Assembly: GCA_017510225.1 (NCBI GenBank)
Contig: JAFWNS010000043.1
Span: forward strand, 1-62,144
Origin: Bacilli bacterium
GTDB taxonomy: Bacteria > Bacillota_I > Bacilli_A > RF39 > UBA660
DNA length: 62,144 nt
Direction of reading: 5' to 3'
The notes below the pieces were generated by a model. That model was not told where the DNA came from. It was given only the letters and a program-made list of their open reading frames with translations, and searched no databases. How positions within the stretch are numbered: position 1 is the first letter of the stretch; each line of letters opens with the position of its first letter. This document shows positions 1-62,144 of the stretch, in pieces. The position numbers were made by a program, and so were the translations under genes.

Positions 1-7
1 AAAAAAA

Positions 8-83
8 TGGTGCCGAAACCAGGACTTGAACCCGGAACCTACTGATTACAAATCAGTTGCTCTACCAATTGAGCTATTTCGGC
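8..83 (-). tRNA. tRNA-Thr (anticodon UGU), CCA encoded
   Basis: The reverse complement folds as a cloverleaf. Acceptor GCCGAAA pairs with TTTCGGC, followed by A-CCA. The anticodon stem is ACTGA/TCAGT with loop TTTGTAA, and a GGTTCAAGTCC T-arm is present. Confidence 0.85.
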
Positions 84-87
84 ATAA

Positions 88-164
88 TGGTGGACGATAT
101 AGGACTCGAACCTATGACCCCCTGCTTGTAAGGCAGGTGCTCTAACCAACTGAGCTAATCGTCC
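88..164 (-). tRNA. tRNA-Val (anticodon UAC), CCA encoded
   Basis: The reverse complement reads GGACGATTAGCTCAGTTGGTTAGAGCA...CCTGC-CTTACAA-GCAGG...GGTTCGAGTCC...ATCGTCC-A-CCA. Acceptor pairing is complete and the anticodon is TAC. Confidence 0.85.
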
Positions 165-187
165 GTACAAACCAATTGACAGTATTA

Positions 188-216
188 AATATACCAATTT
201 ATACGTATTTTGTCAA
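188..216 (-). promoter_or_regulatory. Sigma-A-type promoter for the tRNA-Val/tRNA-Thr pair
   Basis: The minus strand reads TTGACA, a 17 nt spacer, then TGgTATATT (extended -10). It lies about 25 nt upstream of the tRNA-Val 5' end. Confidence 0.5.
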
Positions 217-254
217 CACTATCAATGACTTTTTTTTATTTTTTACAGTTGGCA

Positions 255-620
255 TTATTCACTTATTTTTTCTAGTTCTTTATCCTTTTCTTCTATCCAT
301 TCTGGCAACTTTTTTTCCAATGTAGAAAACCCTAATTTTGTTTCTTTAATTTTATTTTTATTTTTTCTATTTAAACGATAATCTAAATCTTTAATACTTA
401 ATTTAACTTGAAAAGAATCAAGGTCTTCATCTTCTATTACTTTAGATTTAATTGTTTCACCTATTTTAACATAATCTGCAGGATTTCTAACAAATGAATC
501 AGATATTTCTGATATATGAATTAAACCACTATTATAATCATCTAATCCAACAAAAATCCCATATTTTTCTATTCCAGTAACTACACCAGTTACTACATCT
601 CCTTTTTTATACCTAGTCAT
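255..620 (-). CDS. S1 RNA-binding domain protein (general stress protein 13 / YabR-like)
   Basis: S1 OB-fold signature GDVVTGVVTGIEKYGIFVGL...GLIHISEIS. I chose the start at the internal ATG because it is preceded by GAAGGTG. Confidence 0.8.
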   Translation of the reverse strand: MTRYKKGDVVTGVVTGIEKYGIFVGLDDYNSGLIHISEISDSFVRNPADYVKIGETIKSKVIEDEDLDSFQVKLSIKDLDYRLNRKNKNKIKETKLGFSTLEKKLPEWIEEKDKELEKISE

Positions 621-717
621 ACTAACACCTTCTTGCATAATTATAACATTAAAAGCTAATTATCACAAATACTTTACTAAAATAAATAAAAAAGTTATAA
701 TGATATTGGTGATATAT

Positions 718-951
718 ATGGCTGAAAACATCGAATTAAAAATCATATCATTAATTGATAAAATAAGACCATTTATTGTAAATGATGGTGGAAATATTGA
801 ATTTGTAAAATATGAAGATAACATCGTTTATGTAAGAATGTCTGGAGCATGTGCTGATTGCCAAATGTTAGATGTCACACTAAGTGATGGAATTGAAGAA
901 TTATTAAAAAATGAAATACCTGAAATTAAAGAAGTTAAAAACATTTCATAA
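718..951 (+). CDS. NifU-like (Nfu/YutI-type) Fe-S cluster scaffold/carrier protein
   Basis: Nfu C-terminal domain pattern GGNIEFV...VYVRMSGACADCQ (CxxC). I placed the start at MAEN, which follows GGTGA. Confidence 0.8.
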   Translation: MAENIELKIISLIDKIRPFIVNDGGNIEFVKYEDNIVYVRMSGACADCQMLDVTLSDGIEELLKNEIPEIKEVKNIS

Positions 952-1578
952 TTATAACCAATCAATTTTTGGGATTTCAACAAATTTAGAAATTTCACTA
1001 TGAATTAAATTTAAATAATTTTCATATTCTATAGTTCTATTTACAATAGAAACTATTTTTTTTTGATCTAATTTATTAATAATTATTTCATCATATAAAT
1101 CAAAATAAAAACATGGAAATAACAACCTACCATAAATCAATATATAATCATTTCTACTTAAATTAAGTTCTTTAAAAAATTTATTGAAATTAAAATCTAA
1201 ATACTTATTATTAAAAAATATATATTTTAAATATTGACTAATATCTCTAGCTCTATAATCAAGAATTAAATTAGTTGGATTATAATAATTTTTTTCTTTA
1301 ATTCTTTTATGACTAATAACTAAAGGCATATAACTATCATAAAAATTATATCTAATATATGAAATAGCATTTTCTGCTAATCCCAAATAATAATTAAAAC
1401 TTTCTAAAATATAATTATAGTTTTTAATATGTAATTGCTGATATTCGTAATAATCAAGTTTATTACTCCATAAAGATATCCAATTAGATCTATCCAAATC
1501 TTTATCGTAACTATAAACTACATACTTATTATTAACAATATCATCATAAATATCCATATAATTTTTCATATTAATCAC
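952..1578 (-). CDS. Hypothetical protein, possibly a degenerate CotS/YutH-like spore-coat pseudokinase
   Basis: There is a weak kinase-like remnant (VISHKRI...LILDYRARDISQYL). It sits next to yutI/yutD/yunB homologues, as yutH does in Bacillus subtilis. The protein is Asn/Tyr-rich. Confidence 0.35.
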   Translation of the reverse strand: MINMKNYMDIYDDIVNNKYVVYSYDKDLDRSNWISLWSNKLDYYEYQQLHIKNYNYILESFNYYLGLAENAISYIRYNFYDSYMPLVISHKRIKEKNYYNPTNLILDYRARDISQYLKYIFFNNKYLDFNFNKFFKELNLSRNDYILIYGRLLFPCFYFDLYDEIIINKLDQKKIVSIVNRTIEYENYLNLIHSEISKFVEIPKIDWL

Positions 1579-1593
1579 TCAATAAATTCTATG

Positions 1594-1621
1594 CAAAAAA
1601 AAAGAGAAAATACTTTCTCTT
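1594..1621 (-). terminator. Intrinsic terminator after the acidic repeat protein gene
   Basis: Stem AGAGAAA/TTTCTCT with a 4-nt loop, followed on the minus strand by a run of about 9 U. Confidence 0.6.
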
Positions 1622-1625
1622 CTAA

Positions 1626-2825
1626 TTAAAAGTTAACTGAAATATCAGAGTTAGAATTCATAATATTAGAAATTGCTGTTGTAAACTCTTCAGCTTTTCT
1701 TGCTCTTTCTAAATTTTCTTCCTCTATTTTCTTACTCCTATCAAGTTCTTCTTTTATTTCAGATTTATATTTAATGAAATCAGCCTTTGCTTTTTCTTTT
1801 TCTTGTTCTTTTTCTGTTGCTAATTTCTCTGCAGATGCAGTTTTTCTATCTTGTTCATCTTTCTTTGCTTTAAGTTCTTTAACTTCACTTAGCAAACTAT
1901 CTAATTCGACTGAACTAACTTCACCTGCTTTATTATCATCTATAGAATATGAAACTACATCATCTTTAGTATCAGTATCTATTTTATCAAAATTGATATC
2001 TTCAAAACTAAATAATCCATTATCTATATCACTGTTATCAGGAGTTTGATTAATATCAGCATCTGTACTTTCATCTGCAGTATTATCAAAATCAATAGAT
2101 ACTTCTTCATCTTTAGTATCATTATTATCTCCATAAGAGAATGAAATATCATCAGTATCAACTACAGTATTATTAACTTCTTCTGGAGAAATAACAATAT
2201 CTTCTTCTGCTGGTTGAGTAAAATCTATTTGATCAAAAGCATCTTTAACTGCTTGATTATTCTCTTCAACAGCAGTATCAGTTTTAATACTATCTACTGC
2301 AGGAGTACTAAAATCTATTTTATCAAATGCATCTTTAACTGCTTGCTTAATTTCTTCTTCATCAATTGAATCAACACCATCCACTACTGGAGCTTCTTCT
2401 GGAACATCAACTGGAGCAGCCACAGATTTATTAACATTACTATTTATATTATTAAACATTTCTTGGCTTATAGCTAAAACTCTTCTTTTAAGTGTTGGTA
2501 AAGCTCCCCAATTAGTATCTACTAATACAATTAATCCTGATAAAGTACTAACACCAACTGGTAGTTTATTAATTACACTTTCAACTGGTGCCTCAACAGC
2601 ACTATCAGTATTTTCTACACCAACAACTGGCTCTACTGGAGCAACAAAATTGTTTTCCTCAACTGGAGTTGGTTGTACAGGAACTTCTACGTTAGTTGGA
2701 ACAGCAGAAACTGCTTTCCATTTACCAAAAACATTAGCAAAAGAAACTTGCCTTAATTTAATTTTTCGTGATTGACTAGCTAAAGTATAACCAGAATCAC
2801 TTAACCCTTTTAATTCATAATTCAT
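1626..2825 (-). CDS. Acidic, low-complexity protein with internal repeats and a coiled-coil C-terminus (unknown function)
   Basis: Long ORF with AGGGGG 10 nt upstream of the ATG at 2825. It has a D/E/V/P-rich centre, the duplicated motif QAVKDAFD(K/Q)IDF, and a K/E-rich C-terminal helix. Confidence 0.6.
   Translation of the reverse strand: MNYELKGLSDSGYTLASQSRKIKLRQVSFANVFGKWKAVSAVPTNVEVPVQPTPVEENNFVAPVEPVVGVENTDSAVEAPVESVINKLPVGVSTLSGLIVLVDTNWGALPTLKRRVLAISQEMFNNINSNVNKSVAAPVDVPEEAPVVDGVDSIDEEEIKQAVKDAFDKIDFSTPAVDSIKTDTAVEENNQAVKDAFDQIDFTQPAEEDIVISPEEVNNTVVDTDDISFSYGDNNDTKDEEVSIDFDNTADESTDADINQTPDNSDIDNGLFSFEDINFDKIDTDTKDDVVSYSIDDNKAGEVSSVELDSLLSEVKELKAKKDEQDRKTASAEKLATEKEQEKEKAKADFIKYKSEIKEELDRSKKIEEENLERARKAEEFTTAISNIMNSNSDISVNF
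2221..2345 (-). repeat. Intragenic direct repeat (35 nt, 2 mismatches, 90 nt period)
   Basis: 2221-2255 (aaatctatttgatcaaaagcatctttaactgcttg) matches 2311-2345 (aaatctattttatcaaatgcatctttaactgcttg). Both encode QAVKDAFDxIDF. Confidence 0.85.
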
Positions 2826-2843
2826 ATCACACAAGCCCCCTAA

Positions 2844-3113
2844 CTATTCAGCCTTTGAAAGCTCACGTAATACATCTTTTACTCTGTTCCATTCATCTTC
2901 ATCATCAACACCTAAAAGTTTAGCTTCTCCTGAAGAACGATCTACATTTGATACATATACTGTAACGTTATCATTTTCATCTTTTTCATTTTTAGTATAA
3001 ACAACATATTCTTTACCAGTATCCTTGAATTCAAAAGCTAAAACTACGCTAACTTCTTCTCTGGAACCATCTTCTTTAACAATTGTCATTACTTTAGTTT
3101 CATTATTTTCCAT
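2844..3113 (-). CDS. DUF1292 (UPF0473) family protein
   Basis: Typical small acidic pattern: EDGSREEV.VVLAFEF..TGKEYVVYT...V.VY, then a C-terminal DDEDEW...V. Confidence 0.7.
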   Translation of the reverse strand: MENNETKVMTIVKEDGSREEVSVVLAFEFKDTGKEYVVYTKNEKDENDNVTVYVSNVDRSSGEAKLLGVDDEDEWNRVKDVLRELSKAE

Positions 3114-3177
3114 ATTTATATCCTCCCTTATTATTCATATAATACAATTTTACCATAAATTAAAATAATTACAAGTA

Positions 3178-3459
3178 TTAATCTACTTTTTTTAATAAGA
3201 AAGTTTTGCACCCAAAACTACAATAATTCTTTTTATAATCTTCTAAATTATCTATGTTATTAATTTCTTTAACTTTTGGATTTTTTTTATCTAAAAATCC
3301 CTTTAATCTAACTTTATCATATGAATAATCACCAAAAATATAGTCAAAAGAACTAAAATAATCAATATCCTTTAATTTTTCCACTATTTCATCAAGATCA
3401 AAACAATCATCATCTTTAACCAACTCATATTCTATTTCATTTATTTTGACTTTTTTCAT
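3178..3459 (-). CDS. YutD-like protein (DUF1027)
   Basis: About 90 aa with a YIFGDYSYDKVRLKGF motif like the YutD family. Synteny with yunB and yutI homologues supports the call. Confidence 0.55.
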   Translation of the reverse strand: MKKVKINEIEYELVKDDDCFDLDEIVEKLKDIDYFSSFDYIFGDYSYDKVRLKGFLDKKNPKVKEINNIDNLEDYKKNYCSFGCKTFLLKKVD

Positions 3460-3493
3460 ATATACACCTCTTATATATTTTAGTATATCATAG

Positions 3494-4216
3494 TTACTTA
3501 CTTTTTGGTAAAGAAATAATATTAGAATCTTGAGTTAAAACACCTCCATAATATTTAGGTACTACCCCTTGTATTATTTTAACAGTAAGTGGAGAATCTA
3601 TTTTAATAATAGTATTCTTAGACATTTTAGGCATAGATATTTGTTCTTTTATTTCTACATGTAAATATATTTCTACATATAAATTATTAATACCATAATT
3701 TCTTATTCTAGTCTTTAAATTACAATTAACTTGTCCCAAAAAAGACATCTTTATAGGTATAACAGGTCCTATATTAGTTAAAAAACCATTATTACTTAAT
3801 GATCCAATTGGTATTTCACATACTACTCCACTTTTTATATAATGAAATCTATTACCTCTAAACATATCAGATATCATAAATTTATCTAACTTACCATCTT
3901 CTAATAAAATAAGTTTATTTTGAATCATATTAGAAGTTTTATTTAATAATAAATTAACTTTTTTAGTATTATAATCTATTATTTCAACTTCTCCCTTACT
4001 ATTCTTTTCTAAAACAAATAAATCTTTATCTAACTCTCTAGATAACAATTCATTTATACTACCATCTACAACATTAGAAGTAATTCTCTCTACTTCTAAA
4101 TTTAAATACTTATATAAAATTGGATTAATCTTTACACTAAATATTTGTACTAAAAAAAAAGATATTAAAAACACAGATAATAGTAAATAAAAACTTTTTA
4201 TTAAATACTTCTTCAT
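3494..4216 (-). CDS. yunB: Sporulation protein YunB-like
   Basis: N-terminal TM anchor and a length of about 240 aa. It makes a 4-nt overlap operon with ylmC downstream of sigG, a context typical of forespore genes. Confidence 0.55.
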   Translation of the reverse strand: MKKYLIKSFYLLLSVFLISFFLVQIFSVKINPILYKYLNLEVERITSNVVDGSINELLSRELDKDLFVLEKNSKGEVEIIDYNTKKVNLLLNKTSNMIQNKLILLEDGKLDKFMISDMFRGNRFHYIKSGVVCEIPIGSLSNNGFLTNIGPVIPIKMSFLGQVNCNLKTRIRNYGINNLYVEIYLHVEIKEQISMPKMSKNTIIKIDSPLTVKIIQGVVPKYYGGVLTQDSNIISLPKSK

Positions 4217-4440
4217 AATCTAGAATTAACTAAAATAACATCCTCTCCTATTTTAGTAATATTCTTCCAAGTTATTTTTGTTTCCCCTTCTCTATTAAAA
4301 GAAAACATAGTCTTATTAGCTTCTATTATTAAATACTCTATTACTCCTTCAGGACTAATATCAACATCAATTATATTACCTATATTTTTACCATCAACAA
4401 CATTTACTATATGTTTATTTTGTAAATCAGATAAACGCAT
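4213..4440 (-). CDS. YlmC/YmxH family sporulation protein (PRC-barrel)
   Basis: MRLSDL..K.IVNV.DGKNIG.I.DVDI is the canonical YlmC/YmxH N-terminus. The protein is 75 aa. Confidence 0.75.
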   Translation of the reverse strand: MRLSDLQNKHIVNVVDGKNIGNIIDVDISPEGVIEYLIIEANKTMFSFNREGETKITWKNITKIGEDVILVNSRL

Positions 4441-4467
4441 AATATCACCTAATAAATTATATGCATA

Positions 4468-5259
4468 TTATTTTAAAACTTTCTTTAACTGTTTTATAGC
4501 TCCTTTTTCTATTCTAGATACTTGAGCTTGACTAATACATAATTCATCAGCTATTTCCATTTGTGTTTTTCCTATTATAAATCTTTCATCTAAAATATAT
4601 TTTTCTCTACTATCTAGTTTACTAATAGCTTCTTCTATCGCAATCCTATTAGAAAAAATTTCACTATTTTCTTTCTTATCTTCTAATTGATCAGCTAAAT
4701 ATATAGTATCTCCTCCATCAGAATATATTGGTTCAAACATACTAATAGGTTCTCTTAAAGACTCTAATGAATTAACTATATCAAATGGTTTTAAATCTAA
4801 GTAATTAGCTATTTCTTCTATAGTTGCTTCTCTTCCGTTTTTTAATAAATATTCTTCTTTATATTTTAAACTTCTATAAGCAATATCTTTTAAAGATCTA
4901 CTAACTCTAATACTATTATTATCTCTTAAATATCTCCTAACTTCACCTAATATCATAGGAACAGCATAAGTAGAAAACTTAACATCATGTTCTAAACTAA
5001 AATTATCTATTGCTTTTAATAATCCTACACAACCTATTTGAAATAAATCATCCATATTCTCTCCACGATTATTAAATCTTTTTAATATAGATAAAACTAA
5101 TTTTAAATTACCTTCTACTAACAAATCCCTAGCAAATAAATCACCTTCATGCATTTTCTTAAATAAAACTTTCATTTCTTTATTACTAAGTACTTTTATA
5201 TTATTAGTATCAATACCACTTATTTCTACTTTATATTTTGCGATATAAATCCCTCCCAA
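4468..5259 (-). CDS. sigG: Sporulation sigma factor SigG (SigF/SigG group)
   Basis: Close match by eye to the SigG pattern KVEI.G.DT...VL...E...LF..M..GD..AR..LV.GNL.LVLS...RFNNRGE..DDLFQ.GC.GL.K.IDNF...VKFSTYAVPMI.GE.RRYLRDNN.IRVSRS. The start is uncertain: the only canonical in-frame start (TTG at 5259) sits inside the best SD, GGGAGGG. Confidence 0.85.
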   Translation of the reverse strand: MGGIYIAKYKVEISGIDTNNIKVLSNKEMKVLFKKMHEGDLFARDLLVEGNLKLVLSILKRFNNRGENMDDLFQIGCVGLLKAIDNFSLEHDVKFSTYAVPMILGEVRRYLRDNNSIRVSRSLKDIAYRSLKYKEEYLLKNGREATIEEIANYLDLKPFDIVNSLESLREPISMFEPIYSDGGDTIYLADQLEDKKENSEIFSNRIAIEEAISKLDSREKYILDERFIIGKTQMEIADELCISQAQVSRIEKGAIKQLKKVLK

Positions 5260-5301
5260 TTAAATATTGAAGAAATTTATATTTTCTTATACAAAAAAAG
5301 A

Positions 5302-5808
5302 TTACTTTTCTAAGTAATCTTTACCTTTATGTGGTTCTTCTTTTAATAAGTCATTATAATCTTGTTGTCTTAAAGCTTCATATATAACAATAGCTACACT
5401 ATTAGATACATTTAAAGCTCTAACATTATCAGTCATAGGTATTCTCATACAATGATCCAAATCATTCTTTAATATTTCTTTTGGAATACCAGTTGATTCT
5501 TTACCAAATATAAAATATAAATTATTATCTTTATTACTATAATCAAAACTAGTATGTGGTTTTCTACCATATCTTGTAAAGTAATAATAAATACCTTTAT
5601 TCTTACTTACAAAATCATCAAAGTTTTCATATACTTCATAATCCAACTTATCAATATAATTAACACCACTTCTTTTTAAATACTTATCATCTAAAGAAAA
5701 GCCCAAAGGCTTTATTAAATGTAGTTTAGTATTAGTTGCGACACAAGTTCTCATTATATTACCAGTATTTTGTGGTATTTCTGGTTCAAATAATACTATA
5801 TTATTCAT
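5302..5808 (-). CDS. trmL: tRNA (cytidine/uridine-2'-O)-methyltransferase TrmL (SpoU/TrmH family)
   Basis: N-terminal IVLFEPEIPQNTGNI.RTC and C-terminal LNVSN..AIV.YEALRQ SPOUT motifs. Confidence 0.8.
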   Translation of the reverse strand: MNNIVLFEPEIPQNTGNIMRTCVATNTKLHLIKPLGFSLDDKYLKRSGVNYIDKLDYEVYENFDDFVSKNKGIYYYFTRYGRKPHTSFDYSNKDNNLYFIFGKESTGIPKEILKNDLDHCMRIPMTDNVRALNVSNSVAIVIYEALRQQDYNDLLKEEPHKGKDYLEK

Positions 5809-5809
5809 A

Positions 5810-6328
5810 TTATTTTCCTATTTTATTAAGATCTAGAAAACTCTTAGTTTTAGAAATAGTAAGTTTTTCTTTTTCACTACCTTGTAATATATTAGTAACC
5901 TTAGAATCTTCAAATACTACGAATGCTGGATAATTATTAGTTAATTTTTCTTTATATTTATGATTCCTATTAAAATTATTTATAAAACTATCCATATTAG
6001 AATCACTTAAATTAATATAAATTATAGAATTAACTAAATTTTTATCATCAATTAACTTAATAAAATCTTTTTCATAATTACGACATTCGAAACTACTAGC
6101 TGTACACATATAAAGTACTGTAGTTGGATTTTCCATTAAATAAGAATCTATTTCACTTTCTGTTATCTCTGATAAATGCCCTCTAACTACAGGTATTTGT
6201 CTTTGAGATTCATCATATACCTTATAACAATTACATAAATAAATTACTAAAACAATAGATACTAAAAATATTATACCTAAAATAACATAATTCTTTACTG
6301 GAATTTTCTTATCTTCTTTCTTAGTCAT
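5810..6328 (-). CDS. Membrane-anchored hypothetical protein, possibly thioredoxin-fold
   Basis: N-terminal TM helix, then a roughly 130-aa domain carrying CTASSFEC where a thioredoxin CxxC would sit. The assignment is weak. Confidence 0.35.
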   Translation of the reverse strand: MTKKEDKKIPVKNYVILGIIFLVSIVLVIYLCNCYKVYDESQRQIPVVRGHLSEITESEIDSYLMENPTTVLYMCTASSFECRNYEKDFIKLIDDKNLVNSIIYINLSDSNMDSFINNFNRNHKYKEKLTNNYPAFVVFEDSKVTNILQGSEKEKLTISKTKSFLDLNKIGK

Positions 6329-6412
6329 AATATCACATCCTCTATCTATATTTTATCATAAATAATCACTTTTTAATACAAGAAAATAATTAAATAACAT
6401 TTTATTGTCAAT

Positions 6413-6436
6413 AAAAAAGAAGACAAGTCTTCTTTT
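6413..6436 (-). terminator. Intrinsic terminator after the aminopeptidase gene
   Basis: Stem AAAGAAGAC/GTCTTCTTT with a 2-nt loop, overlapping the stop codon. A short U-tract follows. Confidence 0.45.
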
Positions 6437-7808
6437 AGCACTTAGTTAAGAATGTAATATAACCTTTATAAGCTTCATAAATATCTGCTTTTGAAGTTAT
6501 TTCCCATGGTGCATGCATACTTAGAACTGCTACTCCACTATCTATAACTTCTACATTATGATTAGCTAAGATATAAGCAATAGTTCCTCCTCCACCAATA
6601 TCTACTTTACCTAATTCTGCAAATTGATATGAAACATTATCTTCATCTAAAATCTTTCTTAATTTAGCAATATATTCTGCATTAGCATCATTACTACCAC
6701 TCTTTCCTCTAGCTCCTGTAAATTTACAAAAAGCCATACCTTTTCCAAAGAAAGATGAATTTTTCTTCTCCATAACCTCTGCATATAATGGATCATAAGC
6801 AGCATTAACATCACTAGATAACATTTTAGAATTACTTAATACTCTACTAGTAGAAACAGAACTATCATAACCTAATAATAAACATATTTCACTAATGGCA
6901 TTTTCATAAAATTTAGAATGCATTCCAGTAGCACCAACACTACCTATTTCTTCTTTATCTACTAAAATACAACTAATTGTTTTATCAGTACTAGGACAAT
7001 CTAAGAATGAAATTAAAGATGTATAAGCACATACTCTATCATCTTGACCATATCCCATTACCATTGATTTATCTAAGCCAAAGTCTCTTGCCTTACCTGC
7101 AGGTACTACTTCTAATTCTGCAGATAAGAAATCTTCTTCTGTAATATTATATTTTTCTTTTAATATATTTAATATGTTTTTCTTAACAGCTTCTTTTTTA
7201 TCATCTAATGGCTTACTACCAATTAATATATCTAACTTTTCACCTTCAATTACTTTGATAGCTTTCTTCTCCATTTGATCTTGAGCTAAATGAGGAAGTA
7301 AATCAGTTATACCAAATACAGGATCATTATCTTCTTCTCCAATATTTATATCTATTTTTTCTAAATCTTTTTTAACTACTACACCATGTATTGCAAGTGG
7401 TAAAGTAACCCATTGATATTTTTTAATTCCACCATAATAGTGTGTATCAAAATAAGCAAAACCTTCATCTTCATACATAGGATTAGCTTTTAAATCTATT
7501 CTTGGTGAATCAATATGAGCACCTAATATATTCATACCATCTTTAATAATATCTTTACCAATTACAAATAAAGCAACTGCTTTATTCATATTATTAACAT
7601 ATACTTTATCCCCACATTTAATTCTAGTATTAGAATTTACTAAATCATCTAAATTTTTAAAACCATTCTCTTCTACTAAATTAACTATAGTATTTACACA
7701 TTCTCTTTCAGTTTTATTATTTGATAAAAAATCTTTATAACCATCACATACTTTATTTAATTCTTTAATATCTTTTTTAGAATACTTTAACCAACTATTC
7801 TTTTTCAT
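6435..7808 (-). CDS. M18 family aminopeptidase
   Basis: Motifs GAHIDSPRIDLK, DKEEIGS, GGGGTIA and SMHAP.E. I set the start at MKKNSW, preceded by GAGGTG. Confidence 0.8.
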   Translation of the reverse strand: MKKNSWLKYSKKDIKELNKVCDGYKDFLSNNKTERECVNTIVNLVEENGFKNLDDLVNSNTRIKCGDKVYVNNMNKAVALFVIGKDIIKDGMNILGAHIDSPRIDLKANPMYEDEGFAYFDTHYYGGIKKYQWVTLPLAIHGVVVKKDLEKIDINIGEEDNDPVFGITDLLPHLAQDQMEKKAIKVIEGEKLDILIGSKPLDDKKEAVKKNILNILKEKYNITEEDFLSAELEVVPAGKARDFGLDKSMVMGYGQDDRVCAYTSLISFLDCPSTDKTISCILVDKEEIGSVGATGMHSKFYENAISEICLLLGYDSSVSTSRVLSNSKMLSSDVNAAYDPLYAEVMEKKNSSFFGKGMAFCKFTGARGKSGSNDANAEYIAKLRKILDEDNVSYQFAELGKVDIGGGGTIAYILANHNVEVIDSGVAVLSMHAPWEITSKADIYEAYKGYITFLTKC

Positions 7809-7852
7809 ATAATCACCTCTAATAATAGAATAACACATTTTTTCTATTTCAA

Positions 7853-7879
7853 ACAAAAAAAGAGTAAAAATACTCTTTA
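7853..7879 (-). terminator. Intrinsic terminator after rubrerythrin
   Basis: Stem AAAGAGTA/TACTCTTT with an AAAA loop, followed by a U-run on the minus strand. Confidence 0.6.
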
Positions 7880-7883
7880 TTTT

Positions 7884-8423
7884 TTAATAGTTTTCACTCT
7901 TTAATTCAAAATAACTTTGTGGATGTGCACATACTGGACATACTTGTGGAGCTTTCTTACCAACAACAACATGTCCACAGTTACGACAAATCCAAATAGC
8001 ATCTTCATCTTTAGAAAATACTACTTCATCTTCTATATTCTTAAGTAGTTTTTTAAATCTTTCTTCGTGATGTTTTTCAATTTCTCCTACCATTCTAAAC
8101 TTTTGAGCAATATCTTTAAATCCTTCTTCTTCTGCAGTCTTAGCAAACCCATCATACATATCAGTCCACTCATAATTTTCACCTTCTGCAGCAGCTTTTA
8201 AATTTTCAGTAGTAGTTGGAACTTCTCCTCCATTTAATTCTTTAAACCACATTTTAGCATGTTCTTTTTCATTATTAGCTGTCTCCTCAAATAATGCAGC
8301 TATTTGACAATATCCATCTTTCTTAGCCTTACTAGCGAAATAAGTATATTTATTTCTAGCTTGAGATTCTCCTGCAAAAGCAGTCATTAAATTTTGTTCT
8401 GTTTTACTTCCTTTTAATTCCAT
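7884..8423 (-). CDS. rbr: Rubrerythrin
   Basis: Diiron four-helix motifs ([28 protein letters not shown]) plus a C-terminal rubredoxin-like C..C...C..C. Confidence 0.9.
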
Positions 8424-8635
8424 AATTAACCTCCATCTTTAAATATAAAATTATTATAACACAATTTTTCACTAAAAAATACTAAATACATAAAATATTA
8501 TAGGTGATTTAGATGAAAATAAAACATCAACTATTTTGTAGATGTAATTACTGTAAACAAAAAAGAAGATCTAATATCTTCTATTTACTAGGTATTGTAA
8601 TAACATTCATAGTTATAATGTATCAATTATTACTA

Positions 8636-9547
8636 TTACTCTTTATTACTACTAGACTCAATGTTATTATTCTTCTCTTTGAATTTATCTTTATCTGCTT
8701 CTTGTTGTTTCTTATCATATTCTAAAAATAAATTATTAGTCTTTTCTAAATAAATTACTAAATCATTAACCATAACACAATTATTATAATTACTACTATT
8801 TAATTCAATCTTCCATACTTTATAAACTAATGATTTAAATAATAACACCTCATCTATACTAAATTTATATTTACTTTGATAAATACTAAATAAAGAACTA
8901 AATTCTAAATCTTTATAATTATTTCTATAAAAATTATAAAAATCATATACTACCCAATCTTTCTTAGATTTATCCCAATTCTTTAATAATAAATCTTTAT
9001 CATCAATAAAATTATTTAAAGAAATATTATTATGTAATAAAACAATACGTTCCCTAGTTTGTTTTATTTTTAAGTTATACCATTTTTCTATATAATATTT
9101 AGATTTATTTAAAAACTTATATATATTACTAATATTTCTAATTAATAAATATTCTGCAGGAGACATATATACTTTAGACTCTATTTTATCTTGTAAATTA
9201 TAATAATATCTAAATAATTCATCTAACTTTCTATTAGTATCTTCATATACTTGTTTTATTTTATCTAAATTTATTTCTTTATATGAAGTTGTTTTTATAT
9301 GAAGCATACTAAAAACATTAACTAAATCTATAGCCTTATCTTCTTTTTTTAAATTATCATTTCTATATAAATATACTTCATTATTATTAATACTTTTTTC
9401 TACATCTAAAAAATTATTAAAACCCCTACTACGTAAATAATTATAAATATTACTATTATTACCTTCTTTTATTATATATTTACCAGTATTTGTATTAATA
9501 ATTTTTTCTCCATTACAAAAAGATATTTTATTTATATTATTCATCAC
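8636..9547 (-). CDS. CotS/YsxE-like spore coat protein (probable degenerate phosphotransferase fold)
   Basis: Kinase-like remnant LLHNNISLNNFI....LLKNWDKS...VYDFYNFY. It lies immediately downstream of a SpoVID-like gene, as ysxE does in Bacillus subtilis. Confidence 0.45.
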   Translation of the reverse strand: MMNNINKISFCNGEKIINTNTGKYIIKEGNNSNIYNYLRSRGFNNFLDVEKSINNNEVYLYRNDNLKKEDKAIDLVNVFSMLHIKTTSYKEINLDKIKQVYEDTNRKLDELFRYYYNLQDKIESKVYMSPAEYLLIRNISNIYKFLNKSKYYIEKWYNLKIKQTRERIVLLHNNISLNNFIDDKDLLLKNWDKSKKDWVVYDFYNFYRNNYKDLEFSSLFSIYQSKYKFSIDEVLLFKSLVYKVWKIELNSSNYNNCVMVNDLVIYLEKTNNLFLEYDKKQQEADKDKFKEKNNNIESSSNKE

Positions 9548-10175
9548 TATAAGGTATTACTATTTTAGAACCTATTCCTATATTATCTAAATCATTATAG
9601 TTTTCTAATTCTTCTTTAGTTATGTTATATTTATCAAGTATACTACCTAAACTATCATTTTCTCTCATTATATAAACAGAATACGCCACAAAATTATCAT
9701 CACTATCATTTAATGTAGAAAAAATTGACTCCATATTAGATTCATCTTCTGAATCAGTCTCTACTGCCTTAATATCATCTTCAACTATCTCATCCATATC
9801 ATCATCACATTCCCTATTTTCTTCTTCTAAGATTTCTTTTTCTTCATCTATTTTTTCTATTCCTTCTATTTTAATTTCTATATGACAAACTAAAGTATCA
9901 TTATTATCTACATGATAATTAAAATCATTTATCTCAATACTAACACTATCTAAATCTAATACTTCATTTAGTATAACTTCTACAGGTACCTTAAATTCAA
10001 AATTATTTTCTAATCTAGAAGCTTCACTTAATTTATAACTACCCTTTATTAAGAATTCTCCATTAATATTACTACTATCAGTAAATTTTAAAGTATGATC
10101 TAAAGATATTGAATTAATATCTCCAATTATAGAATTAAATTCTAACTCTTTATCAAAAGAAACTATTTTTTTCAT
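9537..10175 (-). CDS. SpoVID/SipL-like spore morphogenetic protein with C-terminal LysM domain
   Basis: SpoVID-like N-terminal domain (..I.SISLDH.L.....I.GEFLIKGSY), an acidic linker, and C-terminal LysM (YIMRENDSLGSILDKYNITKEELENYN...GSKIVIP). Confidence 0.5.
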   Translation of the reverse strand: MKKIVSFDKELEFNSIIGDINSISLDHTLKFTDSSNINGEFLIKGSYKLSEASRLENNFEFKVPVEVILNEVLDLDSVSIEINDFNYHVDNNDTLVCHIEIKIEGIEKIDEEKEILEEENRECDDDMDEIVEDDIKAVETDSEDESNMESIFSTLNDSDDNFVAYSVYIMRENDSLGSILDKYNITKEELENYNDLDNIGIGSKIVIPYSDE

Positions 10176-10218
10176 ATTTCCCTCCTAATAAATAATATGA
10201 AAAAAAAGAATACTTATT

Positions 10219-10881
10219 CTAGTATTCTAATTTTTCTTTTAATAAAACTTTTTTTATTGTTTTAGCATCTTTTTTTAATGGAGAAAATTTCTTACTATTA
10301 CCTATAACCATATCCATTAAACATACACTATTATTACTAACAGCTTCATCATCATAAAAACTATTATAGTTATTATATAAATATATTGTAGAATCTATTA
10401 TATTATCATAATTATCTAATTCTTCTATTTCTCCTGATACTATACCATGAAATAAAGCTGAATCATATAAAATAGAATAAAACATATCATCTAAACTTGA
10501 AAAATTTCTATCTCTATCCATTTGTTGCTCTGTCATATAAAGTACTCTCATACTTTCTTTTTCTTTAGGAGAATATGCATTAAATCCATTTAATTTACCA
10601 ATTACTTCATTACATAAATCTCTATTATCATTATACTTATCTCTATAATCACTAGTTACATAATACCCTAATGATTGAAAATCATATTTAGATACATCAG
10701 AAAATGAAAAGAAGAAAGGATCTTGATCTATTAAAAAACTAATACTATTAATAAGATCTAAATGAAGTGTTTTATCATTTATATATTCTTCATAACCTTC
10801 ATTTATAATAGCTACTAATAGACCTCTAGTTATTATAGTTCTTGCATTTATTTCCTCTTGTGTCATATTTTCTTTAGTCAT
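10219..10881 (-). CDS. Hypothetical protein
   Basis: Long ORF. I set the start at the ATG preceded by AAAGGAAG with an 8-nt spacer, overlapping the lon stop by 8 nt. No family recognised. Confidence 0.5.
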   Translation of the reverse strand: MTKENMTQEEINARTIITRGLLVAIINEGYEEYINDKTLHLDLINSISFLIDQDPFFFSFSDVSKYDFQSLGYYVTSDYRDKYNDNRDLCNEVIGKLNGFNAYSPKEKESMRVLYMTEQQMDRDRNFSSLDDMFYSILYDSALFHGIVSGEIEELDNYDNIIDSTIYLYNNYNSFYDDEAVSNNSVCLMDMVIGNSKKFSPLKKDAKTIKKVLLKEKLEY

Positions 10882-13189
10882 TCTTATTACTTCCTTTAAA
10901 TATTTTATTAAAAATTTCACTATAATTATCTACAAATATAAATTTAATATCTTTCTTTATATCTTCTGGAATATCATCTAAATCTTTTTTATTTTCTTTA
11001 GGTAATATAATTTTTCTAATACCTGCTCTATGAGAACCAATTATTTTTTCTTTTAATCCCCCAATAGCTAAAACTTTACCTCTAAGAGTAATTTCTCCTG
11101 TCATAGATATATTTTTATCTACAGCAATATTTTTAAATAAACTAATTAATGCAGTAGTTATAGTAATACCTGCAGATGGTCCATCTTTAGAAATAGCCCC
11201 TTCTGGAAAATGAATATGTATATCACTTTCATTTAATATTTTTTCATCTATATTAAATTTCTTACTATTAGATTTAATATAACTATAGGCTATCTTACAA
11301 GATTCCTGCATTACATCCCCTAAAGAACCTGTTAAAGTAAGTTTACCCTTTCCTTTATATAAAGTAGCTTCTATAGGTAAAATATCTCCTCCAAAAGCAG
11401 TATAAGCCATACCATTAACTACACCAATTTCTTTTTCTTTACTATTTTTTTCATATAAATATTTCTTTTTACCTAAAAATTCTTCTATATTTTTATTATC
11501 TATATTATAGAAAACTACTTCTTTTTCTACTAATATTTTTTTAACTATTTTTCTAAATAAACTAGAAATAATTCTATCTAATTCTCTTACTCCAGCTTCT
11601 TTAGTATAGTTTCTAATAATAGTTAAAATAGCTTCATCTTCTATATTTACTTGTAAAGTAGTTAATCCATGTTCTTCTAAACTTCTAGGAATTAAATGTT
11701 TCTTAGCAATATCTAGTTTTTCATATTCTGTATAACTAGATAATTCTATTATTTCTAATCTATCTCTTAATTCATATGGAATTTGATCTATATAGTTGGC
11801 TGTTGCGATAAATAATACTTTACTTAAATCAAATTCTTCTTCTATATAATGATCTGAGAATTTAGAATTTTGTTCTGGATCTAATACTTCTAATAAACTA
11901 CTAGCTGGATCTCCTTTAATTCCTTTAGTCATTTTATCTATTTCATCAATTATAAATACAGGATTAGATGTTTTTGCTTTTCTAATACCTTGAATTATTC
12001 TACCTGGAATAGATCCAATATAAGTTCTTCTATGTCCAACTATTTCTGCTTCATCATTAATTCCACCAACACTTATTTTAGCAGTCTTTCTACCTAAACT
12101 TTTAGCAATAGAAACAGCAAGTGAAGTTTTACCAACACCAGGAGGACCAACTAAACATATAATTGGACTACGTAAGTTATTAGTATTTTCTTTAACAGCT
12201 AAATACTCTAATATTCTAGTTTTAACATCTTTTAATCCATAATGAGTAGAATCTAATATTTCAGAAACACTATTAAAATCTTTATTATCTTTTGTATATT
12301 TATTCCAAGGTAGTGAAACCATCCAATCTAGATAATCTCTAATCATACCTAATTCAGGAGAATTAGAACTTATAGTTTCATACCTAGATAATTCACTTAA
12401 CATTTTTTCTTTAATCTTATTACTACATTTTAATTTATTAATTTTCTTTCTTAAAATCTCTACTTCATCATCTTTACTATTAACATCCCCAAGTTCTTCT
12501 TTAATAACTTTAATTTTTTCTCTTAAGAAGAATTCTCTTTGGGACTCATCTATTTCTTTTTCTACTTCAGATTCTATTTCTCTTTCTAATTCAATAAATT
12601 TTAAATCTTCATTCATATCTTTAATAAGTAATTTAGCTCTTTCTATATCATTAGTAGTATAAATATATTTCTTCTTTTTCTCATAACTAACTGGTAAGAA
12701 AGACGCAATTAAATCACACAAATTAGTTAAATCATTAACACTATTTAATTGACTCATAATAGCATTACTCATATAAGGAACTTTAGATATATATCTTTCT
12801 AAAGATTTAATTAAAATATTAAAATAATTCTTATCATCACTATCAGATATTTTTATATCAGTAAAATTAGCTTCATATACACCATTATTAAAATCATAAT
12901 TACCAACACTAATTCTTTTTATTCCCTCTATAACTACTCTAGTTTTACCATTAGGAACATTTATTTTTAACTTTAATTGTCCTAAAACACCATATTTAGG
13001 TAAATTAGTAATATCTCCTGTATCTTGATCATCTATAGGATTAACAATAATCATTAACTTATCAAAACTATCATCTATTAAATCAATTATTTTCTTATCA
13101 AAAGTATCATCATATTCTATACGAACTTCATTATTTGGAAAGATAACTACATCAGTTAATACTAATACGGGTATTTTTTCATTCTTCAT
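10874..13189 (-). CDS. lon: ATP-dependent Lon protease (LonA)
   Basis: N-terminal LON domain, AAA+ Walker A GPPGVGKTS, Walker B FIIDEIDK, and the protease motif DGPSAGIT with the catalytic Ser. Confidence 0.95.
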   Translation of the reverse strand: MKNEKIPVLVLTDVVIFPNNEVRIEYDDTFDKKIIDLIDDSFDKLMIIVNPIDDQDTGDITNLPKYGVLGQLKLKINVPNGKTRVVIEGIKRISVGNYDFNNGVYEANFTDIKISDSDDKNYFNILIKSLERYISKVPYMSNAIMSQLNSVNDLTNLCDLIASFLPVSYEKKKKYIYTTNDIERAKLLIKDMNEDLKFIELEREIESEVEKEIDESQREFFLREKIKVIKEELGDVNSKDDEVEILRKKINKLKCSNKIKEKMLSELSRYETISSNSPELGMIRDYLDWMVSLPWNKYTKDNKDFNSVSEILDSTHYGLKDVKTRILEYLAVKENTNNLRSPIICLVGPPGVGKTSLAVSIAKSLGRKTAKISVGGINDEAEIVGHRRTYIGSIPGRIIQGIRKAKTSNPVFIIDEIDKMTKGIKGDPASSLLEVLDPEQNSKFSDHYIEEEFDLSKVLFIATANYIDQIPYELRDRLEIIELSSYTEYEKLDIAKKHLIPRSLEEHGLTTLQVNIEDEAILTIIRNYTKEAGVRELDRIISSLFRKIVKKILVEKEVVFYNIDNKNIEEFLGKKKYLYEKNSKEKEIGVVNGMAYTAFGGDILPIEATLYKGKGKLTLTGSLGDVMQESCKIAYSYIKSNSKKFNIDEKILNESDIHIHFPEGAISKDGPSAGITITTALISLFKNIAVDKNISMTGEITLRGKVLAIGGLKEKIIGSHRAGIRKIILPKENKKDLDDIPEDIKKDIKFIFVDNYSEIFNKIFKGSNKND

Positions 13190-13280
13190 AGATTATCCAC
13201 CTCCAAATTTGAATACTGCTTTCTATTATATAATAAATAAAAATATTTTCAAGCAAATAATATACTTTTTATTAAATAAT

Positions 13281-13308
13281 TACAAATAAAAAAGGACTAT
13301 GTCCTTTA
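13281..13308 (-). terminator. Intrinsic terminator after tig
   Basis: Stem AAAGGAC/GTCCTTT with a TAT loop, overlapping the tig stop codon. UUUUUAUUUG follows on the minus strand. Confidence 0.5.
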
Positions 13309-14574
13309 TTTATTTAATTCTTTTAATAATTCAACTGTTTTTCTCATTTCTAAATCATATTGAATCATATCTAATCCACCAAATTGCGCTAAGAATTCTT
13401 CTTTTTTCATTTGATATTTCTTAGCTAATTCTTCTGCTTCTTTTTCTGCTTCTTTTGCAGTTACTTCAATTTTTTCAAGATTCATAATTTCTTCTAACAT
13501 TAAACGATATAAAACATTTGAGTAAGCTTCTTTTTCTAATTGATTCTTTAAATCTTCTTCTGTTGTTTTAGTAAATTGATAGTATAGATCTAGTGAAATT
13601 CCTTGCATCTTAATTTGTTCTTCGAATCTTCCCATTAATCTAGTTACTTCTTCATCAACCATTCCTTGTGGAATATCTACTTCAACATTTTTAGATACTT
13701 CTTCTAATATCTTATCAACATATTTATTTTCAGTATCTGCCTCTTTTTGTGCTTTTATAGATGCCTTAATTTCTTTCTTTAAAGATTCTTCAGAGTCAAC
13801 ACCCTCCATACCTAAATCTTCAAAGAAATCTTTATCTAATTCTCTTTTAATCTTTTCTTTAATTTCATTTACTTTAACTTTAAATACAACTGGACTACCA
13901 GCTAATTCTTTAGCACCATAATCTTCTGGGAAAGTAACATTAATGTCTTTTTCTTCCCCTGTTTTCATACCAATAACTTGATCTTCAAAACCAGGAATAA
14001 ATGTATTAGAACCAATTTCAAGTGAATAGTTTTCTCCTTTTCCACCTTCAAAAGTTTCTCCATCTTTAAATCCTTCAAAATCAATTATTGCGACATTACC
14101 AGCTTCTACTTTACCTTTTTCTTTAGTAGCAAGTTCAGTATATCTTTCTAATAAATGTCCAAGTTCGTGATTAACTTCTTCTGCAGTTACTTTTACCTTT
14201 TCTGGTTGAATATTTAATCCTTTATATTTCTTAACTTTAACTTCTGGTTTAGTAGTAATAGTAAATTTAAATTCAACACCCTTTTCATCAATACTATTTA
14301 AATCAACTTGTGGTTGTACTACTGGAATTAAATCAGATTCTTCCATAGCTTTACCATAAGCTTCTTGTAATACTAAATCAGCTGCATCTAATAAATAATC
14401 TTTTCCATAGTGTTTTTCATAAATATTTCTAGGTGCTTTACCTTTTCTAAAACCATCAATTTTTACATTTTTTTGTTTTTTAGCAAATGCTTTATCACAA
14501 GCATCTTTCCATTCTTTTCCTTCAATTTTAATAATTACTTCATGAACATTACTGTTCTTTGCTTTTTTTGCCAT
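13306..14574 (-). CDS. tig: Trigger factor
   Basis: The ribosome-binding motif GFRKGKAPR, a central FKBP-type PPIase domain (IDFEGF.DGE.FEGG), and typical length and architecture. Confidence 0.95.
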   Translation of the reverse strand: MAKKAKNSNVHEVIIKIEGKEWKDACDKAFAKKQKNVKIDGFRKGKAPRNIYEKHYGKDYLLDAADLVLQEAYGKAMEESDLIPVVQPQVDLNSIDEKGVEFKFTITTKPEVKVKKYKGLNIQPEKVKVTAEEVNHELGHLLERYTELATKEKGKVEAGNVAIIDFEGFKDGETFEGGKGENYSLEIGSNTFIPGFEDQVIGMKTGEEKDINVTFPEDYGAKELAGSPVVFKVKVNEIKEKIKRELDKDFFEDLGMEGVDSEESLKKEIKASIKAQKEADTENKYVDKILEEVSKNVEVDIPQGMVDEEVTRLMGRFEEQIKMQGISLDLYYQFTKTTEEDLKNQLEKEAYSNVLYRLMLEEIMNLEKIEVTAKEAEKEAEELAKKYQMKKEEFLAQFGGLDMIQYDLEMRKTVELLKELNK

Positions 14575-14629
14575 TTATATCCCTCCAACGCTTTATATTA
14601 TACCTTATTATTAAATTAAAAACAATATA

Positions 14630-16372
14630 TTAATCTCTTACTTTAATATGAGCTTCTCTTAATTGCATTTCAGTTACTTCTGAAGGTGAATCCATCATTG
14701 CATCACTTCCAGCAGCACTCATTGGGAATGCAATTGTTTCTCTAATAGATTTTTCATCTAATAATAGCATTAACATTCTATCAATTCCAGGAGCCATACC
14801 TGCATGAGGTGGTGCCCCATATTTAAATGCTTCATATAAAGCTTTAAATCTATTCTTTAATTCTTCTTCAGAGTATCCTGCAATTTCAAAAGCTTTCTTC
14901 ATTATATCTAAATCATGATTACGAACAGCTCCACTAGCCATTTCTAAACCATTACATACAAAGTCAAATTGATATGCAAGTACTTCTTCTGGTTTTTTAC
15001 TAGTTAAAGCATCCATTCCACCTTGCGGCATACTAAATGGATTATGTGTAAAGATATATTGATCCTCTTCTTCACTCCACTCATACATTGGGAAATCTTT
15101 AACTATACAGAATTTAAATTCATCATCATTAATTAATTCTAATTTACGACCTAATTCATCTCTAATTAATCCTGCATTTTTAGCAGCATTCTTTCTATCT
15201 GCAATAAAGAATATAACACTACCTGGTTTTAAGTTACCAACTTCTATTAAATCTTCTCTTTCATCTTCAGATAAGAATTTATCAATTGGCCCAGCAAAAC
15301 TCATATCATCCATTACTTTAAAATATCCAATACCTGGCATACCAATTGTTTTAGCATAATCAACTAATTCATTAAACCAAGAGTTTGATTTAGATGCAAT
15401 ATCATCTACAACTATACCTTTAACAGTAACTCCTCTAAATGGTCTAAAACTAGTTTCTTCAAATACATCTGTTAAATCAATTAATTCAAGTGGATTTCTT
15501 AAATCTGGTTTATCTGTACCAAAACGATCCATTGCTTCTTTAAAACTTAATCTAGGAAATGGTGTATCAGTAATCTTTTTATCACTGAATTTTTTAAATG
15601 TATCATAAAATACTTTTTCACCAATTCTTAAAACATCTTCTTCTTCTGCAAAAGACATTTCGAAATCTAATTGATAAAACTCTCCATAAATTCTATCACT
15701 TCTAGCATCTTCATCTCTAAAACATGGTGCGATTTGGAAATACTTATCAAATCCACCACACATTAATAATTGTTTGAATTGTTGTGGTGCTTGTGGAAGT
15801 GCATAGAATTTTCCTTTAAATTTACGAGATGGAACTATAAAGTCTCTAGCTCCTTCTGGAGATGAAGCAGTAAGTATTGGTGTAGTTATTTCTAAGAAAT
15901 CTTCACCCTTCATTATTTCTCTCATATAATCTATTACTTTAGTTCTAAAAATTATAGTATCTTTAACTTTTGGATTACGAAGATCTAAATATCTATATTT
16001 TAATCTAGTTTCTTCTCCACTATCACGAGAAGTCATTACTTCAAATGGTAATACATTAGAGGCTTTACCTAATACTTCAAGACTTTCTACTAATAACTCA
16101 ATAGTACCAGTAGATATTCTTTCATTATAGTCATCTTCTCCTCTTTTTCTAATTTTACCTGATAAAGTAATACTAGATTCACGAGTAATACCATCAAAAA
16201 CACTATCATCATTACTAACTACTTGAATTACTCCTGTATTATCTCTAATATCTACAAAAATAACTCCACCATGATCTCTTATATTTTCAACAAATCCCGC
16301 AACTTTCACTTCTTTATCTATATCTGCTTCAGTTAGTTCTCCACAATATTTTGTTCTATATTTATTTTCCAT
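14630..16372 (-). CDS. aspS: Aspartate--tRNA ligase (bacterial type; probably non-discriminating given operon context)
   Basis: Class II motifs FQIAPCFRDED and GMAPGIDR plus an N-terminal OB anticodon-binding domain. The gene is co-operonic with gatCAB. Confidence 0.95.
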   Translation of the reverse strand: MENKYRTKYCGELTEADIDKEVKVAGFVENIRDHGGVIFVDIRDNTGVIQVVSNDDSVFDGITRESSITLSGKIRKRGEDDYNERISTGTIELLVESLEVLGKASNVLPFEVMTSRDSGEETRLKYRYLDLRNPKVKDTIIFRTKVIDYMREIMKGEDFLEITTPILTASSPEGARDFIVPSRKFKGKFYALPQAPQQFKQLLMCGGFDKYFQIAPCFRDEDARSDRIYGEFYQLDFEMSFAEEEDVLRIGEKVFYDTFKKFSDKKITDTPFPRLSFKEAMDRFGTDKPDLRNPLELIDLTDVFEETSFRPFRGVTVKGIVVDDIASKSNSWFNELVDYAKTIGMPGIGYFKVMDDMSFAGPIDKFLSEDEREDLIEVGNLKPGSVIFFIADRKNAAKNAGLIRDELGRKLELINDDEFKFCIVKDFPMYEWSEEEDQYIFTHNPFSMPQGGMDALTSKKPEEVLAYQFDFVCNGLEMASGAVRNHDLDIMKKAFEIAGYSEEELKNRFKALYEAFKYGAPPHAGMAPGIDRMLMLLLDEKSIRETIAFPMSAAGSDAMMDSPSEVTEMQLREAHIKVRD

Positions 16373-17795
16373 CGTTTTTTCTCCTTTCTAATTCTTTAGC
16401 AATTATTTCTTTAGATTTATTTGGATTAGCCTGTCTATTAGATTTTTTCATAGTTTGACCTATAAAGAAGTTAATAGCAGACATATTACCATCTTCTACA
16501 TATTGTCTAACTACTTCACTATTTTCATCCATAATAGACTTAATTAATTCTAATAACTCTTCTTCATCATTAATTTGGTGTAGACCTGCTTTTTTAATTA
16601 ATTCATTTGGATCTTTAGATTCATCTATAGCTTGATATAAAATTTTCTTACCATGATCTAATGAAATATCTCCTTTACTTACTAAATCAACTACTCCACT
16701 TAACATATCTGAGGTTATAAATAATTCATCAATAGATATTTCTAATTTATTTAATGTAGATAAAATTGATGTAGTCATAAAGTTAACTGTAGTATTAACA
16801 TCACTTTTTTCTATTACTCTTTCAAAGTAATCTGAAACTTTTCTATCTTTAGATAAAGTAGAAGCGTCTTCTTCACTTAATCCTAAATCTATATATTTTT
16901 GATATCTAGATAATTTTAATTCTGGTAAATTATCTTTTAATTCTTTTAATAATTCATCTGTTACAGGAGTAGATGGTATATTTGGTTCTACAAAGTATTT
17001 ATAATCTACTGCATCTACTTTTTCTCTCATTGAATATGTTTTTCCATCTTCAGCAATTCTTCTAGTTTCTTGAACTACTTTTTCTCCTTTATCTAATAAT
17101 TCACTTTGTCTTTTAATTTCATATTCAATAGCCGCTCTTACATTATTAAAAGCATTTATATTTTTCATTTCTACTTTAGTACCTAACTCAGTATCAGTTT
17201 CTTTCATTAAAGAAATATTTACATCACATCTCATTTGTCCATAATTACTTTTAGCTTCACTTACTCCTAGATATAAGAATAAATCTCTTAAATCTTCTAA
17301 ATATCTAACAGCTTCATCAGCACTTTCAATACATGGATCACTAACTATTTCAAGTAGTGGTATTCCACTACGATTATAATCAATTAAAGAATAATTTGGA
17401 TGATGTTCTAAAGATGCAGTATCTTCTTCTAGATGTACATCATGTAAAGTAATTCTTTTAACTTCACCATTTACTAAAACATCTAAATAACCTCCAACAC
17501 CTACTGGTTTAGTATTTTGAGTTATTTGATATCCTTTAGGTAAATCAGCATAGTAATAATTCTTTCTATCAAATATTATTTCATCTGGTAATTTACAGTT
17601 TAGAGCCATTGAAGTAAATAAAGCTTTCTTTACTGCTTCTTTATTGGCAACTGGAAGTATTCCAGGTAATCCTAAATCTACAGTACCTACATTTATATTA
17701 GGTATTTTTGTAAATTGATTAGGTGCAGATGAAAAGTTTTTAGACTTAGTTTCAAGTTCACAATGAACTTCTAATCCAATTACTACTTTATACAT
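16362..17795 (-). CDS. gatB: Asp/Glu-tRNA amidotransferase subunit B
   Basis: The N-terminus VIGLEVHCEL.TK.K.F is the canonical GatB start. A C-terminal YqeY-like tail is present. Confidence 0.95.
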   Translation of the reverse strand: MYKVVIGLEVHCELETKSKNFSSAPNQFTKIPNINVGTVDLGLPGILPVANKEAVKKALFTSMALNCKLPDEIIFDRKNYYYADLPKGYQITQNTKPVGVGGYLDVLVNGEVKRITLHDVHLEEDTASLEHHPNYSLIDYNRSGIPLLEIVSDPCIESADEAVRYLEDLRDLFLYLGVSEAKSNYGQMRCDVNISLMKETDTELGTKVEMKNINAFNNVRAAIEYEIKRQSELLDKGEKVVQETRRIAEDGKTYSMREKVDAVDYKYFVEPNIPSTPVTDELLKELKDNLPELKLSRYQKYIDLGLSEEDASTLSKDRKVSDYFERVIEKSDVNTTVNFMTTSILSTLNKLEISIDELFITSDMLSGVVDLVSKGDISLDHGKKILYQAIDESKDPNELIKKAGLHQINDEEELLELIKSIMDENSEVVRQYVEDGNMSAINFFIGQTMKKSNRQANPNKSKEIIAKELERRKNDGK

Positions 17796-19242
17796 CTATA
17801 TCACCTACCTTAGAATAGATATCTTTATATCCAGTAATACTTTCTATTTTATTAGCCATATTTAAGACTAAATCATCATCTTTAACTCTACCTGTAATGT
17901 TTACACCTACTGGCATTTCATCACTAAATGTAAATGGTATAGTAATTGATGGGAATCCTCCAAAGTTACCTATAGCTAGATGATTTTCTAAAAGTAAATA
18001 TTTACTTGATAGTTTCTCAGAAGACTCTTTAAAAGTTGGAGCTCCTCCTCCACTAGCAGGTAGAATCATACCATCATAATCTTTAAATAATTCATTTATT
18101 TTATCAACTATTAATCTTCTAACACGACAAGCATTTAAGAATAATTTTTCTTGATTTTCTTTTTGTAATATATAACTACCTAGTACAAAACGTCTTTTAA
18201 TTAACTCAGAAAAACCTTTAGTTCTAGCATCAAACATAATCTCTTCTACAGAATTACCTTCTCCTCTAGGTCCAAACTGTATACCAGTAAGGTTAGAGTT
18301 ATTAGAAGTAGCTTCTGCACAACTAATAGTCATATATGTAGGATATACTGCTTCTAATAAAGCTTTATCAATAGATACTTCTTCTACTATAAAACCTAAT
18401 TCTCTACACTTATCAAGTAATTTATAAAAATCATCTAATACTTTTAAAGTGTTTTTATCTATGTATTGACTCTTATCACATATTTCTTTTATATAAAATA
18501 ATTTCTTACCTTTAATATCATTATCTAAAGAATCAACTAAATTCTTATCATAATTAATAGTAACCATATCATTTATATCTTTACCTTTAATTATGTCTGT
18601 AACTATCGCACTATCTTTTACATTACGAGATAAAACTCCTACATGATCTAGACTAGATGCGAAAGCAAATAATCCATAACGAGAAATAAGACCATAAGTT
18701 GGTTTATAACCTACTACTCCACAGAATGAGGCAGGTTTTCTAATAGAATCTCCTGTATCAGATCCAATTGAGAATGGAACTATACCTAAAGCAACAGCTG
18801 CAGCTGATCCTGCAGATGAACCTCCAGTCATTCGCATCATATCCCAAGGATTTTTAACTACTCCAGTATGAGCAGTAGTACCAGTACCACCCATAGCAAG
18901 TTCATCTAGTACTGTTTTACCAACTAATACTCCTCCTGCTTTTCTTAATTTCTTATATATAGTTGCATCATAAACAGGAACATAATCTTTTAAGATATTA
19001 GATGATGATGTAGTAAGTATTCCATTAGTAGAAAAATTATCTTTTAATGCATAAGGAATTCCTTTAATAAAACTATCACTTCTTCTTTTAATCTTATAAT
19101 CATCCATTATAGTTACAAAAGAATTATAATCTTCTTGAAAATAATTAGCTAATTTTTTAGCATCTTCAAATAACTCTTCACTAGTTACTTCTTCACTATC
19201 TAAAACTTCTCTTAACTCAGTAATACTCTTTCCTCTATACAT
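17788..19242 (-). CDS. gatA: Asp/Glu-tRNA amidotransferase subunit A
   Basis: Amidase signature GGSSAGSAAAVA and a Ser-cisSer-Lys context, with typical length. Confidence 0.95.
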   Translation of the reverse strand: MYRGKSITELREVLDSEEVTSEELFEDAKKLANYFQEDYNSFVTIMDDYKIKRRSDSFIKGIPYALKDNFSTNGILTTSSSNILKDYVPVYDATIYKKLRKAGGVLVGKTVLDELAMGGTGTTAHTGVVKNPWDMMRMTGGSSAGSAAAVALGIVPFSIGSDTGDSIRKPASFCGVVGYKPTYGLISRYGLFAFASSLDHVGVLSRNVKDSAIVTDIIKGKDINDMVTINYDKNLVDSLDNDIKGKKLFYIKEICDKSQYIDKNTLKVLDDFYKLLDKCRELGFIVEEVSIDKALLEAVYPTYMTISCAEATSNNSNLTGIQFGPRGEGNSVEEIMFDARTKGFSELIKRRFVLGSYILQKENQEKLFLNACRVRRLIVDKINELFKDYDGMILPASGGGAPTFKESSEKLSSKYLLLENHLAIGNFGGFPSITIPFTFSDEMPVGVNITGRVKDDDLVLNMANKIESITGYKDIYSKVGDIDV

Positions 19243-19532
19243 TATTCCACCACCTTTGGAACTTTAACTTGATCATTAACTTGATACTTAGTATTATCTA
19301 ATACTTCACCTACAGTTAAATAATCTTTAACTTCATCTTCTCTCAAATTAACATCTTCATTTTTATATGGAAAAGTCATTGGTTCTACTTCACTAATATT
19401 AGGAATTTTACCTATTAAATCCATTTGTTTTAATATAACTTCAAATTCTTCTTGTAAAGTCTCATATTCACTATCTTCCATATCAAACATTAACTTATTA
19501 GCATAATCTTTTAACTTACTCTTATCTATCAT
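19242..19532 (-). CDS. gatC: Asp/Glu-tRNA amidotransferase subunit C
   Basis: Small acidic GatC-like protein. I set the start at MIDKSKL, preceded by TAAGGAGG. The 5' extension in the ORF track runs into the T-box leader. Confidence 0.85.
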   Translation of the reverse strand: MIDKSKLKDYANKLMFDMEDSEYETLQEEFEVILKQMDLIGKIPNISEVEPMTFPYKNEDVNLREDEVKDYLTVGEVLDNTKYQVNDQVKVPKVVE

Positions 19533-19780
19533 ATTATCCTCCTTATAAATAAAAAATACCAGCTTCACCCTATAAAGGGACGAAACTAGTATCCGCGGTA
19601 CCACCCAAATTATTATAATTACTTATAATCACTTTACGATCTTTAACGGGATCACCGACTTAGTCTACTATATTTCTTTAAGTACTCAGAAGTGTTATTC
19701 AAAACTATATTGTACTAAATTCCACCAAACTTTAGCTCTCTATAACAAGGGATAGTTCCTACTTCTCTTCTTCATTGATT
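19533..19780 (-). promoter_or_regulatory. T-box riboswitch leader of the gatCAB-aspS operon, probable Asn (AAC) specifier
   Basis: The minus strand carries a Stem I 5' element AAUGAAGAAGAGAAGUAGG and AGAGAG...GGUGGAA distal motifs. The specifier context is GAAU-AAC-A-CUUC. The T-box sequence AAUUUGGGUGGUACCGCGG is present. A long terminator helix (4 bp, internal loop, 11 bp) is followed by UUUUUU. Confidence 0.8.
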
Positions 19781-19784
19781 TCTA

Positions 19785-20258
19785 CTATATTTTACTATTT
19801 TTCTTGCATTTTGTCAATTTCTTACCATCTTTTTCAAAACGAGAAAAGTCATACCATTCTTTCATAAAATCTAAATATTCTTGAACATGACTATCTACAG
19901 AACCTTTTTTTAATTTACGAGTTAATAAATCATCCATATTATCAATTACATTTTCTCTTAAAGCATCTTCTACTTCTTTTGGAAAAGGTCCAAATTCTTC
20001 TATAGGTAACATAGAATTTAAATTATCTTTTTTTCTTTTTCTTCTTTGTATTTTAATTCTATCTATTTTATCATATAATTCTTCTAAATCTTCATATTTA
20101 TTAACCTCTTCTTTAATTATTTTAGCATCTTCCTCAGAAAAATTATTTTCTAAAAATAAGTCTGCTCTTACAGCACCATAACTAATTAAAACTAAATACA
20201 TTTGTACCCAATCTAATTTCTTATTAGAAAGATATTTTATTAAACTTACTTCAACCAT
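19785..20258 (-). CDS. Hypothetical protein
   Basis: 157-aa ORF with a K/E-rich sequence. No family recognised. Confidence 0.45.
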   Translation of the reverse strand: MVEVSLIKYLSNKKLDWVQMYLVLISYGAVRADLFLENNFSEEDAKIIKEEVNKYEDLEELYDKIDRIKIQRRKRKKDNLNSMLPIEEFGPFPKEVEDALRENVIDNMDDLLTRKLKKGSVDSHVQEYLDFMKEWYDFSRFEKDGKKLTKCKKNSKI

Positions 20259-20305
20259 TTTACCACCCTACTATTCTATATATATTATCAACCTATTATA
20301 TTATT

Positions 20306-21301
20306 CTATTCATTAGGTTTTTTTATCTTTACTTTTTCTCTTTTCTTACTAACTGGAAAATTATTAATATCATAATTGTTTACTTTTAGTGCAGTTACTA
20401 AGTAGCTATAAAATTCATCTTTATTATCATTATTAATAATTTCTTTAGATAATTCATATAATCTTAAATCATAACAATTACTATTTTCAAAAAATGATTC
20501 TGCATTATATTCTATATTTTCATAATTATGTATATTATCTTTCTTAGGCATTATTTTATATTCTTTTTTACCTAAATAATCATAGCAAAAATTCTCTAGT
20601 GCTGTTTTTATACATATAGCAAAATTACCAGTATAAGAACTTGGATATCTAGTATTAATCTCTTCTTTAGAATAACCTAACCAATTATTAAAATTCATTG
20701 CAATTACTGAAGGTTTATGACATCTTCTTATTAATTGTTTATTTTCTAAAGAAAACTCTTCTAATGACTTATATACATCATTAAAATTATTATCATCAAC
20801 ATAAATAGTAATTGCATCTTTTCTATGTTGCTTATCTTGTCTATATTTCGCATCTAATACTTTAAATGAAAAATTAGTATTATTCTCTTTAAACTTATCA
20901 TATAGCTTTGTTGAAAACTCATATAAATCTTCTCTTAATGGAGAAATATACAATCTATGTTTTATATTATTAATATTAAACTCTTTATCATTATTTATAC
21001 CATCTACACGTATCCATTTATTATTTAGTGTTACTACATATGGATGCTTTTTCATATCTTGTTTTAACTTATCTAAATAATTATTTCTTTTTCTTAATTC
21101 ATCTTTTGTTTTAGAATCAATTTCTGTATTAAGTAATTTAAATATAAATCCACCTAATCCATTATCTGTAATATACTCATTAATAGTTTTATTATCTTTG
21201 AAGATTCTTTTTGGATTATTATATAAATCTAAAATTAAATTAAAAACATTTTCATCAAATAAATAATTGGCATCTTCTATATTACTTAAATAATCATTCA
21301 T
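20306..21301 (-). CDS. Hypothetical protein (faint resemblance to HopA1 / class III lanthipeptide lyase-like domain)
   Basis: 331-aa ORF. The segment HRLYISP...FSFKVLD...R.DAITIYVD resembles the RLY...K....R.D..v.Y pattern of HopA1-type domains. This is not verified. Confidence 0.4.
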   Translation of the reverse strand: MNDYLSNIEDANYLFDENVFNLILDLYNNPKRIFKDNKTINEYITDNGLGGFIFKLLNTEIDSKTKDELRKRNNYLDKLKQDMKKHPYVVTLNNKWIRVDGINNDKEFNINNIKHRLYISPLREDLYEFSTKLYDKFKENNTNFSFKVLDAKYRQDKQHRKDAITIYVDDNNFNDVYKSLEEFSLENKQLIRRCHKPSVIAMNFNNWLGYSKEEINTRYPSSYTGNFAICIKTALENFCYDYLGKKEYKIMPKKDNIHNYENIEYNAESFFENSNCYDLRLYELSKEIINNDNKDEFYSYLVTALKVNNYDINNFPVSKKREKVKIKKPNE

Positions 21302-21346
21302 AATAATCCTCCCCTCAAAAATCGTTATATATTATAACATATATGT

Positions 21347-21727
21347 CTATTTATGTAAATCATAATTCCATAAACCTAGTTTACCTTTAACATAAATAGG
21401 TTCTTTATATTTCTTAATATTAGCTAATTTCCAAGCATATATTCCAATATGATTAGACCCATATATTAGTTTATCTTCTTTTATTAATTTTTTATTAAAA
21501 TCTTCATCTACTAATATACAATCTACTATTTCTGCTTCTCCTATAATAGCCCCATATATATAATTAAGATTATAATTAGTAAATTTATTTATATTTTTAT
21601 CTTTAGATAAACCTGCATGTATTAATATTTTTCCTCTATAATTAGTTTCCCAACTTCTAAATTCAAACTTTTTATAACCTTCTATTATTAAAGAAGCATA
21701 CGGTTGTTTTATAGTTAATACTTTCAT
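21347..21727 (-). CDS. ASCH domain protein
   Basis: The N-terminus LTIKQPYASLII.G.K..E.RSW...YRG..LIHA is typical of ASCH/PUA-like domains. Confidence 0.7.
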   Translation of the reverse strand: MKVLTIKQPYASLIIEGYKKFEFRSWETNYRGKILIHAGLSKDKNINKFTNYNLNYIYGAIIGEAEIVDCILVDEDFNKKLIKEDKLIYGSNHIGIYAWKLANIKKYKEPIYVKGKLGLWNYDLHK

Positions 21728-21806
21728 ATAATCACCTAATAAAATTATATCATAATTGTTTTAAATATTAGTTATTTATGATAAAATTAATACAGGAAGT
21801 GATAAT

Positions 21807-22808
21807 ATGAAAAAAACTATATTAACAGGATTACGTCCTACTGGTAATTTACATTTAGGACATTACTTTGGTGCAGGACAAAATTATTTAAAATTACAAG
21901 ATGATTATGATTTCTATTTAGAGATTGCTGATGTCCAAGGATTAACTGATAATTTTAATGATCCTGAAAAAGTTAGAATTAATACTAAAGAAATAGCAAT
22001 GGATTTATTAGCTATTGGAATTGATCCTGAAAAAGTTAATTTATTTGTACAATCTACTATACCAGAAATTGCAGAGCTTACAGTATTCTATTCCAATTTA
22101 GTAACAGTATCAAGATTACAAAGAAATCCTACTGTTAAATCAGAAATAGAACAAAAGAAAGAGTTATTTGGTAATAGTGGCGAAAGTATAACTTATGGAT
22201 TTTTAGGTTATCCTGTTTCACAAGCTGCAGATATTACATGTTTTGATGGCGAATTAGTTCCAGTTGGAGATGATCAATTACCTCTTTTAGAGCAATGCCG
22301 TGAAATAGTTAGAAAATTTAATAATATATATGGTGAAACTTTAAAAGAACCAGAACCAGTACTTAGTAAGACTACTAGAGTTAAAGGATTAGATGGTAGT
22401 GAAAAAATGGGTAAAAGTTTAGGTAACGCTATTTTCTTAGTAGATGATGAAGATACTATTAGAAAAAAAATTATGGGTGCAGTTACTGATCCTAAAAAGA
22501 TTAAAAAAGATGATCCTGCTGATCCTACAGTATGTATGGTATATTATTATCACAAACTTATTAATAATCCTAATTTAGATACTATATGTAATGAATGTAA
22601 AAAAGGAGAACGTGGTTGTGTAGCTTGTAAAAAAGAACTTATTGAAAAAATGAATAAATTCTTAAAACCTATTAAAGAGCGAAGAAAAAAATATGAAGAT
22701 AATCCAGAACTTGTAGATAAAGTACTAAGTGAGGGAAATAAAAAAGCTAAGGAAAAAGCTGAAGAAACTATTAAAAAAGTTAAGAAAGCAATGAAAATAG
22801 ACTATTAA
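21807..22808 (+). CDS. trpS: Tryptophan--tRNA ligase
   Basis: Class I motifs: HIGH-type (GNLHLGHY) and KMSKS-type (KMGKS), plus the TrpRS-typical GLRPTG N-terminus. Confidence 0.95.
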   Translation: MKKTILTGLRPTGNLHLGHYFGAGQNYLKLQDDYDFYLEIADVQGLTDNFNDPEKVRINTKEIAMDLLAIGIDPEKVNLFVQSTIPEIAELTVFYSNLVTVSRLQRNPTVKSEIEQKKELFGNSGESITYGFLGYPVSQAADITCFDGELVPVGDDQLPLLEQCREIVRKFNNIYGETLKEPEPVLSKTTRVKGLDGSEKMGKSLGNAIFLVDDEDTIRKKIMGAVTDPKKIKKDDPADPTVCMVYYYHKLINNPNLDTICNECKKGERGCVACKKELIEKMNKFLKPIKERRKKYEDNPELVDKVLSEGNKKAKEKAEETIKKVKKAMKIDY

Positions 22809-22826
22809 ATAGTCTATTTTTTTTGA
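22795..22826 (+). terminator. Intrinsic terminator after trpS (stem also usable by the convergent gene)
   Basis: Stem AAATAGACT/AGTCTATTT with a 7-nt loop, spanning the trpS stop. A run of T follows. Confidence 0.6.
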
Positions 22827-23458
22827 TAACTTAATCTAACTATATTATATAAATTATTATATTTATAATTATAATTATTTTTAATATCTTCTATTATTCT
22901 TTTATATTTATTTTCTATCTTTTTATTGTCCTTACCAAATACTTCTTCATATAAATAATTAAACTTATCATAATACTTATCTTTATATATACTTTCTATT
23001 TCTTTTAATAAATATCTTCTCTTAAATACTTCTTTTCTTGTTAAAAAAATATTTTTATCCACATTATCTAATACTTTATAACTAAAATCATAATCTTCAA
23101 ATAAAGATACCTCATCTAATATATCTTCTTCTTCATCTAATAATAAACTACTTCTACATATAACACTACCATCATCACTAAATTCTACCCCTACTACTTT
23201 ATTCATATCACAAAACAAAGTACCATATTTTATATTACTGGTCTTTTTATAACCAATAGTTTGATTTTTTATTTTATTTAAAAACATCTTACTAACTTTT
23301 ATATTACTATTTATAATATTGTTCATATCAATAGAGGATATTTTAAATAATGGTATTTTCTTTATATGTTCTAACCCATCTTTACTATCCCATTCATAAA
23401 ATTCTATTAATCTATCATCATCAATGAAGTTTAATAGTAAATCATATATATAAATCAT
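22814..23458 (-). CDS. Hypothetical protein
   Basis: 214-aa ORF translationally coupled (4-nt overlap) to the upstream small membrane protein. No family recognised. Confidence 0.45.
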   Translation of the reverse strand: MIYIYDLLLNFIDDDRLIEFYEWDSKDGLEHIKKIPLFKISSIDMNNIINSNIKVSKMFLNKIKNQTIGYKKTSNIKYGTLFCDMNKVVGVEFSDDGSVICRSSLLLDEEEDILDEVSLFEDYDFSYKVLDNVDKNIFLTRKEVFKRRYLLKEIESIYKDKYYDKFNYLYEEVFGKDNKKIENKYKRIIEDIKNNYNYKYNNLYNIVRLSYQKK

Positions 23459-23661
23459 TTATTTATCCCCTTTCTATATTTAAAATAATTAAACATTATA
23501 AAACCAATTATAAAAAAATAACACTCATACCTAGTAAATAAAAAACAAATATAATTTTTTAAACTAACACCAAAACTAAATAAATTTAAATATAATATAA
23601 AATAACTAAAACCAATAATCATAAGTATATAACCAATTATAATACCTAGTATTCTATTCAT
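23455..23661 (-). CDS. Small membrane protein (two predicted TM helices)
   Basis: 68-aa hydrophobic ORF with a 4-nt overlap onto the next gene. Confidence 0.4.
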   Translation of the reverse strand: MNRILGIIIGYILMIIGFSYFILYLNLFSFGVSLKNYICFLFTRYECYFFIIGFIMFNYFKYRKGINK

Positions 23662-23731
23662 ATTAAAGTTTATGATACTTCTTTTTTTAGTATACTTTTA
23701 TTTATTTTTTATATACAAAAAAATAGTAAAA

Positions 23732-24805
23732 TTATTTACTATTTTTATTTTCTAATTTATTAACTTCTACTTTATTAATAGTATCAAATTTCTTAGTAAT
23801 CTTATCTGTAGTAATAGATACATTTTCGATATCTTTATTAACAGTTTGAATACTTCTAGATAATTTATCCCAACGTTCTTTATATCTAGAAAATTCTATT
23901 CCAAGTTTATTTAATTCTTCATGAATAATAGATGTATATTTATCTCTTTCCATATTCTTAATAATCATTTCTACTACAGTAAGTGTTGAGATTAGAGTTG
24001 TTGGTGAAGTTATCCAAACACGTTTTTTATAAGCATATTCTATAATATCAGAGTGATATGCATTAATTTCTGCAAAGATTGCTTCTGCTGGTAAAAATAG
24101 AATAGCTTGATCTGTAGTTTCTCCTGGAATTATATACTTATTACTAATAGCATCTATATGTTTCTTCATATCTTGTTTAAATAATTTTTCTGCTGCAGTC
24201 CTTTTATCATTAGATAAATTCTTATCCACCATAATTTGATAGTTTTCCAGTGGAAATTTAGAATCAATTGCGATAGTTCCTAAAGGTTCTGGTGCAAATA
24301 CTACTGAATCTGCAATTACCCCAGTACTTAAAGTATATTGCAATTTATATACCTTATCATTCTTCTCACCAAATACATTAACTAAAATATGTTTTAAATT
24401 AACTTCTCCAAAGATACCTCTAGTTTTCTTATCAGTTAGAATACTTTGCAGACTAACAATATCAGTAGATAGATTCTCTATTTTCTTTTGAGCTTCATCT
24501 ATTTTAGATAATCTTTCTATAACATTCATAAAAGTCTTGTTAGTCTTTTCAAAGTTTTGATCTAATCTTTCATTAACTTTCTCATTAATAGCTAATAATC
24601 TCTTTTCTACTTGATCATTTAACTTATTAAAATCACTATTTAAGTTATTATTTAAATTATCTTTAAATTCACCTAACTCTTTTATCATATTAACTTCAAG
24701 TCTTCCAAGCCTTTCAGTAATTCTAGCTTCATTAATATTTTTAAATAATGAAATAATTGCTAAAACAATTAAAATAATTAATAATCCTATAATAATATAA
24801 TCCAT
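23732..24805 (-). CDS. rmuC: DNA recombination protein RmuC
   Basis: N-terminal TM helix, a long coiled-coil, and a C-terminal RmuC nuclease-like region (AIDSKFPLE..., ILFLPAEAIFAEI). Confidence 0.8.
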   Translation of the reverse strand: MDYIIIGLLIILIVLAIISLFKNINEARITERLGRLEVNMIKELGEFKDNLNNNLNSDFNKLNDQVEKRLLAINEKVNERLDQNFEKTNKTFMNVIERLSKIDEAQKKIENLSTDIVSLQSILTDKKTRGIFGEVNLKHILVNVFGEKNDKVYKLQYTLSTGVIADSVVFAPEPLGTIAIDSKFPLENYQIMVDKNLSNDKRTAAEKLFKQDMKKHIDAISNKYIIPGETTDQAILFLPAEAIFAEINAYHSDIIEYAYKKRVWITSPTTLISTLTVVEMIIKNMERDKYTSIIHEELNKLGIEFSRYKERWDKLSRSIQTVNKDIENVSITTDKITKKFDTINKVEVNKLENKNSK

Positions 24806-24815
24806 ATAAACACCT

Positions 24816-25403
24816 CTAATCTATATTAAATCTTTTACTAACAATTTTAGATATAATATAAGCTGCTACTAACATAATACAAACAATAATAATTGTCATA
24901 ATATCAGTCATACTTTCTATTATACTTTTACCTACATAACCCCAAAATATTACCATAAATATCTTTCCAATTAGTATAGATGCGATAAACTTTCTTTTAG
25001 AAACTTCTGCTACACCACATATAATATTAATTAAAAAAGCTGGTGTAAATGGTAAAGCAACTAATAATACTAATCCCGAGAAGGATATATTTTTTATTTT
25101 CTTTACCCCTCTTTTAACCTTCTTTTTATACTTACCCTTAAATATACGATATAAATATTTATCAGATAAATAATAGAATAACAAATATGATAAGAAACAT
25201 CCTGTACATGTTGCTACCCAAGATACAGATATTCCTACTACAGGTCCAAAAGCATTAGTATTTAATGCCACAAATACAGCTAATGGTAAAACAGGAATAA
25301 ATGATTCTATTAATACTAATAAGAAACCAAATAAAATACCACCTGATGAAATAAAATTAGTAGAAAATTCTACAAATGAATTTATTATATCCATAAGTAT
25401 CAC
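24816..25403 (-). CDS. TVP38/TMEM64 (DedA-related, SNARE-associated) family membrane protein
   Basis: Polytopic membrane protein of about 190 aa with the family-typical layout (FPFTPAFLIN..CG). Confidence 0.6.
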   Translation of the reverse strand: MILMDIINSFVEFSTNFISSGGILFGFLLVLIESFIPVLPLAVFVALNTNAFGPVVGISVSWVATCTGCFLSYLLFYYLSDKYLYRIFKGKYKKKVKRGVKKIKNISFSGLVLLVALPFTPAFLINIICGVAEVSKRKFIASILIGKIFMVIFWGYVGKSIIESMTDIMTIIIVCIMLVAAYIISKIVSKRFNID

Positions 25404-25427
25404 CTTATAACTAATTATATTACATAT

Positions 25428-25697
25428 TTATTTTATTAACAAGTAATAGTTATAACCACCTACAACATTTTTAGTATTATATCCTAAATAATTTAATTCT
25501 TTAGAAACTTTATTACTCATAACCCCACTATCACAATATAGATAATATGTTTTATTTTTATCCAAATACTTACTAGGATTATTAATTAAATAATTACTAG
25601 GAATATTAATAGCTCTTGGAATATGAGATTTATTAAATTTATATTCATCTCTAATATCTATTAAATTTATATTACTCATTTTTAATAACTCTTCCAT
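25428..25697 (-). CDS. Rhodanese-like domain protein
   Basis: LIDIRDEYKFNKSHIPRAINIP and the active-site loop YLYCDSGVMS. Confidence 0.75.
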   Translation of the reverse strand: MEELLKMSNINLIDIRDEYKFNKSHIPRAINIPSNYLINNPSKYLDKNKTYYLYCDSGVMSNKVSKELNYLGYNTKNVVGGYNYYLLIK

Positions 25698-25724
25698 ACT
25701 TATACACCCCCAATATAAAATATG

Positions 25725-25755
25725 AAAAAAAAAGAATCTAAATAATTATAGATTC
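25725..25755 (-). terminator. Strong intrinsic terminator closing the T4SS/Tad cluster
   Basis: Stem GAATCTA/TAGATTC with an 8-nt loop, directly after the stop codon at 25756. Nine U follow on the minus strand. Confidence 0.65.
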
Positions 25756-27033
25756 CTATCTTACTATATAAGGTTTTGACTTAGTACCTTTTCCACCTTT
25801 AACCATAGTATCACTAGATAGCATGATTACAGGTCTAATATCAGAATATGTCATTGCTTCTGTAGTAGAAATTTCACCAGTATTACTAATATAGAATATT
25901 TCTGAATCATTGTTTTTAGATGCAGTAACTAAAACCCATTCATAATCAGTTGCTAAATAATTATAGTTTTGACATGATGGATCATTATCTTTAGTACATT
26001 TTGGATCTAAACTAGCAAACATATAATCAGAAACTGTAAGTAATCCCATTTTTTGATCAGATAAGACTTCCCCACATTCAATAGAATTATCTTTAACAGT
26101 ACTTCCTACTTTTCTCTTAGCAATACATAAATCAAAGTTAACCATCTTTGCTTTATCATCTGTTGATAAAATCTTTGTATCTTTATCTTTATCTCTATAT
26201 GTTTTCTTTAAAAATTCACGTATTCTACTAGCTTTATAATCATTAATACCAGAATTATATCCTTCTGTAGTATTAAATCTATCATCCCATACTGAAGAAT
26301 TCTCATATACACTATTTAAAACTAACATTACTTCATTATTTCCACTAATCTTAACAACTCTCCAAGTTTTTTTATTCATTTTAACATAGTTTTTAACTTT
26401 TTCTCCTCGGAATATATATCCATTATTAACACTATATAAACCTTCTCCACTAGTAACTATCTTTTTCTTTAAAGCTTTATGTAATTCAGTACTATTATAT
26501 TCAGAACCACAATTTAAGTATGGAGTATAAGCATACTTACCATCTACTTTTTTAACAGTAACTCTACCAGAACAACTAGTATCTTCTCCTAAGTATTCAC
26601 TCATCTCATCCATATACTCATTTTTAATTAACGTAGAATCAGTGATTGCAACCACTTGTTTTCCTTTTGGTAAACTTTTTTTATGATCTGCAAAATACTC
26701 TTTAGCAGCATCCTTCATTATATCTTCAACATCTTCATATGTATAAGAAGGCTTACTAAATATAGATGCAATTCCCATAAACAATCCGATAACTAGAAAT
26801 AATCCTAAAATTATACCCATAATAAGAATTAATCTTTTTTTAAGATCATTTCCGCCTCCACTAAAACTACTTGGTAATGAAAAACCAGTTTTTTCAGAAG
26901 ACTCATCTTCCATTATATCGTCATCTTCAAGTTTTATATCTTCGTCTTCATCTGTAAGTTCTTCTACAACTTCTTTTTCATCAGTAGTATTATCTTCTGT
27001 TATTTCTTTTTCAATATTATCATTTTCATCCAT
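25756..27033 (-). CDS. Membrane-anchored surface protein, paralogue of the 47204-49018 product
   Basis: Acidic N-terminus, one TM helix, then an ectodomain. It shares SCSGRVTVKKVDGKYAYTPYLNCG and a C-terminal RPVIMLS...GGKGTKSKPYIV motif with the 604-aa protein at the other end of the cluster. Confidence 0.6.
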   Translation of the reverse strand: MDENDNIEKEITEDNTTDEKEVVEELTDEDEDIKLEDDDIMEDESSEKTGFSLPSSFSGGGNDLKKRLILIMGIILGLFLVIGLFMGIASIFSKPSYTYEDVEDIMKDAAKEYFADHKKSLPKGKQVVAITDSTLIKNEYMDEMSEYLGEDTSCSGRVTVKKVDGKYAYTPYLNCGSEYNSTELHKALKKKIVTSGEGLYSVNNGYIFRGEKVKNYVKMNKKTWRVVKISGNNEVMLVLNSVYENSSVWDDRFNTTEGYNSGINDYKASRIREFLKKTYRDKDKDTKILSTDDKAKMVNFDLCIAKRKVGSTVKDNSIECGEVLSDQKMGLLTVSDYMFASLDPKCTKDNDPSCQNYNYLATDYEWVLVTASKNNDSEIFYISNTGEISTTEAMTYSDIRPVIMLSSDTMVKGGKGTKSKPYIVR

Positions 27034-27047
27034 AATAATACCTCCTA

Positions 27048-29225
27048 TTAATTATCAAAAAAATCATCAAAGAATTCATCATCATCTTCTTCATCTAGTA
27101 CTAAATGATCTGTAGAAGGAGCAATCTTTGGTTTTTCTTCTCTCTTAACATCAGGTTGAACAGGTTTAGGTTTTTCTGGAGCTGATTTAACTTCAGGTTT
27201 TTCAGGCGCAGATACAGTTCCACTTGGAGTCATACCTTTAGCTTTCTTCTCTTCTTCCTCTTCCTTCTCCAATTCTGCTATTTTAGCATCTATCTTTCTA
27301 ACTAAATCATCTACATTAAAAGTAGCAGACTCATCTTCCTTTTCCTCTTCAACAGGACTAGGACTAGGTTTACGCGCAGGAGCCTCTTCTCTAGGTTTTG
27401 GTGGATTATCGAATGGTCTATCCATACCAGGAAGTCCTGGACCAGGTCCCATCATTCCCCTATGCATAGGCATCTCATCCATAGTATTATCTGCACTTGC
27501 ATTCATCATATCTAATAATTTCTTCTTTTTTCTTTCTTTTACAAACTCTTTTATATCAAAAGTATGAACTTGTTCTTTCTCTCTATGAGGATATTTAGCA
27601 ACAGGATACTTTTCACCCCAATCCAATTTATAAAATGGAGTAAATTTAGTCTTAAATGGTTGCTTTCTAAGTCTTAAAATAACAACTTCAAATTGTTTCA
27701 TTCTCTGTAAGTCAGAAACAGTTACCAATGGCGTAGATGCAGTCTTATCATCTTTTTTAGACTTCTCTTCACCACACATTTTAGAAATTTCTTCTAAGGC
27801 CTTTAACTCAGTAGTAATCAAATAAATAATATTACCACAGTTACCCCTAATAGTTTCTGCTTCCTCTTTACCATAAACTTGATCTAATTGAGCAAAGTTT
27901 TGAATAATCATTGTAAATCTAATTTTTCTAGAACGAGCCGCAGTAATCATTGTAGTAACATCTTTTAAAGGCGGCATGTTCGCAAACTCATCAAGTATAA
28001 AATTTGTTCTAACTGGAAGTTGTCCACCATGTTTTTGTGCAACTCTAATTAATGTTTCATAAATTTGTTTTAATAAAATTGTAACTAACGAATGATATGT
28101 TTTCTTTTCATCTTGAATAACTATAAATACTGCTGTTGGTCTTTCACCAATAGACTCTAAATTTATATCACTATGAGATAACATTTCACTTAAGTTTTCA
28201 CGTGATGCAAACAATTTAACTTTTTGTTTAAATACTGATAAGATACTTCCTTTTGTATCTGTAGGAGCCATAATTGTACTAGAAGCATTAATTGCAGCTG
28301 CACTAGCTGGATCTTTATCAGCAAAATATTCTTTAATATATGTTGAACCACCAAATTTCTCTTCACCAACTGTAGTAGCAAGAGAAATACTATTAATATT
28401 TATTTCATCTTCTTTAGCATCTTCAAACAAACCTAAAGCAACTCCAGAAAAATAATCTGCAGAAGTCTTTTCCCAGAAAGGATCGGCATTCTTATTTGAA
28501 TCATCATATAATATATTTAATGCTAAGTCATCAAGTAACTCAATAGCTTTATCTTGATTACCACCCTTATACATTTGGTAAGGCAAACTCATAGGATTCC
28601 AAGCATTACCATTTTGTGGATCACGGAAATTTAAAAGTAATATTTGATATCCTTTTTTACGTAACATATTACTAGTTTTTTCATAAATTTCACCTTTAGG
28701 ATCGGTAATAATCATTGATTCTTTATTTTTAGCTAAACTATAAACTAAAGGTAATACAACAGCTTGAGTTTTACCAGAACCAGTAGCACCAATAACTAAT
28801 GAATGGTATTCACTATTATCTACCCACATTTCTTTTTCATTTAAAATTAAGGAAACTCCTGCTGATTTAGATTTCTTTTGTTTAATCTCTACTCTATCTA
28901 ACTCTTCTTTAATTTCACGATCTTTAGCCCATCTAGAATATCCTTTATCTTTTTTATCAGTGGTAAAACCAAAACCTTTATCCATATCAAAGAAGTAGGA
29001 ACTAACACTAGCAAAAAGCCCTACTAATACTAATACATATAACACAAGTGTCGCAACGATAAATCTTGGCCCAAAGGCAGGGAACGGATTTAATCCATAA
29101 AGATATCCTTCAGTAGCAAAACTATTAACATTTAATACACCAATAGCCACTACATAAAGTAAAAATACAGCAAAAATTACAAAAATAGTAATATCTTCTG
29201 GATCTGCTCTAAATTTAAGTTTCAT
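27048..29225 (-). CDS. Type IV coupling protein (VirD4/TraG/TcpA-like ATPase)
   Basis: Two N-terminal TM helices, Walker A VIGATGSGKTQ, Walker B FILDEFANM, and the IQNFAQL motif. A long Pro/Lys/Glu-rich C-terminal tail ends in DEEDDDEFFDDFFDN. Confidence 0.85.
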   Translation of the reverse strand: MKLKFRADPEDITIFVIFAVFLLYVVAIGVLNVNSFATEGYLYGLNPFPAFGPRFIVATLVLYVLVLVGLFASVSSYFFDMDKGFGFTTDKKDKGYSRWAKDREIKEELDRVEIKQKKSKSAGVSLILNEKEMWVDNSEYHSLVIGATGSGKTQAVVLPLVYSLAKNKESMIITDPKGEIYEKTSNMLRKKGYQILLLNFRDPQNGNAWNPMSLPYQMYKGGNQDKAIELLDDLALNILYDDSNKNADPFWEKTSADYFSGVALGLFEDAKEDEININSISLATTVGEEKFGGSTYIKEYFADKDPASAAAINASSTIMAPTDTKGSILSVFKQKVKLFASRENLSEMLSHSDINLESIGERPTAVFIVIQDEKKTYHSLVTILLKQIYETLIRVAQKHGGQLPVRTNFILDEFANMPPLKDVTTMITAARSRKIRFTMIIQNFAQLDQVYGKEEAETIRGNCGNIIYLITTELKALEEISKMCGEEKSKKDDKTASTPLVTVSDLQRMKQFEVVILRLRKQPFKTKFTPFYKLDWGEKYPVAKYPHREKEQVHTFDIKEFVKERKKKKLLDMMNASADNTMDEMPMHRGMMGPGPGLPGMDRPFDNPPKPREEAPARKPSPSPVEEEKEDESATFNVDDLVRKIDAKIAELEKEEEEEKKAKGMTPSGTVSAPEKPEVKSAPEKPKPVQPDVKREEKPKIAPSTDHLVLDEEDDDEFFDDFFDN

Positions 29226-29277
29226 ATCTCTACTCCCTTTCTTAAATTATTTTATCACGATTTGAAGTTGGTATCAA

Positions 29278-29802
29278 CTATTCACTAACACCATCTTTAG
29301 GATCCATAGTAGCTTGATCATTATCATCAGGTTTAGCCTTCTCCATCTCATCTAGCTCTTTTTCCTTTTTATATTTTTTAGGATTCATAATTTCTAAATA
29401 AGTTTTTTTAGTATAATGAGTAGTTTGACTAGTATCTAGTGTATCACCACTCCAATAAAACTTATTATTACTTGGATCATATTTACATTCAATTAATGTT
29501 TCAAACTCATTATTTAATGAGAAATATATATATTTATTATCATCTTCAATAACTTTTTTAAATGTTATTACTTTATAATAATTATATTTTTCTTTATTAA
29601 GATAATTAATTATATCTTCATAAAAGGCAGATAATTCATTTTTATTAAGATCTAAAATTTTAGTATTTCTGAAATCTACATCACTAACTCTAACTTCTGT
29701 AAAATAAGGATCTTCATCTTTATTAATAAGATAAATAGTCGCTATAATAGCACCTAAAATAACTAATAATAGTAATACAACTTTTACATTTTTCTTTTTC
29801 AT
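29278..29802 (-). CDS. Bitopic membrane protein; candidate VirB8/TcpC-like channel component
   Basis: N-terminal TM anchor plus a roughly 100-aa ectodomain. It sits between the coupling protein and the hydrolase. The assignment rests on position and topology only. Confidence 0.25.
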   Translation of the reverse strand: MKKKNVKVVLLLLVILGAIIATIYLINKDEDPYFTEVRVSDVDFRNTKILDLNKNELSAFYEDIINYLNKEKYNYYKVITFKKVIEDDNKYIYFSLNNEFETLIECKYDPSNNKFYWSGDTLDTSQTTHYTKKTYLEIMNPKKYKKEKELDEMEKAKPDDNDQATMDPKDGVSE

Positions 29803-29813
29803 ATTATTCCTCC

Positions 29814-31952
29814 TTATTTTTTTCCATATTTATTATAGAAATCATGAGCATATTTATATCTATTTGGATAATTTGGTTTACCTGCTCTTTCAAAGCTTTG
29901 TTCAAAAGCTCTAACTGCCCAATCTACATCATGATTTTTAATAAAGTGTTTAAAACCACCAAATCTATTATTTAACACACTCTTAGTAGTAGCTTCTCCA
30001 CCATTTAATTCATACCATAAGAAGTCTAATTGAACTCCTAAGTCTTCCCAACTCTTATGAGCTTTCTTAGCCCTATTAACTAGAGTATTGAATCTTCCAC
30101 CAACTGACCATTGAGCAATACCTCGACCTGGTCCATTAGCTTGACGACTCTTAGGATTTATACCACTTTCTTGTTGTAGGTTACCCATAATACCAGCAGT
30201 TGTTTCTTTAGAAACACCTTTATCTCTAAAGAAATTCCATGTCTTCTGTGCATATGTTGACCCTTTAAGTTTTGTTGCTGAACCTTTTGGATAAGCAGGA
30301 GTTGCAAAACCTGTACATCCAGTAGCAGCTACACTATTCCAAATATTTCTAGATACTTTATCTCCACTATTACCTTCTATTGTATATAGTTTACCACCCT
30401 GTACTTTTTCAACTATACCAATATGTGACCATCCCTTAGGATTTTGTCCATCCTTCCAAATAATTAAATCACCAGGTTTTGGAGTATATCCAGAACTTAA
30501 AGAATGAAATTTACCATGCTTTTGAACTGCATAATAACTATAAAAATTATCAACAGCAGCACTATGAGGTATTATAGAACGAGCAATACCGGCTTCATTT
30601 GCACACCAAGATACAAATGCAGCGCACCAATGTTGTCCAACAATTCCCATATATCTTTGATATTTATTATTAGTATCATTAAATCTATCTGGATTTGAAG
30701 ATTTTAACTGATCCTTAGCTACTTGAACCAATCTTTGAGCAGAACCAGATCCTTCAGCATCTTCATCATCCTCTTCTTCAACACCATACATTTGCTCAAA
30801 GTTTTTTACATAATTAATAACTTCACGTGCCATTTTTCTATTTTCTTCTGCTGTTGCTTTTGGAAATACTTCTGGAAAGAATTTTTCTCTTAAATTCTTT
30901 TCATAAGTTTCTTCATTGAATGTATATTCACCATCTTTTTCATCAAACATATAATCTGCTAACTGTTTTATTTTAGCAGTAGTCAGATATTTATAAGCAT
31001 AAATTTCATTTTTTCTTGTACTAATTACATAATAGGCACCTGCAATATATAGTGGTTTAACTTTTTTACCTTGTTCACTATAGTCACTTTTTACATCTTT
31101 AACTCTTTTATAAAACTCTTTAGCAGTTTTACTTGAATCATCACATTTTTCTTTGTTTTGTTGTTGTACATAATCAACAACACAAACACCATCATTAACA
31201 GCACTACCAGTTCCAGATGATTCAGAACCAGCAGCTGATACAAGAGCAGATAATAATATAATAAAACCAAAAGAAATAATTCCAATAAGAATAAGTTTCT
31301 TTTTATTAAAAAAACCACTAGCACTAAAAGAACCGCTCTTTTCTCCATTATCTTTATTCTTATTACCACCAGAAAGTGCATTTCCTGCACCTAATTTATT
31401 AGCTTTATCAGCTACTTCTGCAGCTGCCTTAACCTGTGGAATAGGAATATGTTTTGCTATTTGTATAGCTCTATTTAATCTTCGTTTCTTCTTCTCTGCT
31501 TCGTCATCTTTAGGTTTAGCATTACCTCTCATATTATTAAGTAATGCTCTACCATTATTATGACTGCTAGGACCACCAGCTTGTTGCGCAGCTCCTGCTC
31601 CTTTACCGGCTGCACCAGCAGCGCCAGCCCCCTTACCAGCAGCTCCTGCTCCTCCAGATCCTAATGATGTTGCCATATTGGCAGCATCTAATAGACCTGT
31701 ATCCTTAGCTTTTTTTGCTGCTTTACCGAATTTTCCACCAGTTGCTTTATTTATTGTTTTTCCTAATTTTTCTTCTTCTTTATCTAATTTTTTACCAACA
31801 ACAGGCACATTTTTGGCTTGATCATAAACAGCTCCACCAGCTCCACCAGTGAAATAATCAATAGCCCCTTTAGCAGCTACACCTGTAGCTTCTTTTGCTG
31901 CTTCATTTTCTTGAGCTTTTTTTATTTGTCTTTGATCATTACTATCAGCCAT
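29814..31952 (-). CDS. Bifunctional cell-wall hydrolase (CHAP amidase/peptidase + lysozyme-like domain), VirB1 functional analogue
   Basis: CHAP Cys (QHWCAAFVSWC) and His (WSHIGIVEK...EGNSGD). C-terminal lysozyme-like domain (GIMGNLQQESG...GRGIAQWS). One TM helix follows a roughly 210-aa Gly/Ala/Lys-rich N-terminal region. Confidence 0.8.
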   Translation of the reverse strand: MADSNDQRQIKKAQENEAAKEATGVAAKGAIDYFTGGAGGAVYDQAKNVPVVGKKLDKEEEKLGKTINKATGGKFGKAAKKAKDTGLLDAANMATSLGSGGAGAAGKGAGAAGAAGKGAGAAQQAGGPSSHNNGRALLNNMRGNAKPKDDEAEKKKRRLNRAIQIAKHIPIPQVKAAAEVADKANKLGAGNALSGGNKNKDNGEKSGSFSASGFFNKKKLILIGIISFGFIILLSALVSAAGSESSGTGSAVNDGVCVVDYVQQQNKEKCDDSSKTAKEFYKRVKDVKSDYSEQGKKVKPLYIAGAYYVISTRKNEIYAYKYLTTAKIKQLADYMFDEKDGEYTFNEETYEKNLREKFFPEVFPKATAEENRKMAREVINYVKNFEQMYGVEEEDDEDAEGSGSAQRLVQVAKDQLKSSNPDRFNDTNNKYQRYMGIVGQHWCAAFVSWCANEAGIARSIIPHSAAVDNFYSYYAVQKHGKFHSLSSGYTPKPGDLIIWKDGQNPKGWSHIGIVEKVQGGKLYTIEGNSGDKVSRNIWNSVAATGCTGFATPAYPKGSATKLKGSTYAQKTWNFFRDKGVSKETTAGIMGNLQQESGINPKSRQANGPGRGIAQWSVGGRFNTLVNRAKKAHKSWEDLGVQLDFLWYELNGGEATTKSVLNNRFGGFKHFIKNHDVDWAVRAFEQSFERAGKPNYPNRYKYAHDFYNKYGKK
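31572..31661 (-). repeat. Gly/Ala-codon tandem repeat inside the hydrolase gene
   Basis: It encodes GSGGAGAAGKGAGAAGAAGKGAGAAQQAGG. The unit GAAGKGAGAA occurs twice in tandem, with near-identical DNA. Confidence 0.8.
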
Positions 31953-31976
31953 TATATCACCTACTTCTTGCTAAAA

Positions 31977-33764
31977 CTATAGTCCTCCACCACTACCAAA
32001 TGAATCTAATTCTTCTTTAGTAACAGCAACATTTATTCTCATTCGTCTATTTCCACATACAAACAGAGCTTCTCCTTGAGAATATTGTTTTATACTTTCA
32101 CATTCATTATCATTCAAATCAATTAATAAACTTAAATCAGATACAGCTTGCTTCTTCAATCCCATAATTAAATAGTAAGAAGCATTATCAAATATAGCTT
32201 TACCTTGTGTAATTACAGCCGGAGCTGAGAAATCACTAGGTTGTTGAGTAATTATAATAGTACCAGTATTATACTTACGAGCACGTCTTTGAACTTGTGC
32301 TAAGAAATCTGCTCCTAAAGCATTTTGATCTCCTAATAACACATGTGCTTCATCTACCATCATTACTGTATCTACATCATAATTAAGACATAATCCCCAT
32401 GCATACTTTAATACATTAAAGAATAATGCATTTCTAATATTAGAATCAGTATTCATTAATTCTTTAATATTAAATACCATAAAGTCACTATCATGTCTTA
32501 AAGTTGTATGACCATCGAAATAGAATTTTAATTCTTTAGTAATAGGTCTAACTTTTAACTCTAATCTCTCTAATATATCTTTTTCTTGAGTTTGTTCAGT
32601 AATAGACATTAAGCGTCCTTTTATAGTTGCATAAACATCAGAAAAAGTTGGATAGTCTTTAGATGTAAAATTAGAAAAATCAGTATTAAAATCAATACCA
32701 AAACGTTTATATGTATCTTGTACAACTTCACTAAACATAGTTAATACATCTTCTTCTACTGTTGAATCATAATACTTCATAAACGCTTTTAAGAATTGCA
32801 ATGTACGAGTTAAAACTGTATATCCTAATCCTTGCTTAATTTCTTCTTCATCAGCATCTATAACTATTTCAAGTGGATTAATAAGTCCAAATTCTCCACC
32901 CTTACCAATATCTATAGTATCTCCACCAAAAGTCTGAGTAATTTCTCTTAACTCATCTTCTGGATCGATTGCAACTATTTGACAATTATTTCTAATATGA
33001 TTTCTAAGTAATAATTTAGCAGCTGTAGATTTACCACTACCAGAAGTACCTAAAATAATCATATTAGCATTATTTCTATTAGTTTCTTTACGAATTTTAT
33101 ATAAAAATTGGTTAAATAAGATTACTCCTCCAGAGAAATCTACTCCCATTAAACATGAAAGTCCTGGATCCTTTAAACTATCAAATATAAATGGATACAT
33201 CGCAGACATAGTAACAGAAGGAATTGGAGTACCAATACGTTCTTCTATATCTTGTGATGGGAATATTGGTAAGATTGATTTCAATACTTTTTCTTGCTCA
33301 AATCTTAACGATACTGCCCTTAATTCCATTGCATCCAAATAGTTTCTAACATTAACCTTTTTCATTTCTAAATCTTCTTTAGTTTCAGCAGTTATCATAA
33401 TGTGCATTTGGAAATCAAATATTCTAGCTTGACTACCAGCAAGCATAGAAGTAAAATATTCCAAACTTTCTGCATCTTGTCTTATTTCTTCTTTAACTGT
33501 TTCATCATGTTCATTTTTATATTTTTCTTTTAAATCAGCAATTTGTTTATTTAACATTTTTGCCATTGTTTGAAATGGAACAGGTATGTGTTTAACAACA
33601 ACCTTTATACCAGGCATATTAGTTAATGATGACAAATATCCTGGAGAAATATATTTAGGATAAGATACAACAGTTAGAATAGTTGCATATCTATCACTAA
33701 TAAAGAAATCACTAGGATTAAATTGTAACCCCTTAGGAGCTAATTCACTTCTTAAACTACTCAT
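31977..33764 (-). CDS. VirB4-like T4SS ATPase, C-terminal (motor) part
   Basis: Walker A GTSGSGKST, Walker B MMVDEAH, and a TcpF/ConE/Orf16-like layout. The start ATG overlaps the stop of the upstream ORF (ATGA). Confidence 0.85.
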   Translation of the reverse strand: MSSLRSELAPKGLQFNPSDFFISDRYATILTVVSYPKYISPGYLSSLTNMPGIKVVVKHIPVPFQTMAKMLNKQIADLKEKYKNEHDETVKEEIRQDAESLEYFTSMLAGSQARIFDFQMHIMITAETKEDLEMKKVNVRNYLDAMELRAVSLRFEQEKVLKSILPIFPSQDIEERIGTPIPSVTMSAMYPFIFDSLKDPGLSCLMGVDFSGGVILFNQFLYKIRKETNRNNANMIILGTSGSGKSTAAKLLLRNHIRNNCQIVAIDPEDELREITQTFGGDTIDIGKGGEFGLINPLEIVIDADEEEIKQGLGYTVLTRTLQFLKAFMKYYDSTVEEDVLTMFSEVVQDTYKRFGIDFNTDFSNFTSKDYPTFSDVYATIKGRLMSITEQTQEKDILERLELKVRPITKELKFYFDGHTTLRHDSDFMVFNIKELMNTDSNIRNALFFNVLKYAWGLCLNYDVDTVMMVDEAHVLLGDQNALGADFLAQVQRRARKYNTGTIIITQQPSDFSAPAVITQGKAIFDNASYYLIMGLKKQAVSDLSLLIDLNDNECESIKQYSQGEALFVCGNRRMRINVAVTKEELDSFGSGGGL

Positions 33765-34333
33765 GAAGGCATCACCGTCCTAAACTCTGATCTAGTTCCT
33801 CCATTTAAGAAATTATCCAAAATTATTCTTAAGTCATCATTACTAGTTTGACTAGCATTAAGTCCACAACTTGCTAATCCATTAATAAGCATTCTAACTT
33901 TCTTTTGAACTACATCTGGATCTTTTTCTTTAAATAAGAAATAATACTCAGTATCAACAATATTGTTATTTATGAAATCATTTCCTTTATTTATATCTTG
34001 CATAATTAGTTTTCTAATCGCTGGAGATTGAGTTTCATTAAATAATAATTGAAGTTGTGACATATAAACTGATATATCAACCGGTCTATCCGCAACTACT
34101 AACCAGAATTCAAAATCAATCATATTATAAAAGTTCTTTAAACTAATTAATACATTATCTTGAGACTGAGGATCTAATATAAATATGTTTTTAGGAGATA
34201 TTTTTACTCCACTAACTTTATTATTACCATAAGTAATAATCATACCATTTTGGATTGACTTAACAGGAATCCAAGCCTCAGTACTATTTCCTTCTCTTCT
34301 TGCCATCTTTATAACACCAACCTTTCCATTCAT
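33761..34333 (-). CDS. VirB4-like ATPase, detached N-terminal domain
   Basis: The sequence W.PVKSI.NGMI.......V.GVKI.P.NIF.L...QD.V...L.NF looks like the N-terminus of Gram-positive VirB4 proteins. The start could be 34333 or the ATG at 34306. Confidence 0.6.
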   Translation of the reverse strand: MNGKVGVIKMARREGNSTEAWIPVKSIQNGMIITYGNNKVSGVKISPKNIFILDPQSQDNVLISLKNFYNMIDFEFWLVVADRPVDISVYMSQLQLLFNETQSPAIRKLIMQDINKGNDFINNNIVDTEYYFLFKEKDPDVVQKKVRMLINGLASCGLNASQTSNDDLRIILDNFLNGGTRSEFRTVMPS

Positions 34334-34601
34334 ACTTTTGATTTGTAGTCAGAAAATCATATAATTCCATCAAAACTACTAAAATATTATGATAATAAGG
34401 GACTGGTACAACTAGAAAACCGCATATACCAGCAGGTAACATTACCAATACTGTTGTCCACGTAGAAGTGAACGGCATAGCTGCCAACAGTACAATAGTA
34501 ATAAAAACCCCTGTACCAAATAATATTAAGTCAAATTTTCTAAATAAACCTAATATTAATTGCCCTTTCTTTGTATTAGCGGGTATTAAATAATTATTCA
34601 C
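34284..34601 (-). CDS. PrgI/TcpE-like (VirB3-like) small membrane protein
   Basis: GTG start after AGGGAGTG. The N-terminus IPANTKKGQLILGL....DL and two TM helices directly upstream of VirB4 match the usual VirB3 position. Confidence 0.6.
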   Translation of the reverse strand: MNNYLIPANTKKGQLILGLFRKFDLILFGTGVFITIVLLAAMPFTSTWTTVLVMLPAGICGFLVVPVPYYHNILVVLMELYDFLTTNQKYEWKGWCYKDGKKRRK

Positions 34602-34615
34602 TTATATCACACTCC

Positions 34616-36751
34616 CTATTTATCATTCTTTTGACTAACTCTTTGAGCATTCGCTGTTGCTTGACTATATGTATCACTATTTTTAATTTGTTCTGCTGTT
34701 TTCCCAGCTTGACCAGCATCATGCTTCCAGTCTGGACCCCATTTTGTATTAGGATCATCAAATTCTGTTCCACCTAAACGAGTAAATTCTGGTTCGTCCT
34801 GATATTTTTGAGCAACATCATGAATTCTTCTCAATGAGTCGTATGCAACTAAGTCATTACTAGACCAACCATCTACACCATACTTGATATTATCTTCAAT
34901 TTGACTACGATCCATACTTCTAAGTTCATCAACTCTGTCTCCTTGAGCATCTTTCATAGCTTTATCAACTTGTTCAATTAATGCATTATCTCCAGAGTAT
35001 TGTACACGATTATACATATCTTTCATATCCTTAAGAGATTTCTTATCTCCTGCTTTAAGAAGAGTTTGATTTGTTTTCTTATCCCTGATTTCAGGACCTT
35101 TGTATGTAAATTTATAATCTCCATTACCATCAAAAGCTTTAGTGACACGGTTCATCGCATCAGTTGCTGAATTATAATATTTCATCTTATCATCCATTTT
35201 TTGCTTATCATTTTTCAAGCCAATCTTGTCTTGGAATCCAGCTTTCATTCTACCTCTAAAGCTAGAATCATCTTCTGCATTAGCATAATTTTGAGCATTA
35301 TAAGCACGGTTCCTTGCCATCATATCTTTAGAGCTTTTACCACCAAAAATACCACTAGCAGCATTTTTAGTTCCACCGCCTAGACCTTTTAAAAGTCCGG
35401 CTCCAACATTCTTATTATTTTCTTTAGCAGCTACTGCTCCAGAAACAGCGCCTCCAACAATACCAGCAGCTCCCGCACCGATAGATTTTAAACCATCGAA
35501 GTTTCCTTTTAGTGCACTGAATATTCCACCATCTTCTTTAAGACCAAGGGCTTGTTTAAGAAACTTAGGAGCATCCTTCGCAAATAGTATAAGTCCAATG
35601 TAGACAAATATATGTGCAAATAGCCAAACTGCTCCACTAGCTTTTTGATCAAACTGTATTCCACCAGCACGTCTAATAGACATAATTACAAATATTGCAA
35701 AATATATAACAGACAATTGTATAAATAATTCTAAATAAGTTGAAGTTAAAGTTTTAACCCATGCACCCATAGGTCCATTTTGGAAATCCGACTTTGGCGC
35801 CATATAACTTATAATTGGTATTGGCGCAATCAATCTCAAAATAGCAATCTTTATGGCTCGTTTTGCTACTTCTATCGTTAATAAAACTAAAACTACTAAA
35901 AACAAAACTGAAACTATAAGCGAAATAAACCAGTTAAATTGGAATGCATAATAATCATCATTATCAGAATCAGCCGACCAATCAAAAAGGCTAAAACGTC
36001 CACTAACACCTTTCTTTCGACAACCTACGTTTGCCATTGAAATTAATGTATCAGGATCATAAGTTTTATAATATGAATCATATGTTAAATTATCTTGCAA
36101 TTTTGCACAAAACAAATATTTTGAAGCAAATTCTTTCTCACCACTCGCTCCATCCACAAGTTCAAAATTCTTAGCAGCTCCTGGTTGTAAGTTAGGAGTT
36201 AAGAAACTTTTTAATATTATGGCTGCTAACTCTTCGCCGGAATTATTAATTGTTTTCTGGGTAACTTTATGAGAACTACCTGTATTACCAAGTACTAGTT
36301 TTGCAATAACATCTCCCTGAACAATTCTATCTTGAAAATCATATAAAGTTCCAAATAATATACCATTTTCACTAACTTGTTTTTCAAATTGATTTAATTG
36401 CCCATTAGGTTTTTTATATTCTATTGGTACTAATAATGTAAGTAACGAAAGAGCAACAATTATTTTGACTATCATACTACCCATACCAGTTTTACCATCA
36501 GTAGCTTTATCCGGATCTGCAATACCTTGAAGTATAGAAATAGATATTCTAAACAGCATAAAAACACCGATGATAATTTGAATTCTAGTAAAAACTTCAC
36601 CAACCATCTTACCATCTAGTATAGTAGCTCTTGAAACACTAACTAACACATTATAAACAAATGCTATTAGAAAATATACTCCTTGATTAAGGGTATTAGG
36701 TATAAATAGCACCATATCCATAAGTTTACTTTTAGTAATACTTCTATGCAA
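34616..36751 (-). CDS. VirB6-like polytopic membrane protein with large C-terminal hydrophilic domain
   Basis: Multiple TM helices over roughly the first 400 aa. A Gly/Ala-rich linker (GAGAAGIVGGAVSGAVAA...GLGGG) follows, then a hydrophilic region of about 280 aa. Position and topology match ConG/TcpH-type proteins. Confidence 0.55.
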   Translation of the reverse strand: MHRSITKSKLMDMVLFIPNTLNQGVYFLIAFVYNVLVSVSRATILDGKMVGEVFTRIQIIIGVFMLFRISISILQGIADPDKATDGKTGMGSMIVKIIVALSLLTLLVPIEYKKPNGQLNQFEKQVSENGILFGTLYDFQDRIVQGDVIAKLVLGNTGSSHKVTQKTINNSGEELAAIILKSFLTPNLQPGAAKNFELVDGASGEKEFASKYLFCAKLQDNLTYDSYYKTYDPDTLISMANVGCRKKGVSGRFSLFDWSADSDNDDYYAFQFNWFISLIVSVLFLVVLVLLTIEVAKRAIKIAILRLIAPIPIISYMAPKSDFQNGPMGAWVKTLTSTYLELFIQLSVIYFAIFVIMSIRRAGGIQFDQKASGAVWLFAHIFVYIGLILFAKDAPKFLKQALGLKEDGGIFSALKGNFDGLKSIGAGAAGIVGGAVSGAVAAKENNKNVGAGLLKGLGGGTKNAASGIFGGKSSKDMMARNRAYNAQNYANAEDDSSFRGRMKAGFQDKIGLKNDKQKMDDKMKYYNSATDAMNRVTKAFDGNGDYKFTYKGPEIRDKKTNQTLLKAGDKKSLKDMKDMYNRVQYSGDNALIEQVDKAMKDAQGDRVDELRSMDRSQIEDNIKYGVDGWSSNDLVAYDSLRRIHDVAQKYQDEPEFTRLGGTEFDDPNTKWGPDWKHDAGQAGKTAEQIKNSDTYSQATANAQRVSQKNDK

Positions 36752-36768
36752 AACTAATCACCCCTTTC

Positions 36769-37182
36769 CTATTCGATTCCACATGTAGGATCATCAGGAT
36801 TACCTACAATATCAAATATCTGTAAAATAACAAATACAAAATCAGGCACAAAGAATAAAGCCAATACAAGTACTACTCTAATTAATAATTTCTTTTGAGC
36901 TTTATTCATGTTTTCTTGATCACTCTGTATTATTGCTTTCATGAAATCAATACTACTTAGAATAAGTAACAAAAATGGCCCTGCGTATTTAACTATTGAA
37001 AATATCTCTTTTAATAACCAAGCTGTACTCTTTGAATCATTAGGATTACCAAAGGCACCACAATCGGCAATAAGAGAAAAATTCCCTGTATTTAAAGCAT
37101 GTATATTCAATGGTATTAATAATAAAACTATAAATACCAAACTAAATAAAACTAATCTTTTTTTATTGTTCATATGATCCAC
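36769..37182 (-). CDS. VirB2/TrbC-like small hairpin membrane protein (paralogue 2, with signal peptide)
   Basis: Signal peptide (..LNIHA|LNTG) and two TM helices. It shares the loop motif SSIDFMKAIIQSDQENMNKAQKKLLIR with the neighbouring 116-aa protein. Single Cys residues lie before TM1 and at the C-terminus. Confidence 0.5.
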   Translation of the reverse strand: MDHMNNKKRLVLFSLVFIVLLLIPLNIHALNTGNFSLIADCGAFGNPNDSKSTAWLLKEIFSIVKYAGPFLLLILSSIDFMKAIIQSDQENMNKAQKKLLIRVVLVLALFFVPDFVFVILQIFDIVGNPDDPTCGIE

Positions 37183-37221
37183 TCCGGTACTATATAATTA
37201 TACATTATAAGTATACCAAAA

Positions 37222-37251
37222 CCAAAAAAAAATAGCAATAAAATTGCTATT
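37222..37251 (-). terminator. Intrinsic terminator/attenuator after the 116-aa VirB2-like gene
   Basis: Perfect 9-bp stem AATAGCAAT/ATTGCTATT with a 3-nt loop, followed by 7 or more U on the minus strand. Confidence 0.7.
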
Positions 37252-37265
37252 ATTAAATGTAAAAA

Positions 37266-37616
37266 TTATTTAATTGAATTCCAGCATTGTGCCCATCCTG
37301 AAGTATTAGTTTCAGATTTATCAGCACCAGATGCTACTATACTCATTAATAATGTAACGATTGTTGTAATAAAGAAGATAGCTACAGCGTAAATTGCACG
37401 TTTAATAAGCATGCTTTGAGCAGATTTAACTGCCTTTTCATCACTTGCTATAACTGCTTTTCCTAAATCAATAGTTCCTAAAACAATTAAGATAATTGGA
37501 ATACCAATTTGAACAATAGGTACTAAACCTTTCTTAACTAATTGAACTACTGGTTTTAAACCACCACATTTTTTATCAGCTTTTCCTACTACACCAATTT
37601 GAAATACACTTGACAT
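37266..37616 (-). CDS. VirB2/TrbC-like small hairpin membrane protein (paralogue 1; candidate major subunit)
   Basis: AAAGGAGTG SD and two TM helices flanking GTIDLGKAVIASDEKAVKSAQSMLIKR. Cys17 and Cys111 bracket the hairpin. The gene has its own promoter and terminator. Confidence 0.5.
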   Translation of the reverse strand: MSSVFQIGVVGKADKKCGGLKPVVQLVKKGLVPIVQIGIPIILIVLGTIDLGKAVIASDEKAVKSAQSMLIKRAIYAVAIFFITTIVTLLMSIVASGADKSETNTSGWAQCWNSIK

Positions 37617-37645
37617 TATAAAATCACTCCTTTAATTATAATTTA

Positions 37646-37674
37646 ATTTTATATTATTATAATATTTTTGTCAA
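37646..37674 (-). promoter_or_regulatory. Sigma-A-type promoter upstream of the 116-aa VirB2-like gene
   Basis: The minus strand reads TTGACA (perfect -35), a 17 nt spacer, then TAAAAT. It lies about 30 nt upstream of the SD. Confidence 0.5.
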
Positions 37675-37677
37675 TTA

Positions 37678-38670
37678 CTATCGTCTAAACAGACCAAAAA
37701 TTCTATTACTATTTACATCGTTTTTATTTTGAACTGCAATAAGTCCTAACTTAGCTAATAAGTCACTTAAAATAGGATTTTTCTTTCTCTCATCAAGTGG
37801 TGGCAAATTATAAAACATTCTCATTTTTGCTTCATATTCTAAGTCACCAACTTCTTTACCATTAAGTAAACTTTTATTTAATACTACTTTTTTATCAGCT
37901 AATTTAGAAAAAATCGCTTTATTCCTTCTAACCATTTTATTTATACCTATAATACTAGGTTCTAATAAATATATGATATCAGAACAAAAACTATCATCTT
38001 TAGTTTTATTCAAATCTACTAAAACTATACCCTCAGCAGAAGCTTCACGAACAGTATCAATTAACTCATTTTCAGAAACAGATACCATATTTTTTGCATT
38101 AAAATAAGAAAAATCATTCTTATCAACTTCTATTGCTACTACTTTATTCTTTAATTGAGCTTCCAACTCTTTTTTTAACATGTAAACTAATGTCGTAGAT
38201 CCTGCTTTATCTGTCAAATTTTTAAATCCAATAATTCTTGACATATTATTTTGTACACTATTTGACACATTTCCATTTTGATCTACTACAGTGTTTTTCT
38301 GTAAATGAGCCACATCTTTAAAAGAATTAGGCTTTTTCAAAAGATATTTTATACCATCTATATTAGTAGTAAAATTATAAATTCCATTTGACACTAAATT
38401 TGAAATAAAATTAGAAGTACATACCTCACTACCATTAGGTAAAAAGAAAATGATCTTTTCAGGATCCAATTCTTTTACTATCTTTATATAGTTTTCAATA
38501 CTATTAAAACCTCTAATTGCTGTAACATCTAGAATCATTCTGTTATAAAAAAAGTTTTTAAACATCTCAACTATTTCTAAGGCATCATATTCACCGTAAA
38601 TACTCTTAATAATATCAATATCTAAATCGGATAAAATATCTCTTTGATTATTAGCTACAATAACATTCAT
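37678..38670 (-). CDS. TadZ/CpaE-like protein (receiver-like N-domain + degenerate ParA/MinD-type P-loop)
   Basis: An N-terminal region of about 110 aa with a receiver-like alternation. The C-terminal part has IIGFKNLTDKAGSTTLVYML where the deviant Walker A (KGGxGKT) would be. The call also relies on Tad-locus context. Confidence 0.35.
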   Translation of the reverse strand: MNVIVANNQRDILSDLDIDIIKSIYGEYDALEIVEMFKNFFYNRMILDVTAIRGFNSIENYIKIVKELDPEKIIFFLPNGSEVCTSNFISNLVSNGIYNFTTNIDGIKYLLKKPNSFKDVAHLQKNTVVDQNGNVSNSVQNNMSRIIGFKNLTDKAGSTTLVYMLKKELEAQLKNKVVAIEVDKNDFSYFNAKNMVSVSENELIDTVREASAEGIVLVDLNKTKDDSFCSDIIYLLEPSIIGINKMVRRNKAIFSKLADKKVVLNKSLLNGKEVGDLEYEAKMRMFYNLPPLDERKKNPILSDLLAKLGLIAVQNKNDVNSNRIFGLFRR

Positions 38671-38700
38671 TTTATCACCCTCTTTATATTGATTCTTTTA

Positions 38701-39186
38701 CTATTTACTTCTAACTGTAATTAACTTAGTGCTTCCACCCATCCTGAAAACTTTAAGATTAGTCATAACTTTATTTATAATTGGAATATCAATTTGAATT
38801 GCTGTTTCTACTTTAAAGTAATATCTTTCATTATCATTTATATATGAGGTACTAGTTGATTCACTTCTATTACCAGAAGCTGGACATTGTTCGATAAAAT
38901 ATCCTTCTTGGTCACTAGGACTGTGGATCAGACTACAACCATCATCCACATTTGCAGTAAAATCACCAGGATGGTAACCTATTTTATCAGTGTAAGCCTT
39001 AATAACATTAGCACATGTATCTCCAGGTTTACATTTTCCCTCATATTGCTCTATTGTAGTAATAATTTTGTTTTTTACACGAAATGCCTTTGTATAACTA
39101 ACATTAAATGCTAAATAACCACTAACTATTATCAAAAATACTACAATCATAGATATATTAATAATTCCTCCAAAAGCATCACGCAT
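38701..39186 (-). CDS. Membrane-anchored protein, candidate minor pilin/TadE-like
   Basis: N-terminal hydrophobic anchor (GGIINISMIVVFLIIVSGYLAF) directly downstream of the pilin-like ORF, with 4 Cys in the ectodomain. No clear family motif. Confidence 0.3.
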   Translation of the reverse strand: MRDAFGGIINISMIVVFLIIVSGYLAFNVSYTKAFRVKNKIITTIEQYEGKCKPGDTCANVIKAYTDKIGYHPGDFTANVDDGCSLIHSPSDQEGYFIEQCPASGNRSESTSTSYINDNERYYFKVETAIQIDIPIINKVMTNLKVFRMGGSTKLITVRSK

Positions 39187-39206
39187 TTAAAACACCTCTT
39201 TTTAAT

Positions 39207-39383
39207 TTATTTAATATAATTTTGATCAACCACAATGTAGTTATAATCGCTACTAACATTATCCCATTGTTTATTAATTGCATTTTGAATATTTGGCCAC
39301 ATAATCCAGAAGAATCCAATAATAGCTGCAATTGCTATTAATGTAATAACTGTTAGATTTAATTCACCTGTAGCTGCTTTCAT
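39207..39383 (-). CDS. Unannotated 58-aa pilin-like protein (candidate Flp/Tad-type or novel subunit)
   Basis: My own translation gives MKAATGELNLTVITLIAIAAIIGFFWIMWPNIQNAINKQWDNVSSDYNYIVVDQNYIK. There is a short polar leader ending in Gly, then a hydrophobic helix. An AAAGGA SD and a near-consensus promoter lie upstream. The ORF is below the size cutoff of the ORF track. Confidence 0.5.
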   Translation of the reverse strand: MKAATGELNLTVITLIAIAAIIGFFWIMWPNIQNAINKQWDNVSSDYNYIVVDQNYIK

Positions 39384-39439
39384 TTATATAACACATCCTT
39401 TCAAAACTAAATGACATAGCTTATTTTATTCTCATTATT

Positions 39440-39468
39440 ATTATACCAATAATTTATTTTTTTAACAA
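39440..39468 (-). promoter_or_regulatory. Near-consensus sigma-A promoter upstream of the pilin-like ORF
   Basis: The minus strand reads TTGTTA, a 17 nt spacer, then TGgTATAAT (extended -10). It sits in the 91-nt gap after the TadC-like gene. Confidence 0.55.
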
Positions 39469-39474
39469 CTATTT

Positions 39475-40257
39475 TTAAACACTAAACATCATCATCATAG
39501 ATATTAGTATTATTAACATAACTCCAACACCTGTAACAACAAGCATTATCATAGTTTGACCTTCCATATGGTTAAGTCTTTCTTTATATTTAGTCTCTCT
39601 AGCTTTATTCTGTAAATTTGACACTGTCCTAGAGAACATCATTAATCTTTCATGTTTCTTTTCTTGAGATCCTAATCCTAAACGATATAAAAGTCTCATC
39701 ATTCGCATAGAATCTCTAACAGGATAAGTATTTGCAAATTCCATATATGGATCAACACTAGAATCACCAGCATTAATTTGCTCTACTAATTTTCTAAGTC
39801 CTGGTCTAAATATCTCAGGAGCATCATTAATAGATTTTCCTAAAGCAACCGGAACTGTATAATGTTGAATTAAAACTTCTAAACTTTTCAAGTAATAAGG
39901 AAGCATAACATCAATATCATGTAAATGAGCTTTATATGCTCTTTGTAATTGCTTATATGGCATTTTATAAACTAATACAGCAATAACTACAGTTAAAACT
40001 ATATTAAGAGCTGATAGTTGAGATAAGAACACAAATAAGAATGCAACACCTGTAACAAAGGCATACAACACTCTACTTCTAAACAACTTATCTGGATCTA
40101 CATCTTCACCATATTTAGCATAAACTAAAAATGTATAATCATCTTCTCTTATAAGCTCAAAATATTTTTCATTATCTGCAATAAACTTTTCTTTATCAAT
40201 TGTATTATTATATACTAACACAAAGATAATAATTGCACTTGCTACAAATACCGCCAT
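39475..40257 (-). CDS. TadC-like platform protein (T2SS-F domain)
   Basis: TM helices flank a helical cytoplasmic domain (LPYYLKSLEVLIQ...GLRKLVEQINAGDS...EFANTYPVRD...RLLYR). The gene follows a second such protein and the CpaF ATPase. Confidence 0.55.
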   Translation of the reverse strand: MAVFVASAIIIFVLVYNNTIDKEKFIADNEKYFELIREDDYTFLVYAKYGEDVDPDKLFRSRVLYAFVTGVAFLFVFLSQLSALNIVLTVVIAVLVYKMPYKQLQRAYKAHLHDIDVMLPYYLKSLEVLIQHYTVPVALGKSINDAPEIFRPGLRKLVEQINAGDSSVDPYMEFANTYPVRDSMRMMRLLYRLGLGSQEKKHERLMMFSRTVSNLQNKARETKYKERLNHMEGQTMIMLVVTGVGVMLIILISMMMMFSV

Positions 40258-41153
40258 TATTCAGCACCTACATTCTCATTATAATATTTTTCTCCCTTAA
40301 GCAAGAAATATGAATTTACAATTAAAACTCCATGAAGTAATCCTTTTATATACCACCTATTTAAAAGTATCAAATAGGTCTCTCTTCCTAATAAATATTG
40401 AACTAACATAACCATCAGATACAGCATAATACCAAATTGTAGAAACTGCTTATGGAAAGTAGCTCTTTCAATTCTATCTCTATAAACACTTTCTACAAGC
40501 ATATCTATATCAAGTTGCATGTTTTCTAAAGATTCAGCAGAATCCTTAGCACCTTCTTTAGTAATTTGTAAGAATAATTGATGCATATTCTTAACTATAT
40601 AATATGGATATATTTCACTCATATATGCAAGTGATTCATCAATACTACCATTTTTATATGCTAAATCTATCATGTGTTCAACATCTTTTTTTACAGGATC
40701 TTCTAATATCCCAGAATTCTTAACACCCTCTAATGATTTAACAAATGATTGAGTAGTTGCAAATTCCATAATTGTATTAGATGTATATACCTGAATTTGT
40801 TCAAATAAGAATTCACTATATACTCTTTTACATCTTAAGTATGATAAATATGGAATAAATGATATAACTATAAGCATATATACTATACAAATTATTAAAT
40901 TATAAAAATATAAATAAGTAACAACACCTGTAAAACCAGCCATAACAATAACTTGAATTAAATACTGTCTAGGTGTATATTCCTGTCCTAATTGCTTAGT
41001 TTTTTCTCTTACCAATTTAAAAGAATAAGGCGCAAATTTATTATATACTCCTTGAACTTGACCAGTAATAAATTTACCTACATTTTCACCTTGATAGTTT
41101 CTATATACCATCAAGAAAGAAAATAAAACTATTAAGAATAAAAGTTCAAACAT
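40257..41153 (-). CDS. TadB-like platform protein (T2SS-F domain)
   Basis: Same topology as TadC-like. Its stop and the next gene's start share a 1-nt overlap. It lies immediately downstream of the CpaF-like ATPase. Confidence 0.5.
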   Translation of the reverse strand: MFELLFLIVLFSFLMVYRNYQGENVGKFITGQVQGVYNKFAPYSFKLVREKTKQLGQEYTPRQYLIQVIVMAGFTGVVTYLYFYNLIICIVYMLIVISFIPYLSYLRCKRVYSEFLFEQIQVYTSNTIMEFATTQSFVKSLEGVKNSGILEDPVKKDVEHMIDLAYKNGSIDESLAYMSEIYPYYIVKNMHQLFLQITKEGAKDSAESLENMQLDIDMLVESVYRDRIERATFHKQFLQFGIMLYLMVMLVQYLLGRETYLILLNRWYIKGLLHGVLIVNSYFLLKGEKYYNENVGAE

Positions 41154-41167
41154 ATAAATTCTCCTTT

Positions 41168-42469
41168 CTAAGCAGGTTGTGTAGTATTTACAGGCTGTTT
41201 AACAGCAGGTTGTACTTGTTTTGGTGGTGTTGTAGTTGTAGTACTAGCTTTAGCAACTGGTTGCGCCGCAGGTTTTGGCTTAACAGGTTGTGCAACAGTT
41301 GGCTTAGCACTAGCAGTAGTCGCAGGTTTAACAACAGGTGCAGGTTGTACTACTGGCTTTTCTGTAACTACCTTAGGAGCCACCTCTCCTACTTCATCTT
41401 GAAATGGTTTATCATTAATGTGAGAAGTTATCTCACTAATATTAATATTCTGATTTTCTAAATACTCAATTAAATGAGGACTAGGTTTATTTAATACTGG
41501 TTCCCCATCAAATTGTTTTTGATAAATAGTATGACTTTGTGGTTTATTTTCCTCATCAACATAAAATTCAACCACTTCATCTACTTCACGATGGAAACAA
41601 CCCTTTTCTTTACTATAATAAGCTTTTATATGCACACCTAATTGAATATATCTATATATAGTTGTTAAGAATTGATTAACATCTAAATCAGTTTCCATCA
41701 AACTATAAAGACGATACGGTATAGCAGAAGCTTTATCAGCATGGATTGTAGACAAAATGTTATGTCCAGATGATATAGAGTTACGAACAGCAGAAACAGC
41801 TTCTGCACTACGAACCTCTGAAAGTAAAATCCATTTTGGATTCTGTCTCATGCAGGTAACCAACACATCTGTATAACTAGCAACATTATTTGTCTTCATC
41901 GCTACAATATCTCTTTGTGGAAAGATTCTATCTAAGTGTAACTCCAGAGTATCCTCAATAGTAATTACTTTTTCAGTCGTTTTAGTATGACTTGCTAAGT
42001 ATTTAACAAACTCTGTTTTACCAGAACCAGTTTCTCCACAAACCATTATATTACAATGACCTTCAACACATTTTATTAAAATATCATGAATATCTTGTGT
42101 AAAATAATCATCTTTAATTAATTTTTCTTTTTCTAATCTTATTTTTGCTGGTGTCTTACGTATAACCATAGCAATTCCATTAGTAGCAATAGATTGATGC
42201 ACAAAGTTAAGACGTAATTCACTTGATTCAGCATCTAAAAAGGGTTTAGCATTATTAAAAGTTGTTCCCATTACATTTGAACATTGAAAAGCCAACTTTT
42301 CAATAAATTCGGGAGTAACTCCTGCAATCTCAACCCTTAAAGACCCTTGAGTTAGAGAACGTACCCAAATTTGTCCACCATTATCAAATGAGATATCAGT
42401 GATATCATCATTATCAAGTAGTGCTCTTAAGGGTCCAAAATCTAACTTGTCAAATATATTTTCGTTCAT
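41168..42469 (-). CDS. CpaF/TadA-type secretion ATPase (VirB11/T2SS-E superfamily) with Pro-rich C-terminal tail
   Basis: Walker A CGETGSGKTE, Asp box ITIEDTLEL, Walker B ILLSEVR and His box LSTIHA. A C-terminal P/V/A/K/Q/T low-complexity tail of about 80 aa follows. Confidence 0.85.
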   Translation of the reverse strand: MNENIFDKLDFGPLRALLDNDDITDISFDNGGQIWVRSLTQGSLRVEIAGVTPEFIEKLAFQCSNVMGTTFNNAKPFLDAESSELRLNFVHQSIATNGIAMVIRKTPAKIRLEKEKLIKDDYFTQDIHDILIKCVEGHCNIMVCGETGSGKTEFVKYLASHTKTTEKVITIEDTLELHLDRIFPQRDIVAMKTNNVASYTDVLVTCMRQNPKWILLSEVRSAEAVSAVRNSISSGHNILSTIHADKASAIPYRLYSLMETDLDVNQFLTTIYRYIQLGVHIKAYYSKEKGCFHREVDEVVEFYVDEENKPQSHTIYQKQFDGEPVLNKPSPHLIEYLENQNINISEITSHINDKPFQDEVGEVAPKVVTEKPVVQPAPVVKPATTASAKPTVAQPVKPKPAAQPVAKASTTTTTPPKQVQPAVKQPVNTTQPA

Positions 42470-42511
42470 CTAACCCAACTCCTTCTTATTCTTTAATCCC
42501 CCTATATATTT

Positions 42512-43327
42512 CTATTCACCAGTCCATACTGTCCATTCATTAATCTTATCTTTTAATTCATCACTTGCTACTTCTACATCTCCAGGTTCATCTTTAAGAC
42601 TTTCATTAGTTGGAACCGGTATAAGTGTAGAATCATAAGTTCTTAAATAACTAGCTTTCTTAAGTAAGATATAATCATCCTCAGGTAAAGCAAATACTAT
42701 CATAGCTGGTGTCTTAGAATCATCTAAATTAGAAAATACTGGTTGTCCATTACTATCTTTAACAGCTAAAACTTTAACATTTTTAAGGAACTTACCATAC
42801 ATGATTTTATCAGCATCTTTATTACCTTTTGCTATTTCAGTATCTGATATTTTATTAACAGCTTTTAAATAAATATCAATATAATTTCCTGGATAAATAG
42901 AGTTACCATATGTACTCTCAGTATCAACAGGCATATTATATAAAACATGACCTTTTGGATAATCTAAAATGATATTAGCTGGTAATTGTTCTTTTTCTAC
43001 TACATTTCGTTTATAGAATAAACTACCTTCAGGAATAACAGTATCAGCATTTGAATACTTATCAATAACATCTCCCTGACTTCTAACAATATCAACTTTA
43101 TTAACCATATCTTGAGGTACATCCATAGTACCTACCATATTTTCAGTTATTTGTGTTCCAGGAGCTATAGTTTGTTTAGCATAAGGTACACTAACAGGAC
43201 TAATTGCTGTTTTAACACGGTGATTATATGAAATATATAATACTGCAACAGCAAGAACAACACCTAAAACAGTAACTGTGTTTTTATTTGATAAAAACTT
43301 CTTAATACCAGAATTCATGTTTCCCAT
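42512..43327 (-). CDS. CpaB/RcpC-like pilus assembly protein (SAF domain)
   Basis: N-terminal TM anchor and a SAF-like segment VPYAKQTIAPGTQITENMV. It sits directly upstream of the CpaF-like ATPase, as in Tad loci. Confidence 0.55.
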   Translation of the reverse strand: MGNMNSGIKKFLSNKNTVTVLGVVLAVAVLYISYNHRVKTAISPVSVPYAKQTIAPGTQITENMVGTMDVPQDMVNKVDIVRSQGDVIDKYSNADTVIPEGSLFYKRNVVEKEQLPANIILDYPKGHVLYNMPVDTESTYGNSIYPGNYIDIYLKAVNKISDTEIAKGNKDADKIMYGKFLKNVKVLAVKDSNGQPVFSNLDDSKTPAMIVFALPEDDYILLKKASYLRTYDSTLIPVPTNESLKDEPGDVEVASDELKDKINEWTVWTGE

Positions 43328-43345
43328 TTTATTCCTCCTCTACTA

Positions 43346-43789
43346 TTATTTTTTAAACTCTTCTTTAATCTTGTTTTCACAATATTGATCGTAATGATAA
43401 TTCTCTTCTAATATAGCATCTACAGTAGTAGTAATTGCTTGTCCTTCACCTTTTACTCTTAATACTGTTTGAGAATCAATCTTTACACTTGCTTTTGGTG
43501 GTACTTCACTTATATCATAAAAAGCTACCACATATTCACGAGTATTATCTACAGTATCAGCAAATCTACAAAGAAAACTTTCAATAAACTTTTCTCTATC
43601 AATTCTAAGCATACATGTTTTTCTATAAAATGAAGTATCTACAGCATCATTCATTGATGATTCTGCAGTTTCCTTCAACAGGTAGTAATCTAATTCACTA
43701 CCTGTTGAGTAGTTAGAAACAATATTTATCATCAATAAAGCTATAGCACTTAATATAATAATACCCACTGTTAACATCGCTTTATTCAT
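43346..43789 (-). CDS. Membrane-anchored hypothetical protein (possible pseudopilin-like)
   Basis: N-terminal hydrophobic anchor (MLTVGIIILSAIALLMINIV) plus a roughly 115-aa domain. The assignment is positional only. Confidence 0.3.
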   Translation of the reverse strand: MNKAMLTVGIIILSAIALLMINIVSNYSTGSELDYYLLKETAESSMNDAVDTSFYRKTCMLRIDREKFIESFLCRFADTVDNTREYVVAFYDISEVPPKASVKIDSQTVLRVKGEGQAITTTVDAILEENYHYDQYCENKIKEEFKK

Positions 43790-43807
43790 ACTTTATAACC
43801 TCCCATT

Positions 43808-46345
43808 TTACTTTACATAACGATTTATATCTGCAGAACGATTTAATGTTTTTGTTTTACCATATGACATATCAAAATATGTACTATAATGTGTAATCAA
43901 TGGTGAAGAATATCTGTAAATATGTTGATAGATACCTGTATCACCAACTGGTTGTTGTGCAAAGTTTCCTTTGTAATTAGTATAATTACGGTCTTTTGTA
44001 TTTTTAGTATAATCTCTTATCTTAGCTAATTTTTCTTTAGTTAGTTTAACTCTGAAATCTAATTTAGCATCAGTATAAACTTCTTTTCCTTGAATTGCAC
44101 TTATCATAGCTTCTATATCAAGATTTTTGAAACTAGAAGCAGCAGTCCAGTTAAATCCAACATCATTTTCTTTTCTATCTCCAAACATCTTATTTGTATC
44201 AACAATTCTGAATTCTGAATTAGTTATTGGATTAGTCTCTTGTCCACATGGTTTATTACAACATTCTCCTGTACATGATTTTGGACAATCAGTTCCACAA
44301 CAATCCTTTGTACATTTTGAATCATTTGGTGGTGCTGTTTCTGTATTCTTAATAGCATAGAAACAATTCATTATAATTTCCCAAGCATAATGTCCAAAGT
44401 TTTTAGTAACACCTTTAATATTTTCCTTATCTTCTATTCTACCATTGAAATCTCCATTACTATCTCCGAAATATGAATTACCAACTTGATCCCACATCCA
44501 CCATTGGATATTAGTTGATTTAGCATTTAATGGTAAACAGAATTTATTTTCAAATGGTTTCCAATAAGCTCCGTTTTGTTTAGAATAAGAAATTTCTCCA
44601 TTCTTATTATTCATCCAAGTACCAGGGAATGTCCATTCACCTTGATACCAAGTAAATTTAGCATCTTTTGTATAACAAGAATTAGTATCTTCTGTCACAT
44701 GATTATACTTTGGTGAAATTATAGTTGTATTCTTTTTATCATTAGTATTATAAGTACCATCAGGTGAACTTAACTTATCATAATCTGAATCATTAGGGAA
44801 ATGTATTGTAGTTGCAGTTGATTGATCTGCTGCTTGATATTTAACATCGATAGTATAAGTAGATGTCTTAGTTGTACAACCCTTAGCAGCTTTACATTCT
44901 TTTAATTTTTTCTCATAATCTTCTGCATGTTTATCAGCATCTGCTTGTGCTTGTTTAGGATTTAGATAATCATCTTTGCTACAAGAATCTGTATCCCATG
45001 CGCAAGTTTCATTACAGTTAGTAGCCTTCCAAATACCATTAACTGGCACATATGTACACTTTTTACAGTAATGTTGATGCGGATCATAATTTCCATACCA
45101 ACGTCCTATTTTACTACTCTTAGAACGCCAATTTATACTATTACCACTCCAATAATAACATCCATCTTTATCAGGACAATTATATCCATATTTTTTAGAT
45201 GCTACTTGAGTTGCACCTATAGAAGTTGTAACATCATTCATAGCAGTGTTAGTTGTTTTTTCTGATTCTCCATAAACCTTCTTATAACATTTATCACTAC
45301 ATTTTCTGCTGTATTTTCCTCCATCACAGTCTTTAATACAACTTTCATATTTATCATTTGGTCCACCTTGTCTAATTGTACCTAAACTACTATTGAAACA
45401 TTCAGGTGGTGGTGTACAAGTTTTATAATCACTTTCTTTAGGATAATTATCAGTAACTTCTGCTTCACATTTTACATAACTAGTAACTTTAAATTTATAT
45501 TCAAAACATTGTCCAGCTTTTGAAGCAACAGGAGGTCCATATTCTGCTTTAAGAACTTCTGTACATTTTTTCTTACAAACAGTAACAGTTTTATCTTTTC
45601 TACCATTACTATATTTATATGTATAAGTTACTTTACCAGCATCTCCTTTAGTATAAAAATAATTTACATTAGAATAATAATTTTTCTTTTTATTATCTTC
45701 TGTATACTTCTCAGATTGTTTTATACCATTCTTATAATAATACTTACTAGAATTAGGATTACAATATAATTTTTTAGTTAAATCATCTTTTTTAACATAA
45801 TGACCTTGAGCTTCTTTTAAAGCCTTATCAAAATCAGGATGAGCTGGTGATTCAGATGCTTCCTTAATTAATTTTAATAATGTTGCTTTATTAATAATAG
45901 AAGCATTCATTTCACGTTTTGTACCATATGTAGTATATCCAACTGTTCCTTTTGTATTTTTCTTTTTATATTTAGCTCCTTTTGTATCAGCAGAACCAAC
46001 TTTGTTAACACCAAAATCTATAACTACTTGACTGTTATCAGGTGTAATAGTAAGTTCTTTACTTTCAGATCTAAATTTTGTACCTACATAGTTAGTAGTT
46101 GAATGACCCTTTACCTTCTCAATAATAAATTGAGTTCTCTGTTCAGTAGTCTTTTGTTGTTTATTCCAATCACACACTATTTTATAGACGTTCTTTCTAA
46201 CTCTTTTTAAATGAACTCCATAATAATCTGATAAATCTACTTTTTTACTCTTTGCATACGTATCTGGAGTATATGCAAAAATACAAAGTATTAACGAAAT
46301 AACAACCCCAATCTTTACTAATTTAAACTTCTTCATTTTCTTCAC
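43808..46345 (-). CDS. Large secreted cysteine-rich protein (candidate adhesin/tip or matrix component)
   Basis: Sec signal peptide (..FAYTPDTYA|KSKK). There are about 32 Cys in the mature part by hand count, many as CxxC, CxxxC or CC pairs (CKKKC, CIKDC, CSDKC, CKKC, CTKDCCGTDCPKSCTGECCNKPC). No sorting signal found. Confidence 0.6.
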   Translation of the reverse strand: MKKMKKFKLVKIGVVISLILCIFAYTPDTYAKSKKVDLSDYYGVHLKRVRKNVYKIVCDWNKQQKTTEQRTQFIIEKVKGHSTTNYVGTKFRSESKELTITPDNSQVVIDFGVNKVGSADTKGAKYKKKNTKGTVGYTTYGTKREMNASIINKATLLKLIKEASESPAHPDFDKALKEAQGHYVKKDDLTKKLYCNPNSSKYYYKNGIKQSEKYTEDNKKKNYYSNVNYFYTKGDAGKVTYTYKYSNGRKDKTVTVCKKKCTEVLKAEYGPPVASKAGQCFEYKFKVTSYVKCEAEVTDNYPKESDYKTCTPPPECFNSSLGTIRQGGPNDKYESCIKDCDGGKYSRKCSDKCYKKVYGESEKTTNTAMNDVTTSIGATQVASKKYGYNCPDKDGCYYWSGNSINWRSKSSKIGRWYGNYDPHQHYCKKCTYVPVNGIWKATNCNETCAWDTDSCSKDDYLNPKQAQADADKHAEDYEKKLKECKAAKGCTTKTSTYTIDVKYQAADQSTATTIHFPNDSDYDKLSSPDGTYNTNDKKNTTIISPKYNHVTEDTNSCYTKDAKFTWYQGEWTFPGTWMNNKNGEISYSKQNGAYWKPFENKFCLPLNAKSTNIQWWMWDQVGNSYFGDSNGDFNGRIEDKENIKGVTKNFGHYAWEIIMNCFYAIKNTETAPPNDSKCTKDCCGTDCPKSCTGECCNKPCGQETNPITNSEFRIVDTNKMFGDRKENDVGFNWTAASSFKNLDIEAMISAIQGKEVYTDAKLDFRVKLTKEKLAKIRDYTKNTKDRNYTNYKGNFAQQPVGDTGIYQHIYRYSSPLITHYSTYFDMSYGKTKTLNRSADINRYVK

Positions 46346-47171
46346 CTTCCAATATCTTTTTCACTTTTGAATATTTTTTATTAACTTTGACTCCATAATT
46401 TTTAAGTTTCTCACCTTTTCTAACTAATCTAGCATTTACTCTAAAATTAATTTTGTCATTATCTCCAAAAAATCTTGTACAAGTAATAAGTGAAATAAAC
46501 TTGTCTTTATTATTAACCGATACATCAAAATCATATATACTATTCTTTTTAGTATCGTTAATAAACTTATCTTTTTCTTTCTTTGTATAATTACTATCAG
46601 AATATAAATCTAACTTATAATAATTAACAAATTCAACAGAATATATTTTATAAATATAATTCTTACCATCAATGGTATATTGTATATATTTATTATCTTT
46701 AATATGATCATAATATACAAATGCCATCAAATCATCAAACCTTGAGAAATGTTTCAATGAAACATCCGGATGTGTAGATAAATTCAAAAGGTTATGTCCC
46801 ATTATGCTCACTTTATTAAATAGTTTTTCTTTACTATTCATATTCCAAACATAATTTTCTTTCTTTATATAATGATCTGCATCAGCATTCTCATCAGTTT
46901 TACTACCTTCATCATCACCATAATAATAAATTATTGGTGTATCTATCTTGGTTCCTTGAACTTTAACCCATCCTATAGTTTTTACATAAAGAGAATTATC
47001 TTTTTTTTGTTCTTCTTTTATGTTTTTAATTCTAGAATCAACTTTATATATATCTGGTTTAAAACTATCTATTAAGAATTTGATGCCTAAAACAGAAAGA
47101 ATTAAAAGCAAAACAATTAAAACTATAACTATTGCTTTTAATTTAGTTGTATGTTTATTTTTTACGAGCAT
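46323..47171 (-). CDS. Class B-like sortase
   Basis: N-terminal TM anchor and TIGWVKVQGTKIDTPIIY. Catalytic His (SIMGHNLL), Cys (SLITCTRF) and Arg (RVNARLV) appear in the canonical order. Confidence 0.75.
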   Translation of the reverse strand: MLVKNKHTTKLKAIVIVLIVLLLILSVLGIKFLIDSFKPDIYKVDSRIKNIKEEQKKDNSLYVKTIGWVKVQGTKIDTPIIYYYGDDEGSKTDENADADHYIKKENYVWNMNSKEKLFNKVSIMGHNLLNLSTHPDVSLKHFSRFDDLMAFVYYDHIKDNKYIQYTIDGKNYIYKIYSVEFVNYYKLDLYSDSNYTKKEKDKFINDTKKNSIYDFDVSVNNKDKFISLITCTRFFGDNDKINFRVNARLVRKGEKLKNYGVKVNKKYSKVKKILEGEENEEV

Positions 47172-47203
47172 ATAGACATCACCTCTACTCCTAAACCAAT
47201 ATC

Positions 47204-49018
47204 TTATTTAGTTATTTTATATGGATTATTCTTAGTTCCTTCTCCACTAACTACTTTAATATCAGAATTCATATAACCGCATAATCTAATACCAAATTCA
47301 TGGAAATCATACATATCTTCATTAGTAATATAACCAATATCTGTAATTAAAGCTTTCTTATATTGCTTCTTAGAAGAATTTATCAACCAATATGATCCCA
47401 TTGTAGCACCATCACGTTGATTATATACGAATGCACTAAACATATCATACATATTAGGAGCAAAAAGTTTTACCTTATACTTTTTAGTTTCCATCTCCTT
47501 TTTGTATTTAATACTATTTTTATAAATAGGAACCTCTATATCTTTCTTAACAAAATAATCAGTTTTTAAATACCTACTCATTTTGTTTTTAATAAAATAT
47601 CCTACATTTCCTCTTTGATTTGGATTGTATATTTTAGCCTTATCTTTTGTCTTATAGAATGTTAGAACATTTAGCTCATCACCTTTAACAGTGTTATCCA
47701 TTATAACTTTTGTTGTTCCATCATTATCTGTTTCTATAATCCTCCATAAATAATTAGCATATTCAAAATACTCACCAGTTTTTCTTTTATTTAGTTTTGT
47801 ATTAGTTTTAGCTTTCTTAACATCACCTAAGTAATATGGACTCTCATATGTACCTAAACCTTTCTTAACTAAAGAAGATCCTTTAATAGTTATAACTGGT
47901 CTAACACCATAATTATAATTCTTATCAAAAGCTAACATATCTTTACCATAATCTTCTTCATAAAAAGCATTTCTAGTAGCATATGATTCTTTATCATCTT
48001 TCTTATTAGCTAACCATGATATAGTAACTGGTTTTAAGAAACTATTTCCATCAACTAAACTTTTATTAAGTTCATTAGCCGATAAAATATATACTTTCTT
48101 TTTCTCAGTAGTAGAACTACATCTTGTTGTATCTGTATTAGTATCAGAAAGTTTCATATTACAATAATTATCTTCTACTATATATTTTTTAGATTTATTA
48201 TCTAGATGATCATAATAGTACTCTAACCATTTATCAATACTATCATAATTAACATTACTAACATCTTGATCTGCTATTATCTTTACATTAGTACCATCAG
48301 TACCAATAATTCTAAATAACATACCAGAAAAATAAATGTAATTATTTGGATTATCACCTTTATAATAACCTAACTTATCTGTATTCTTCTTAACAACATT
48401 TTTAATTCTTGAAACTACTTTTACTTTTCTAACTTTAACAGTCTTATTATTTAAACTATCATAAGCAGTATAAGTAACTTCATAAGTTCCAACTTTCTTA
48501 GTATTAACAGTTTTAGAATTAATAACAACTTCATTAGGACTAATTCTACCATCACTATTATCACTAACACTCTTAACACCTAATTCATTATACTTAGAAC
48601 CTTTATTAACAGTAACTACATCATTACCAAACAATGTTATCTCTGGACCTTTATGATCTACCATAGATCTCATAAAACCACATTCTAAGTATATATAATA
48701 TTTATATCTACCATCTACTCTTTTAACCTTTGCCCAACTATTAGTAACAGAACAAGATTTATTAGTTAAAGGAACATTCATATCTTCCTTTAAAAAAGCT
48801 TTACTATATAGATGTTTTAAAGAAATAGTTTTAACTCTACGTCCAGTAGGAAGTTCATTACTATTTACTTCAAAATATCTTTTAGAAGCTTTCATCATTT
48901 TATCTTCATTACTTTTAAATGTAATTATTGGGCTTAATATTAAAAACCAAACTAGAAATAATACTACAAATACAATACTGATCACACTAACTTTTCTTAC
49001 AATTTTCTCCGCATCCAT
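47204..49018 (-). CDS. Membrane-anchored surface protein with Ig-like (DUF5011-type) domain; paralogue of the 25756-27033 product
   Basis: TM anchor and the shared module SCSVTNSWAKVKRVDGRYKYYIYLECG. An Ig-like segment follows (GPEITLFGNDVVTVNKGSKYNELG...GTYEVTYTAYD). Two copies of the domain end in G.GT...PY.. Confidence 0.6.
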   Translation of the reverse strand: MDAEKIVRKVSVISIVFVVLFLVWFLILSPIITFKSNEDKMMKASKRYFEVNSNELPTGRRVKTISLKHLYSKAFLKEDMNVPLTNKSCSVTNSWAKVKRVDGRYKYYIYLECGFMRSMVDHKGPEITLFGNDVVTVNKGSKYNELGVKSVSDNSDGRISPNEVVINSKTVNTKKVGTYEVTYTAYDSLNNKTVKVRKVKVVSRIKNVVKKNTDKLGYYKGDNPNNYIYFSGMLFRIIGTDGTNVKIIADQDVSNVNYDSIDKWLEYYYDHLDNKSKKYIVEDNYCNMKLSDTNTDTTRCSSTTEKKKVYILSANELNKSLVDGNSFLKPVTISWLANKKDDKESYATRNAFYEEDYGKDMLAFDKNYNYGVRPVITIKGSSLVKKGLGTYESPYYLGDVKKAKTNTKLNKRKTGEYFEYANYLWRIIETDNDGTTKVIMDNTVKGDELNVLTFYKTKDKAKIYNPNQRGNVGYFIKNKMSRYLKTDYFVKKDIEVPIYKNSIKYKKEMETKKYKVKLFAPNMYDMFSAFVYNQRDGATMGSYWLINSSKKQYKKALITDIGYITNEDMYDFHEFGIRLCGYMNSDIKVVSGEGTKNNPYKITK

Positions 49019-49027
49019 ATTATTCTC

Positions 49028-50581
49028 CTATTTTAATTCAAAAGTATATTTCTTATTTCTAACCGTATAAACCATCTTCATATTTTTAGATTCAGATAAT
49101 TCCTTAGGAACTCTAATATACATATACTGACCCATATACTTTCTACCGATAGCATCTTTGATCTTTATACTCCTATCTTTATCTTTACTATCTATATAAT
49201 TAATTTTACCATATTTAGCCGAAAAGTCAATTAATTCTTTACCTTCAAAGGCGTCTGAAACGAAATCAATTTTTAATATTTTTGAATCATTATTACTACT
49301 TACAAAATCAGTCGCTGAAGCGCATAATTCTTCGTCATCACATTCTTCATAATTATATTCAGCTTTATCAACAAATTTAGCTGATTCTATAGTAAGATCT
49401 TTCTTATTAGGACCTACATCTATAACTGCTTTATGCCCTTTCTTAGTAGGTTTCATATCGACAATTTTTGACACATCTTCCATATTAAGTTTTATCTTTC
49501 TTAAAAACGGTTTATTATTTATATAATCTTGATAATAAAGAACAAACTTATCTTTAGGTAATTTTTTATCCACTTTAAAAACCATTATTAAATTAATATT
49601 CTCTCCTGATTTAAATTCTTTCTCAGAATAAGTAACTCCTAAATCAGAAAAATCACTTTCATAAGTTCTATAAGTATCCGTATAATCATTTACACCATTC
49701 ATAACATGAAATCTCTTAAAATTAATATCTCTACGATAAACATTATTTTTAATATTCATACTAACTATTACAAAATTACTAGTCTTAGAAATAACTTTTC
49801 CATTATAATTTTTATCTGTATAATAACTATTTTTAATATTTAAAGTATATCCATTTAATTCAAATACATCTCCTTGTTTATAAGATCTACGTAATATAAA
49901 TATGTTATAAAAAGATGTTACTAAAAATATCCCAATAACTAGAGTAATTAAAACATTAGATAAAAACTTATGTTCTTGATATACATAACCAACATTTCTA
50001 AGGAATCTCTTATAACCCCTAATAAAAGTATGTTTATCAATATCAATATTTACTTCAAATTCTTCTCTATCTCCACTATCTAGTTCTAGGTATTCCTGAT
50101 CTATTTTAAAATTAAAATTGTTAATATCAATACCAAATATTCTAATTAATAATATTATAAACACAGGATATTGTCCTAAAGAAACTATTAATAATAAATC
50201 CCTAATAGCTCTAACACCAGTAGTACCTTCTCCCCTATAATTAGAAAAGAAATTAGATGTTATTATAAGCATTAAAAACATTGCACTATATACAATAATA
50301 GGCACTAAATATAATTTCCATGGTTTATTTTTACGTTTTAATAAAACCAATAGTGCAACAGATAATCCAATAACAATCAATAACCCTAAAATAAGAATAA
50401 GATTGATGTGTCTAGATATAGGTTCAGAGTTAATATCATATGATCCTAAAGTTACAAACTCAGATACAAAAGATCTTGTCTGAATACATTTATAAAATAT
50501 ATAAGCACATAAAAACAACATAAAAATATGTATCTTTTTAAAGTTCTTAACTAAAAACGCATATGGCTTTCTGAATATCAT
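49028..50581 (-). CDS. Polytopic membrane protein with large extracytoplasmic C-terminal domain (unknown function), first gene of the cluster
   Basis: About five hydrophobic segments in the first 230 aa or so, then a hydrophilic domain of about 290 aa. The SD is GGTAGGAGGGTG. A TATAAT hexamer at 50608-50613 (minus strand) is a possible -10. Confidence 0.55.
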   Translation of the reverse strand: MIFRKPYAFLVKNFKKIHIFMLFLCAYIFYKCIQTRSFVSEFVTLGSYDINSEPISRHINLILILGLLIVIGLSVALLVLLKRKNKPWKLYLVPIIVYSAMFLMLIITSNFFSNYRGEGTTGVRAIRDLLLIVSLGQYPVFIILLIRIFGIDINNFNFKIDQEYLELDSGDREEFEVNIDIDKHTFIRGYKRFLRNVGYVYQEHKFLSNVLITLVIGIFLVTSFYNIFILRRSYKQGDVFELNGYTLNIKNSYYTDKNYNGKVISKTSNFVIVSMNIKNNVYRRDINFKRFHVMNGVNDYTDTYRTYESDFSDLGVTYSEKEFKSGENINLIMVFKVDKKLPKDKFVLYYQDYINNKPFLRKIKLNMEDVSKIVDMKPTKKGHKAVIDVGPNKKDLTIESAKFVDKAEYNYEECDDEELCASATDFVSSNNDSKILKIDFVSDAFEGKELIDFSAKYGKINYIDSKDKDRSIKIKDAIGRKYMGQYMYIRVPKELSESKNMKMVYTVRNKKYTFELK

Positions 50582-50640
50582 ATAAACACCCTCCTACCCT
50601 ATATTAAATTATACCGTAAAACAACCAAAAAGAAAAGCAC

Positions 50641-50665
50641 AAAAAAAATAATCTTTTCAGATTAT
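50641..50665 (-). terminator. Intrinsic terminator after greA
   Basis: Stem ATAATCT/AGATTAT with a 4-nt loop, overlapping the greA stop. About 7 U follow on the minus strand. Confidence 0.6.
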
Positions 50666-51132
50666 TTTATTGAAATTATTTCTACTTCATAATTACCATT
50701 AGGACTATCTACTGTAACAGTATCTCCTACTTTATGATCAAATAATGCTTGCGCAATTGGACTCTCATTAGAAATTCTACTTTCAAATGGATCTGCTTCT
50801 TGAGAACCAACGATTTTATATTCATCTTCTTCATTATCATCAACATATTTAATAGATACTGTATTACCAATACTAACTTTATCAGTAGATACATCCTCAA
50901 TGATAGAAGCTTTTTCTAACATCTTTTCTAATTGTTGAATTCTACCTTCTATTTGCGCTTGTTCATCACGAGCTGCATCATATTCAGCATTTTCAGATAA
51001 ATCACCCAAAGAACGAGCTTCCTTTATAGCTTGTATATTTTCAGGACGCTTAACATTTATTAAATCATCCAACTCTTTCTTTAATTCATCCAAACCCTCT
51101 TGTGTTAAATAAACAACATCTTTATTTTTCAT
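50662..51132 (-). CDS. greA: Transcription elongation factor GreA
   Basis: LT.EG...L..EL..L......I...I..AR..GDLSENAEYDAA...Q is the canonical GreA coiled-coil, followed by a C-terminal FKBP-like domain. The start follows GAGGTG. Confidence 0.9.
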   Translation of the reverse strand: MKNKDVVYLTQEGLDELKKELDDLINVKRPENIQAIKEARSLGDLSENAEYDAARDEQAQIEGRIQQLEKMLEKASIIEDVSTDKVSIGNTVSIKYVDDNEEDEYKIVGSQEADPFESRISNESPIAQALFDHKVGDTVTVDSPNGNYEVEIISIK

Positions 51133-51204
51133 ATTAATCACCTCGTATTTCAATCATAACTTTCAAAAGTATAACATATATAAAGTTATTTAGCAACAAC
51201 TATT

Positions 51205-51840
51205 TTATTTAGTTTTAACAAACCCCATATTTTTTTCTCTATCAATATTTTTTACAAAATATTCTAAATCTTCAAGACTATACTCATCAATTCTATTAGC
51301 ATTAGGAACATCTTTACCCTCTACTTTAGTTATTAAAAGATCATACTCTTCTGCTTCTACAGCAAAATCATCATCTGATAAAGCTAAAGCATTAGGATAT
51401 TTTTCAAGATGTTTTAAATCATCCATATTCTTAGAAATAATTTCTGCCTTTTCTATTTCTTTTACATCCTTATTTCTACTTCTAGCATATACTCCAGCAA
51501 TTGCTGCACCACATACAGCAATTGTTCCAGTAGCAAATACATATTTATTATGAGTAAAGATTGATACTGTTCCTATAACAATACCAGCAGTAGTAATGAT
51601 TCTAGAAATATCTCTTTTTAATTTAAACTTAGCTTTATTCTTTATACCATAATTTAATTGATCATTCATCTTTTTGTTTAACTTTTCGATATTTTCTTCA
51701 TTACTCTCAATTTGATTAAATTTTGTAGGTCTTTCAAACTTTCCATTTGAAACATAACTACAAATATTTTCTCCATCGTTAGTATACCCAAGTATATAAC
51801 TATCTTTCTTTTTATCATTTCCTAATCTGTAATCTCTCAT
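51205..51840 (-). CDS. Hypothetical membrane protein
   Basis: 211-aa ORF with two central hydrophobic segments. No family recognised. Confidence 0.45.
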   Translation of the reverse strand: MRDYRLGNDKKKDSYILGYTNDGENICSYVSNGKFERPTKFNQIESNEENIEKLNKKMNDQLNYGIKNKAKFKLKRDISRIITTAGIVIGTVSIFTHNKYVFATGTIAVCGAAIAGVYARSRNKDVKEIEKAEIISKNMDDLKHLEKYPNALALSDDDFAVEAEEYDLLITKVEGKDVPNANRIDEYSLEDLEYFVKNIDREKNMGFVKTK

Positions 51841-51883
51841 AATTTCTCCCCCTCAAAAATTAATACCAAGATTATACCACAAA

Positions 51884-53014
51884 TTAAGAGATTTTGCAAG
51901 CTTTTTTGACTTCATTTAAGAAGAAATCATCAGTCATTCCCGCAATAAAATCAATAACTATTCTCTTATTAGAATTATTATTAATATAATTATCACTCTT
52001 ATTATTTAAAAACATTCTAAATATTAAACTATCTTTATTAGTAGAATCTAAATCTTTTAAATAATTATTAAATATCATATTCATACCATTTCTATAATAT
52101 TCTAATTCTTTATCACTAATACTTTTAGAATATATATTTTCATAATTAAACTTCTTTAAATCAAATAAAGCTTTATATATATCTTCACTCATCATAATAT
52201 AATCTTTATCCATACTATTTTCTATAATATCTAAGATAATACTATTAACTATATCTTTATTGGTATCACCTAATACTTCTACTATCTCATCAGGAACTAA
52301 CGATCTTTTCATATCACCTAAAACAATAGCATCTTCTATATCTCTACCAATATATGCGATAACATCACTTATTCTAACTACACAACCTTCTAAAGTCATA
52401 GGTCTATATTTCTTAAAACTTTCTTTATCAGTATAACTTTCTTTGTATTCACGTAATACTTCATCTTTATCTTTTTTCATTACTTCATATTTATTAGATA
52501 ACATTTCTCCATTATGACACATAATACCATCTAATGTTTGAACACATAAATTTAGACCATTACCACCATTTTCTACTTCCATAAAATCTCTAACACTTTG
52601 AATATTATGCATAAAGTTTTCGCCTAGTTCTCTTTTAGAAATTTCATCTAACAGTCTTTCTCCAGTATGACCTAATGGAGTATGTCCAATATCATGACCA
52701 AGAGCAATTGCCTCTATTAAATCACAATTTAATCTTAAAGCTCTACCAATAGTTCTAGATATTTTACTAACTAATTGTACATGAATAATTCTTTTAGATA
52801 TATGATCATTTTCTTTAAAAGAATACACTTGTGTTTTATCTGAATATCTTGTGTAACTAAGAGAATGTATTATCTTATCTACATCCCTAAAAAAAGCAGG
52901 TCTAATGTCATCAACAATTTCATTATATCTTACTGCTTCACTACTCTTAGTAGCATAATCACTTAAAAATTTTTCACTAAGTAAAAAATTATCTTTTGCT
53001 TTAGATAATTTCAT
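51884..53014 (-). CDS. HD-domain dNTP triphosphohydrolase-like protein (dGTPase family)
   Basis: The HD motif context H.QLVS..SR.IGRAL.LN.DL.EAIALGHDIGHTPLGH.GE. The start ATG follows AAAGGAG. Confidence 0.75.
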   Translation of the reverse strand: MKLSKAKDNFLLSEKFLSDYATKSSEAVRYNEIVDDIRPAFFRDVDKIIHSLSYTRYSDKTQVYSFKENDHISKRIIHVQLVSKISRTIGRALRLNCDLIEAIALGHDIGHTPLGHTGERLLDEISKRELGENFMHNIQSVRDFMEVENGGNGLNLCVQTLDGIMCHNGEMLSNKYEVMKKDKDEVLREYKESYTDKESFKKYRPMTLEGCVVRISDVIAYIGRDIEDAIVLGDMKRSLVPDEIVEVLGDTNKDIVNSIILDIIENSMDKDYIMMSEDIYKALFDLKKFNYENIYSKSISDKELEYYRNGMNMIFNNYLKDLDSTNKDSLIFRMFLNNKSDNYINNNSNKRIVIDFIAGMTDDFFLNEVKKACKIS

Positions 53015-53015
53015 A

Positions 53016-53366
53016 TTAATCAATCTCCTTTTTCATAACTTTTTCTTCTTTAGGAGAAGAAATATATTTATTGAATGCTGAATCTTCAAAAGAATCAATA
53101 TAATATTTCAACATATCATCACTTAGTTTTCGTCTATTCTCTTTGTTTATATCACTCTTAAATACAATTAAATCTGTATCATTATTTAATTCATCATCCA
53201 TAGAATCTACAAAAGCTAAAGGTTCTCCTGTACAAAATTCATTTACTTTATTAAAAGATATACCTTCAGGTAATACATTAATAATAACATTGTCTAAAAA
53301 ACTAATTACATCGATACCATTAACATTAGCTTTCTTATAAACTTTTACTTTATATAAGTTAAACAT
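53016..53366 (-). CDS. Hypothetical protein
   Basis: 116-aa ORF abutting the downstream gene. No family recognised. Confidence 0.4.
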   Translation of the reverse strand: MFNLYKVKVYKKANVNGIDVISFLDNVIINVLPEGISFNKVNEFCTGEPLAFVDSMDDELNNDTDLIVFKSDINKENRRKLSDDMLKYYIDSFEDSAFNKYISSPKEEKVMKKEID

Positions 53367-53380
53367 AATATCACTTCTTT

Positions 53381-54583
53381 CTAATCTTTAACTTCATAAT
53401 CGCTTTTATATATTAATCTTATCATAGAATAAGTATCAATTACTAGGTCTGTATCTAAATAAATATAATAAATATTATCTGGATGTCTCGCAACATCAAT
53501 TTCTTCCATATCTTCTGTATATATTTTTTCTATATTAAAGATAATATTATCCCCTTTAGGAGTAAATAATTCTACTTTATCTTCTAATTTAAAATAATTT
53601 CTTTCATATATTTTTAATAATTTATTCTTCTTATCATAAGAAATTACTTGTCCTAAATAATCTTGATTAGATTCTTCTTTTCTACCAGTATAGTATTGAT
53701 CGGTATAATCTGCTTCTTTTAAGAAATATTGAGAACTAACTTCTCTATTAGCTACTCTACTTAATCTTTCTTCATAAATATTAAGTTTTTCTTCAGTTAA
53801 ATTATTATCATAATAATCATCTATTATCTTACGATAAGTACCAATTACGGTAGCTAGATAGTATAAAGATCTCATTCTTCCTTCTACTTTTAAACTAACT
53901 ACTCCAATATCTATTAAATCACTAATATATCTAGCCATATTTAAATCTTTAGTAGCCATAGTAAATTCTTTATTATCTTTATTTATAAAACTAAATCTAC
54001 ATACTTGAGCACATCCACCCCTATTAGCATCTCTATTAGTTACATAGTTAGATAGTGCACATCGACCACTAAAACAAGTACACATAGCTCCATGTATAAA
54101 TACTTCTATATCTACCCCAACTTTATCTATAATTTCTTTTATTTCAGATTTAGAAAGTTCACGAGCAAGTACTACTCTATCAATACCTTCATCTTTAAAA
54201 TATTTAACTGTCTCATAATTAGTAGTAGAGTTCTGTGTAGATAAATGAACCTCTACATCAAAATTTTCTTTTATATAAGAAATAATACATGGATCACTAA
54301 CTATAAAAGCATCTATTCCAGCATCCACTACTTCTTTTATATAATCTTCTACTTCATCTATATCTTCGTTATGAAATACTATATTTAAAGTTAAATAAAC
54401 TTTTTTATTAAGTTTATGAGCAAACTTACATCCTTCTTTAATTTCATCAATACTAAAATTAGTTGCATTAGCACGTAATCCAAATCTTTCTCCACCTATA
54501 TATACTGCATCTGCACCATATAATAAAGTAACTTTTAATCTCTCTAAGTCTCCTGCAGGAGATAATAACTCTACTTTTTTCAT
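53381..54583 (-). CDS. Peptidase U32 family protein (YrrO/RlhA-like)
   Basis: The N-terminus ELLSPAG.LE.L......GADAVY.GG..FGLRA and the Cys-rich segment HGAMC..FSGRC.LS are typical of U32. Confidence 0.8.
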   Translation of the reverse strand: MKKVELLSPAGDLERLKVTLLYGADAVYIGGERFGLRANATNFSIDEIKEGCKFAHKLNKKVYLTLNIVFHNEDIDEVEDYIKEVVDAGIDAFIVSDPCIISYIKENFDVEVHLSTQNSTTNYETVKYFKDEGIDRVVLARELSKSEIKEIIDKVGVDIEVFIHGAMCTCFSGRCALSNYVTNRDANRGGCAQVCRFSFINKDNKEFTMATKDLNMARYISDLIDIGVVSLKVEGRMRSLYYLATVIGTYRKIIDDYYDNNLTEEKLNIYEERLSRVANREVSSQYFLKEADYTDQYYTGRKEESNQDYLGQVISYDKKNKLLKIYERNYFKLEDKVELFTPKGDNIIFNIEKIYTEDMEEIDVARHPDNIYYIYLDTDLVIDTYSMIRLIYKSDYEVKD

Positions 54584-55422
54584 TTTATCACCCTATATAT
54601 AGTATTTTTAAAGAAGAATCCAGTATTATCACCTAGTTTTTCATATTTAGAAACATATTCTTTATCCTTACACTCATTAGAAATATATTCTTTAGTATCT
54701 TGAACTAATTCTAAGAAATCATCTATTTCTCTCATTAAAATATAAGAAGTACCACTATTATATAAATCTTCAATTAGACCAGTACCATTTAATACTTCAT
54801 CCAAAATAAATCCAGTACCAGCCTTCTCTTCTTTAACCAAATATTTTTTATTAGTAACTTTCTCTAACACTTCTAAATCTTTAAAATTACTATTGTTATC
54901 TTTATTATAATTAGTTACTAATTTTCTTCTACTAAAACCAACACTAGGTAAGCTAACTACCTCTACTATTGTATTAATATTAGATAATTTATTTATAGTT
55001 TTAATCTCATCTAAAGTAATTTCTTTAGAAACAAGTGCATACTTAACACCTTTATCATAATAATAATTACAAGTCTTATAATTATTAACCATATGAGTCT
55101 GACTCCATACTAAGTCTATATCTAATTCTAATTCTTTAACTAATTGTAATACACATATATCATAAAACATAACTTTCACATTTAATTTAGATAATTCTAT
55201 TAATATATCTTTTAAAGAATCTATCTCATCATTAAATATATTTTTATCTATTTTTATAAACATTTCTAAGTCTTTATACTTATTAGATAATTCTTTTATT
55301 TCATCTACATCATAAACTACATTGTTAAACACAGAAAAACTATGAAGTCCTATAACAACTCCATCTATATAGTCAACATAATCATTAATATTTTTCTTAT
55401 TTAACTCAGTAATTAGTTTCAT
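54580..55422 (-). CDS. Peptidase U32 family protein (YrrN-like partner)
   Basis: 4-nt overlap with the YrrO-like gene, with conserved yrrM-yrrN-yrrO synteny. Sequence motifs are weaker here. Confidence 0.55.
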   Translation of the reverse strand: MKLITELNKKNINDYVDYIDGVVIGLHSFSVFNNVVYDVDEIKELSNKYKDLEMFIKIDKNIFNDEIDSLKDILIELSKLNVKVMFYDICVLQLVKELELDIDLVWSQTHMVNNYKTCNYYYDKGVKYALVSKEITLDEIKTINKLSNINTIVEVVSLPSVGFSRRKLVTNYNKDNNSNFKDLEVLEKVTNKKYLVKEEKAGTGFILDEVLNGTGLIEDLYNSGTSYILMREIDDFLELVQDTKEYISNECKDKEYVSKYEKLGDNTGFFFKNTIYRVIK

Positions 55423-55473
55423 GCAACACCTCAGTCGTATTATACAATAATTAATAAAAAAAAGATAGTAAAA

Positions 55474-56073
55474 CTATCCTTTTATACTTACAGAAATACC
55501 ATCACCTAGATCATAAAACTCTGTATAAAAATTTTTATTTTTCTTTAAAAACTCTTTATATTCTTTAATTTTTCTAACTAACGCTCTAACATTTCTATTC
55601 TTAATATCTTCTTCATCTTTAAATACTAATCCATGAAAGTTTAAATTATCAGTAATAATAGCTCCTCCATCATTTAAGTTTTTCTCAAACATTTTAAAGA
55701 ATTTCATATTTTGAGCTTTAGCTGCATCTATAAATATTAAATCATAATTATCTTCTAATTTAACATTAGCAGCATCATTATAAATCAATGTAATTCTATC
55801 TTCTAAATTTAATTTCTTAATATTATTTAAAGCTTCTAAATATCTTTTTTCATCCCTCTCTATAGTAGTAACTTTAACATTAGGACTACAAAGACACATC
55901 ATAATAGCAGAATACCCTACTGCAGTACCTATTTCTAATATATTTTTAACTTGTTTTTTTATTATATAATTAGTTATAAAATTAATTCCATCATCCATAA
56001 TAATAGGCACTTTATTATTTAAAGCATCTTCTCTTATTTTTTTAACCATCGAATACTTTTCTACCATATCCAA
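55474..56073 (-). CDS. SAM-dependent O-methyltransferase (YrrM/TrmR-like)
   Basis: SAM-binding motif ILEIGTAVGYSA and the acidic motif LIFIDAAK. Synteny supports the call. Confidence 0.75.
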   Translation of the reverse strand: MDMVEKYSMVKKIREDALNNKVPIIMDDGINFITNYIIKKQVKNILEIGTAVGYSAIMMCLCSPNVKVTTIERDEKRYLEALNNIKKLNLEDRITLIYNDAANVKLEDNYDLIFIDAAKAQNMKFFKMFEKNLNDGGAIITDNLNFHGLVFKDEEDIKNRNVRALVRKIKEYKEFLKKNKNFYTEFYDLGDGISVSIKG

Positions 56074-57143
56074 TCACCCTTTTCTTTAAGTTCTTTTACT
56101 TTCTTATCATGTTCAGCCATAGTTTTTGTATAATATATTTTTCCATGTTTATCCGCAACAAAGAATAGATAATCATTAGCTGTTGGATTTAAACTAGCTT
56201 TAATACTAGATATACCTGGATTACATATAGGTCCAACTGGCATTTTTCCATTCATAGTTTTACTTCTAGTATTATATGGATTAACTGTTTCAAATTGTTT
56301 AGCAGTTAAATCACTAGTCATAGGATATTGTAATGCATAGTAAGTAGTAACATCACTACCTAAATTCATATTTTTCTTTAATCTATTATTAAATATACCT
56401 ACAATCATCTTCCTATTAGTAGTATTAGTACCTTCTAATTCTACAATAGAAGCCATAGTAATATAATGATGTACTCTATTACCTAAAGTACTCTTATAAG
56501 GAGTAAGTTTTCTATTTGTTTCATTTAGCATTTTTTCTATAATTTCTTTTACAGAAATCTTACTACTCTTAAATTCATATGTATCTGGGAATAAGTATCC
56601 TTCTAATGGATAATAAATATCATTATTTAAAATACTATCATCTAAGAACCAATATTTATTTATTAATTCTTTAGTATAAGTTTTATCATTAAGTACACTA
56701 ATAACATCTTCATATGTATTAGTAGTATGAGCCGCAATCTTTCTAGCATAATCGGTTACCCTTAAGCCTTCTTTAAAGGTTATTCTAATATGATCTGGAT
56801 TATAATGATTTCCATCATGTAATATATCTATTATTTTATTCATAGACATACTTCTATTTAATACATATTTAGAAGCTTTTAAACTTCTTCTTCCAGTACA
56901 AGTAGCAGCAACATGAAATAAAAATTTACTTCTAATTAATTTTTTTCTCTTTAGAGTATCTGCAATATCAGATACACCAGAACCTTTAGGAATAACTATT
57001 ATAATATCATTTTTATCTGAAGGATCCATTGGTCTACCTACAAAACTATAAATACCAGCAAGTAGCAACAAAAAACTCCCCAATACTATAAGTATTGCGG
57101 CAAAAGATTTATATTTAAATTTAAGTTTCTTTTTTACTGCCAT
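56061..57143 (-). CDS. mltG: Endolytic murein transglycosylase MltG (YceG family)
   Basis: N-terminal TM helix, a LysM-like subdomain, and the YceG core with MASIVELEG and FPDTYEF-type motifs. Confidence 0.85.
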   Translation of the reverse strand: MAVKKKLKFKYKSFAAILIVLGSFLLLLAGIYSFVGRPMDPSDKNDIIIVIPKGSGVSDIADTLKRKKLIRSKFLFHVAATCTGRRSLKASKYVLNRSMSMNKIIDILHDGNHYNPDHIRITFKEGLRVTDYARKIAAHTTNTYEDVISVLNDKTYTKELINKYWFLDDSILNNDIYYPLEGYLFPDTYEFKSSKISVKEIIEKMLNETNRKLTPYKSTLGNRVHHYITMASIVELEGTNTTNRKMIVGIFNNRLKKNMNLGSDVTTYYALQYPMTSDLTAKQFETVNPYNTRSKTMNGKMPVGPICNPGISSIKASLNPTANDYLFFVADKHGKIYYTKTMAEHDKKVKELKEKGDWIW

Positions 57144-57170
57144 AATTAACCTCCAGAAAAAAACAAAGAG

Positions 57171-57461
57171 TTATTCTTCATTATTAGATGTAGATTGTTT
57201 TTGTACTTCTTCTTGTAATGTCTCCAAGATTGTCTCAATAACTTTCCATTCTTTTTCTGTAGTAATAGCTTCAAATTTACTATTAGGATTCTCAGGATCA
57301 TAAATTGAAGCATAAACTTGTATATTACCTTCTTCATCTTTAGTATTATCTGTATATACTATATAACTCTTTTTAGTTTCATCACTATCAAAAGTAAATA
57401 AAACATCATAAACTGTTTCTTTTCCTTTATCATCTATCATTGTAAATGTATTCTTTTTCAT
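57171..57461 (-). CDS. DUF1292 family protein (YrzB-like)
   Basis: The pattern D..GKE..Y.VLF.F......KSYIVYTD....E.G. and an acidic C-terminus. It sits between ruvX and mltG, as yrzB does. Confidence 0.7.
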   Translation of the reverse strand: MKKNTFTMIDDKGKETVYDVLFTFDSDETKKSYIVYTDNTKDEEGNIQVYASIYDPENPNSKFEAITTEKEWKVIETILETLQEEVQKQSTSNNEE

Positions 57462-57877
57462 TTTCTATTCTCCTTATCTAAATATGATTGTAATATTATA
57501 GTAGCCGCAACACTATCAACTACTTTTTTTCTATTTTTACGTGATACATTGCCACTAATTAAAATATCAGTAGCACTTTTAGTAGATAATCTTTCATCTT
57601 CTAAAAATATTGGAATAGATAACTTAGATTCTAACTTTTCTTTAAAACTTTTACTAAGTTCACCTTTAGGCCCAATAGTATTATTCATATTCTTAGGAAA
57701 CCCTAATACTATAGCATCTATATTTTCATCATTAACTATATTAACTACATCATTAACTAATCTATTATATTCTTCATTATGATTAATAGTTTTATAACTA
57801 GACGCAATTAAACCAGTCTTATCACTAATAGATATACCTAAAGTTCTACTACCTAAATCAAGTCCTAAGTATCTCAT
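57458..57877 (-). CDS. ruvX: Holliday junction resolvase-like nuclease RuvX (YqgF/YrrK)
   Basis: The N-terminus YLGLDLGSRTLGISISD and the later DERLST motif. Confidence 0.9.
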   Translation of the reverse strand: MRYLGLDLGSRTLGISISDKTGLIASSYKTINHNEEYNRLVNDVVNIVNDENIDAIVLGFPKNMNNTIGPKGELSKSFKEKLESKLSIPIFLEDERLSTKSATDILISGNVSRKNRKKVVDSVAATIILQSYLDKENRK

Positions 57878-58125
57878 TAATCCTTCTTTTGAAATTCCTT
57901 TAAAAGAACTTCTATTATCTTAGCTCTATCCACTTCTTGAATCTTATTTCTAGCATCTTTATAACTAGAAATATATCCAGGATCTCCACTAATAAGATAA
58001 CCAACTATTTGATTAATAGGATTATAACCTCGCTCTTCTAAAGCATCATAAACATCATTTAAAATAGCCTTAATAACTCCAGAATCAATTTTCTCTAAAT
58101 CAAATAAACTAGTCTTATCAGTCAT
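57877..58125 (-). CDS. IreB family regulatory phosphoprotein (UPF0297, YrzL)
   Basis: [23 protein letters not shown]....DARN.I is the hallmark UPF0297 sequence. Confidence 0.85.
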
Positions 58126-58188
58126 TGTATCACCTCACTACAATTCACATATTATAATTCTAACAAAATTTTATAATAATTACAATAA

Positions 58189-59331
58189 TTAAACCATTTT
58201 AAATACAAATGCCATATATATAGCAAAAGCTAAAAATATAGCTGATATTATAAATCCATTTACTCTTTCAAAAGTACTACTTTTACCATCTACACCTAAT
58301 CCTACAGAAATAATACTACCTCCAATAAGACCACCTATATGAGCAAAATTATCTATACCTGTAAGCATAAAACCTAAAGCCAAATTTAACACTATTAATG
58401 GTAGTATTTGACTCTTAACAACATTACCTAGATAAACTCTATAATGATATCCAAAATATACTAAAGAACCCATAAGTCCAAATATAGCACCACTAGCCCC
58501 AATAGAACCAGAATCATTAAATGTCATAGATAAAAGAGAACCCATTAATCCCGCAAACAAATAAATAATAATATATTTTAACTTACCATAAAAATTTTCT
58601 ATCTGACTTCCAAGTACAAATAAAGCATAACAGTTAAATAGTAAATGAAGTACTCCTCCATGTAAGAAAATACCAGTAATTAAACGATAATATTCTCCTG
58701 CTCTAATACTATCTCCATGTACACAAAAACTATCTACAATACTAGGATAAATACCTAAAATATAAGGTATTACAAAACATAAAACATTTATACCAATAAG
58801 TATATAAGTAACAATAGGTAACTTCTCTTTAAATACCTTATTAACCTTTTCTGCATCTTTTCTATTATGTTCATTTATATCATTAGTAATTCTAGAAAAC
58901 AATTCTAATCCCTCTTCATTATAAGTTAACTTCTTAACTAAATCAGGAAAAGACTTCTTAATTAAATCACTATTATCTAAATCATTTTCACTTTCTACTT
59001 TTATATAATTAAAATTAGATACATCTTTATTAGAAACATTCTCTCCTAAATCTAAAAATATACTTAAAGAATTCATACTTAAAGATAAAGTCTTTTTCTT
59101 TATCTTTTTCATAATTCTTTTAGTTTTAAACACATCAAAATTAAATTGTTCATCATTATGTATATAATTAGATACAATTCTTACCACTTTATAATCTTCA
59201 TTTAAATTCTCTAACCAAATCTCATTATCTACACCTTGCAAAATAATAGGATTATAATTCTTCTCTGTAATAAAATAATGAAGTAATTTCATTGTCATTA
59301 TATTTTTATCATCCAATAAATCTGTATTCAT
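58189..59331 (-). CDS. Rhomboid family intramembrane serine protease
   Basis: HGG..HL.FN and GASGAIFGLMG (catalytic Ser) motifs, with His in AHIGGL. A cytoplasmic N-terminal domain is present. Confidence 0.85.
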   Translation of the reverse strand: MNTDLLDDKNIMTMKLLHYFITEKNYNPIILQGVDNEIWLENLNEDYKVVRIVSNYIHNDEQFNFDVFKTKRIMKKIKKKTLSLSMNSLSIFLDLGENVSNKDVSNFNYIKVESENDLDNSDLIKKSFPDLVKKLTYNEEGLELFSRITNDINEHNRKDAEKVNKVFKEKLPIVTYILIGINVLCFVIPYILGIYPSIVDSFCVHGDSIRAGEYYRLITGIFLHGGVLHLLFNCYALFVLGSQIENFYGKLKYIIIYLFAGLMGSLLSMTFNDSGSIGASGAIFGLMGSLVYFGYHYRVYLGNVVKSQILPLIVLNLALGFMLTGIDNFAHIGGLIGGSIISVGLGVDGKSSTFERVNGFIISAIFLAFAIYMAFVFKMV

Positions 59332-59398
59332 TAAATTTCCTCCTAAAATACTAATATTATTATACCCTAAAACATAAAATAAAGAAAGAGGTGTTATT

Positions 59399-59854
59399 AT
59401 GAAAAAAATATTATTATTTATAGGTTTATTATTACCTTGGTTTTTATCTTCTCTACTTCCAGTAGATTACAATTATTATAAAACTCTAACTCTACCATTT
59501 TTTGCTCCACCAAATATATTCTATATAATAGCTTGGAGTCTTACATATATATTTATTACTATAAGTACTTACCAAGTAATTACAAAATATAATAGTAAGG
59601 ATATACCTAAAAAATATAAAAATACTCTAATTATAAATTATATATTTAATCAAAGTTTTCAATTAGTATTCTTTATATTTAAAAATAATTTCTTAGGATT
59701 TATCTCATGCTTAGGAACATTTATATCTTTACTATTCTTAAGAAAAGAAACAAAACTACTAAACAAAAAAAGTAATAAGTACTTAATTCCTTATTTACTT
59801 CTATCTATATTTGCAACTATATTATCTCTATCTATATATTTACTTAATCTATAA
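59399..59854 (+). CDS. TspO/MBR-like membrane protein
   Basis: Five hydrophobic segments and the N-terminal pattern Y..L..P.FAPP...F.I.W..LY, reminiscent of the TspO family. Confidence 0.45.
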   Translation: MKKILLFIGLLLPWFLSSLLPVDYNYYKTLTLPFFAPPNIFYIIAWSLTYIFITISTYQVITKYNSKDIPKKYKNTLIINYIFNQSFQLVFFIFKNNFLGFISCLGTFISLLFLRKETKLLNKKSNKYLIPYLLLSIFATILSLSIYLLNL

Positions 59855-59878
59855 AAAACGTCATATTTGACGTTTTTT
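59853..59878. terminator. Bidirectional intrinsic terminator between convergent genes
   Basis: Perfect 11-bp stem AAAAAACGTCA/TGACGTTTTTT with a 4-nt loop and A/T runs on both sides. Confidence 0.7.
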
Positions 59879-60113
59879 ATTCATCATCATCTTCTTTATA
59901 AGATTTATAGAATGATACTAATAACTTATTAACAAAATCTTTATCCATAACTTCTACTAATTCATCTTCTTCTCTATAACAAAATTTAATATCACTTTCA
60001 TCAAGTAAACTAATTAGAAAATAATATGTTTGTCCTTCATATTCTGTTTTACCAGAAATAACATATTCATTTCCATTATCTAATACCACACTATCTTTTA
60101 CCTCTAACTCCAT
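59877..60113 (-). CDS. Small acidic hypothetical protein
   Basis: 78-aa ORF that shares one base with the stop of the upstream ORF. No confident family call. Confidence 0.4.
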   Translation of the reverse strand: MELEVKDSVVLDNGNEYVISGKTEYEGQTYYFLISLLDESDIKFCYREEDELVEVMDKDFVNKLLVSFYKSYKEDDDE

Positions 60114-60451
60114 TAATATCCTCCTCTTGAATGACCCATTTGTTCAAATAGTTCATCAAGTTTTTCCTCTAAGTTTGCTTTTTTCTTTAATCCTTGTAAT
60201 GCTTTACCAACTTTATAGGCAATACCTCCACCACCTGCTATCATAGCAGGAAGTACAAGTGGTGCAACATCTATTGCTGCTACAAATAAAAGTCCAACAC
60301 CAGCAGCAACTACTGCCTTACCAATACCCTTAAATTCTTTACGTGTTTTTTTCTCTTGATCATCTATTAATCTTTCATACTTTTTTATCTGTTGAATTTT
60401 ATATCTATTAGATTTATTACTAGTATTTGTAGTAGTATTACTATAATCCAT
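60113..60451 (-). CDS. Hypothetical membrane protein
   Basis: 112-aa ORF with a Gly/Ala-rich hydrophobic core (GKAVVAAGVGLLFVAAIDVAPLVLPAMIAGGGG). Confidence 0.4.
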   Translation of the reverse strand: MDYSNTTTNTSNKSNRYKIQQIKKYERLIDDQEKKTRKEFKGIGKAVVAAGVGLLFVAAIDVAPLVLPAMIAGGGGIAYKVGKALQGLKKKANLEEKLDELFEQMGHSRGGY

Positions 60452-60591
60452 AAATATACCTCCTATAATATTACACTATAATTATAACATAATACCTGGT
60501 TAATATTTATTTATTTTTTCAATACTTTACTATTTTTTACTTCTTTATTGTTTATATTATTACCTCTATAAATATAAAAAATATTACTTAT

Positions 60592-60623
60592 AAATAAAAA
60601 CAAGCATAAAACTATGCTTGTTT
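60592..60623 (-). terminator. Intrinsic terminator after the hybrid kinase gene
   Basis: 11-bp stem AAACAAGCATA/TATGCTTGTTT with a 4-nt loop, overlapping the stop codon. The downstream tract is U-rich. Confidence 0.55.
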
Positions 60624-62144
60624 CTTATAATCTTTAGCAATATTAATTACTTTAGTTAATTCTTCTTCTAATTTTTCAAAATTATCATTAACAAAATTAC
60701 TATCATTATCTTTACTCTTTAATTCGTGTTGATATGCAATATCAGCAAAATCCATAAATCCTAAGTATTTAGCATCACTCTTCATAGAATGTACTAATAC
60801 ACTATATTCTTTCATATTATTCTCTTCTTTATATTTCTTTAACTCTTCTAACTTAGAATCTATTTCACTTAAATAGTCATCCAACGTATCATTATACATT
60901 TCCATATCACCAAGTAATTCTAATGCATTATCCATATCTACACCATTATCTCTTAGATACTTCTCTCCATCAAAACTACTATCTTCTTTGGATTCTCCTT
61001 CTACTTCAGAATCAACTTCTTGTATTAAGAATTTTTCTTCTTTAGGTTCTTCTTTAACTATTTCATTTCCTAATACATTATTCATAACAGTAATAAGATC
61101 TTTTCTTTCAATTGGTTTTGGTAAATAATCATCAAAACCTTTAGCTAAATATTTTTCTCTCATACCAGTAATAGCATTAGCAGTCAATGCAACCACAGGA
61201 ATATTAAAACCTTCAATTTCCTTTAACTTTTCCAAAGTTTCAATACCACTCATTTTAGGCATCATATCATCAAGTAATATAACATCATACTTATTACCAG
61301 CATTTATTTTATCTAAGCATTCAAATCCACTCTCAACACAATCTATATCAGTAGCTCCATATTTTTCTAATAATTTATTGGCAACTTTTAAATTCAAATT
61401 ATTATCATCTACTAATAATATTTTTCTACCACTTAAATCTAAATTCTCACTATCTACTTTAGGCTTTTCTTCTATAACTTCTTCTTTTTCTATTCTTTGA
61501 TTCAACATAATAGTAAATTTACTACCTTCTCCATAAACAGTATGAACTATTATTTTACCACCCATAAGTTCAACTAATTGTTTAGTAATAGCAAGTCCTA
61601 AACCTGTTCCTTCTATAGTAGTATTCCTGTCTTCTTCTAATCTTTGGAACTTAGTAAATAGACTATCCACACTATCTTTCTTTATACCACGACCAGTATC
61701 TTCTACTGAAATAATCAATTTACAAGCGTCTTTACTTCTAATACAATTAACTTCATAATTAACATAACCTTTATCGGTATACTTATAAGCATTACTTAAT
61801 AAATTAGTAACTACCTTCTTTATACTAGCATGATCCCCATATAATACAGGAGGTAAATCTGGTGCAATATAATACTTAAAATCTAATGCTTTTTCATCCA
61901 TTTTAGGTCTAATTAATTTAGCTAGTTCTTCAAATAATTCTTTAGCATCATAATTAGAATTAACTATTTCTAATTTTCCTGCTTCTATCTTAGAAATATC
62001 CAAAATACCATTAACTATTTCAAGTAATGTAGTTGAAGCATTAACAATATCTTTAGCATTATCCTTAGCTTCATCTAAAGTTTTAGCTTCTGTAATACAA
62101 TCACTAAAACCAACTATCGCATTTAAAGGTGTTCTAATCTCATG
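60612..62144 (-). CDS. Hybrid sensor histidine kinase (HisKA-HATPase-REC-HPt), 5' end outside the window
   Basis: The reading frame stays open to the window edge. Its first codons there read HEIRTPLNAIVGF (H-box). N/G boxes follow (NLLSNAYKYT, DTGRGI, GTGLGL), then a receiver (ILLVDDN...LDDMMPKMSG...ALTANA...KP) and a C-terminal HPt-like domain (VHSMKSDAKYLG). Confidence 0.85.
   Translation of the reverse strand, partial: HEIRTPLNAIVGFSDCITEAKTLDEAKDNAKDIVNASTTLLEIVNGILDISKIEAGKLEIVNSNYDAKELFEELAKLIRPKMDEKALDFKYYIAPDLPPVLYGDHASIKKVVTNLLSNAYKYTDKGYVNYEVNCIRSKDACKLIISVEDTGRGIKKDSVDSLFTKFQRLEEDRNTTIEGTGLGLAITKQLVELMGGKIIVHTVYGEGSKFTIMLNQRIEKEEVIEEKPKVDSENLDLSGRKILLVDDNNLNLKVANKLLEKYGATDIDCVESGFECLDKINAGNKYDVILLDDMMPKMSGIETLEKLKEIEGFNIPVVALTANAITGMREKYLAKGFDDYLPKPIERKDLITVMNNVLGNEIVKEEPKEEKFLIQEVDSEVEGESKEDSSFDGEKYLRDNGVDMDNALELLGDMEMYNDTLDDYLSEIDSKLEELKKYKEENNMKEYSVLVHSMKSDAKYLGFMDFADIAYQHELKSKDNDSNFVNDNFEKLEEELTKVINIAKDYKKQA

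What the first reader, a model, noticed from the sequence alone, without database searches (positions are those of the whole stretch)
25756..50581. Chromosomal, relaxase-less cluster fusing a Gram-positive conjugation-type T4SS with a Tad/Flp-type pilus module
Twenty-two co-oriented ORFs lie between housekeeping genes (rhodanese/rmuC side and greA side) and are closed by strong intrinsic terminators. One half holds the hallmark Firmicute T4SS set. It comprises a VirD4/TraG coupling ATPase (VIGATGSGKTQ, FILDEF), VirB4 (GTSGSGKST, MVDEAH), a PrgI/VirB3-like protein, a polytopic VirB6-like protein, a CHAP+lysozyme hydrolase, and two VirB2-like hairpin proteins. The other half holds a Tad-type set. 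It comprises a CpaB/SAF protein, a CpaF/TadA ATPase (CGETGSGKTE, ITIEDT, STIHA), two T2SS-F platform proteins, a 58-aa pilin-like ORF, and a degenerate ParA/TadZ-like protein. A class B sortase, an 845-aa Cys-rich secreted protein and paralogous surface proteins at both ends are interleaved. I could not recognise a relaxase, integrase or recombinase, replication or partition gene, or prepilin peptidase. I also saw no flanking direct repeats and no adjacent tRNA target. To my knowledge the described Gram-positive conjugation machines (Tn916, ICEBs1, pCW3, pCF10) do not use a CpaF/VirB11-class ATPase with a Tad platform. Described Tad loci likewise do not carry VirB4 plus VirD4. So this looks like a domesticated three-ATPase composite machine. 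Candidate roles are pilus-assisted effector or adhesin delivery, DNA release or uptake, or a transfer apparatus that serves elements mobilised in trans.
Basis: partly seen in the sequence, partly recalled or inferred. Interest (0 to 1): 0.9.

Follow-up and report, generated by a model that had tools for sequence, protein, structure and literature searches.

The report
Domesticated conjugation-type machine in RF39 gut bacteria
An uncultured, small-genome group of gut bacteria (order RF39) keeps, at a fixed place in its chromosome, a complete plasmid-type DNA/protein transfer machine plus a pilus kit but no gene for mobilising DNA, which suggests the machine now serves the cell itself.

Summary
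There are 22 co-oriented genes (25756-50581, minus strand) between greA and rhodanese/rmuC. They encode a Gram-positive T4SS: VirD4, a split VirB4, VirB6-like, PrgI-like, two VirB2-like T4SS pilins and a wall hydrolase. They also encode a Tad-like module: CpaB, a CpaF-class ATPase, two platform proteins and a pilin. A sortase and fast-evolving surface proteins complete the set. The window holds no relaxase, integrase, flanking repeat or nearby tRNA.

The "new fusion" claim fails. The same two modules sit together on the conjugative plasmids pLS20 and pBMB67 and on a Mycoplasmatota plasmid. HMMs of eight cluster families hit pBMB67.

The domestication reading is supported. More than 540 species-level genomes of gut Bacilli (Ca. 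Faecimonas/CAG-877, order RF39) encode relatives. In 160 fetched loci the gene order is colinear and almost always in the same chromosomal context. The core genes are as conserved as GreA and RmuC (dN/dS 0.04-0.16), and all three ATPases keep their motifs.

The closest analogue is the relaxase-less chromosomal T4SS of Patescibacteria. The cargo is unknown. I rate it a new variant of a known kind; I found no paper describing it.

The parts
50582..50668 (-). greA terminator hairpin (50637-50668), then a putative promoter (-10 TATAAT at 50608-50613) and an AGGAGG ribosome-binding site ahead of g01
   Evidence: Sequence read. The hairpin folds at -7.5 kcal/mol, z -2.6, and is followed by U8. The promoter is read from the sequence only; consensus scans were not above chance.
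49028..50581 (-). g01: 517-aa membrane protein with about four N-terminal TM segments and a large extracytoplasmic domain; function unknown
   Evidence: No Pfam or NCBIfam hit. TM profile. Present and syntenic in 70 of 80 loci at a median 46% identity.
47204..49018 (-). g02: N-terminally anchored surface protein with an Ig-like domain; paralogue of g22
   Evidence: PF16403 E 1.3e-14. BLASTP against g22 gives E 2e-12 plus a shared C-terminal GxGTKxxPY motif.
46323..47171 (-). g03: sortase, class B-like
   Evidence: PF04203 E 2.3e-7. TIGR03064 E 3e-12, below its cut-off. The LITC and GHN motifs are present. No substrate with a sorting signal exists in the cluster.
43808..46345 (-). g04: 845-aa secreted, beta-rich protein with 33 Cys; fast-evolving; candidate tip, adhesin or exposed component
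   Evidence: 199 homologues, all unnamed and without Pfam domains. AF2 pLDDT 72. No PDB fold match better than E 0.07. dN/dS 0.58-0.70.
43346..43789 (-). g05: DUF5411 protein with an N-terminal TM segment (possible minor pilin)
   Evidence: PF17424 E 3.9e-45. A homologue heads the stand-alone Tad-like module in L168.
42512..43327 (-). g06: CpaB/RcpC (SAF) pilus assembly protein
   Evidence: PF16976 E 2e-7 and TIGR03177 E 8e-10. The family HMM hits the pBMB67 SAF protein at E 8e-32.
41168..42469 (-). g07: CpaF/TadA-class hexameric ATPase with a variable Pro/Thr/Gln-rich C-terminal tail
   Evidence: T2SSE E 1.4e-26. Best PDB relatives are CpaF at 2.6e-19 and FlaI, ahead of VirB11 at 2e-13. It is 36% identical to pLS20 TadA. 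Walker A, Walker B and His box are invariant in 87 orthologues.
40257..41153 (-). g08: first platform protein (TadB position), a divergent T2SSF-like protein
   Evidence: hhalign against the ORF after the pBMB67 ATPase gives prob 98.4, E 7e-15; against pLS20 p38, prob 97.1. phmmer E 3.6e-8 to a protein that NCBI names T2SS F family. No direct Pfam hit. dN/dS 0.05-0.07.
39475..40257 (-). g09: second platform protein (TadC position)
   Evidence: hhalign against the second ORF after the pBMB67 ATPase gives prob 94.7. HMM E 8e-12 to pBMB67 and 2e-5 to pLS20 p39.
39207..39383 (-). g10: 58-aa pilin-like protein
   Evidence: The N-terminus MKAATGELNLTVITLIAIAAVIGFFW is essentially invariant in more than 100 species, while the C-terminus is hypervariable. 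It does not carry the Flp G/xxxxEY motif.
38701..39186 (-). g11: 161-aa protein with an N-terminal TM segment (possible minor or pseudo-pilin)
   Evidence: No family hit. Homologue in the L168 Tad-like module at E 2e-6. TM profile.
37678..38670 (-). g12: cytoplasmic protein at the TadZ position, with a degenerate P-loop and a MinD-like amphipathic C-terminal tail
   Evidence: No Pfam, NCBIfam or PDB hit. It aligns weakly over the P-loop with the pBMB67 AAA ATPase (E 0.013). The IFGLFRR tail is conserved.
37266..37616 (-). g13: VirB2-like T4SS pilin
   Evidence: Two-TM hairpin. 51 of 72 g13/g14 orthologues match PF18895 T4SS_pilin, best E 3e-7. The window copy has no direct hit.
36769..37182 (-). 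g14: second VirB2-like T4SS pilin, paralogue of g13
   Evidence: The C-terminal PTCG motif and a Cys pair are conserved.
34616..36751 (-). g15: extended VirB6/TrbL-like polytopic channel protein with a long variable C-terminal domain
   Evidence: PF19597 TrbL_4 E 8e-11, above its cut-off. Weak hits to MMCAP2_0566 and pLS20_p028. HMM E 2e-6 to pLS20 p028.
34284..34601 (-). g16: PrgI/VirB3-like two-TM protein
   Evidence: HMM E 1.4e-7 to the ORF at the same position on the Mycoplasmatota plasmid, and 6e-4 to the pBMB67 PrgI-family protein.
33761..34333 (-). g17: N-terminal domain of VirB4, encoded as a separate ORF
   Evidence: Matches positions 100-276 of NCBIfam VirB4_plasma, E 1e-15. Its stop overlaps the g18 start in ATGA. 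The same split occurs on pBMB67 (HMM E 1.5e-20).
31977..33764 (-). g18: VirB4 ATPase domain
   Evidence: VirB4_plasma E 1.5e-102 (344 bits, below the equivalog cut-off of 590) and CD1110 family E 4e-50. Walker A and B are invariant in 99 orthologues. dN/dS 0.04-0.08.
29814..31952 (-). g19: membrane-anchored cell-wall hydrolase (CHAP plus lysozyme), the VirB1 analogue
   Evidence: PF05257 E 4e-14 and PF18013 E 5e-34. In L081 this slot holds M23 and NlpC/P60 enzymes instead.
29278..29802 (-). g20: 174-aa N-terminally anchored protein; function unknown (variable slot)
   Evidence: No family hit. Detected in only 2 loci.
27048..29225 (-). g21: VirD4 coupling ATPase with a hypervariable linker and an invariant C-terminal tail, DDDDFFDDFFD[NE]
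   Evidence: PF02534 E 7e-57. NF045973 scores 303 bits against a cut-off of 250. Motifs intact in 74 orthologues. The tail is invariant and absent from the pLS20 and pBMB67 VirD4 proteins.
25756..27033 (-). g22: surface protein with a DUF6273 domain; paralogue of g02
   Evidence: PF19789 E 1.3e-5. Paralogy shown.
25723..25757 (-). Terminator-like hairpin followed by U9, closing the cluster
   Evidence: Sequence. It folds at -8.6 kcal/mol, z -1.4. It fails the GC-pair rule of the scanner.

Best explanation
What it is. The cluster is the mating-pair-formation apparatus of a pLS20/pAW63/pBMB67-type Gram-positive conjugation system. It has been fixed in the chromosome of an RF39 (Ca. Faecimonas/CAG-877-like) gut bacterium without a DNA-processing module, and it is kept by selection as a working host machine.

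Shown:
- The gene content.
- Homology of both modules to the plasmid systems.
- Absence of relaxase and integrase genes from the window.
- Clade-wide synteny and purifying selection.
- Intact motifs in the three ATPases.

Inferred mechanism:
- The CpaF-class ATPase, the two platform proteins, CpaB and the TadZ-position protein assemble a short filament from the 58-aa pilin and minor pilins (g05, g11).
- That filament, together with the fast-evolving surface proteins (g01, g02, g04, g22), makes contact with a target cell.
- The CHAP/lysozyme enzyme opens the cell wall.
- The split VirB4, VirB6-like and PrgI-like proteins and the two T4SS pilins build the channel.
- VirD4 recruits cytoplasmic cargo through its invariant acidic-aromatic C-terminal tail and feeds it outward.

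Because VirD4 is retained, I favour contact-dependent export of DNA or protein to another cell over DNA uptake. The cargo and the target are not known.
For: Gene content.

Same composite on plasmids. Homology of both halves to pBMB67 and pLS20.

No mobility genes in 52 scanned window ORFs. No flanking repeats, and GC3 matches the host genome. No nearby tRNA.

More than 540 species genomes have relatives. The order greA-g01..g22-rhodanese-VTT-rmuC is strictly colinear. Median identities are VirB4 86%, ATPase 79-83% and VirD4 74%, against GreA 84%, RmuC 83% and TrpRS 77%.

dN/dS is 0.04-0.16 for core genes, against 0.05-0.10 for RmuC and GreA. Walker motifs are intact in 87, 99 and 74 unique orthologues of the three ATPases.

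The pilin N-terminus is invariant and its C-terminus variable, which is the typical pattern for filament subunits. The VirD4 tail is invariant.

Clade identity: PMC8035907.
Against: - No experiment or expression data exist for any of these genes.
- A relaxase, a prepilin peptidase or the cargo genes could lie elsewhere in the genome; only 62 kb was examined.
- The platform proteins and the TadZ-like protein have no direct family hit, and the g08 structure model was too poor to use.
- The pilin lacks the canonical Flp motif.
- A Tad-like module alone exists in an Erysipelotrichaceae genome, so the two halves might act independently.
- dS values are near saturation, so the dN/dS figures are rough.
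Confidence: 0.6

Rival explanations
1. DNA-uptake (competence) machine. The T4SS and the Tad-like filament would import environmental DNA, as ComB does in Helicobacter and as Tad pili do in Micrococcus transformation. In an auxotrophic small-genome organism this could serve nucleotide salvage or recombination.
For: The locus has no relaxase. A pilus module is present. RF39 has a reduced genome with many auxotrophies (PMC12306168). Whole-locus allele swapping shows that homologous recombination with foreign DNA happens in these genomes.
Against: ComB-type uptake systems lack VirD4 (PMC12857230). Here VirD4 is strongly conserved and carries an invariant docking tail. No ComEC or ComEA-like gene lies in the cluster or the window.
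Confidence: 0.15
2. Two independent systems that merely sit side by side. A Tad-type adhesion pilus and a separate T4SS would each work alone.
For: The Tad-like module (homologues of g05-g09 and g11) stands alone in an Erysipelotrichaceae genome, with no VirB4 or VirD4 within 10 kb. On pBMB67 the two modules are separated by about 9 kb.
Against: The two modules are contiguous, co-oriented and in the same order in every one of the 160 loci that spans them. There is no convincing internal terminator. They are also contiguous in the single pLS20 conjugation operon, and they co-occur on three unrelated plasmids.
Confidence: 0.15
3. A still-mobile integrative element (ICE or IME) whose relaxase and recombinase are too divergent to recognise or lie outside the window.
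For: Several cluster proteins have no assigned family (g01, g04, g12, g20). Cluster GC is slightly above that of the flanks. The cluster is more diverged than its flanks in the closest genome.
Against: The chromosomal site and flanks are the same in nearly all loci that reach them, across dozens of species. There are no att-like repeats and no tRNA target. All unassigned proteins except g12 are membrane or secreted proteins. Identity tracks the housekeeping genes, r 0.73.
Confidence: 0.05
4. A decaying remnant of an integrated plasmid or ICE, without function.
For: The DNA-processing module is missing. The hydrolase slot and some small genes vary between genomes.
Against: ORFs and catalytic motifs are intact in all orthologues. 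Core genes have dN/dS of 0.04-0.16. The cluster is retained in hundreds of species with genomes of about 1.4-1.5 Mb.
Confidence: 0.03

Closest known systems
Conjugation operon of pLS20-family plasmids (Bacillus subtilis)
   Same: One co-oriented operon contains adhesin genes, a TadA/VirB11-like ATPase followed by two membrane proteins and small TM proteins, and then VirD4, a VirB6-like protein, a small PrgI-position protein, a split VirB4 and a hydrolase (PMC8557374). The ATPase is 36% identical. g08 matches p38 (hhalign prob 97.1), g09 matches p39 and g15 matches p028.
   Different: pLS20 is a plasmid with a MobL relaxase, replication, surface-exclusion and quorum-sensing control genes; the window has none of these. 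pLS20 has no annotated CpaB, sortase or T4SS_pilin genes in that stretch, and its VirD4 lacks the acidic tail.
pBMB67/pAW63-type conjugative plasmids of the Bacillus cereus group
   Same: These carry VirD4 (CD1115 family), TrbL, PrgI and a split VirB4, together with SAF/CpaB, an AAA ATPase, a T2SSE ATPase, two membrane proteins, a small pilin-like ORF and DUF4320. HMMs of eight RF39 families hit pBMB67. The pAW63 literature names VirB11, VirB4 and VirD4 (PMC9673590).
   Different: They are plasmid-borne with a MOBP relaxase. The two modules lie about 9 kb apart and in the opposite order. The Tad-like nature of the second module is not discussed in the papers I read.
Relaxase-less chromosomal T4SS of Patescibacteria (CPR), essential for epibiotic growth in Saccharibacteria
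   Same: It is a monoderm, MPF-FATA-derived T4SS that is chromosomal, mostly lacks a relaxase and is lineage-wide in organisms with reduced genomes. It carries VirB2-like pilins detected with PF18895 (PMC12102498; PMC12857230).
   Different: It belongs to a different phylum. Type IV pili are encoded separately there, whereas here a Tad-like module lies in the same operon. Whether the RF39 VirB4 is related to the Patescibacteria VirB4 clade was not tested. No essentiality data exist for RF39.
Mycoplasma ICE T4SS (Mbov_0397-type VirB4, MMCAP2_0566-type membrane protein)
   Same: The best NCBIfam model for g17/g18 is the mycoplasma ICE VirB4 (E 1.5e-102), and g14/g15 weakly match the MMCAP2_0566 conjugal transfer family. 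RF39 genomes were formerly binned as Tenericutes or Mycoplasma.
   Different: The scores are below the equivalog cut-offs. To my knowledge, mycoplasma ICEs are mobile, carry a DDE transposase and have no Tad-like module.
Tad/Flp pili (Caulobacter Cpa, Aggregatibacter Tad, Gram-positive Tad loci)
   Same: Shared parts are a CpaF-class ATPase (best PDB hit), CpaB/RcpC, two platform-position membrane proteins, a short pilin with an invariant hydrophobic N-terminus, and a protein at the TadZ position.
   Different: The pilin has no G/xxxxEY motif. No prepilin peptidase lies in the window. The platform and TadZ proteins are too divergent for direct family hits. The module is embedded in a T4SS operon.

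Membership tests
Gram-positive (MPF-FATA-type) T4SS | VirB4-family ATPase | tested here: met
   g17 plus g18 match VirB4_plasma at E 1e-15 and 1.5e-102, and the CD1110 family at 4e-50. The motifs are intact. Scores are below the equivalog cut-offs, so the match is at family level, not subfamily level.
Gram-positive (MPF-FATA-type) T4SS | VirD4-type coupling protein | tested here: met
   NF045973 scores 303 bits against a cut-off of 250. PF02534 E 7e-57.
Gram-positive (MPF-FATA-type) T4SS | VirB6/TrbL-like polytopic protein, PrgI/VirB3-like protein and a cell-wall hydrolase | tested here: met
   TrbL_4 is above its cut-off. The PrgI link rests on the family HMM at E 6e-4 and 1.4e-7 in a database of 150 ORFs. 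CHAP plus lysozyme is present. A VirB8-like protein was not identified.
Conjugative element (plasmid or ICE) | Relaxase (MOB) with oriT | tested here: not met
   No relaxase family appeared among the 22 cluster proteins or the 30 flanking ORFs, nor in the variable slot of L081. The rest of the genome could not be searched.
Conjugative element (plasmid or ICE) | Integrase or recombinase, att repeats, and variable presence among relatives | tested here: not met
   No such genes were found. The longest shared flank repeat is 13 nt and lies inside coding sequence. The site is the same in nearly all loci that reach the flanks.
Tad/Flp pilus system | CpaF/TadA-class ATPase | tested here: met
   The best solved relatives are CpaF (E 2.6e-19, aligned over residues 5-256) and FlaI, ahead of VirB11 at 2e-13. 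The NCBIfam VirB11 and TadA models score alike, and both are below their cut-offs.
Tad/Flp pilus system | Two T2SSF-family platform proteins (TadB, TadC) | tested here: inconclusive
   Neither protein has a direct Pfam, NCBIfam or PDB hit. PF00482 hits 5 of 30 distant homologues and plasmid counterparts. g08 matches a protein named T2SS F family at phmmer E 3.6e-8. The AF2 model was too poor to use.
Tad/Flp pilus system | Flp-type prepilin (G/xxxxEY) and a dedicated prepilin peptidase | tested here: not met
   The g10 leader is MKAATG-ELNLTV, with no EY motif. The Mycoplasmatota plasmid pilins do carry GSxSLEY. No A24 peptidase is among the scanned window ORFs.
Tad/Flp pilus system | CpaB/RcpC and TadZ | tested here: inconclusive
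   CpaB is met. g12 as TadZ rests only on its position, a weak P-loop alignment (E 0.013) and a MinD-like tail.
pLS20/pBMB67-type T4SS with a CpaF-class module | Both modules homologous and linked on one replicon | tested here: met
   HMM hits of g06, g07, g08, g09, g16, g17, g18 and g21 to pBMB67, and of g07, g08, g09, g15, g18 and g21 to pLS20. hhalign results.
Patescibacteria-type co-opted T4SS | Chromosomal, relaxase-less, lineage-wide, with PF18895 VirB2-like pilins | tested here: met
   These are analogies of organisation only.
Patescibacteria-type co-opted T4SS | VirB4 falls inside the Patescibacteria VirB4 clade | not tested
   No Patescibacteria VirB4 sequence could be obtained.
Class B sortase system | Catalytic His and Cys motifs | tested here: met
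   GHN and LITC are present in the window protein, and GHN in 67 of 73 orthologues. The TIGR03064 score is below its cut-off.
Class B sortase system | A substrate with a C-terminal sorting signal (motif, TM segment and charged tail) | tested here: not met
   None of the 22 cluster proteins has one.

The most novel reading that the evidence does not exclude
The machine could be a lifestyle organelle of RF39, as the T4SS is for Saccharibacteria. These auxotrophic, uncultured gut Bacilli would use it to attach to another cell (bacterial or host) and exchange macromolecules with it. Alternatively, it could drive relaxase-independent chromosomal DNA exchange among RF39 cells, which would account for the whole-locus allele swapping seen here. 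It would also be direct comparative evidence that one class of Gram-positive T4SS builds filaments, both a Tad-like one and a VirB2-like one, against the textbook view that monoderm T4SSs lack pili and VirB11-class ATPases.
Probability: 0.3. Interest if true: 0.85.

Novelty: new variant of a known kind. Interest (0 to 1): 0.7.

Why it matters
RF39 is a widespread, never-cultured order of gut Bacilli with genomes of about 1.4-1.5 Mb and many auxotrophies, and how it lives is unknown. It keeps a 25-kb, three-ATPase contact and transfer machine under purifying selection as strong as that on the neighbouring housekeeping genes GreA and RmuC. That is a concrete, testable lead to its lifestyle: dependence on partner cells, DNA exchange, or both. 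It also gives targets for enrichment and imaging.

The locus is a second case, after Patescibacteria, of a monoderm conjugation machine co-opted across a whole lineage.

The homology to pLS20 and pBMB67 also shows that a Tad-like filament module and VirB2-like pilins belong to some Gram-positive T4SSs. That bears on the open question of how Gram-positive mating pairs form. As late as 2024-2025, papers state that these systems lack pili and VirB11 homologues (PMC11730352, PMC12857230).

Tried and rejected
- AF2 model of g08 from a 33-sequence, low-diversity alignment gave pLDDT 55. It was not used for a fold search.
- Profile searches of the g08 and g12 families against PDB sequences found nothing meaningful.
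- A Foldseek search of the g04 model found only generic FN3/Ig sandwiches, E >= 0.07.
- The search for homologous proteins with g08 was saturated by near-identical RF39 proteins and gave no distant relatives.
- A genome scan with the 34%-identical relative P0131 found nothing.
- A 3300-job hhalign run timed out and was replaced by hmmsearch.
- My first dN/dS script was off by one codon and gave nonsense. The corrected script, with a translation check, is.
- Consensus promoter and terminator scans were not above shuffled expectation in this AT-rich DNA.
- Literature searches for RF39 with T4SS, conjugation or pili found nothing relevant.
- I considered the sortase as a pilin-anchoring enzyme, but no sorting signal exists in the cluster.
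- I considered recent horizontal acquisition because GC is slightly raised. GC3 matches the host genome and the site is fixed.

Full report
**1. What is in the sequence**

The window is about 25% G+C. Between 25756 and 50581 there are 22 co-oriented minus-strand ORFs. I number them g01 (49028-50581) to g22 (25756-27033).

For the T4SS half:
- g21 is a VirD4 coupling protein. PF02534 gives E 7e-57, and the NCBIfam CD1115 family scores 303 bits against a cut-off of 250.
- g17 plus g18 are a VirB4 split into an N-terminal ORF and an ATPase ORF. They match positions 100-276 and 294-891 of the mycoplasma ICE VirB4 model, and the two ORFs overlap in ATGA.
- g15 is VirB6/TrbL-like, above the Pfam cut-off.
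- g19 carries CHAP and lysozyme domains.
- The window copies of g13 and g14 have no Pfam hit. However, 51 of 72 of their orthologues match PF18895 T4SS_pilin, and the two genes are paralogues.

For the Tad half:
- g06 is CpaB/RcpC.
- g07 is a T2SSE ATPase. Its best solved relatives are CpaF and archaeal FlaI (E about 1e-19), ahead of VirB11 (E 2e-13).
- g08 and g09 have no direct family hit.
- g10 is a 58-aa protein. Its first 26 residues are essentially invariant in more than 100 species, while its C-terminus is hypervariable. That is the usual pattern for a filament subunit.
- g12 sits at the TadZ position. It has only a degenerate P-loop and a conserved MinD-like tail, IFGLFRR.

For the remaining genes:
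- g03 has a sortase domain.
- g04 has 33 cysteines.
- g02 and g22 are paralogues.

**2. The cluster is not a mobile element**

I scanned 52 ORFs of the window: the 22 cluster genes and 30 others. No relaxase, integrase, replication or partition family appears. The neighbours are housekeeping genes: GatCAB, AspRS, trigger factor, Lon, TrpRS, RmuC, GreA, peptidase U32, YceG and RuvX.

The only repeat shared by the two borders is a 13-nt AT-rich match inside coding sequence, and third-position GC matches the host genes. The only tRNAs are at 8-164.

The cluster starts after a greA hairpin and ends with a hairpin followed by U9. Both are modest (-7.5 and -8.6 kcal/mol), and the consensus scanners do not rate them above chance.

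**3. The composite architecture is not new**

The best plasmid matches of g07 are the TadA/VirB11-like ATPases of pLS20-family plasmids. The pLS20 conjugation operon has the same logic. An adhesin comes first, then the ATPase, two membrane proteins and small TM proteins. VirD4, a VirB6-like protein, a small PrgI-position protein and a split VirB4 follow, and the operon ends with a relaxase (PMC8557374).

pBMB67 of B. thuringiensis carries a MOBP relaxase, VirD4, TrbL, PrgI and a split VirB4. It also carries SAF, an AAA ATPase, a T2SSE ATPase, two membrane proteins, a small ORF and DUF4320. A plasmid from a cold-seep Mycoplasmatota bacterium has VirB4 together with SAF, an AAA ATPase, CpaF and a T2SSF protein, plus textbook Flp-type prepilins.

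Profile comparisons tie the unassigned RF39 proteins to these plasmids:
- g08 against the ORF after the pBMB67 ATPase: probability 98.4, E 7e-15.
- g08 against pLS20 p38: probability 97.1.
- g09 against the next pBMB67 ORF: probability 94.7.

HMMs of g06, g07, g08, g09, g16, g17, g18 and g21 all hit pBMB67. Both halves therefore travel together on conjugative plasmids.

The link of g08 and g09 to the T2SSF family is only transitive. PF00482 hits 5 of 30 distant homologues and plasmid counterparts. One phmmer relative of g08 (E 3.6e-8 against 1.8 billion representatives) is named a T2SS F family protein by NCBI.

The Tad-like half can also exist alone. An Erysipelotrichaceae MAG has homologues of g05, g06, g07, g08, g09 and g11 in a row, with no VirB4 or VirD4 within 10 kb, among restriction and abortive-infection genes.

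**4. Comparative genomics supports domestication**

Scans of one genome per species found more than 540 genomes encoding relatives of VirB4, and likewise of the ATPase. The best 80 VirB4 relatives were 82-97% identical. The records are uncultured gut Bacilli, 'Tenericutes', 'Mycoplasma sp. CAG:877', Ca. Faecimonas and Ca. Onthousia. Ca. Faecimonas is GTDB genus CAG-877, order RF39, with a 1.4-Mb genome at 28% GC (PMC8035907).

In 160 fetched loci the order greA-g01...g22-rhodanese-VTT-rmuC is colinear wherever the contig reaches that far. One more distant genome (L081) has different genes after VirD4.

| Gene | Median amino-acid identity to the window |
|---|---|
| VirB4 (g18) | 86% |
| g07 ATPase | 79-83% |
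| g08 | 77-79% |
| VirD4 (g21) | 74% |
| GreA | 84% |
| RmuC | 83% |
| TrpRS | 77% |

Nei-Gojobori dN/dS is 0.04-0.16 for the core genes and 0.05-0.10 for RmuC and GreA. Exposed proteins evolve fast: g04 0.58-0.70, g15 0.43-0.55 and g19 0.41-0.61. dS is near saturation, so these values are rough.

The Walker A and Walker B motifs are intact in all 87, 99 and 74 unique orthologues of the three ATPases; the His box was checked only for g07 and is intact in all 87 of its orthologues. This rules out a decaying remnant and argues against a mobile element.

**5. Further details that bear on mechanism**

- VirD4 ends in an invariant DDDDFFDDFFD[NE] tail after a hypervariable linker of about 200 residues. 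The plasmid VirD4 proteins lack this tail. I read it as a docking peptide for a conserved partner or cargo adaptor.
- The hydrolase slot between VirB4 and VirD4 is swapped between genomes. The window has CHAP plus lysozyme, while L081 has M23 plus NlpC/P60.
- No cluster protein has a sortase sorting signal. The T4SS pilin paralogue g14 ends in a conserved PTCG motif.
- g04 has about 200 homologues, all unnamed. Its model is of moderate confidence and has no solved-structure match.

**6. Locus-level allele exchange**

In the closest genome (L002/L082), flanking DNA is 94-98% identical to the window, but the whole cluster is only 64-92% identical. The breaks fall near 25.5 kb and 50.6 kb. dS is 0.1-0.3 in the flanks and 0.5-1.2 inside the cluster.

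Over 1830 locus pairs, rmuC identity and virB4 identity correlate (r 0.73), but close pairs are discordant in both directions. The locus is therefore mostly inherited with the chromosome, while whole alleles are sometimes replaced by homologous recombination, as happens at surface-structure loci.

**7. Interpretation**

The most economical reading is that an RF39 ancestor captured the mating-pair-formation part of a pLS20/pBMB67-type conjugative system. That part comprised the channel, the T4SS pilins, the Tad-like filament, adhesins and a hydrolase. The lineage then lost or never retained the DNA-processing part and has kept the machine for its own use.

VirD4 is retained with a conserved docking tail, which points to export of a cytoplasmic substrate into another cell rather than uptake, since ComB-type uptake systems lack VirD4 (PMC12857230). 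Whether the cargo is DNA or protein, and whether the target is another RF39 cell, another bacterium or a host cell, cannot be decided from sequence.

**8. Comparison with what is known**

Co-option of T4SSs without a relaxase is well known in Proteobacteria (PMC3548315). The closest analogue is the chromosomal, mostly relaxase-less, MPF-FATA-derived T4SS of Patescibacteria. It carries PF18895 pilins and is essential for epibiotic growth of Saccharibacteria (PMC12102498; PMC12857230).

I found no paper that links RF39 with a T4SS, conjugation or pili. Recent papers state that Gram-positive T4SSs lack VirB11 homologues and pili (PMC12857230; PMC11730352). The RF39 locus and its plasmid relatives contradict both statements.

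My verdict is a new variant of a known kind, and it is worth following up.

Noticed in passing
window 25500-50600, compared with L002/L082: In the closest relative genome the housekeeping flanks are 94-98% identical to the window, but the whole 25-kb cluster is only 64-92% identical (dS 0.5-1.2 against 0.1-0.3). Other close genome pairs are discordant in both directions. This suggests that whole-locus alleles are swapped by homologous recombination.
   Followed up: partly
window 27051-27086 (C-terminus of VirD4 g21): An invariant acidic-aromatic tail, DDDDFFDDFFD[NE], follows a hypervariable low-complexity linker of about 200 residues in all 74 orthologues. It is absent from the pLS20 and pBMB67 VirD4 proteins. 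It resembles docking tails such as those of F TraD or SSB (that comparison is from memory).
   Followed up: partly
window 33761-33764; also L001, L162 and L163: VirB4 is encoded as two ORFs, a 190-aa N-terminal domain and a 595-aa ATPase, overlapping in ATGA. The same split is present on pBMB67, pLS20 and the Mycoplasmatota plasmid, so it is an ancestral feature rather than a frameshift.
   Followed up: yes
window 46323-47171 (g03) and 36769-36800 (C-terminus of g14): The conserved sortase has no substrate with a sorting signal in the cluster. The T4SS pilin paralogue g14 ends in a conserved ...PTCG(I/L)x motif, and both pilins keep an N-terminal/C-terminal Cys pair. Sortase-mediated processing or cyclisation of the pilin is a speculation that I did not test.
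   Followed up: no
window 29278-31952, compared with L081 11760-16705: The slot between VirB4 and VirD4 is variable. The window has one CHAP-plus-lysozyme protein and a 174-aa ORF. L081 has an M23 peptidase, an NlpC/P60 protein and three unassigned ORFs.
   Followed up: partly
L168 7788-14610: An Erysipelotrichaceae MAG carries a stand-alone Tad-like module (homologues of g05, g06, g07, g08, g09 and g11, plus an 870-aa PKD-domain protein). It sits inside a defence island with type I RM, Abi, HEPN and Dam methylase genes, and has no T4SS genes within 10 kb.
   Followed up: partly
window 37681-37707 (C-terminus of g12): The TadZ-position protein keeps a C-terminal (G)KIFGLFRR motif like the amphipathic membrane-targeting tail of MinD. 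Its P-loop lacks the signature lysine (IIGxxNxTDxAGxTT).
   Followed up: partly
L002/L082, L016/L110, L112, L121, L160 (record titles): Several contigs that carry this RF39-type locus are deposited under unrelated names ('uncultured Muribaculaceae', 'Acidaminococcus fermentans', 'uncultured Clostridia'). These are probably binning or labelling errors in the public records.
   Followed up: no
window 19573-19784 and 8-164: A T-box leader (138 bits) lies upstream of the gatCAB operon, and tRNA-Thr(TGT) and tRNA-Val(TAC) lie at the window's start. Neither is related to the cluster.
   Followed up: no
literature compared with L001 and L163: [quoted passage not shown] Yet pLS20 and pBMB67 carry a CpaF-class ATPase with platform-like and pilin-like genes.
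   Followed up: partly

Follow-up and report, generated by a model that had tools for sequence, protein, structure and literature searches.

What kind of protein is encoded between a sortase-like gene and a set of Tad genes in an uncultured bacterium of the order RF39, and what might its 33 cysteines be for? The window, that is, the whole stretch of DNA analysed, is 62,144 nucleotides long. RF39 is abundant in gut and rumen, is uncultured, and combines a reduced genome with numerous auxotrophies (PMC6784871, PMC12306168). The open reading frame in question (43808..46345) was confirmed and lies on the minus strand, which an earlier sequence-only reading had not stated. Read from a GTG at 46345 it gives 845 aa, the numbering used below unless otherwise noted. 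Translation most likely begins at the ATG at 46336 and yields 842 aa, because a Shine-Dalgarno sequence (GGAAGGTG) lies just 5' of it, because in a close relative (L005) the GTG frame hits TAG at once while the ATG is kept, and because the database representative (P0001) has the same length as the ATG-started product. With the sortase-like gene it shares 14 nt, and 18 nt lie between it and the DUF5411 gene, in line with the overlapping or tight junctions described earlier. A promoter and terminator scan returned fewer promoter-like sites than shuffled sequences did, and no minus-strand terminator between 36000 and 51500.

Table 1. Positions and main characteristics of the features discussed in the text (residues in 845-aa numbering where given).
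Feature	Position	Strand	Characteristics
Cys-rich, predicted exported protein (CDS)	43808..46336	-	842 aa from ATG at 46336; 33 Cys
Predicted Sec-type signal peptide MKKFKLVKIGVVISLILCIFAYTPDTYA, cleavage before KS	46253..46336	-	sequence reading; holds the one non-mature Cys
N-terminal beta-rich domain	45776..46252	-	residues about 32-190; hypervariable
Conserved Cys-stapled core	44336..45775	-	residues about 191-670; 19 invariant Cys
Twin CX3C motif CIKDCDGGKYSRKCSDKC	45287..45340	-	four invariant Cys; predicted helix-loop-helix hairpin
'C-terminal knot' CTKDCCGTDCPKSCTGECCNKPC	44246..44314	-	residues 678-700
C-terminal domain	43811..44230	-	~140 aa; moderately conserved; motifs R.VD..N.FP and GR.PGFNW; no TM segment, no sorting signal
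Sortase-like protein	46323..47171	-	membrane-anchored; His126 and T-C231 motif conserved
p604 and p517	47204..50581	-	upstream genes of the variable cassette
Tad-like core	37678..43789	-	DUF5411, CpaB/RcpC, TadA/CpaF-type ATPase, then five more ORFs
58-aa pilin-like ORF	39207-39383	-	conserved at 76%
Monoderm-type T4SS block	25756..37616	-	no relaxase
DUF6568 protein	5810..6328	-	predicted N-in TM anchor and extracytoplasmic thioredoxin fold; invariant C75-x6-C82 and P134

The surroundings of the gene amount to more than the Tad machine that had been recognised from the sequence: Tad-like genes are present, and they are joined to a T4SS-type block. The Tad-like core is marked by a T2SSE match to the ATPase (1.4e-26) and by RcpC/CpaB matches, and continues after the ATPase with two polytopic proteins of 298 and 260 aa (without a T2SSF match in Pfam), the 58-aa pilin-like ORF, a 161-aa pseudopilin-like protein and a 330-aa protein. 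TadA has a median identity of 84% across 73 loci, and no prepilin peptidase (TadV) is encoded in the 62-kb window. The T4SS block holds two small 2-TM proteins, a TrbL/VirB6-like protein (TrbL_4), a split VirB4 (Mbov_0397 type, scoring 1.5e-102, under the family cut-off), a hydrolase combining CHAP with lysozyme, a coupling protein of the CD1115 family (303 bits; cut-off 250) and a DUF6273 protein; neither a relaxase nor an integrase occurs in the window. On the other side, the sortase-like protein matches Pfam Sortase at 2.3e-7, with a further weak class-B match, p604 combines a TM anchor with an Ig-like domain and a DUF6273-like region, and p517 is a multi-TM protein. The Cys-rich gene is fixed between the sortase-like gene and DUF5411-CpaB-TadA in about 80 of 82 related loci, which extends its originally described position to related loci, and the order greA, p517, p604, sortase, Cys-rich gene, DUF5411, CpaB, TadA onward is kept at ~32% identity of the Cys-rich protein. 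The locus reads as a chromosomal, vertically inherited Tad-plus-T4SS locus adjoining greA, and no description of it turned up in literature searches on RF39 with pili, T4SS or Tad.

The Cys-rich protein itself reads as Sec-exported with a type I signal peptide, as had been proposed. By eye, a charged n-region (MKKFKLVK) is followed by a hydrophobic h-region (IGVVISLILCIFA) and by YTPDTYA before KS, with small residues at -3/-1 (T-Y-A before K), and homologues share this n-h-c layout with VxA-type cleavage sites. We found no anchoring device, whether LPXTG-type signal, C-terminal TM segment, lipobox or pilin-like N-terminus. An LPXTG/NPQTN-type motif followed by a hydrophobic segment and a positive tail is absent; the NPITN of the window protein lacks conservation, and 140 soluble residues come after it. 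Within the final 60 aa, the peak 15-aa hydropathy across 118 members is 0.26 at the median and at most 1.1, with no C-terminal TM segment. A role as sortase substrate was dropped, since the sorting signal is absent from the family and from every ORF in the window. A lipoprotein reading was likewise set aside, since the window protein has no Cys near the cleavage site and no lipobox [LVI][ASTVI][GAS]C; in 89-95% of homologues a Cys does follow the signal, in a context that is not a lipobox. The protein is not a pilin or pseudopilin either, given its classical Sec signal with a VxA-type site and no Glu at +5; a Gly near position 10 is common among family N-termini, not universal.

Searches beyond the locus place the protein in a large unannotated family whose fold is unmatched. 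Clustered at 50% identity, the family forms at least 485 clusters, spread over at least 190 species of gut and rumen Bacilli of RF39 type, and in a profile search of 1.84 billion representatives the best 150 matches were all full-length family members. No family had been recognised from the sequence, and none emerged from Pfam (also at E <= 10), NCBIfam or PHROGs, from a sequence-profile search of PDB (E <= 1), or from a Foldseek comparison of the AF2 model with PDB and BFVD (E <= 1e-3), where the best rows were FN3/Ig-like noise (best E 0.05-0.08, probability <= 0.1). A tblastn against plasmids and phages also gave no match, and we therefore gave up reading it as a mobile-element or phage receptor-binding protein. 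The AF2 model is confident for the N-terminal domain and mostly at pLDDT 85-98 for the core. The two differ sharply in conservation, with a median identity to homologues of 15% in the N-terminal domain vs 47% in the core; within the N-terminal domain the window protein has a single Cys, C58, whereas most homologues have four.

The divergence of this one protein between near-identical genomes hints at its role. Between the window and L005, flanking proteins share 96-99% identity and flank DNA about 90-99%, CpaB and TadA are 85% and 88% identical, p604 and p517 61-62%, and the sortase 59%, and the Cys-rich protein falls to 33%, its DNA (41-60%) being essentially unalignable. A second pair (L027 and L053) has flanks at 97-100%, the sortase at 57% and the Cys-rich protein at 49%. 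In conservation it ranks last among the proteins of the locus and is its divergence hot spot, the sortase-like gene varying together with it. MAG contigs break inside DUF5411, just past the variable cassette.

Since the Cys-rich protein changes fastest in an otherwise conserved machine, it is probably the exposed contact piece of that machine. We speculate, giving the full proposal an even chance, that it is a disulfide-braced, surface-exposed, strain-variable contact (adhesin/specificity) subunit of a vertically inherited RF39 Tad-plus-T4SS machine. Under this proposal a multi-domain protein would owe its rigidity to about ten or more disulfides within the chain, its core (191-670) being oxidatively folded after export, possibly aided by the membrane-anchored DUF6568 protein. 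The core and C-terminal domain would attach to the machine (at DUF5411, at pseudopilins or at the CpaB ring), while the hypervariable N-terminal domain and the Cys/Pro-rich linker would face outward and bind a target, be it another cell, host mucus or a surface; a conserved unpaired Cys could act as an intermolecular link or functional thiol, and alleles would be swapped as a cassette together with the sortase-like gene. The sequence-only reading had offered a tip adhesin, a secreted substrate or a structural component; an exposed adhesin or structural part fits the local hypervariability, whereas a canonical sortase substrate does not survive. However, phage or immune pressure on an exposed part with no adhesive role could explain the hypervariability equally well, searches of PDB and BFVD found no similarity to any adhesin by fold or sequence, the protein lacks an anchor, and the active site of the DUF6568 protein is CX6C rather than CXXC. 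Within a machine that is otherwise conserved throughout the lineage and keeps one chromosomal site, this family varies most, which marks it as a likely determinant of what RF39 bacteria touch. The allelic cassettes could also serve as strain markers, and the protein is tractable without culture through heterologous expression, structure determination and disulfide mapping.

There are several suggestive precedents. PrgB-type mating adhesins are a comparable kind of protein, exported, encoded among Gram-positive T4SS genes and serving cell-cell contact. The reading as a variable tip or adhesin draws on Tad tips (PMC12075869) and on an adhesin gene in a Gram-positive T4SS operon (PMC8092201). In the first case, the Kil (Tad) pilus of Myxococcus xanthus has interchangeable minor-pilin 'Tip' complexes and works with a needleless T3SS, so that there, as here, a Tad-type pilus is tied to a second secretion apparatus; variable contact-end domains choose targets in Myxococcus, while a place at the tip is inferred for the RF39 protein. 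The tips of that diderm are complexes of pseudopilins that a prepilin peptidase has processed, in contrast to a Cys-rich protein with a Sec signal and no pilin N-terminus, in a monoderm whose partner system is a T4SS. In the second, p34 (TIE(pLS20)), a class II thioester-domain adhesin in the conjugation operon of pLS20 in Bacillus subtilis, is likewise a large predicted-exported protein among Gram-positive T4SS genes that is not sortase-anchored, and it serves cell-cell contact. Unlike p34, the RF39 protein has no TED or Cna domains (Pfam, Foldseek) and 19 conserved Cys instead of one, and its locus lies on the chromosome, has no relaxase and is found throughout the lineage, whereas that of p34 is on a plasmid. 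Also comparable are DUF5411-containing CpaF/PilC operons of gut Clostridia, predicted to form a new secretion/pilus system (PMC9523054), which share the DUF5411 and CpaF-type ATPase core, a gut Firmicute host and a large putative adhesion protein in the operon; that protein is internalin-like rather than of the Cys-rich family, and no T4SS block or sortase is reported there.

A bolder and, in our view, doubtful extension is that the locus builds a lineage-defining surface organelle of RF39 that has not been described before, in which a Tad pilus, fused on the chromosome with a relaxase-less conjugation-type T4SS, with swappable specificity cassettes and a dedicated CX6C folding enzyme, would serve obligate cell-cell contact. 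Each cassette would pair the sortase-like enzyme with a disulfide-armoured new-fold protein bearing a reactive unpaired Cys, and contact would serve DNA or nutrient uptake, or attachment to partner bacteria. If true, this would explain the lifestyle of an auxotrophic uncultured gut lineage, in parallel to the chromosomal monoderm-type T4SS of Patescibacteria, which are also reduced in genome, uncultured and auxotrophic, and whose conserved conjugation-type T4SS may serve cell-cell dependence, according to PMC12102498; they belong to another phylum, and we saw Tad genes, a sortase or RF39 nowhere mentioned in that text.

Alternatively, the protein might be a structural conduit or alignment part, an oligomer above the membrane that, with CpaB, guides the pilus or T4SS channel through the peptidoglycan; it would then fill, in a monoderm, the place that the RcpA secretin has beside RcpC/CpaB in diderms. 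The gene is universally present and lies two genes upstream of CpaB, diderm RcpC forms a ring that works with the secretin (PMC12307814), and a rigid disulfide-stapled core with an unpaired Cys could support covalent oligomers. However, an identity of 33%, against 85% for CpaB and 88% for TadA, would be unusual for a channel that has to fit conserved partners, and no Pfam, NCBIfam or structural match to secretin (RcpA/GspD) C- or N-domains, nor a signature of any other ring-former, was obtained. We regard the conduit reading as unlikely.

Of the 33 cysteines, one (C21) lies in the h-region of the signal peptide, so the mature chain holds exactly 32, where about 32 had been counted by hand. Cys makes up 3.9% of the protein vs 1.0% in those minus-strand ORFs of the window that reach 150 aa (binomial P 1e-10). 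All motifs quoted in the sequence-only reading were located in the translation: CKKKC (257-261), CIKDC (336-340), CSDKC (349-353), CKKC (427-430) and CNETC (444-448), the last followed by C455. Short-spaced pairs number 15 vs 6.7 +/- 2.1 in shuffles; with the dense C-terminal knot left out they number 8 vs 4.7, a marginal excess reached by 6% of shuffles. The knot is real, yet it is unconserved: it is a lineage-specific expansion within a hypervariable Cys/Pro/Asp/Gly-rich linker (pLDDT below 50), of which the first Cys alone is common (82-90% of homologues). Cys conservation resides in the core, and the proposal that the cysteines matter passes the comparison that could have overturned it: in alignments of 55, 118 and 230 members, 19 positions are invariant or near-invariant (195, 257, 261, 280, 293, 310, 316, 336, 340, 349, 353, 444, 448, 455, 484, 490, 557, 603 and 661). 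Four of them form the twin CX3C motif, on helices modelled by AF2 at 328-338 and 344-355 (842-aa numbering). Small Tim proteins and plant alpha-hairpinins are twin CX3C helical hairpins. The arrangement of C-x3-C ... C-x3-C on two antiparallel helices resembles C336/C340/C349/C353, a likeness confined to a local 18-residue motif on predicted helices, with no homology.

The way in which cysteines come and go favours disulfide pairs over metal sites. Non-core Cys are gained and lost in co-varying pairs (phi 0.74-1.0): phi is 0.98 for the co-occurrence of C390 with C396, 0.95-0.98 for the homologue columns 670/679 and 836/845, and 0.74 for 625/678. Of the core Cys, C310 and C455 are lost together in about six members, with parity unchanged. 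Natural losses point to the pair C310-C455 and perhaps C257-C484, from events that are few and alignment-confounded. The Cys count, ranging from 21 to 39, is odd in 212 of 229 phylogenetically non-independent members, the window protein with 32 being one of 17 even-count exceptions, and the minimal members (P0002, P0003) have 21 Cys, i.e. the 19-Cys core and one pair. Changes in twos together with odd totals suggest disulfides plus one unpaired Cys: with an odd conserved set of 19, one Cys is left over, which points to a conserved unpaired Cys that had not been foreseen. An intermolecular disulfide partner within the locus was considered and dropped, since no neighbour has a conserved lone Cys besides the catalytic-type Cys of the sortase-like protein; DUF5411 has 0 or 2 Cys, and the other neighbours have even conserved sets.

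It would be tempting to give this leftover thiol a chemical function, making the protein an enzyme or reactive adhesin, be it a thioester adhesin, an envelope or mucin Cys hydrolase, or a partner of the sortase-like protein. Besides the odd core, this idea can point to E263 and D341, which are invariant, to the co-variation with the sortase-like gene, and to the family consensus around C280, LCFE, which fits the loose thioester motif [YFL]C-hydrophobic-hydrophilic, defined as lying in a beta strand (PMC4450167). Note, however, that a four-residue motif is weak and not discriminating evidence, and that the family AGLCFEY is GQCFEY in the window protein, i.e. QCFE. The only near-invariant Gln, Q326 (201 of 230), lies in a loop with pLDDT below 50, and the family has no invariant His, which excludes a Cys-His dyad. 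TED membership itself was rejected, with no TED match in Pfam at E <= 10 or among Foldseek TED structures, and no Foldseek PDB match at E <= 1e-3. We consider a reactive-Cys function quite unlikely.

Still less probable is that the cysteines bind metal, as Zn(Cys)4 sites or Fe-S clusters, in an anaerobe without classical Dsb enzymes. The host does look anaerobic, with a rubrerythrin encoded, no DsbA, DsbB, BdbD or VKOR gene occurs in the window, and a set of four Cys, for example C336, C340, C349 and C353, might in principle coordinate Zn. However, the Cys are not kept as threes or fours in the manner of Zn or Fe-S sites but change in twos, and they form CX3C motifs on predicted helices and strands rather than CXXC knuckles; the lack of an invariant His bears on this idea as well. 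Every other extracytoplasmic part of the locus, p604 and p517 included, has simple invariant Cys pairs, with the single Cys of the sortase-like protein as noted, and a thioredoxin-fold ectoprotein is encoded nearby. Of the disulfide and metal alternatives left side by side in the sequence-only reading, the former is therefore favoured. Least probable of all is a secreted effector or toxin, or a neighbour without a role in the machine: a cleavable predicted signal peptide without an anchor and fast evolution would suit an effector, but the gene overlaps the sortase-like gene and is fixed in a structural operon at the same chromosomal site in nearly all loci, has no small immunity-like partner gene and no plasmid or phage matches, and carries a Sec signal, through which T4SS substrates are not usually recognised.

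The disulfide-braced contact subunit would call for oxidative folding, and a search of the window for DsbA/BdbD- or VKOR-like enzymes, though negative for these, brought up an atypical membrane-anchored thioredoxin-fold protein of the DUF6568 family, which we regard as a candidate thiol-disulfide oxidoreductase. A single-sequence PDB search was negative and the fold emerged by structure alone: the AF2 model (pLDDT 83.6) gave 128 Foldseek matches in PDB with E <= 1e-3, each a thioredoxin or 1zma, with probability 1.0 and a TM of about 0.7. A K-rich N-terminus followed by a TM helix predicts the N-in topology. A CXXC active site is absent; the invariant C75 and C82 (C-x6-C) lie at a strand end and helix start, the usual CXXC place, and the invariant P134 lies at the cis-Pro position. 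In Actinobacteria, disulfide-dependent pilins and exported proteins rely on MdbA/Dsb-like oxidoreductases, with even-biased Cys use (PMC2823432, PMC9974433). The parallel is one of Gram-positive surface proteins braced by disulfides that need an extracytoplasmic thioredoxin-fold oxidoreductase, here a predicted candidate; the RF39 case differs in phylum, in far more predicted disulfides per protein and in CX6C instead of CXXC. According to PMC2823432, Firmicutes keep Cys out of the proteins they export, and the Cys-rich protein, whose export is predicted, is a clear counter-example to this 'cysteine exclusion' rule, alongside apparatus-wide conserved Cys pairs and a candidate unconventional oxidoreductase. 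The DUF6568 protein occurs in at least 44 of the assemblies that hold the Cys-rich family.

The minus-strand open reading frame to which the sequence-only reading drew attention is present and codes for 845 amino acids from its GTG, a length that our residue numbers follow. Translation almost certainly begins at the ATG at 46336, which gives 842 amino acids, also the length of the database representative; the GTG falls within the GGAAGGTG Shine-Dalgarno sequence, and the frame opened by it meets a TAG immediately in a close relative, which keeps the ATG. The N-terminus (MKKFKLVK-IGVVISLILCIFA-YTPDTYA, with the boundary placed heuristically before KS) is predicted to be a classical Sec signal peptide. 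One of the 33 cysteines (C21) lies in its h-region and the other 32 in the mature chain, in agreement with the earlier estimate of about 32, and every Cys motif quoted at that time is found in the translation. Cysteine makes up 3.9% of this Cys-rich protein vs 1.0% in the other long minus-strand ORFs of the window (binomial P ~1e-10). Short-range clustering is likewise high (15 observed vs 6.7 +/- 2.1 in shuffles), the excess coming mostly from the dense cluster at 678-700, the C-terminal knot, without which the figures are 8 vs 4.7.

The gene lies, as had been described, between the sortase-like and Tad-like genes with tight junctions, overlapping the former by 14 nt and separated from DUF5411 by an 18-nt gap. 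All genes of the locus are on the minus strand, in the order greA, Tad-like set and T4SS block, the last ending at a VTT-domain gene and rmuC. Neither a relaxase or integrase nor a prepilin peptidase is encoded in the window. In distant relatives, whose Cys-rich protein is only ~32% identical, the gene order and the site by the greA and U32 peptidase genes are kept, and across the 82 loci compared the neighbours are found wherever the contig extends far enough. Because this order and flank recur in distant RF39-type genomes, the locus looks like a vertically inherited chromosomal apparatus rather than a recent mobile element or ICE. Nearly all genes of the window are on the minus strand and the GC skew is negative throughout (-0.13 to -0.48), which is consistent with one replichore with genes co-oriented with replication.

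Features of the Tad-like/T4SS locus and of the candidate oxidoreductase gene
Feature	Position	Strand	Remarks
Tad/T4SS set	25756-50581	-	
greA	50662-51153	-	
Variable cassette	43808-50581	-	p517, p604, sortase-like gene, Cys-rich gene
p517		-	multi-TM; invariant Cys pair C414/C420
p604	47204-49018	-	TM anchor, Ig-like domain, DUF6273-like region; invariant Cys pairs C89/C113, C286/C300
Sortase-like gene	46323-47171	-	
Cys-rich gene	43808-46345	-	
Tad-like core, following the Cys-rich gene		-	DUF5411, CpaB/RcpC, TadA/CpaF-type ATPase, two polytopic proteins, 58-aa pilin-like ORF, pseudopilin-like protein, 330-aa protein
TadA/CpaF-type ATPase tail	41168-41480	-	~80 aa, low complexity, Pro/Ala/Thr/Gln/Val-rich
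58-aa ORF	39207-39383	-	between platform genes and pseudopilin-like gene
Pseudopilin-like protein (p161)		-	161 aa; invariant Cys pair C52/C58
T4SS block (monoderm conjugation-type), directly after the Tad set		-	two VirB2-like 2-TM proteins, TrbL/VirB6-like, split VirB4 (Mbov_0397 type), CHAP + lysozyme hydrolase, CD1115-family coupling protein, DUF6273 protein
p116, p137		-	small 2-TM proteins; invariant Cys pairs C17/C111 and C41/C134
TrbL		-	invariant Cys pair C215/C244
VirB4	31977-34333	-	190-aa ORF (model positions 100-276) and 595-aa ORF (294-891), 4-nt overlap
DUF6273 protein	25756-27033	-	far T4SS end
Predicted extracytoplasmic components with Cys pairs	34616-50581	-	
DUF6568 protein	5810-6328	-	K-rich N-terminus, one TM helix, ectodomain

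Several components of the apparatus deserve separate mention. The 58-aa ORF (MKAATGELNLTVITLIAIAAIIGFFW...), which falls below the length of the default ORF list, is ~76% identical across 64 loci and is likely the major pilin; the usual Flp G/xxxxEY motif is missing from it, and the genes around it include no prepilin peptidase. The homologue of the 190-aa VirB4 piece is a separate gene in two related loci (L001 and L005) also, so the split seems natural and not a frameshift error. The TadA tail cannot be aligned even with that of L005 and is longer elsewhere (TadA 520-584 aa). The DUF6273 protein is 22-33% identical to part of p604, so that related domains bracket the locus.

Conservation is far from even along the locus. 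Median identity to the window protein, computed across loci, is 85% for GreA, 84% for TadA, 79% for the 298-aa protein, 76% for the pilin, 66% for CpaB and 60% for DUF5411, and falls to 49% and 45% for p604 and p517 (the two genes upstream of the sortase-like gene, named by their length), 41% for the sortase-like protein and 32% for the Cys-rich protein, the lowest listed. This pattern can be best illustrated by a close relative, L005/L083 (CAZYQE010000005.1), in which the U32, HD, GreA and DUF6568 proteins are 96-99% identical to those of the window, flanking DNA is ~90-99% identical, platform proteins reach 93-94%, and DUF5411, CpaB and TadA 81-88%. Identity there falls to 59-62% for p517, p604 and the sortase-like protein and to 33% for the Cys-rich protein (N-domain 25%, core 48%), whose DNA is essentially unalignable at 41-60%. 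The divergence covers the whole protein and looks like the replacement of one allele by another, deeply diverged one, not like local point mutation. In L027/L053, with flanks at 97-100%, only the sortase-like (57%) and Cys-rich (49%) proteins differ, and p604 (87%) less so. Moreover, in three MAGs with two copies the contigs stop inside DUF5411, directly past the variable genes, from which we infer an assembly graph of co-existing strains with common downstream and different upstream sequence. In the loci examined for this region (L005, L027/L053, L043/L063, L065/L076 and L075/L077), the four genes from p517 to the Cys-rich gene behave together like one hypervariable allelic cassette, with flanks above 96% giving way to 33-62% identity between close relatives. 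On these comparisons, the Cys-rich gene is the epicentre of a swappable cassette in an otherwise conserved machine. The sortase-like protein diversifies jointly with it. His126 and TC231 are retained in the sortase-like protein, but neither the window nor the Cys-rich family offers an LPXTG-type substrate.

The weight placed on the cysteines had been made to depend on their conservation in homologues, and the claim stands because the positions are conserved: alignments of 55, 118 and 230 members show 19 that are invariant or almost so (195, 257, 261, 280, 293, 310, 316, 336, 340, 349, 353, 444, 448, 455, 484, 490, 557, 603 and 661). The knot, to which the first reading had pointed, is not conserved; only its first Cys is common to members (82-90%), and it lies within a length-variable Cys/Pro/Asp/Gly/Thr-rich linker that differs in every lineage and has an AlphaFold pLDDT below 50.

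Of disulfide bonding and metal binding, the two roles proposed for these residues, three lines of evidence from alignments and models favor disulfides. First, non-core Cys are gained and lost as co-varying pairs, such as C390/C396 (phi 0.98) and the homologue columns 670/679 (phi 0.98), 836/845 (phi 0.95) and 625/678 (phi 0.74); C427/C430 is another, window-specific pair, and C310 and C455 are absent together in ~6 members, leaving parity unchanged. Second, the count after the N-terminal hydrophobic segment ranges from 21 to 39 and is odd in 212 of 229 full-length members, for which the nominal binomial P of 5e-44 ignores phylogeny and, because the sequences are related, is not a true probability. 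Without pairing, it would be difficult to see why a count that moves over an 18-Cys range does so almost only by twos. Third, the family alignment has no invariant His, and the motifs that are conserved are not CXXC knuckles but of the CX3C type, placed on predicted helices and strands and including a predicted twin-CX3C helical hairpin (C336/C340 with C349/C353). Metal binding is less well supported. An unexpected corollary comes from two minimal homologues (P0002 and P0003), whose 21 Cys consist of the 19-Cys core and the 390/396 pair: the core count is odd, so that one invariant core Cys would have no intramolecular partner. No conserved lone Cys that might pair with it was found in the neighboring proteins of the locus. 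Among the 17 members with an even count is the window protein, in which the four Cys usual in the N-domain of the family are absent and C58 is unique.

The earlier impression that the protein belongs to no known family is borne out, as it has no match in Pfam (even at E <= 10), NCBIfam or PHROGs, and PDB sequences gave nothing in a profile search. A word-indexed search gave 199 relatives, all without a name or 'hypothetical', and an exhaustive profile search 700 clusters (50% identity) at E <= 1e-3, 485 of them at E <= 1e-30. The family occurs in 190 stretches in a pattern scan of one genome per GTDB species; plasmid and phage collections gave no match, and no literature on the family or locus was found, within incomplete coverage. 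Its carriers are recorded as MAGs of uncultured Tenericutes, Mollicutes or Bacilli that come from the guts of humans, rodents, rabbits, chickens and ruminants, including 'Mycoplasma sp. CAG:877' and Candidatus Faecimonas, the latter being GTDB genus CAG-877 of order RF39 with a 1.4-Mb genome of ~28% GC (PMC8035907). The window itself, whose placement in RF39 rests on its relatives, is consistent with this lineage in its 21-35% GC, rubrerythrin, sortase and sporulation remnants (YunB, SpoVID-N/LysM, a sigma factor); RF39 is reported to have retained peptidoglycan, sporulation genes and sortases (PMC10868615).

The AF2 model (mean pLDDT 74.7, pTM 0.59) is confident from ~40 to 670. It starts with a beta-rich domain, followed by very long (18-residue) beta strands with C257, C261, C280 and C293, the CX3C hairpin, a 20-residue helix and a well-predicted beta domain holding the conserved FPGTW, WW and CFYAL motifs, and ends with a disordered linker and a low-confidence C-terminal domain of ~140 aa. 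The fold is unmatched in the PDB and BFVD libraries, as Foldseek gave no match at E <= 1e-3, the best being FN3-like at a probability of 0.1 or less.

The protein had been proposed as a tip adhesin, a secreted substrate or a structural component. We suggest that an exposed specificity or adhesin subunit of the Tad/T4SS machine fits best, because its place in the operon is fixed, export and covalent bracing are predicted, hypervariable parts flank a conserved core, and diversity between near-identical genomes is allele-like. The conserved core or the C-terminal domain might dock the protein onto the machine; alternatively, the unpaired Cys might attach it by a covalent link. There are precedents for such a part: the Kil Tad pilus of Myxococcus has interchangeable tip complexes with variable domains and requires a second secretion apparatus (PMC12075869), pLS20 carries an adhesin gene within a Gram-positive T4SS operon (PMC8092201), and among the genes of DUF5411/CpaF operons in gut Clostridia is one for an internalin-like protein (PMC9523054). 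Membership of the Cys-rich protein in any of these families is not supported. A wall-spanning conduit, a reactive or enzymatic Cys protein and a free effector are less well supported than an exposed subunit. A TED adhesin, a pilin or pseudopilin, a sortase substrate and a lipoprotein are rejected, as the protein has no TED fold, pilin N-terminus, sorting signal or lipobox, respectively.

Extensive disulfide bonding had been expected to need an oxidase. No DsbA, BdbD, DsbB or VKOR gene is present in the window, and the DUF6568 protein emerged as a thioredoxin-fold candidate. Its AlphaFold model (alignment of 30 homologues, pLDDT 83.6) has thioredoxin topology, and Foldseek gave 128 PDB matches at E <= 1e-3 (probability 1.0, target TM ~0.7), every one either a thioredoxin or 1zma, a pneumococcal bacteriocin transport accessory protein. 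An invariant C75-x6-C82 occupies the usual place of CXXC, and the cis-Pro position is taken by an invariant P134. The gene occurs in at least 112 GTDB species. Of the 80 assemblies listed, at least 44 also carry the Cys-rich family, and the two genes often share a contig, roughly 35-45 kb apart. DUF6568 would thus gain a structural assignment as a membrane-anchored extracytoplasmic thioredoxin fold, and its protein is a candidate extracytoplasmic oxidoreductase for the many Cys pairs of the locus. Such activity would be needed beyond one protein, because all other predicted extracytoplasmic components of the locus have Cys pairs, conserved at 97-100% in 21-77 orthologues. The Cys-rich protein is the extreme case of an apparatus-wide habit, which is at odds with a report that exported proteins of Firmicutes exclude Cys (PMC2823432).
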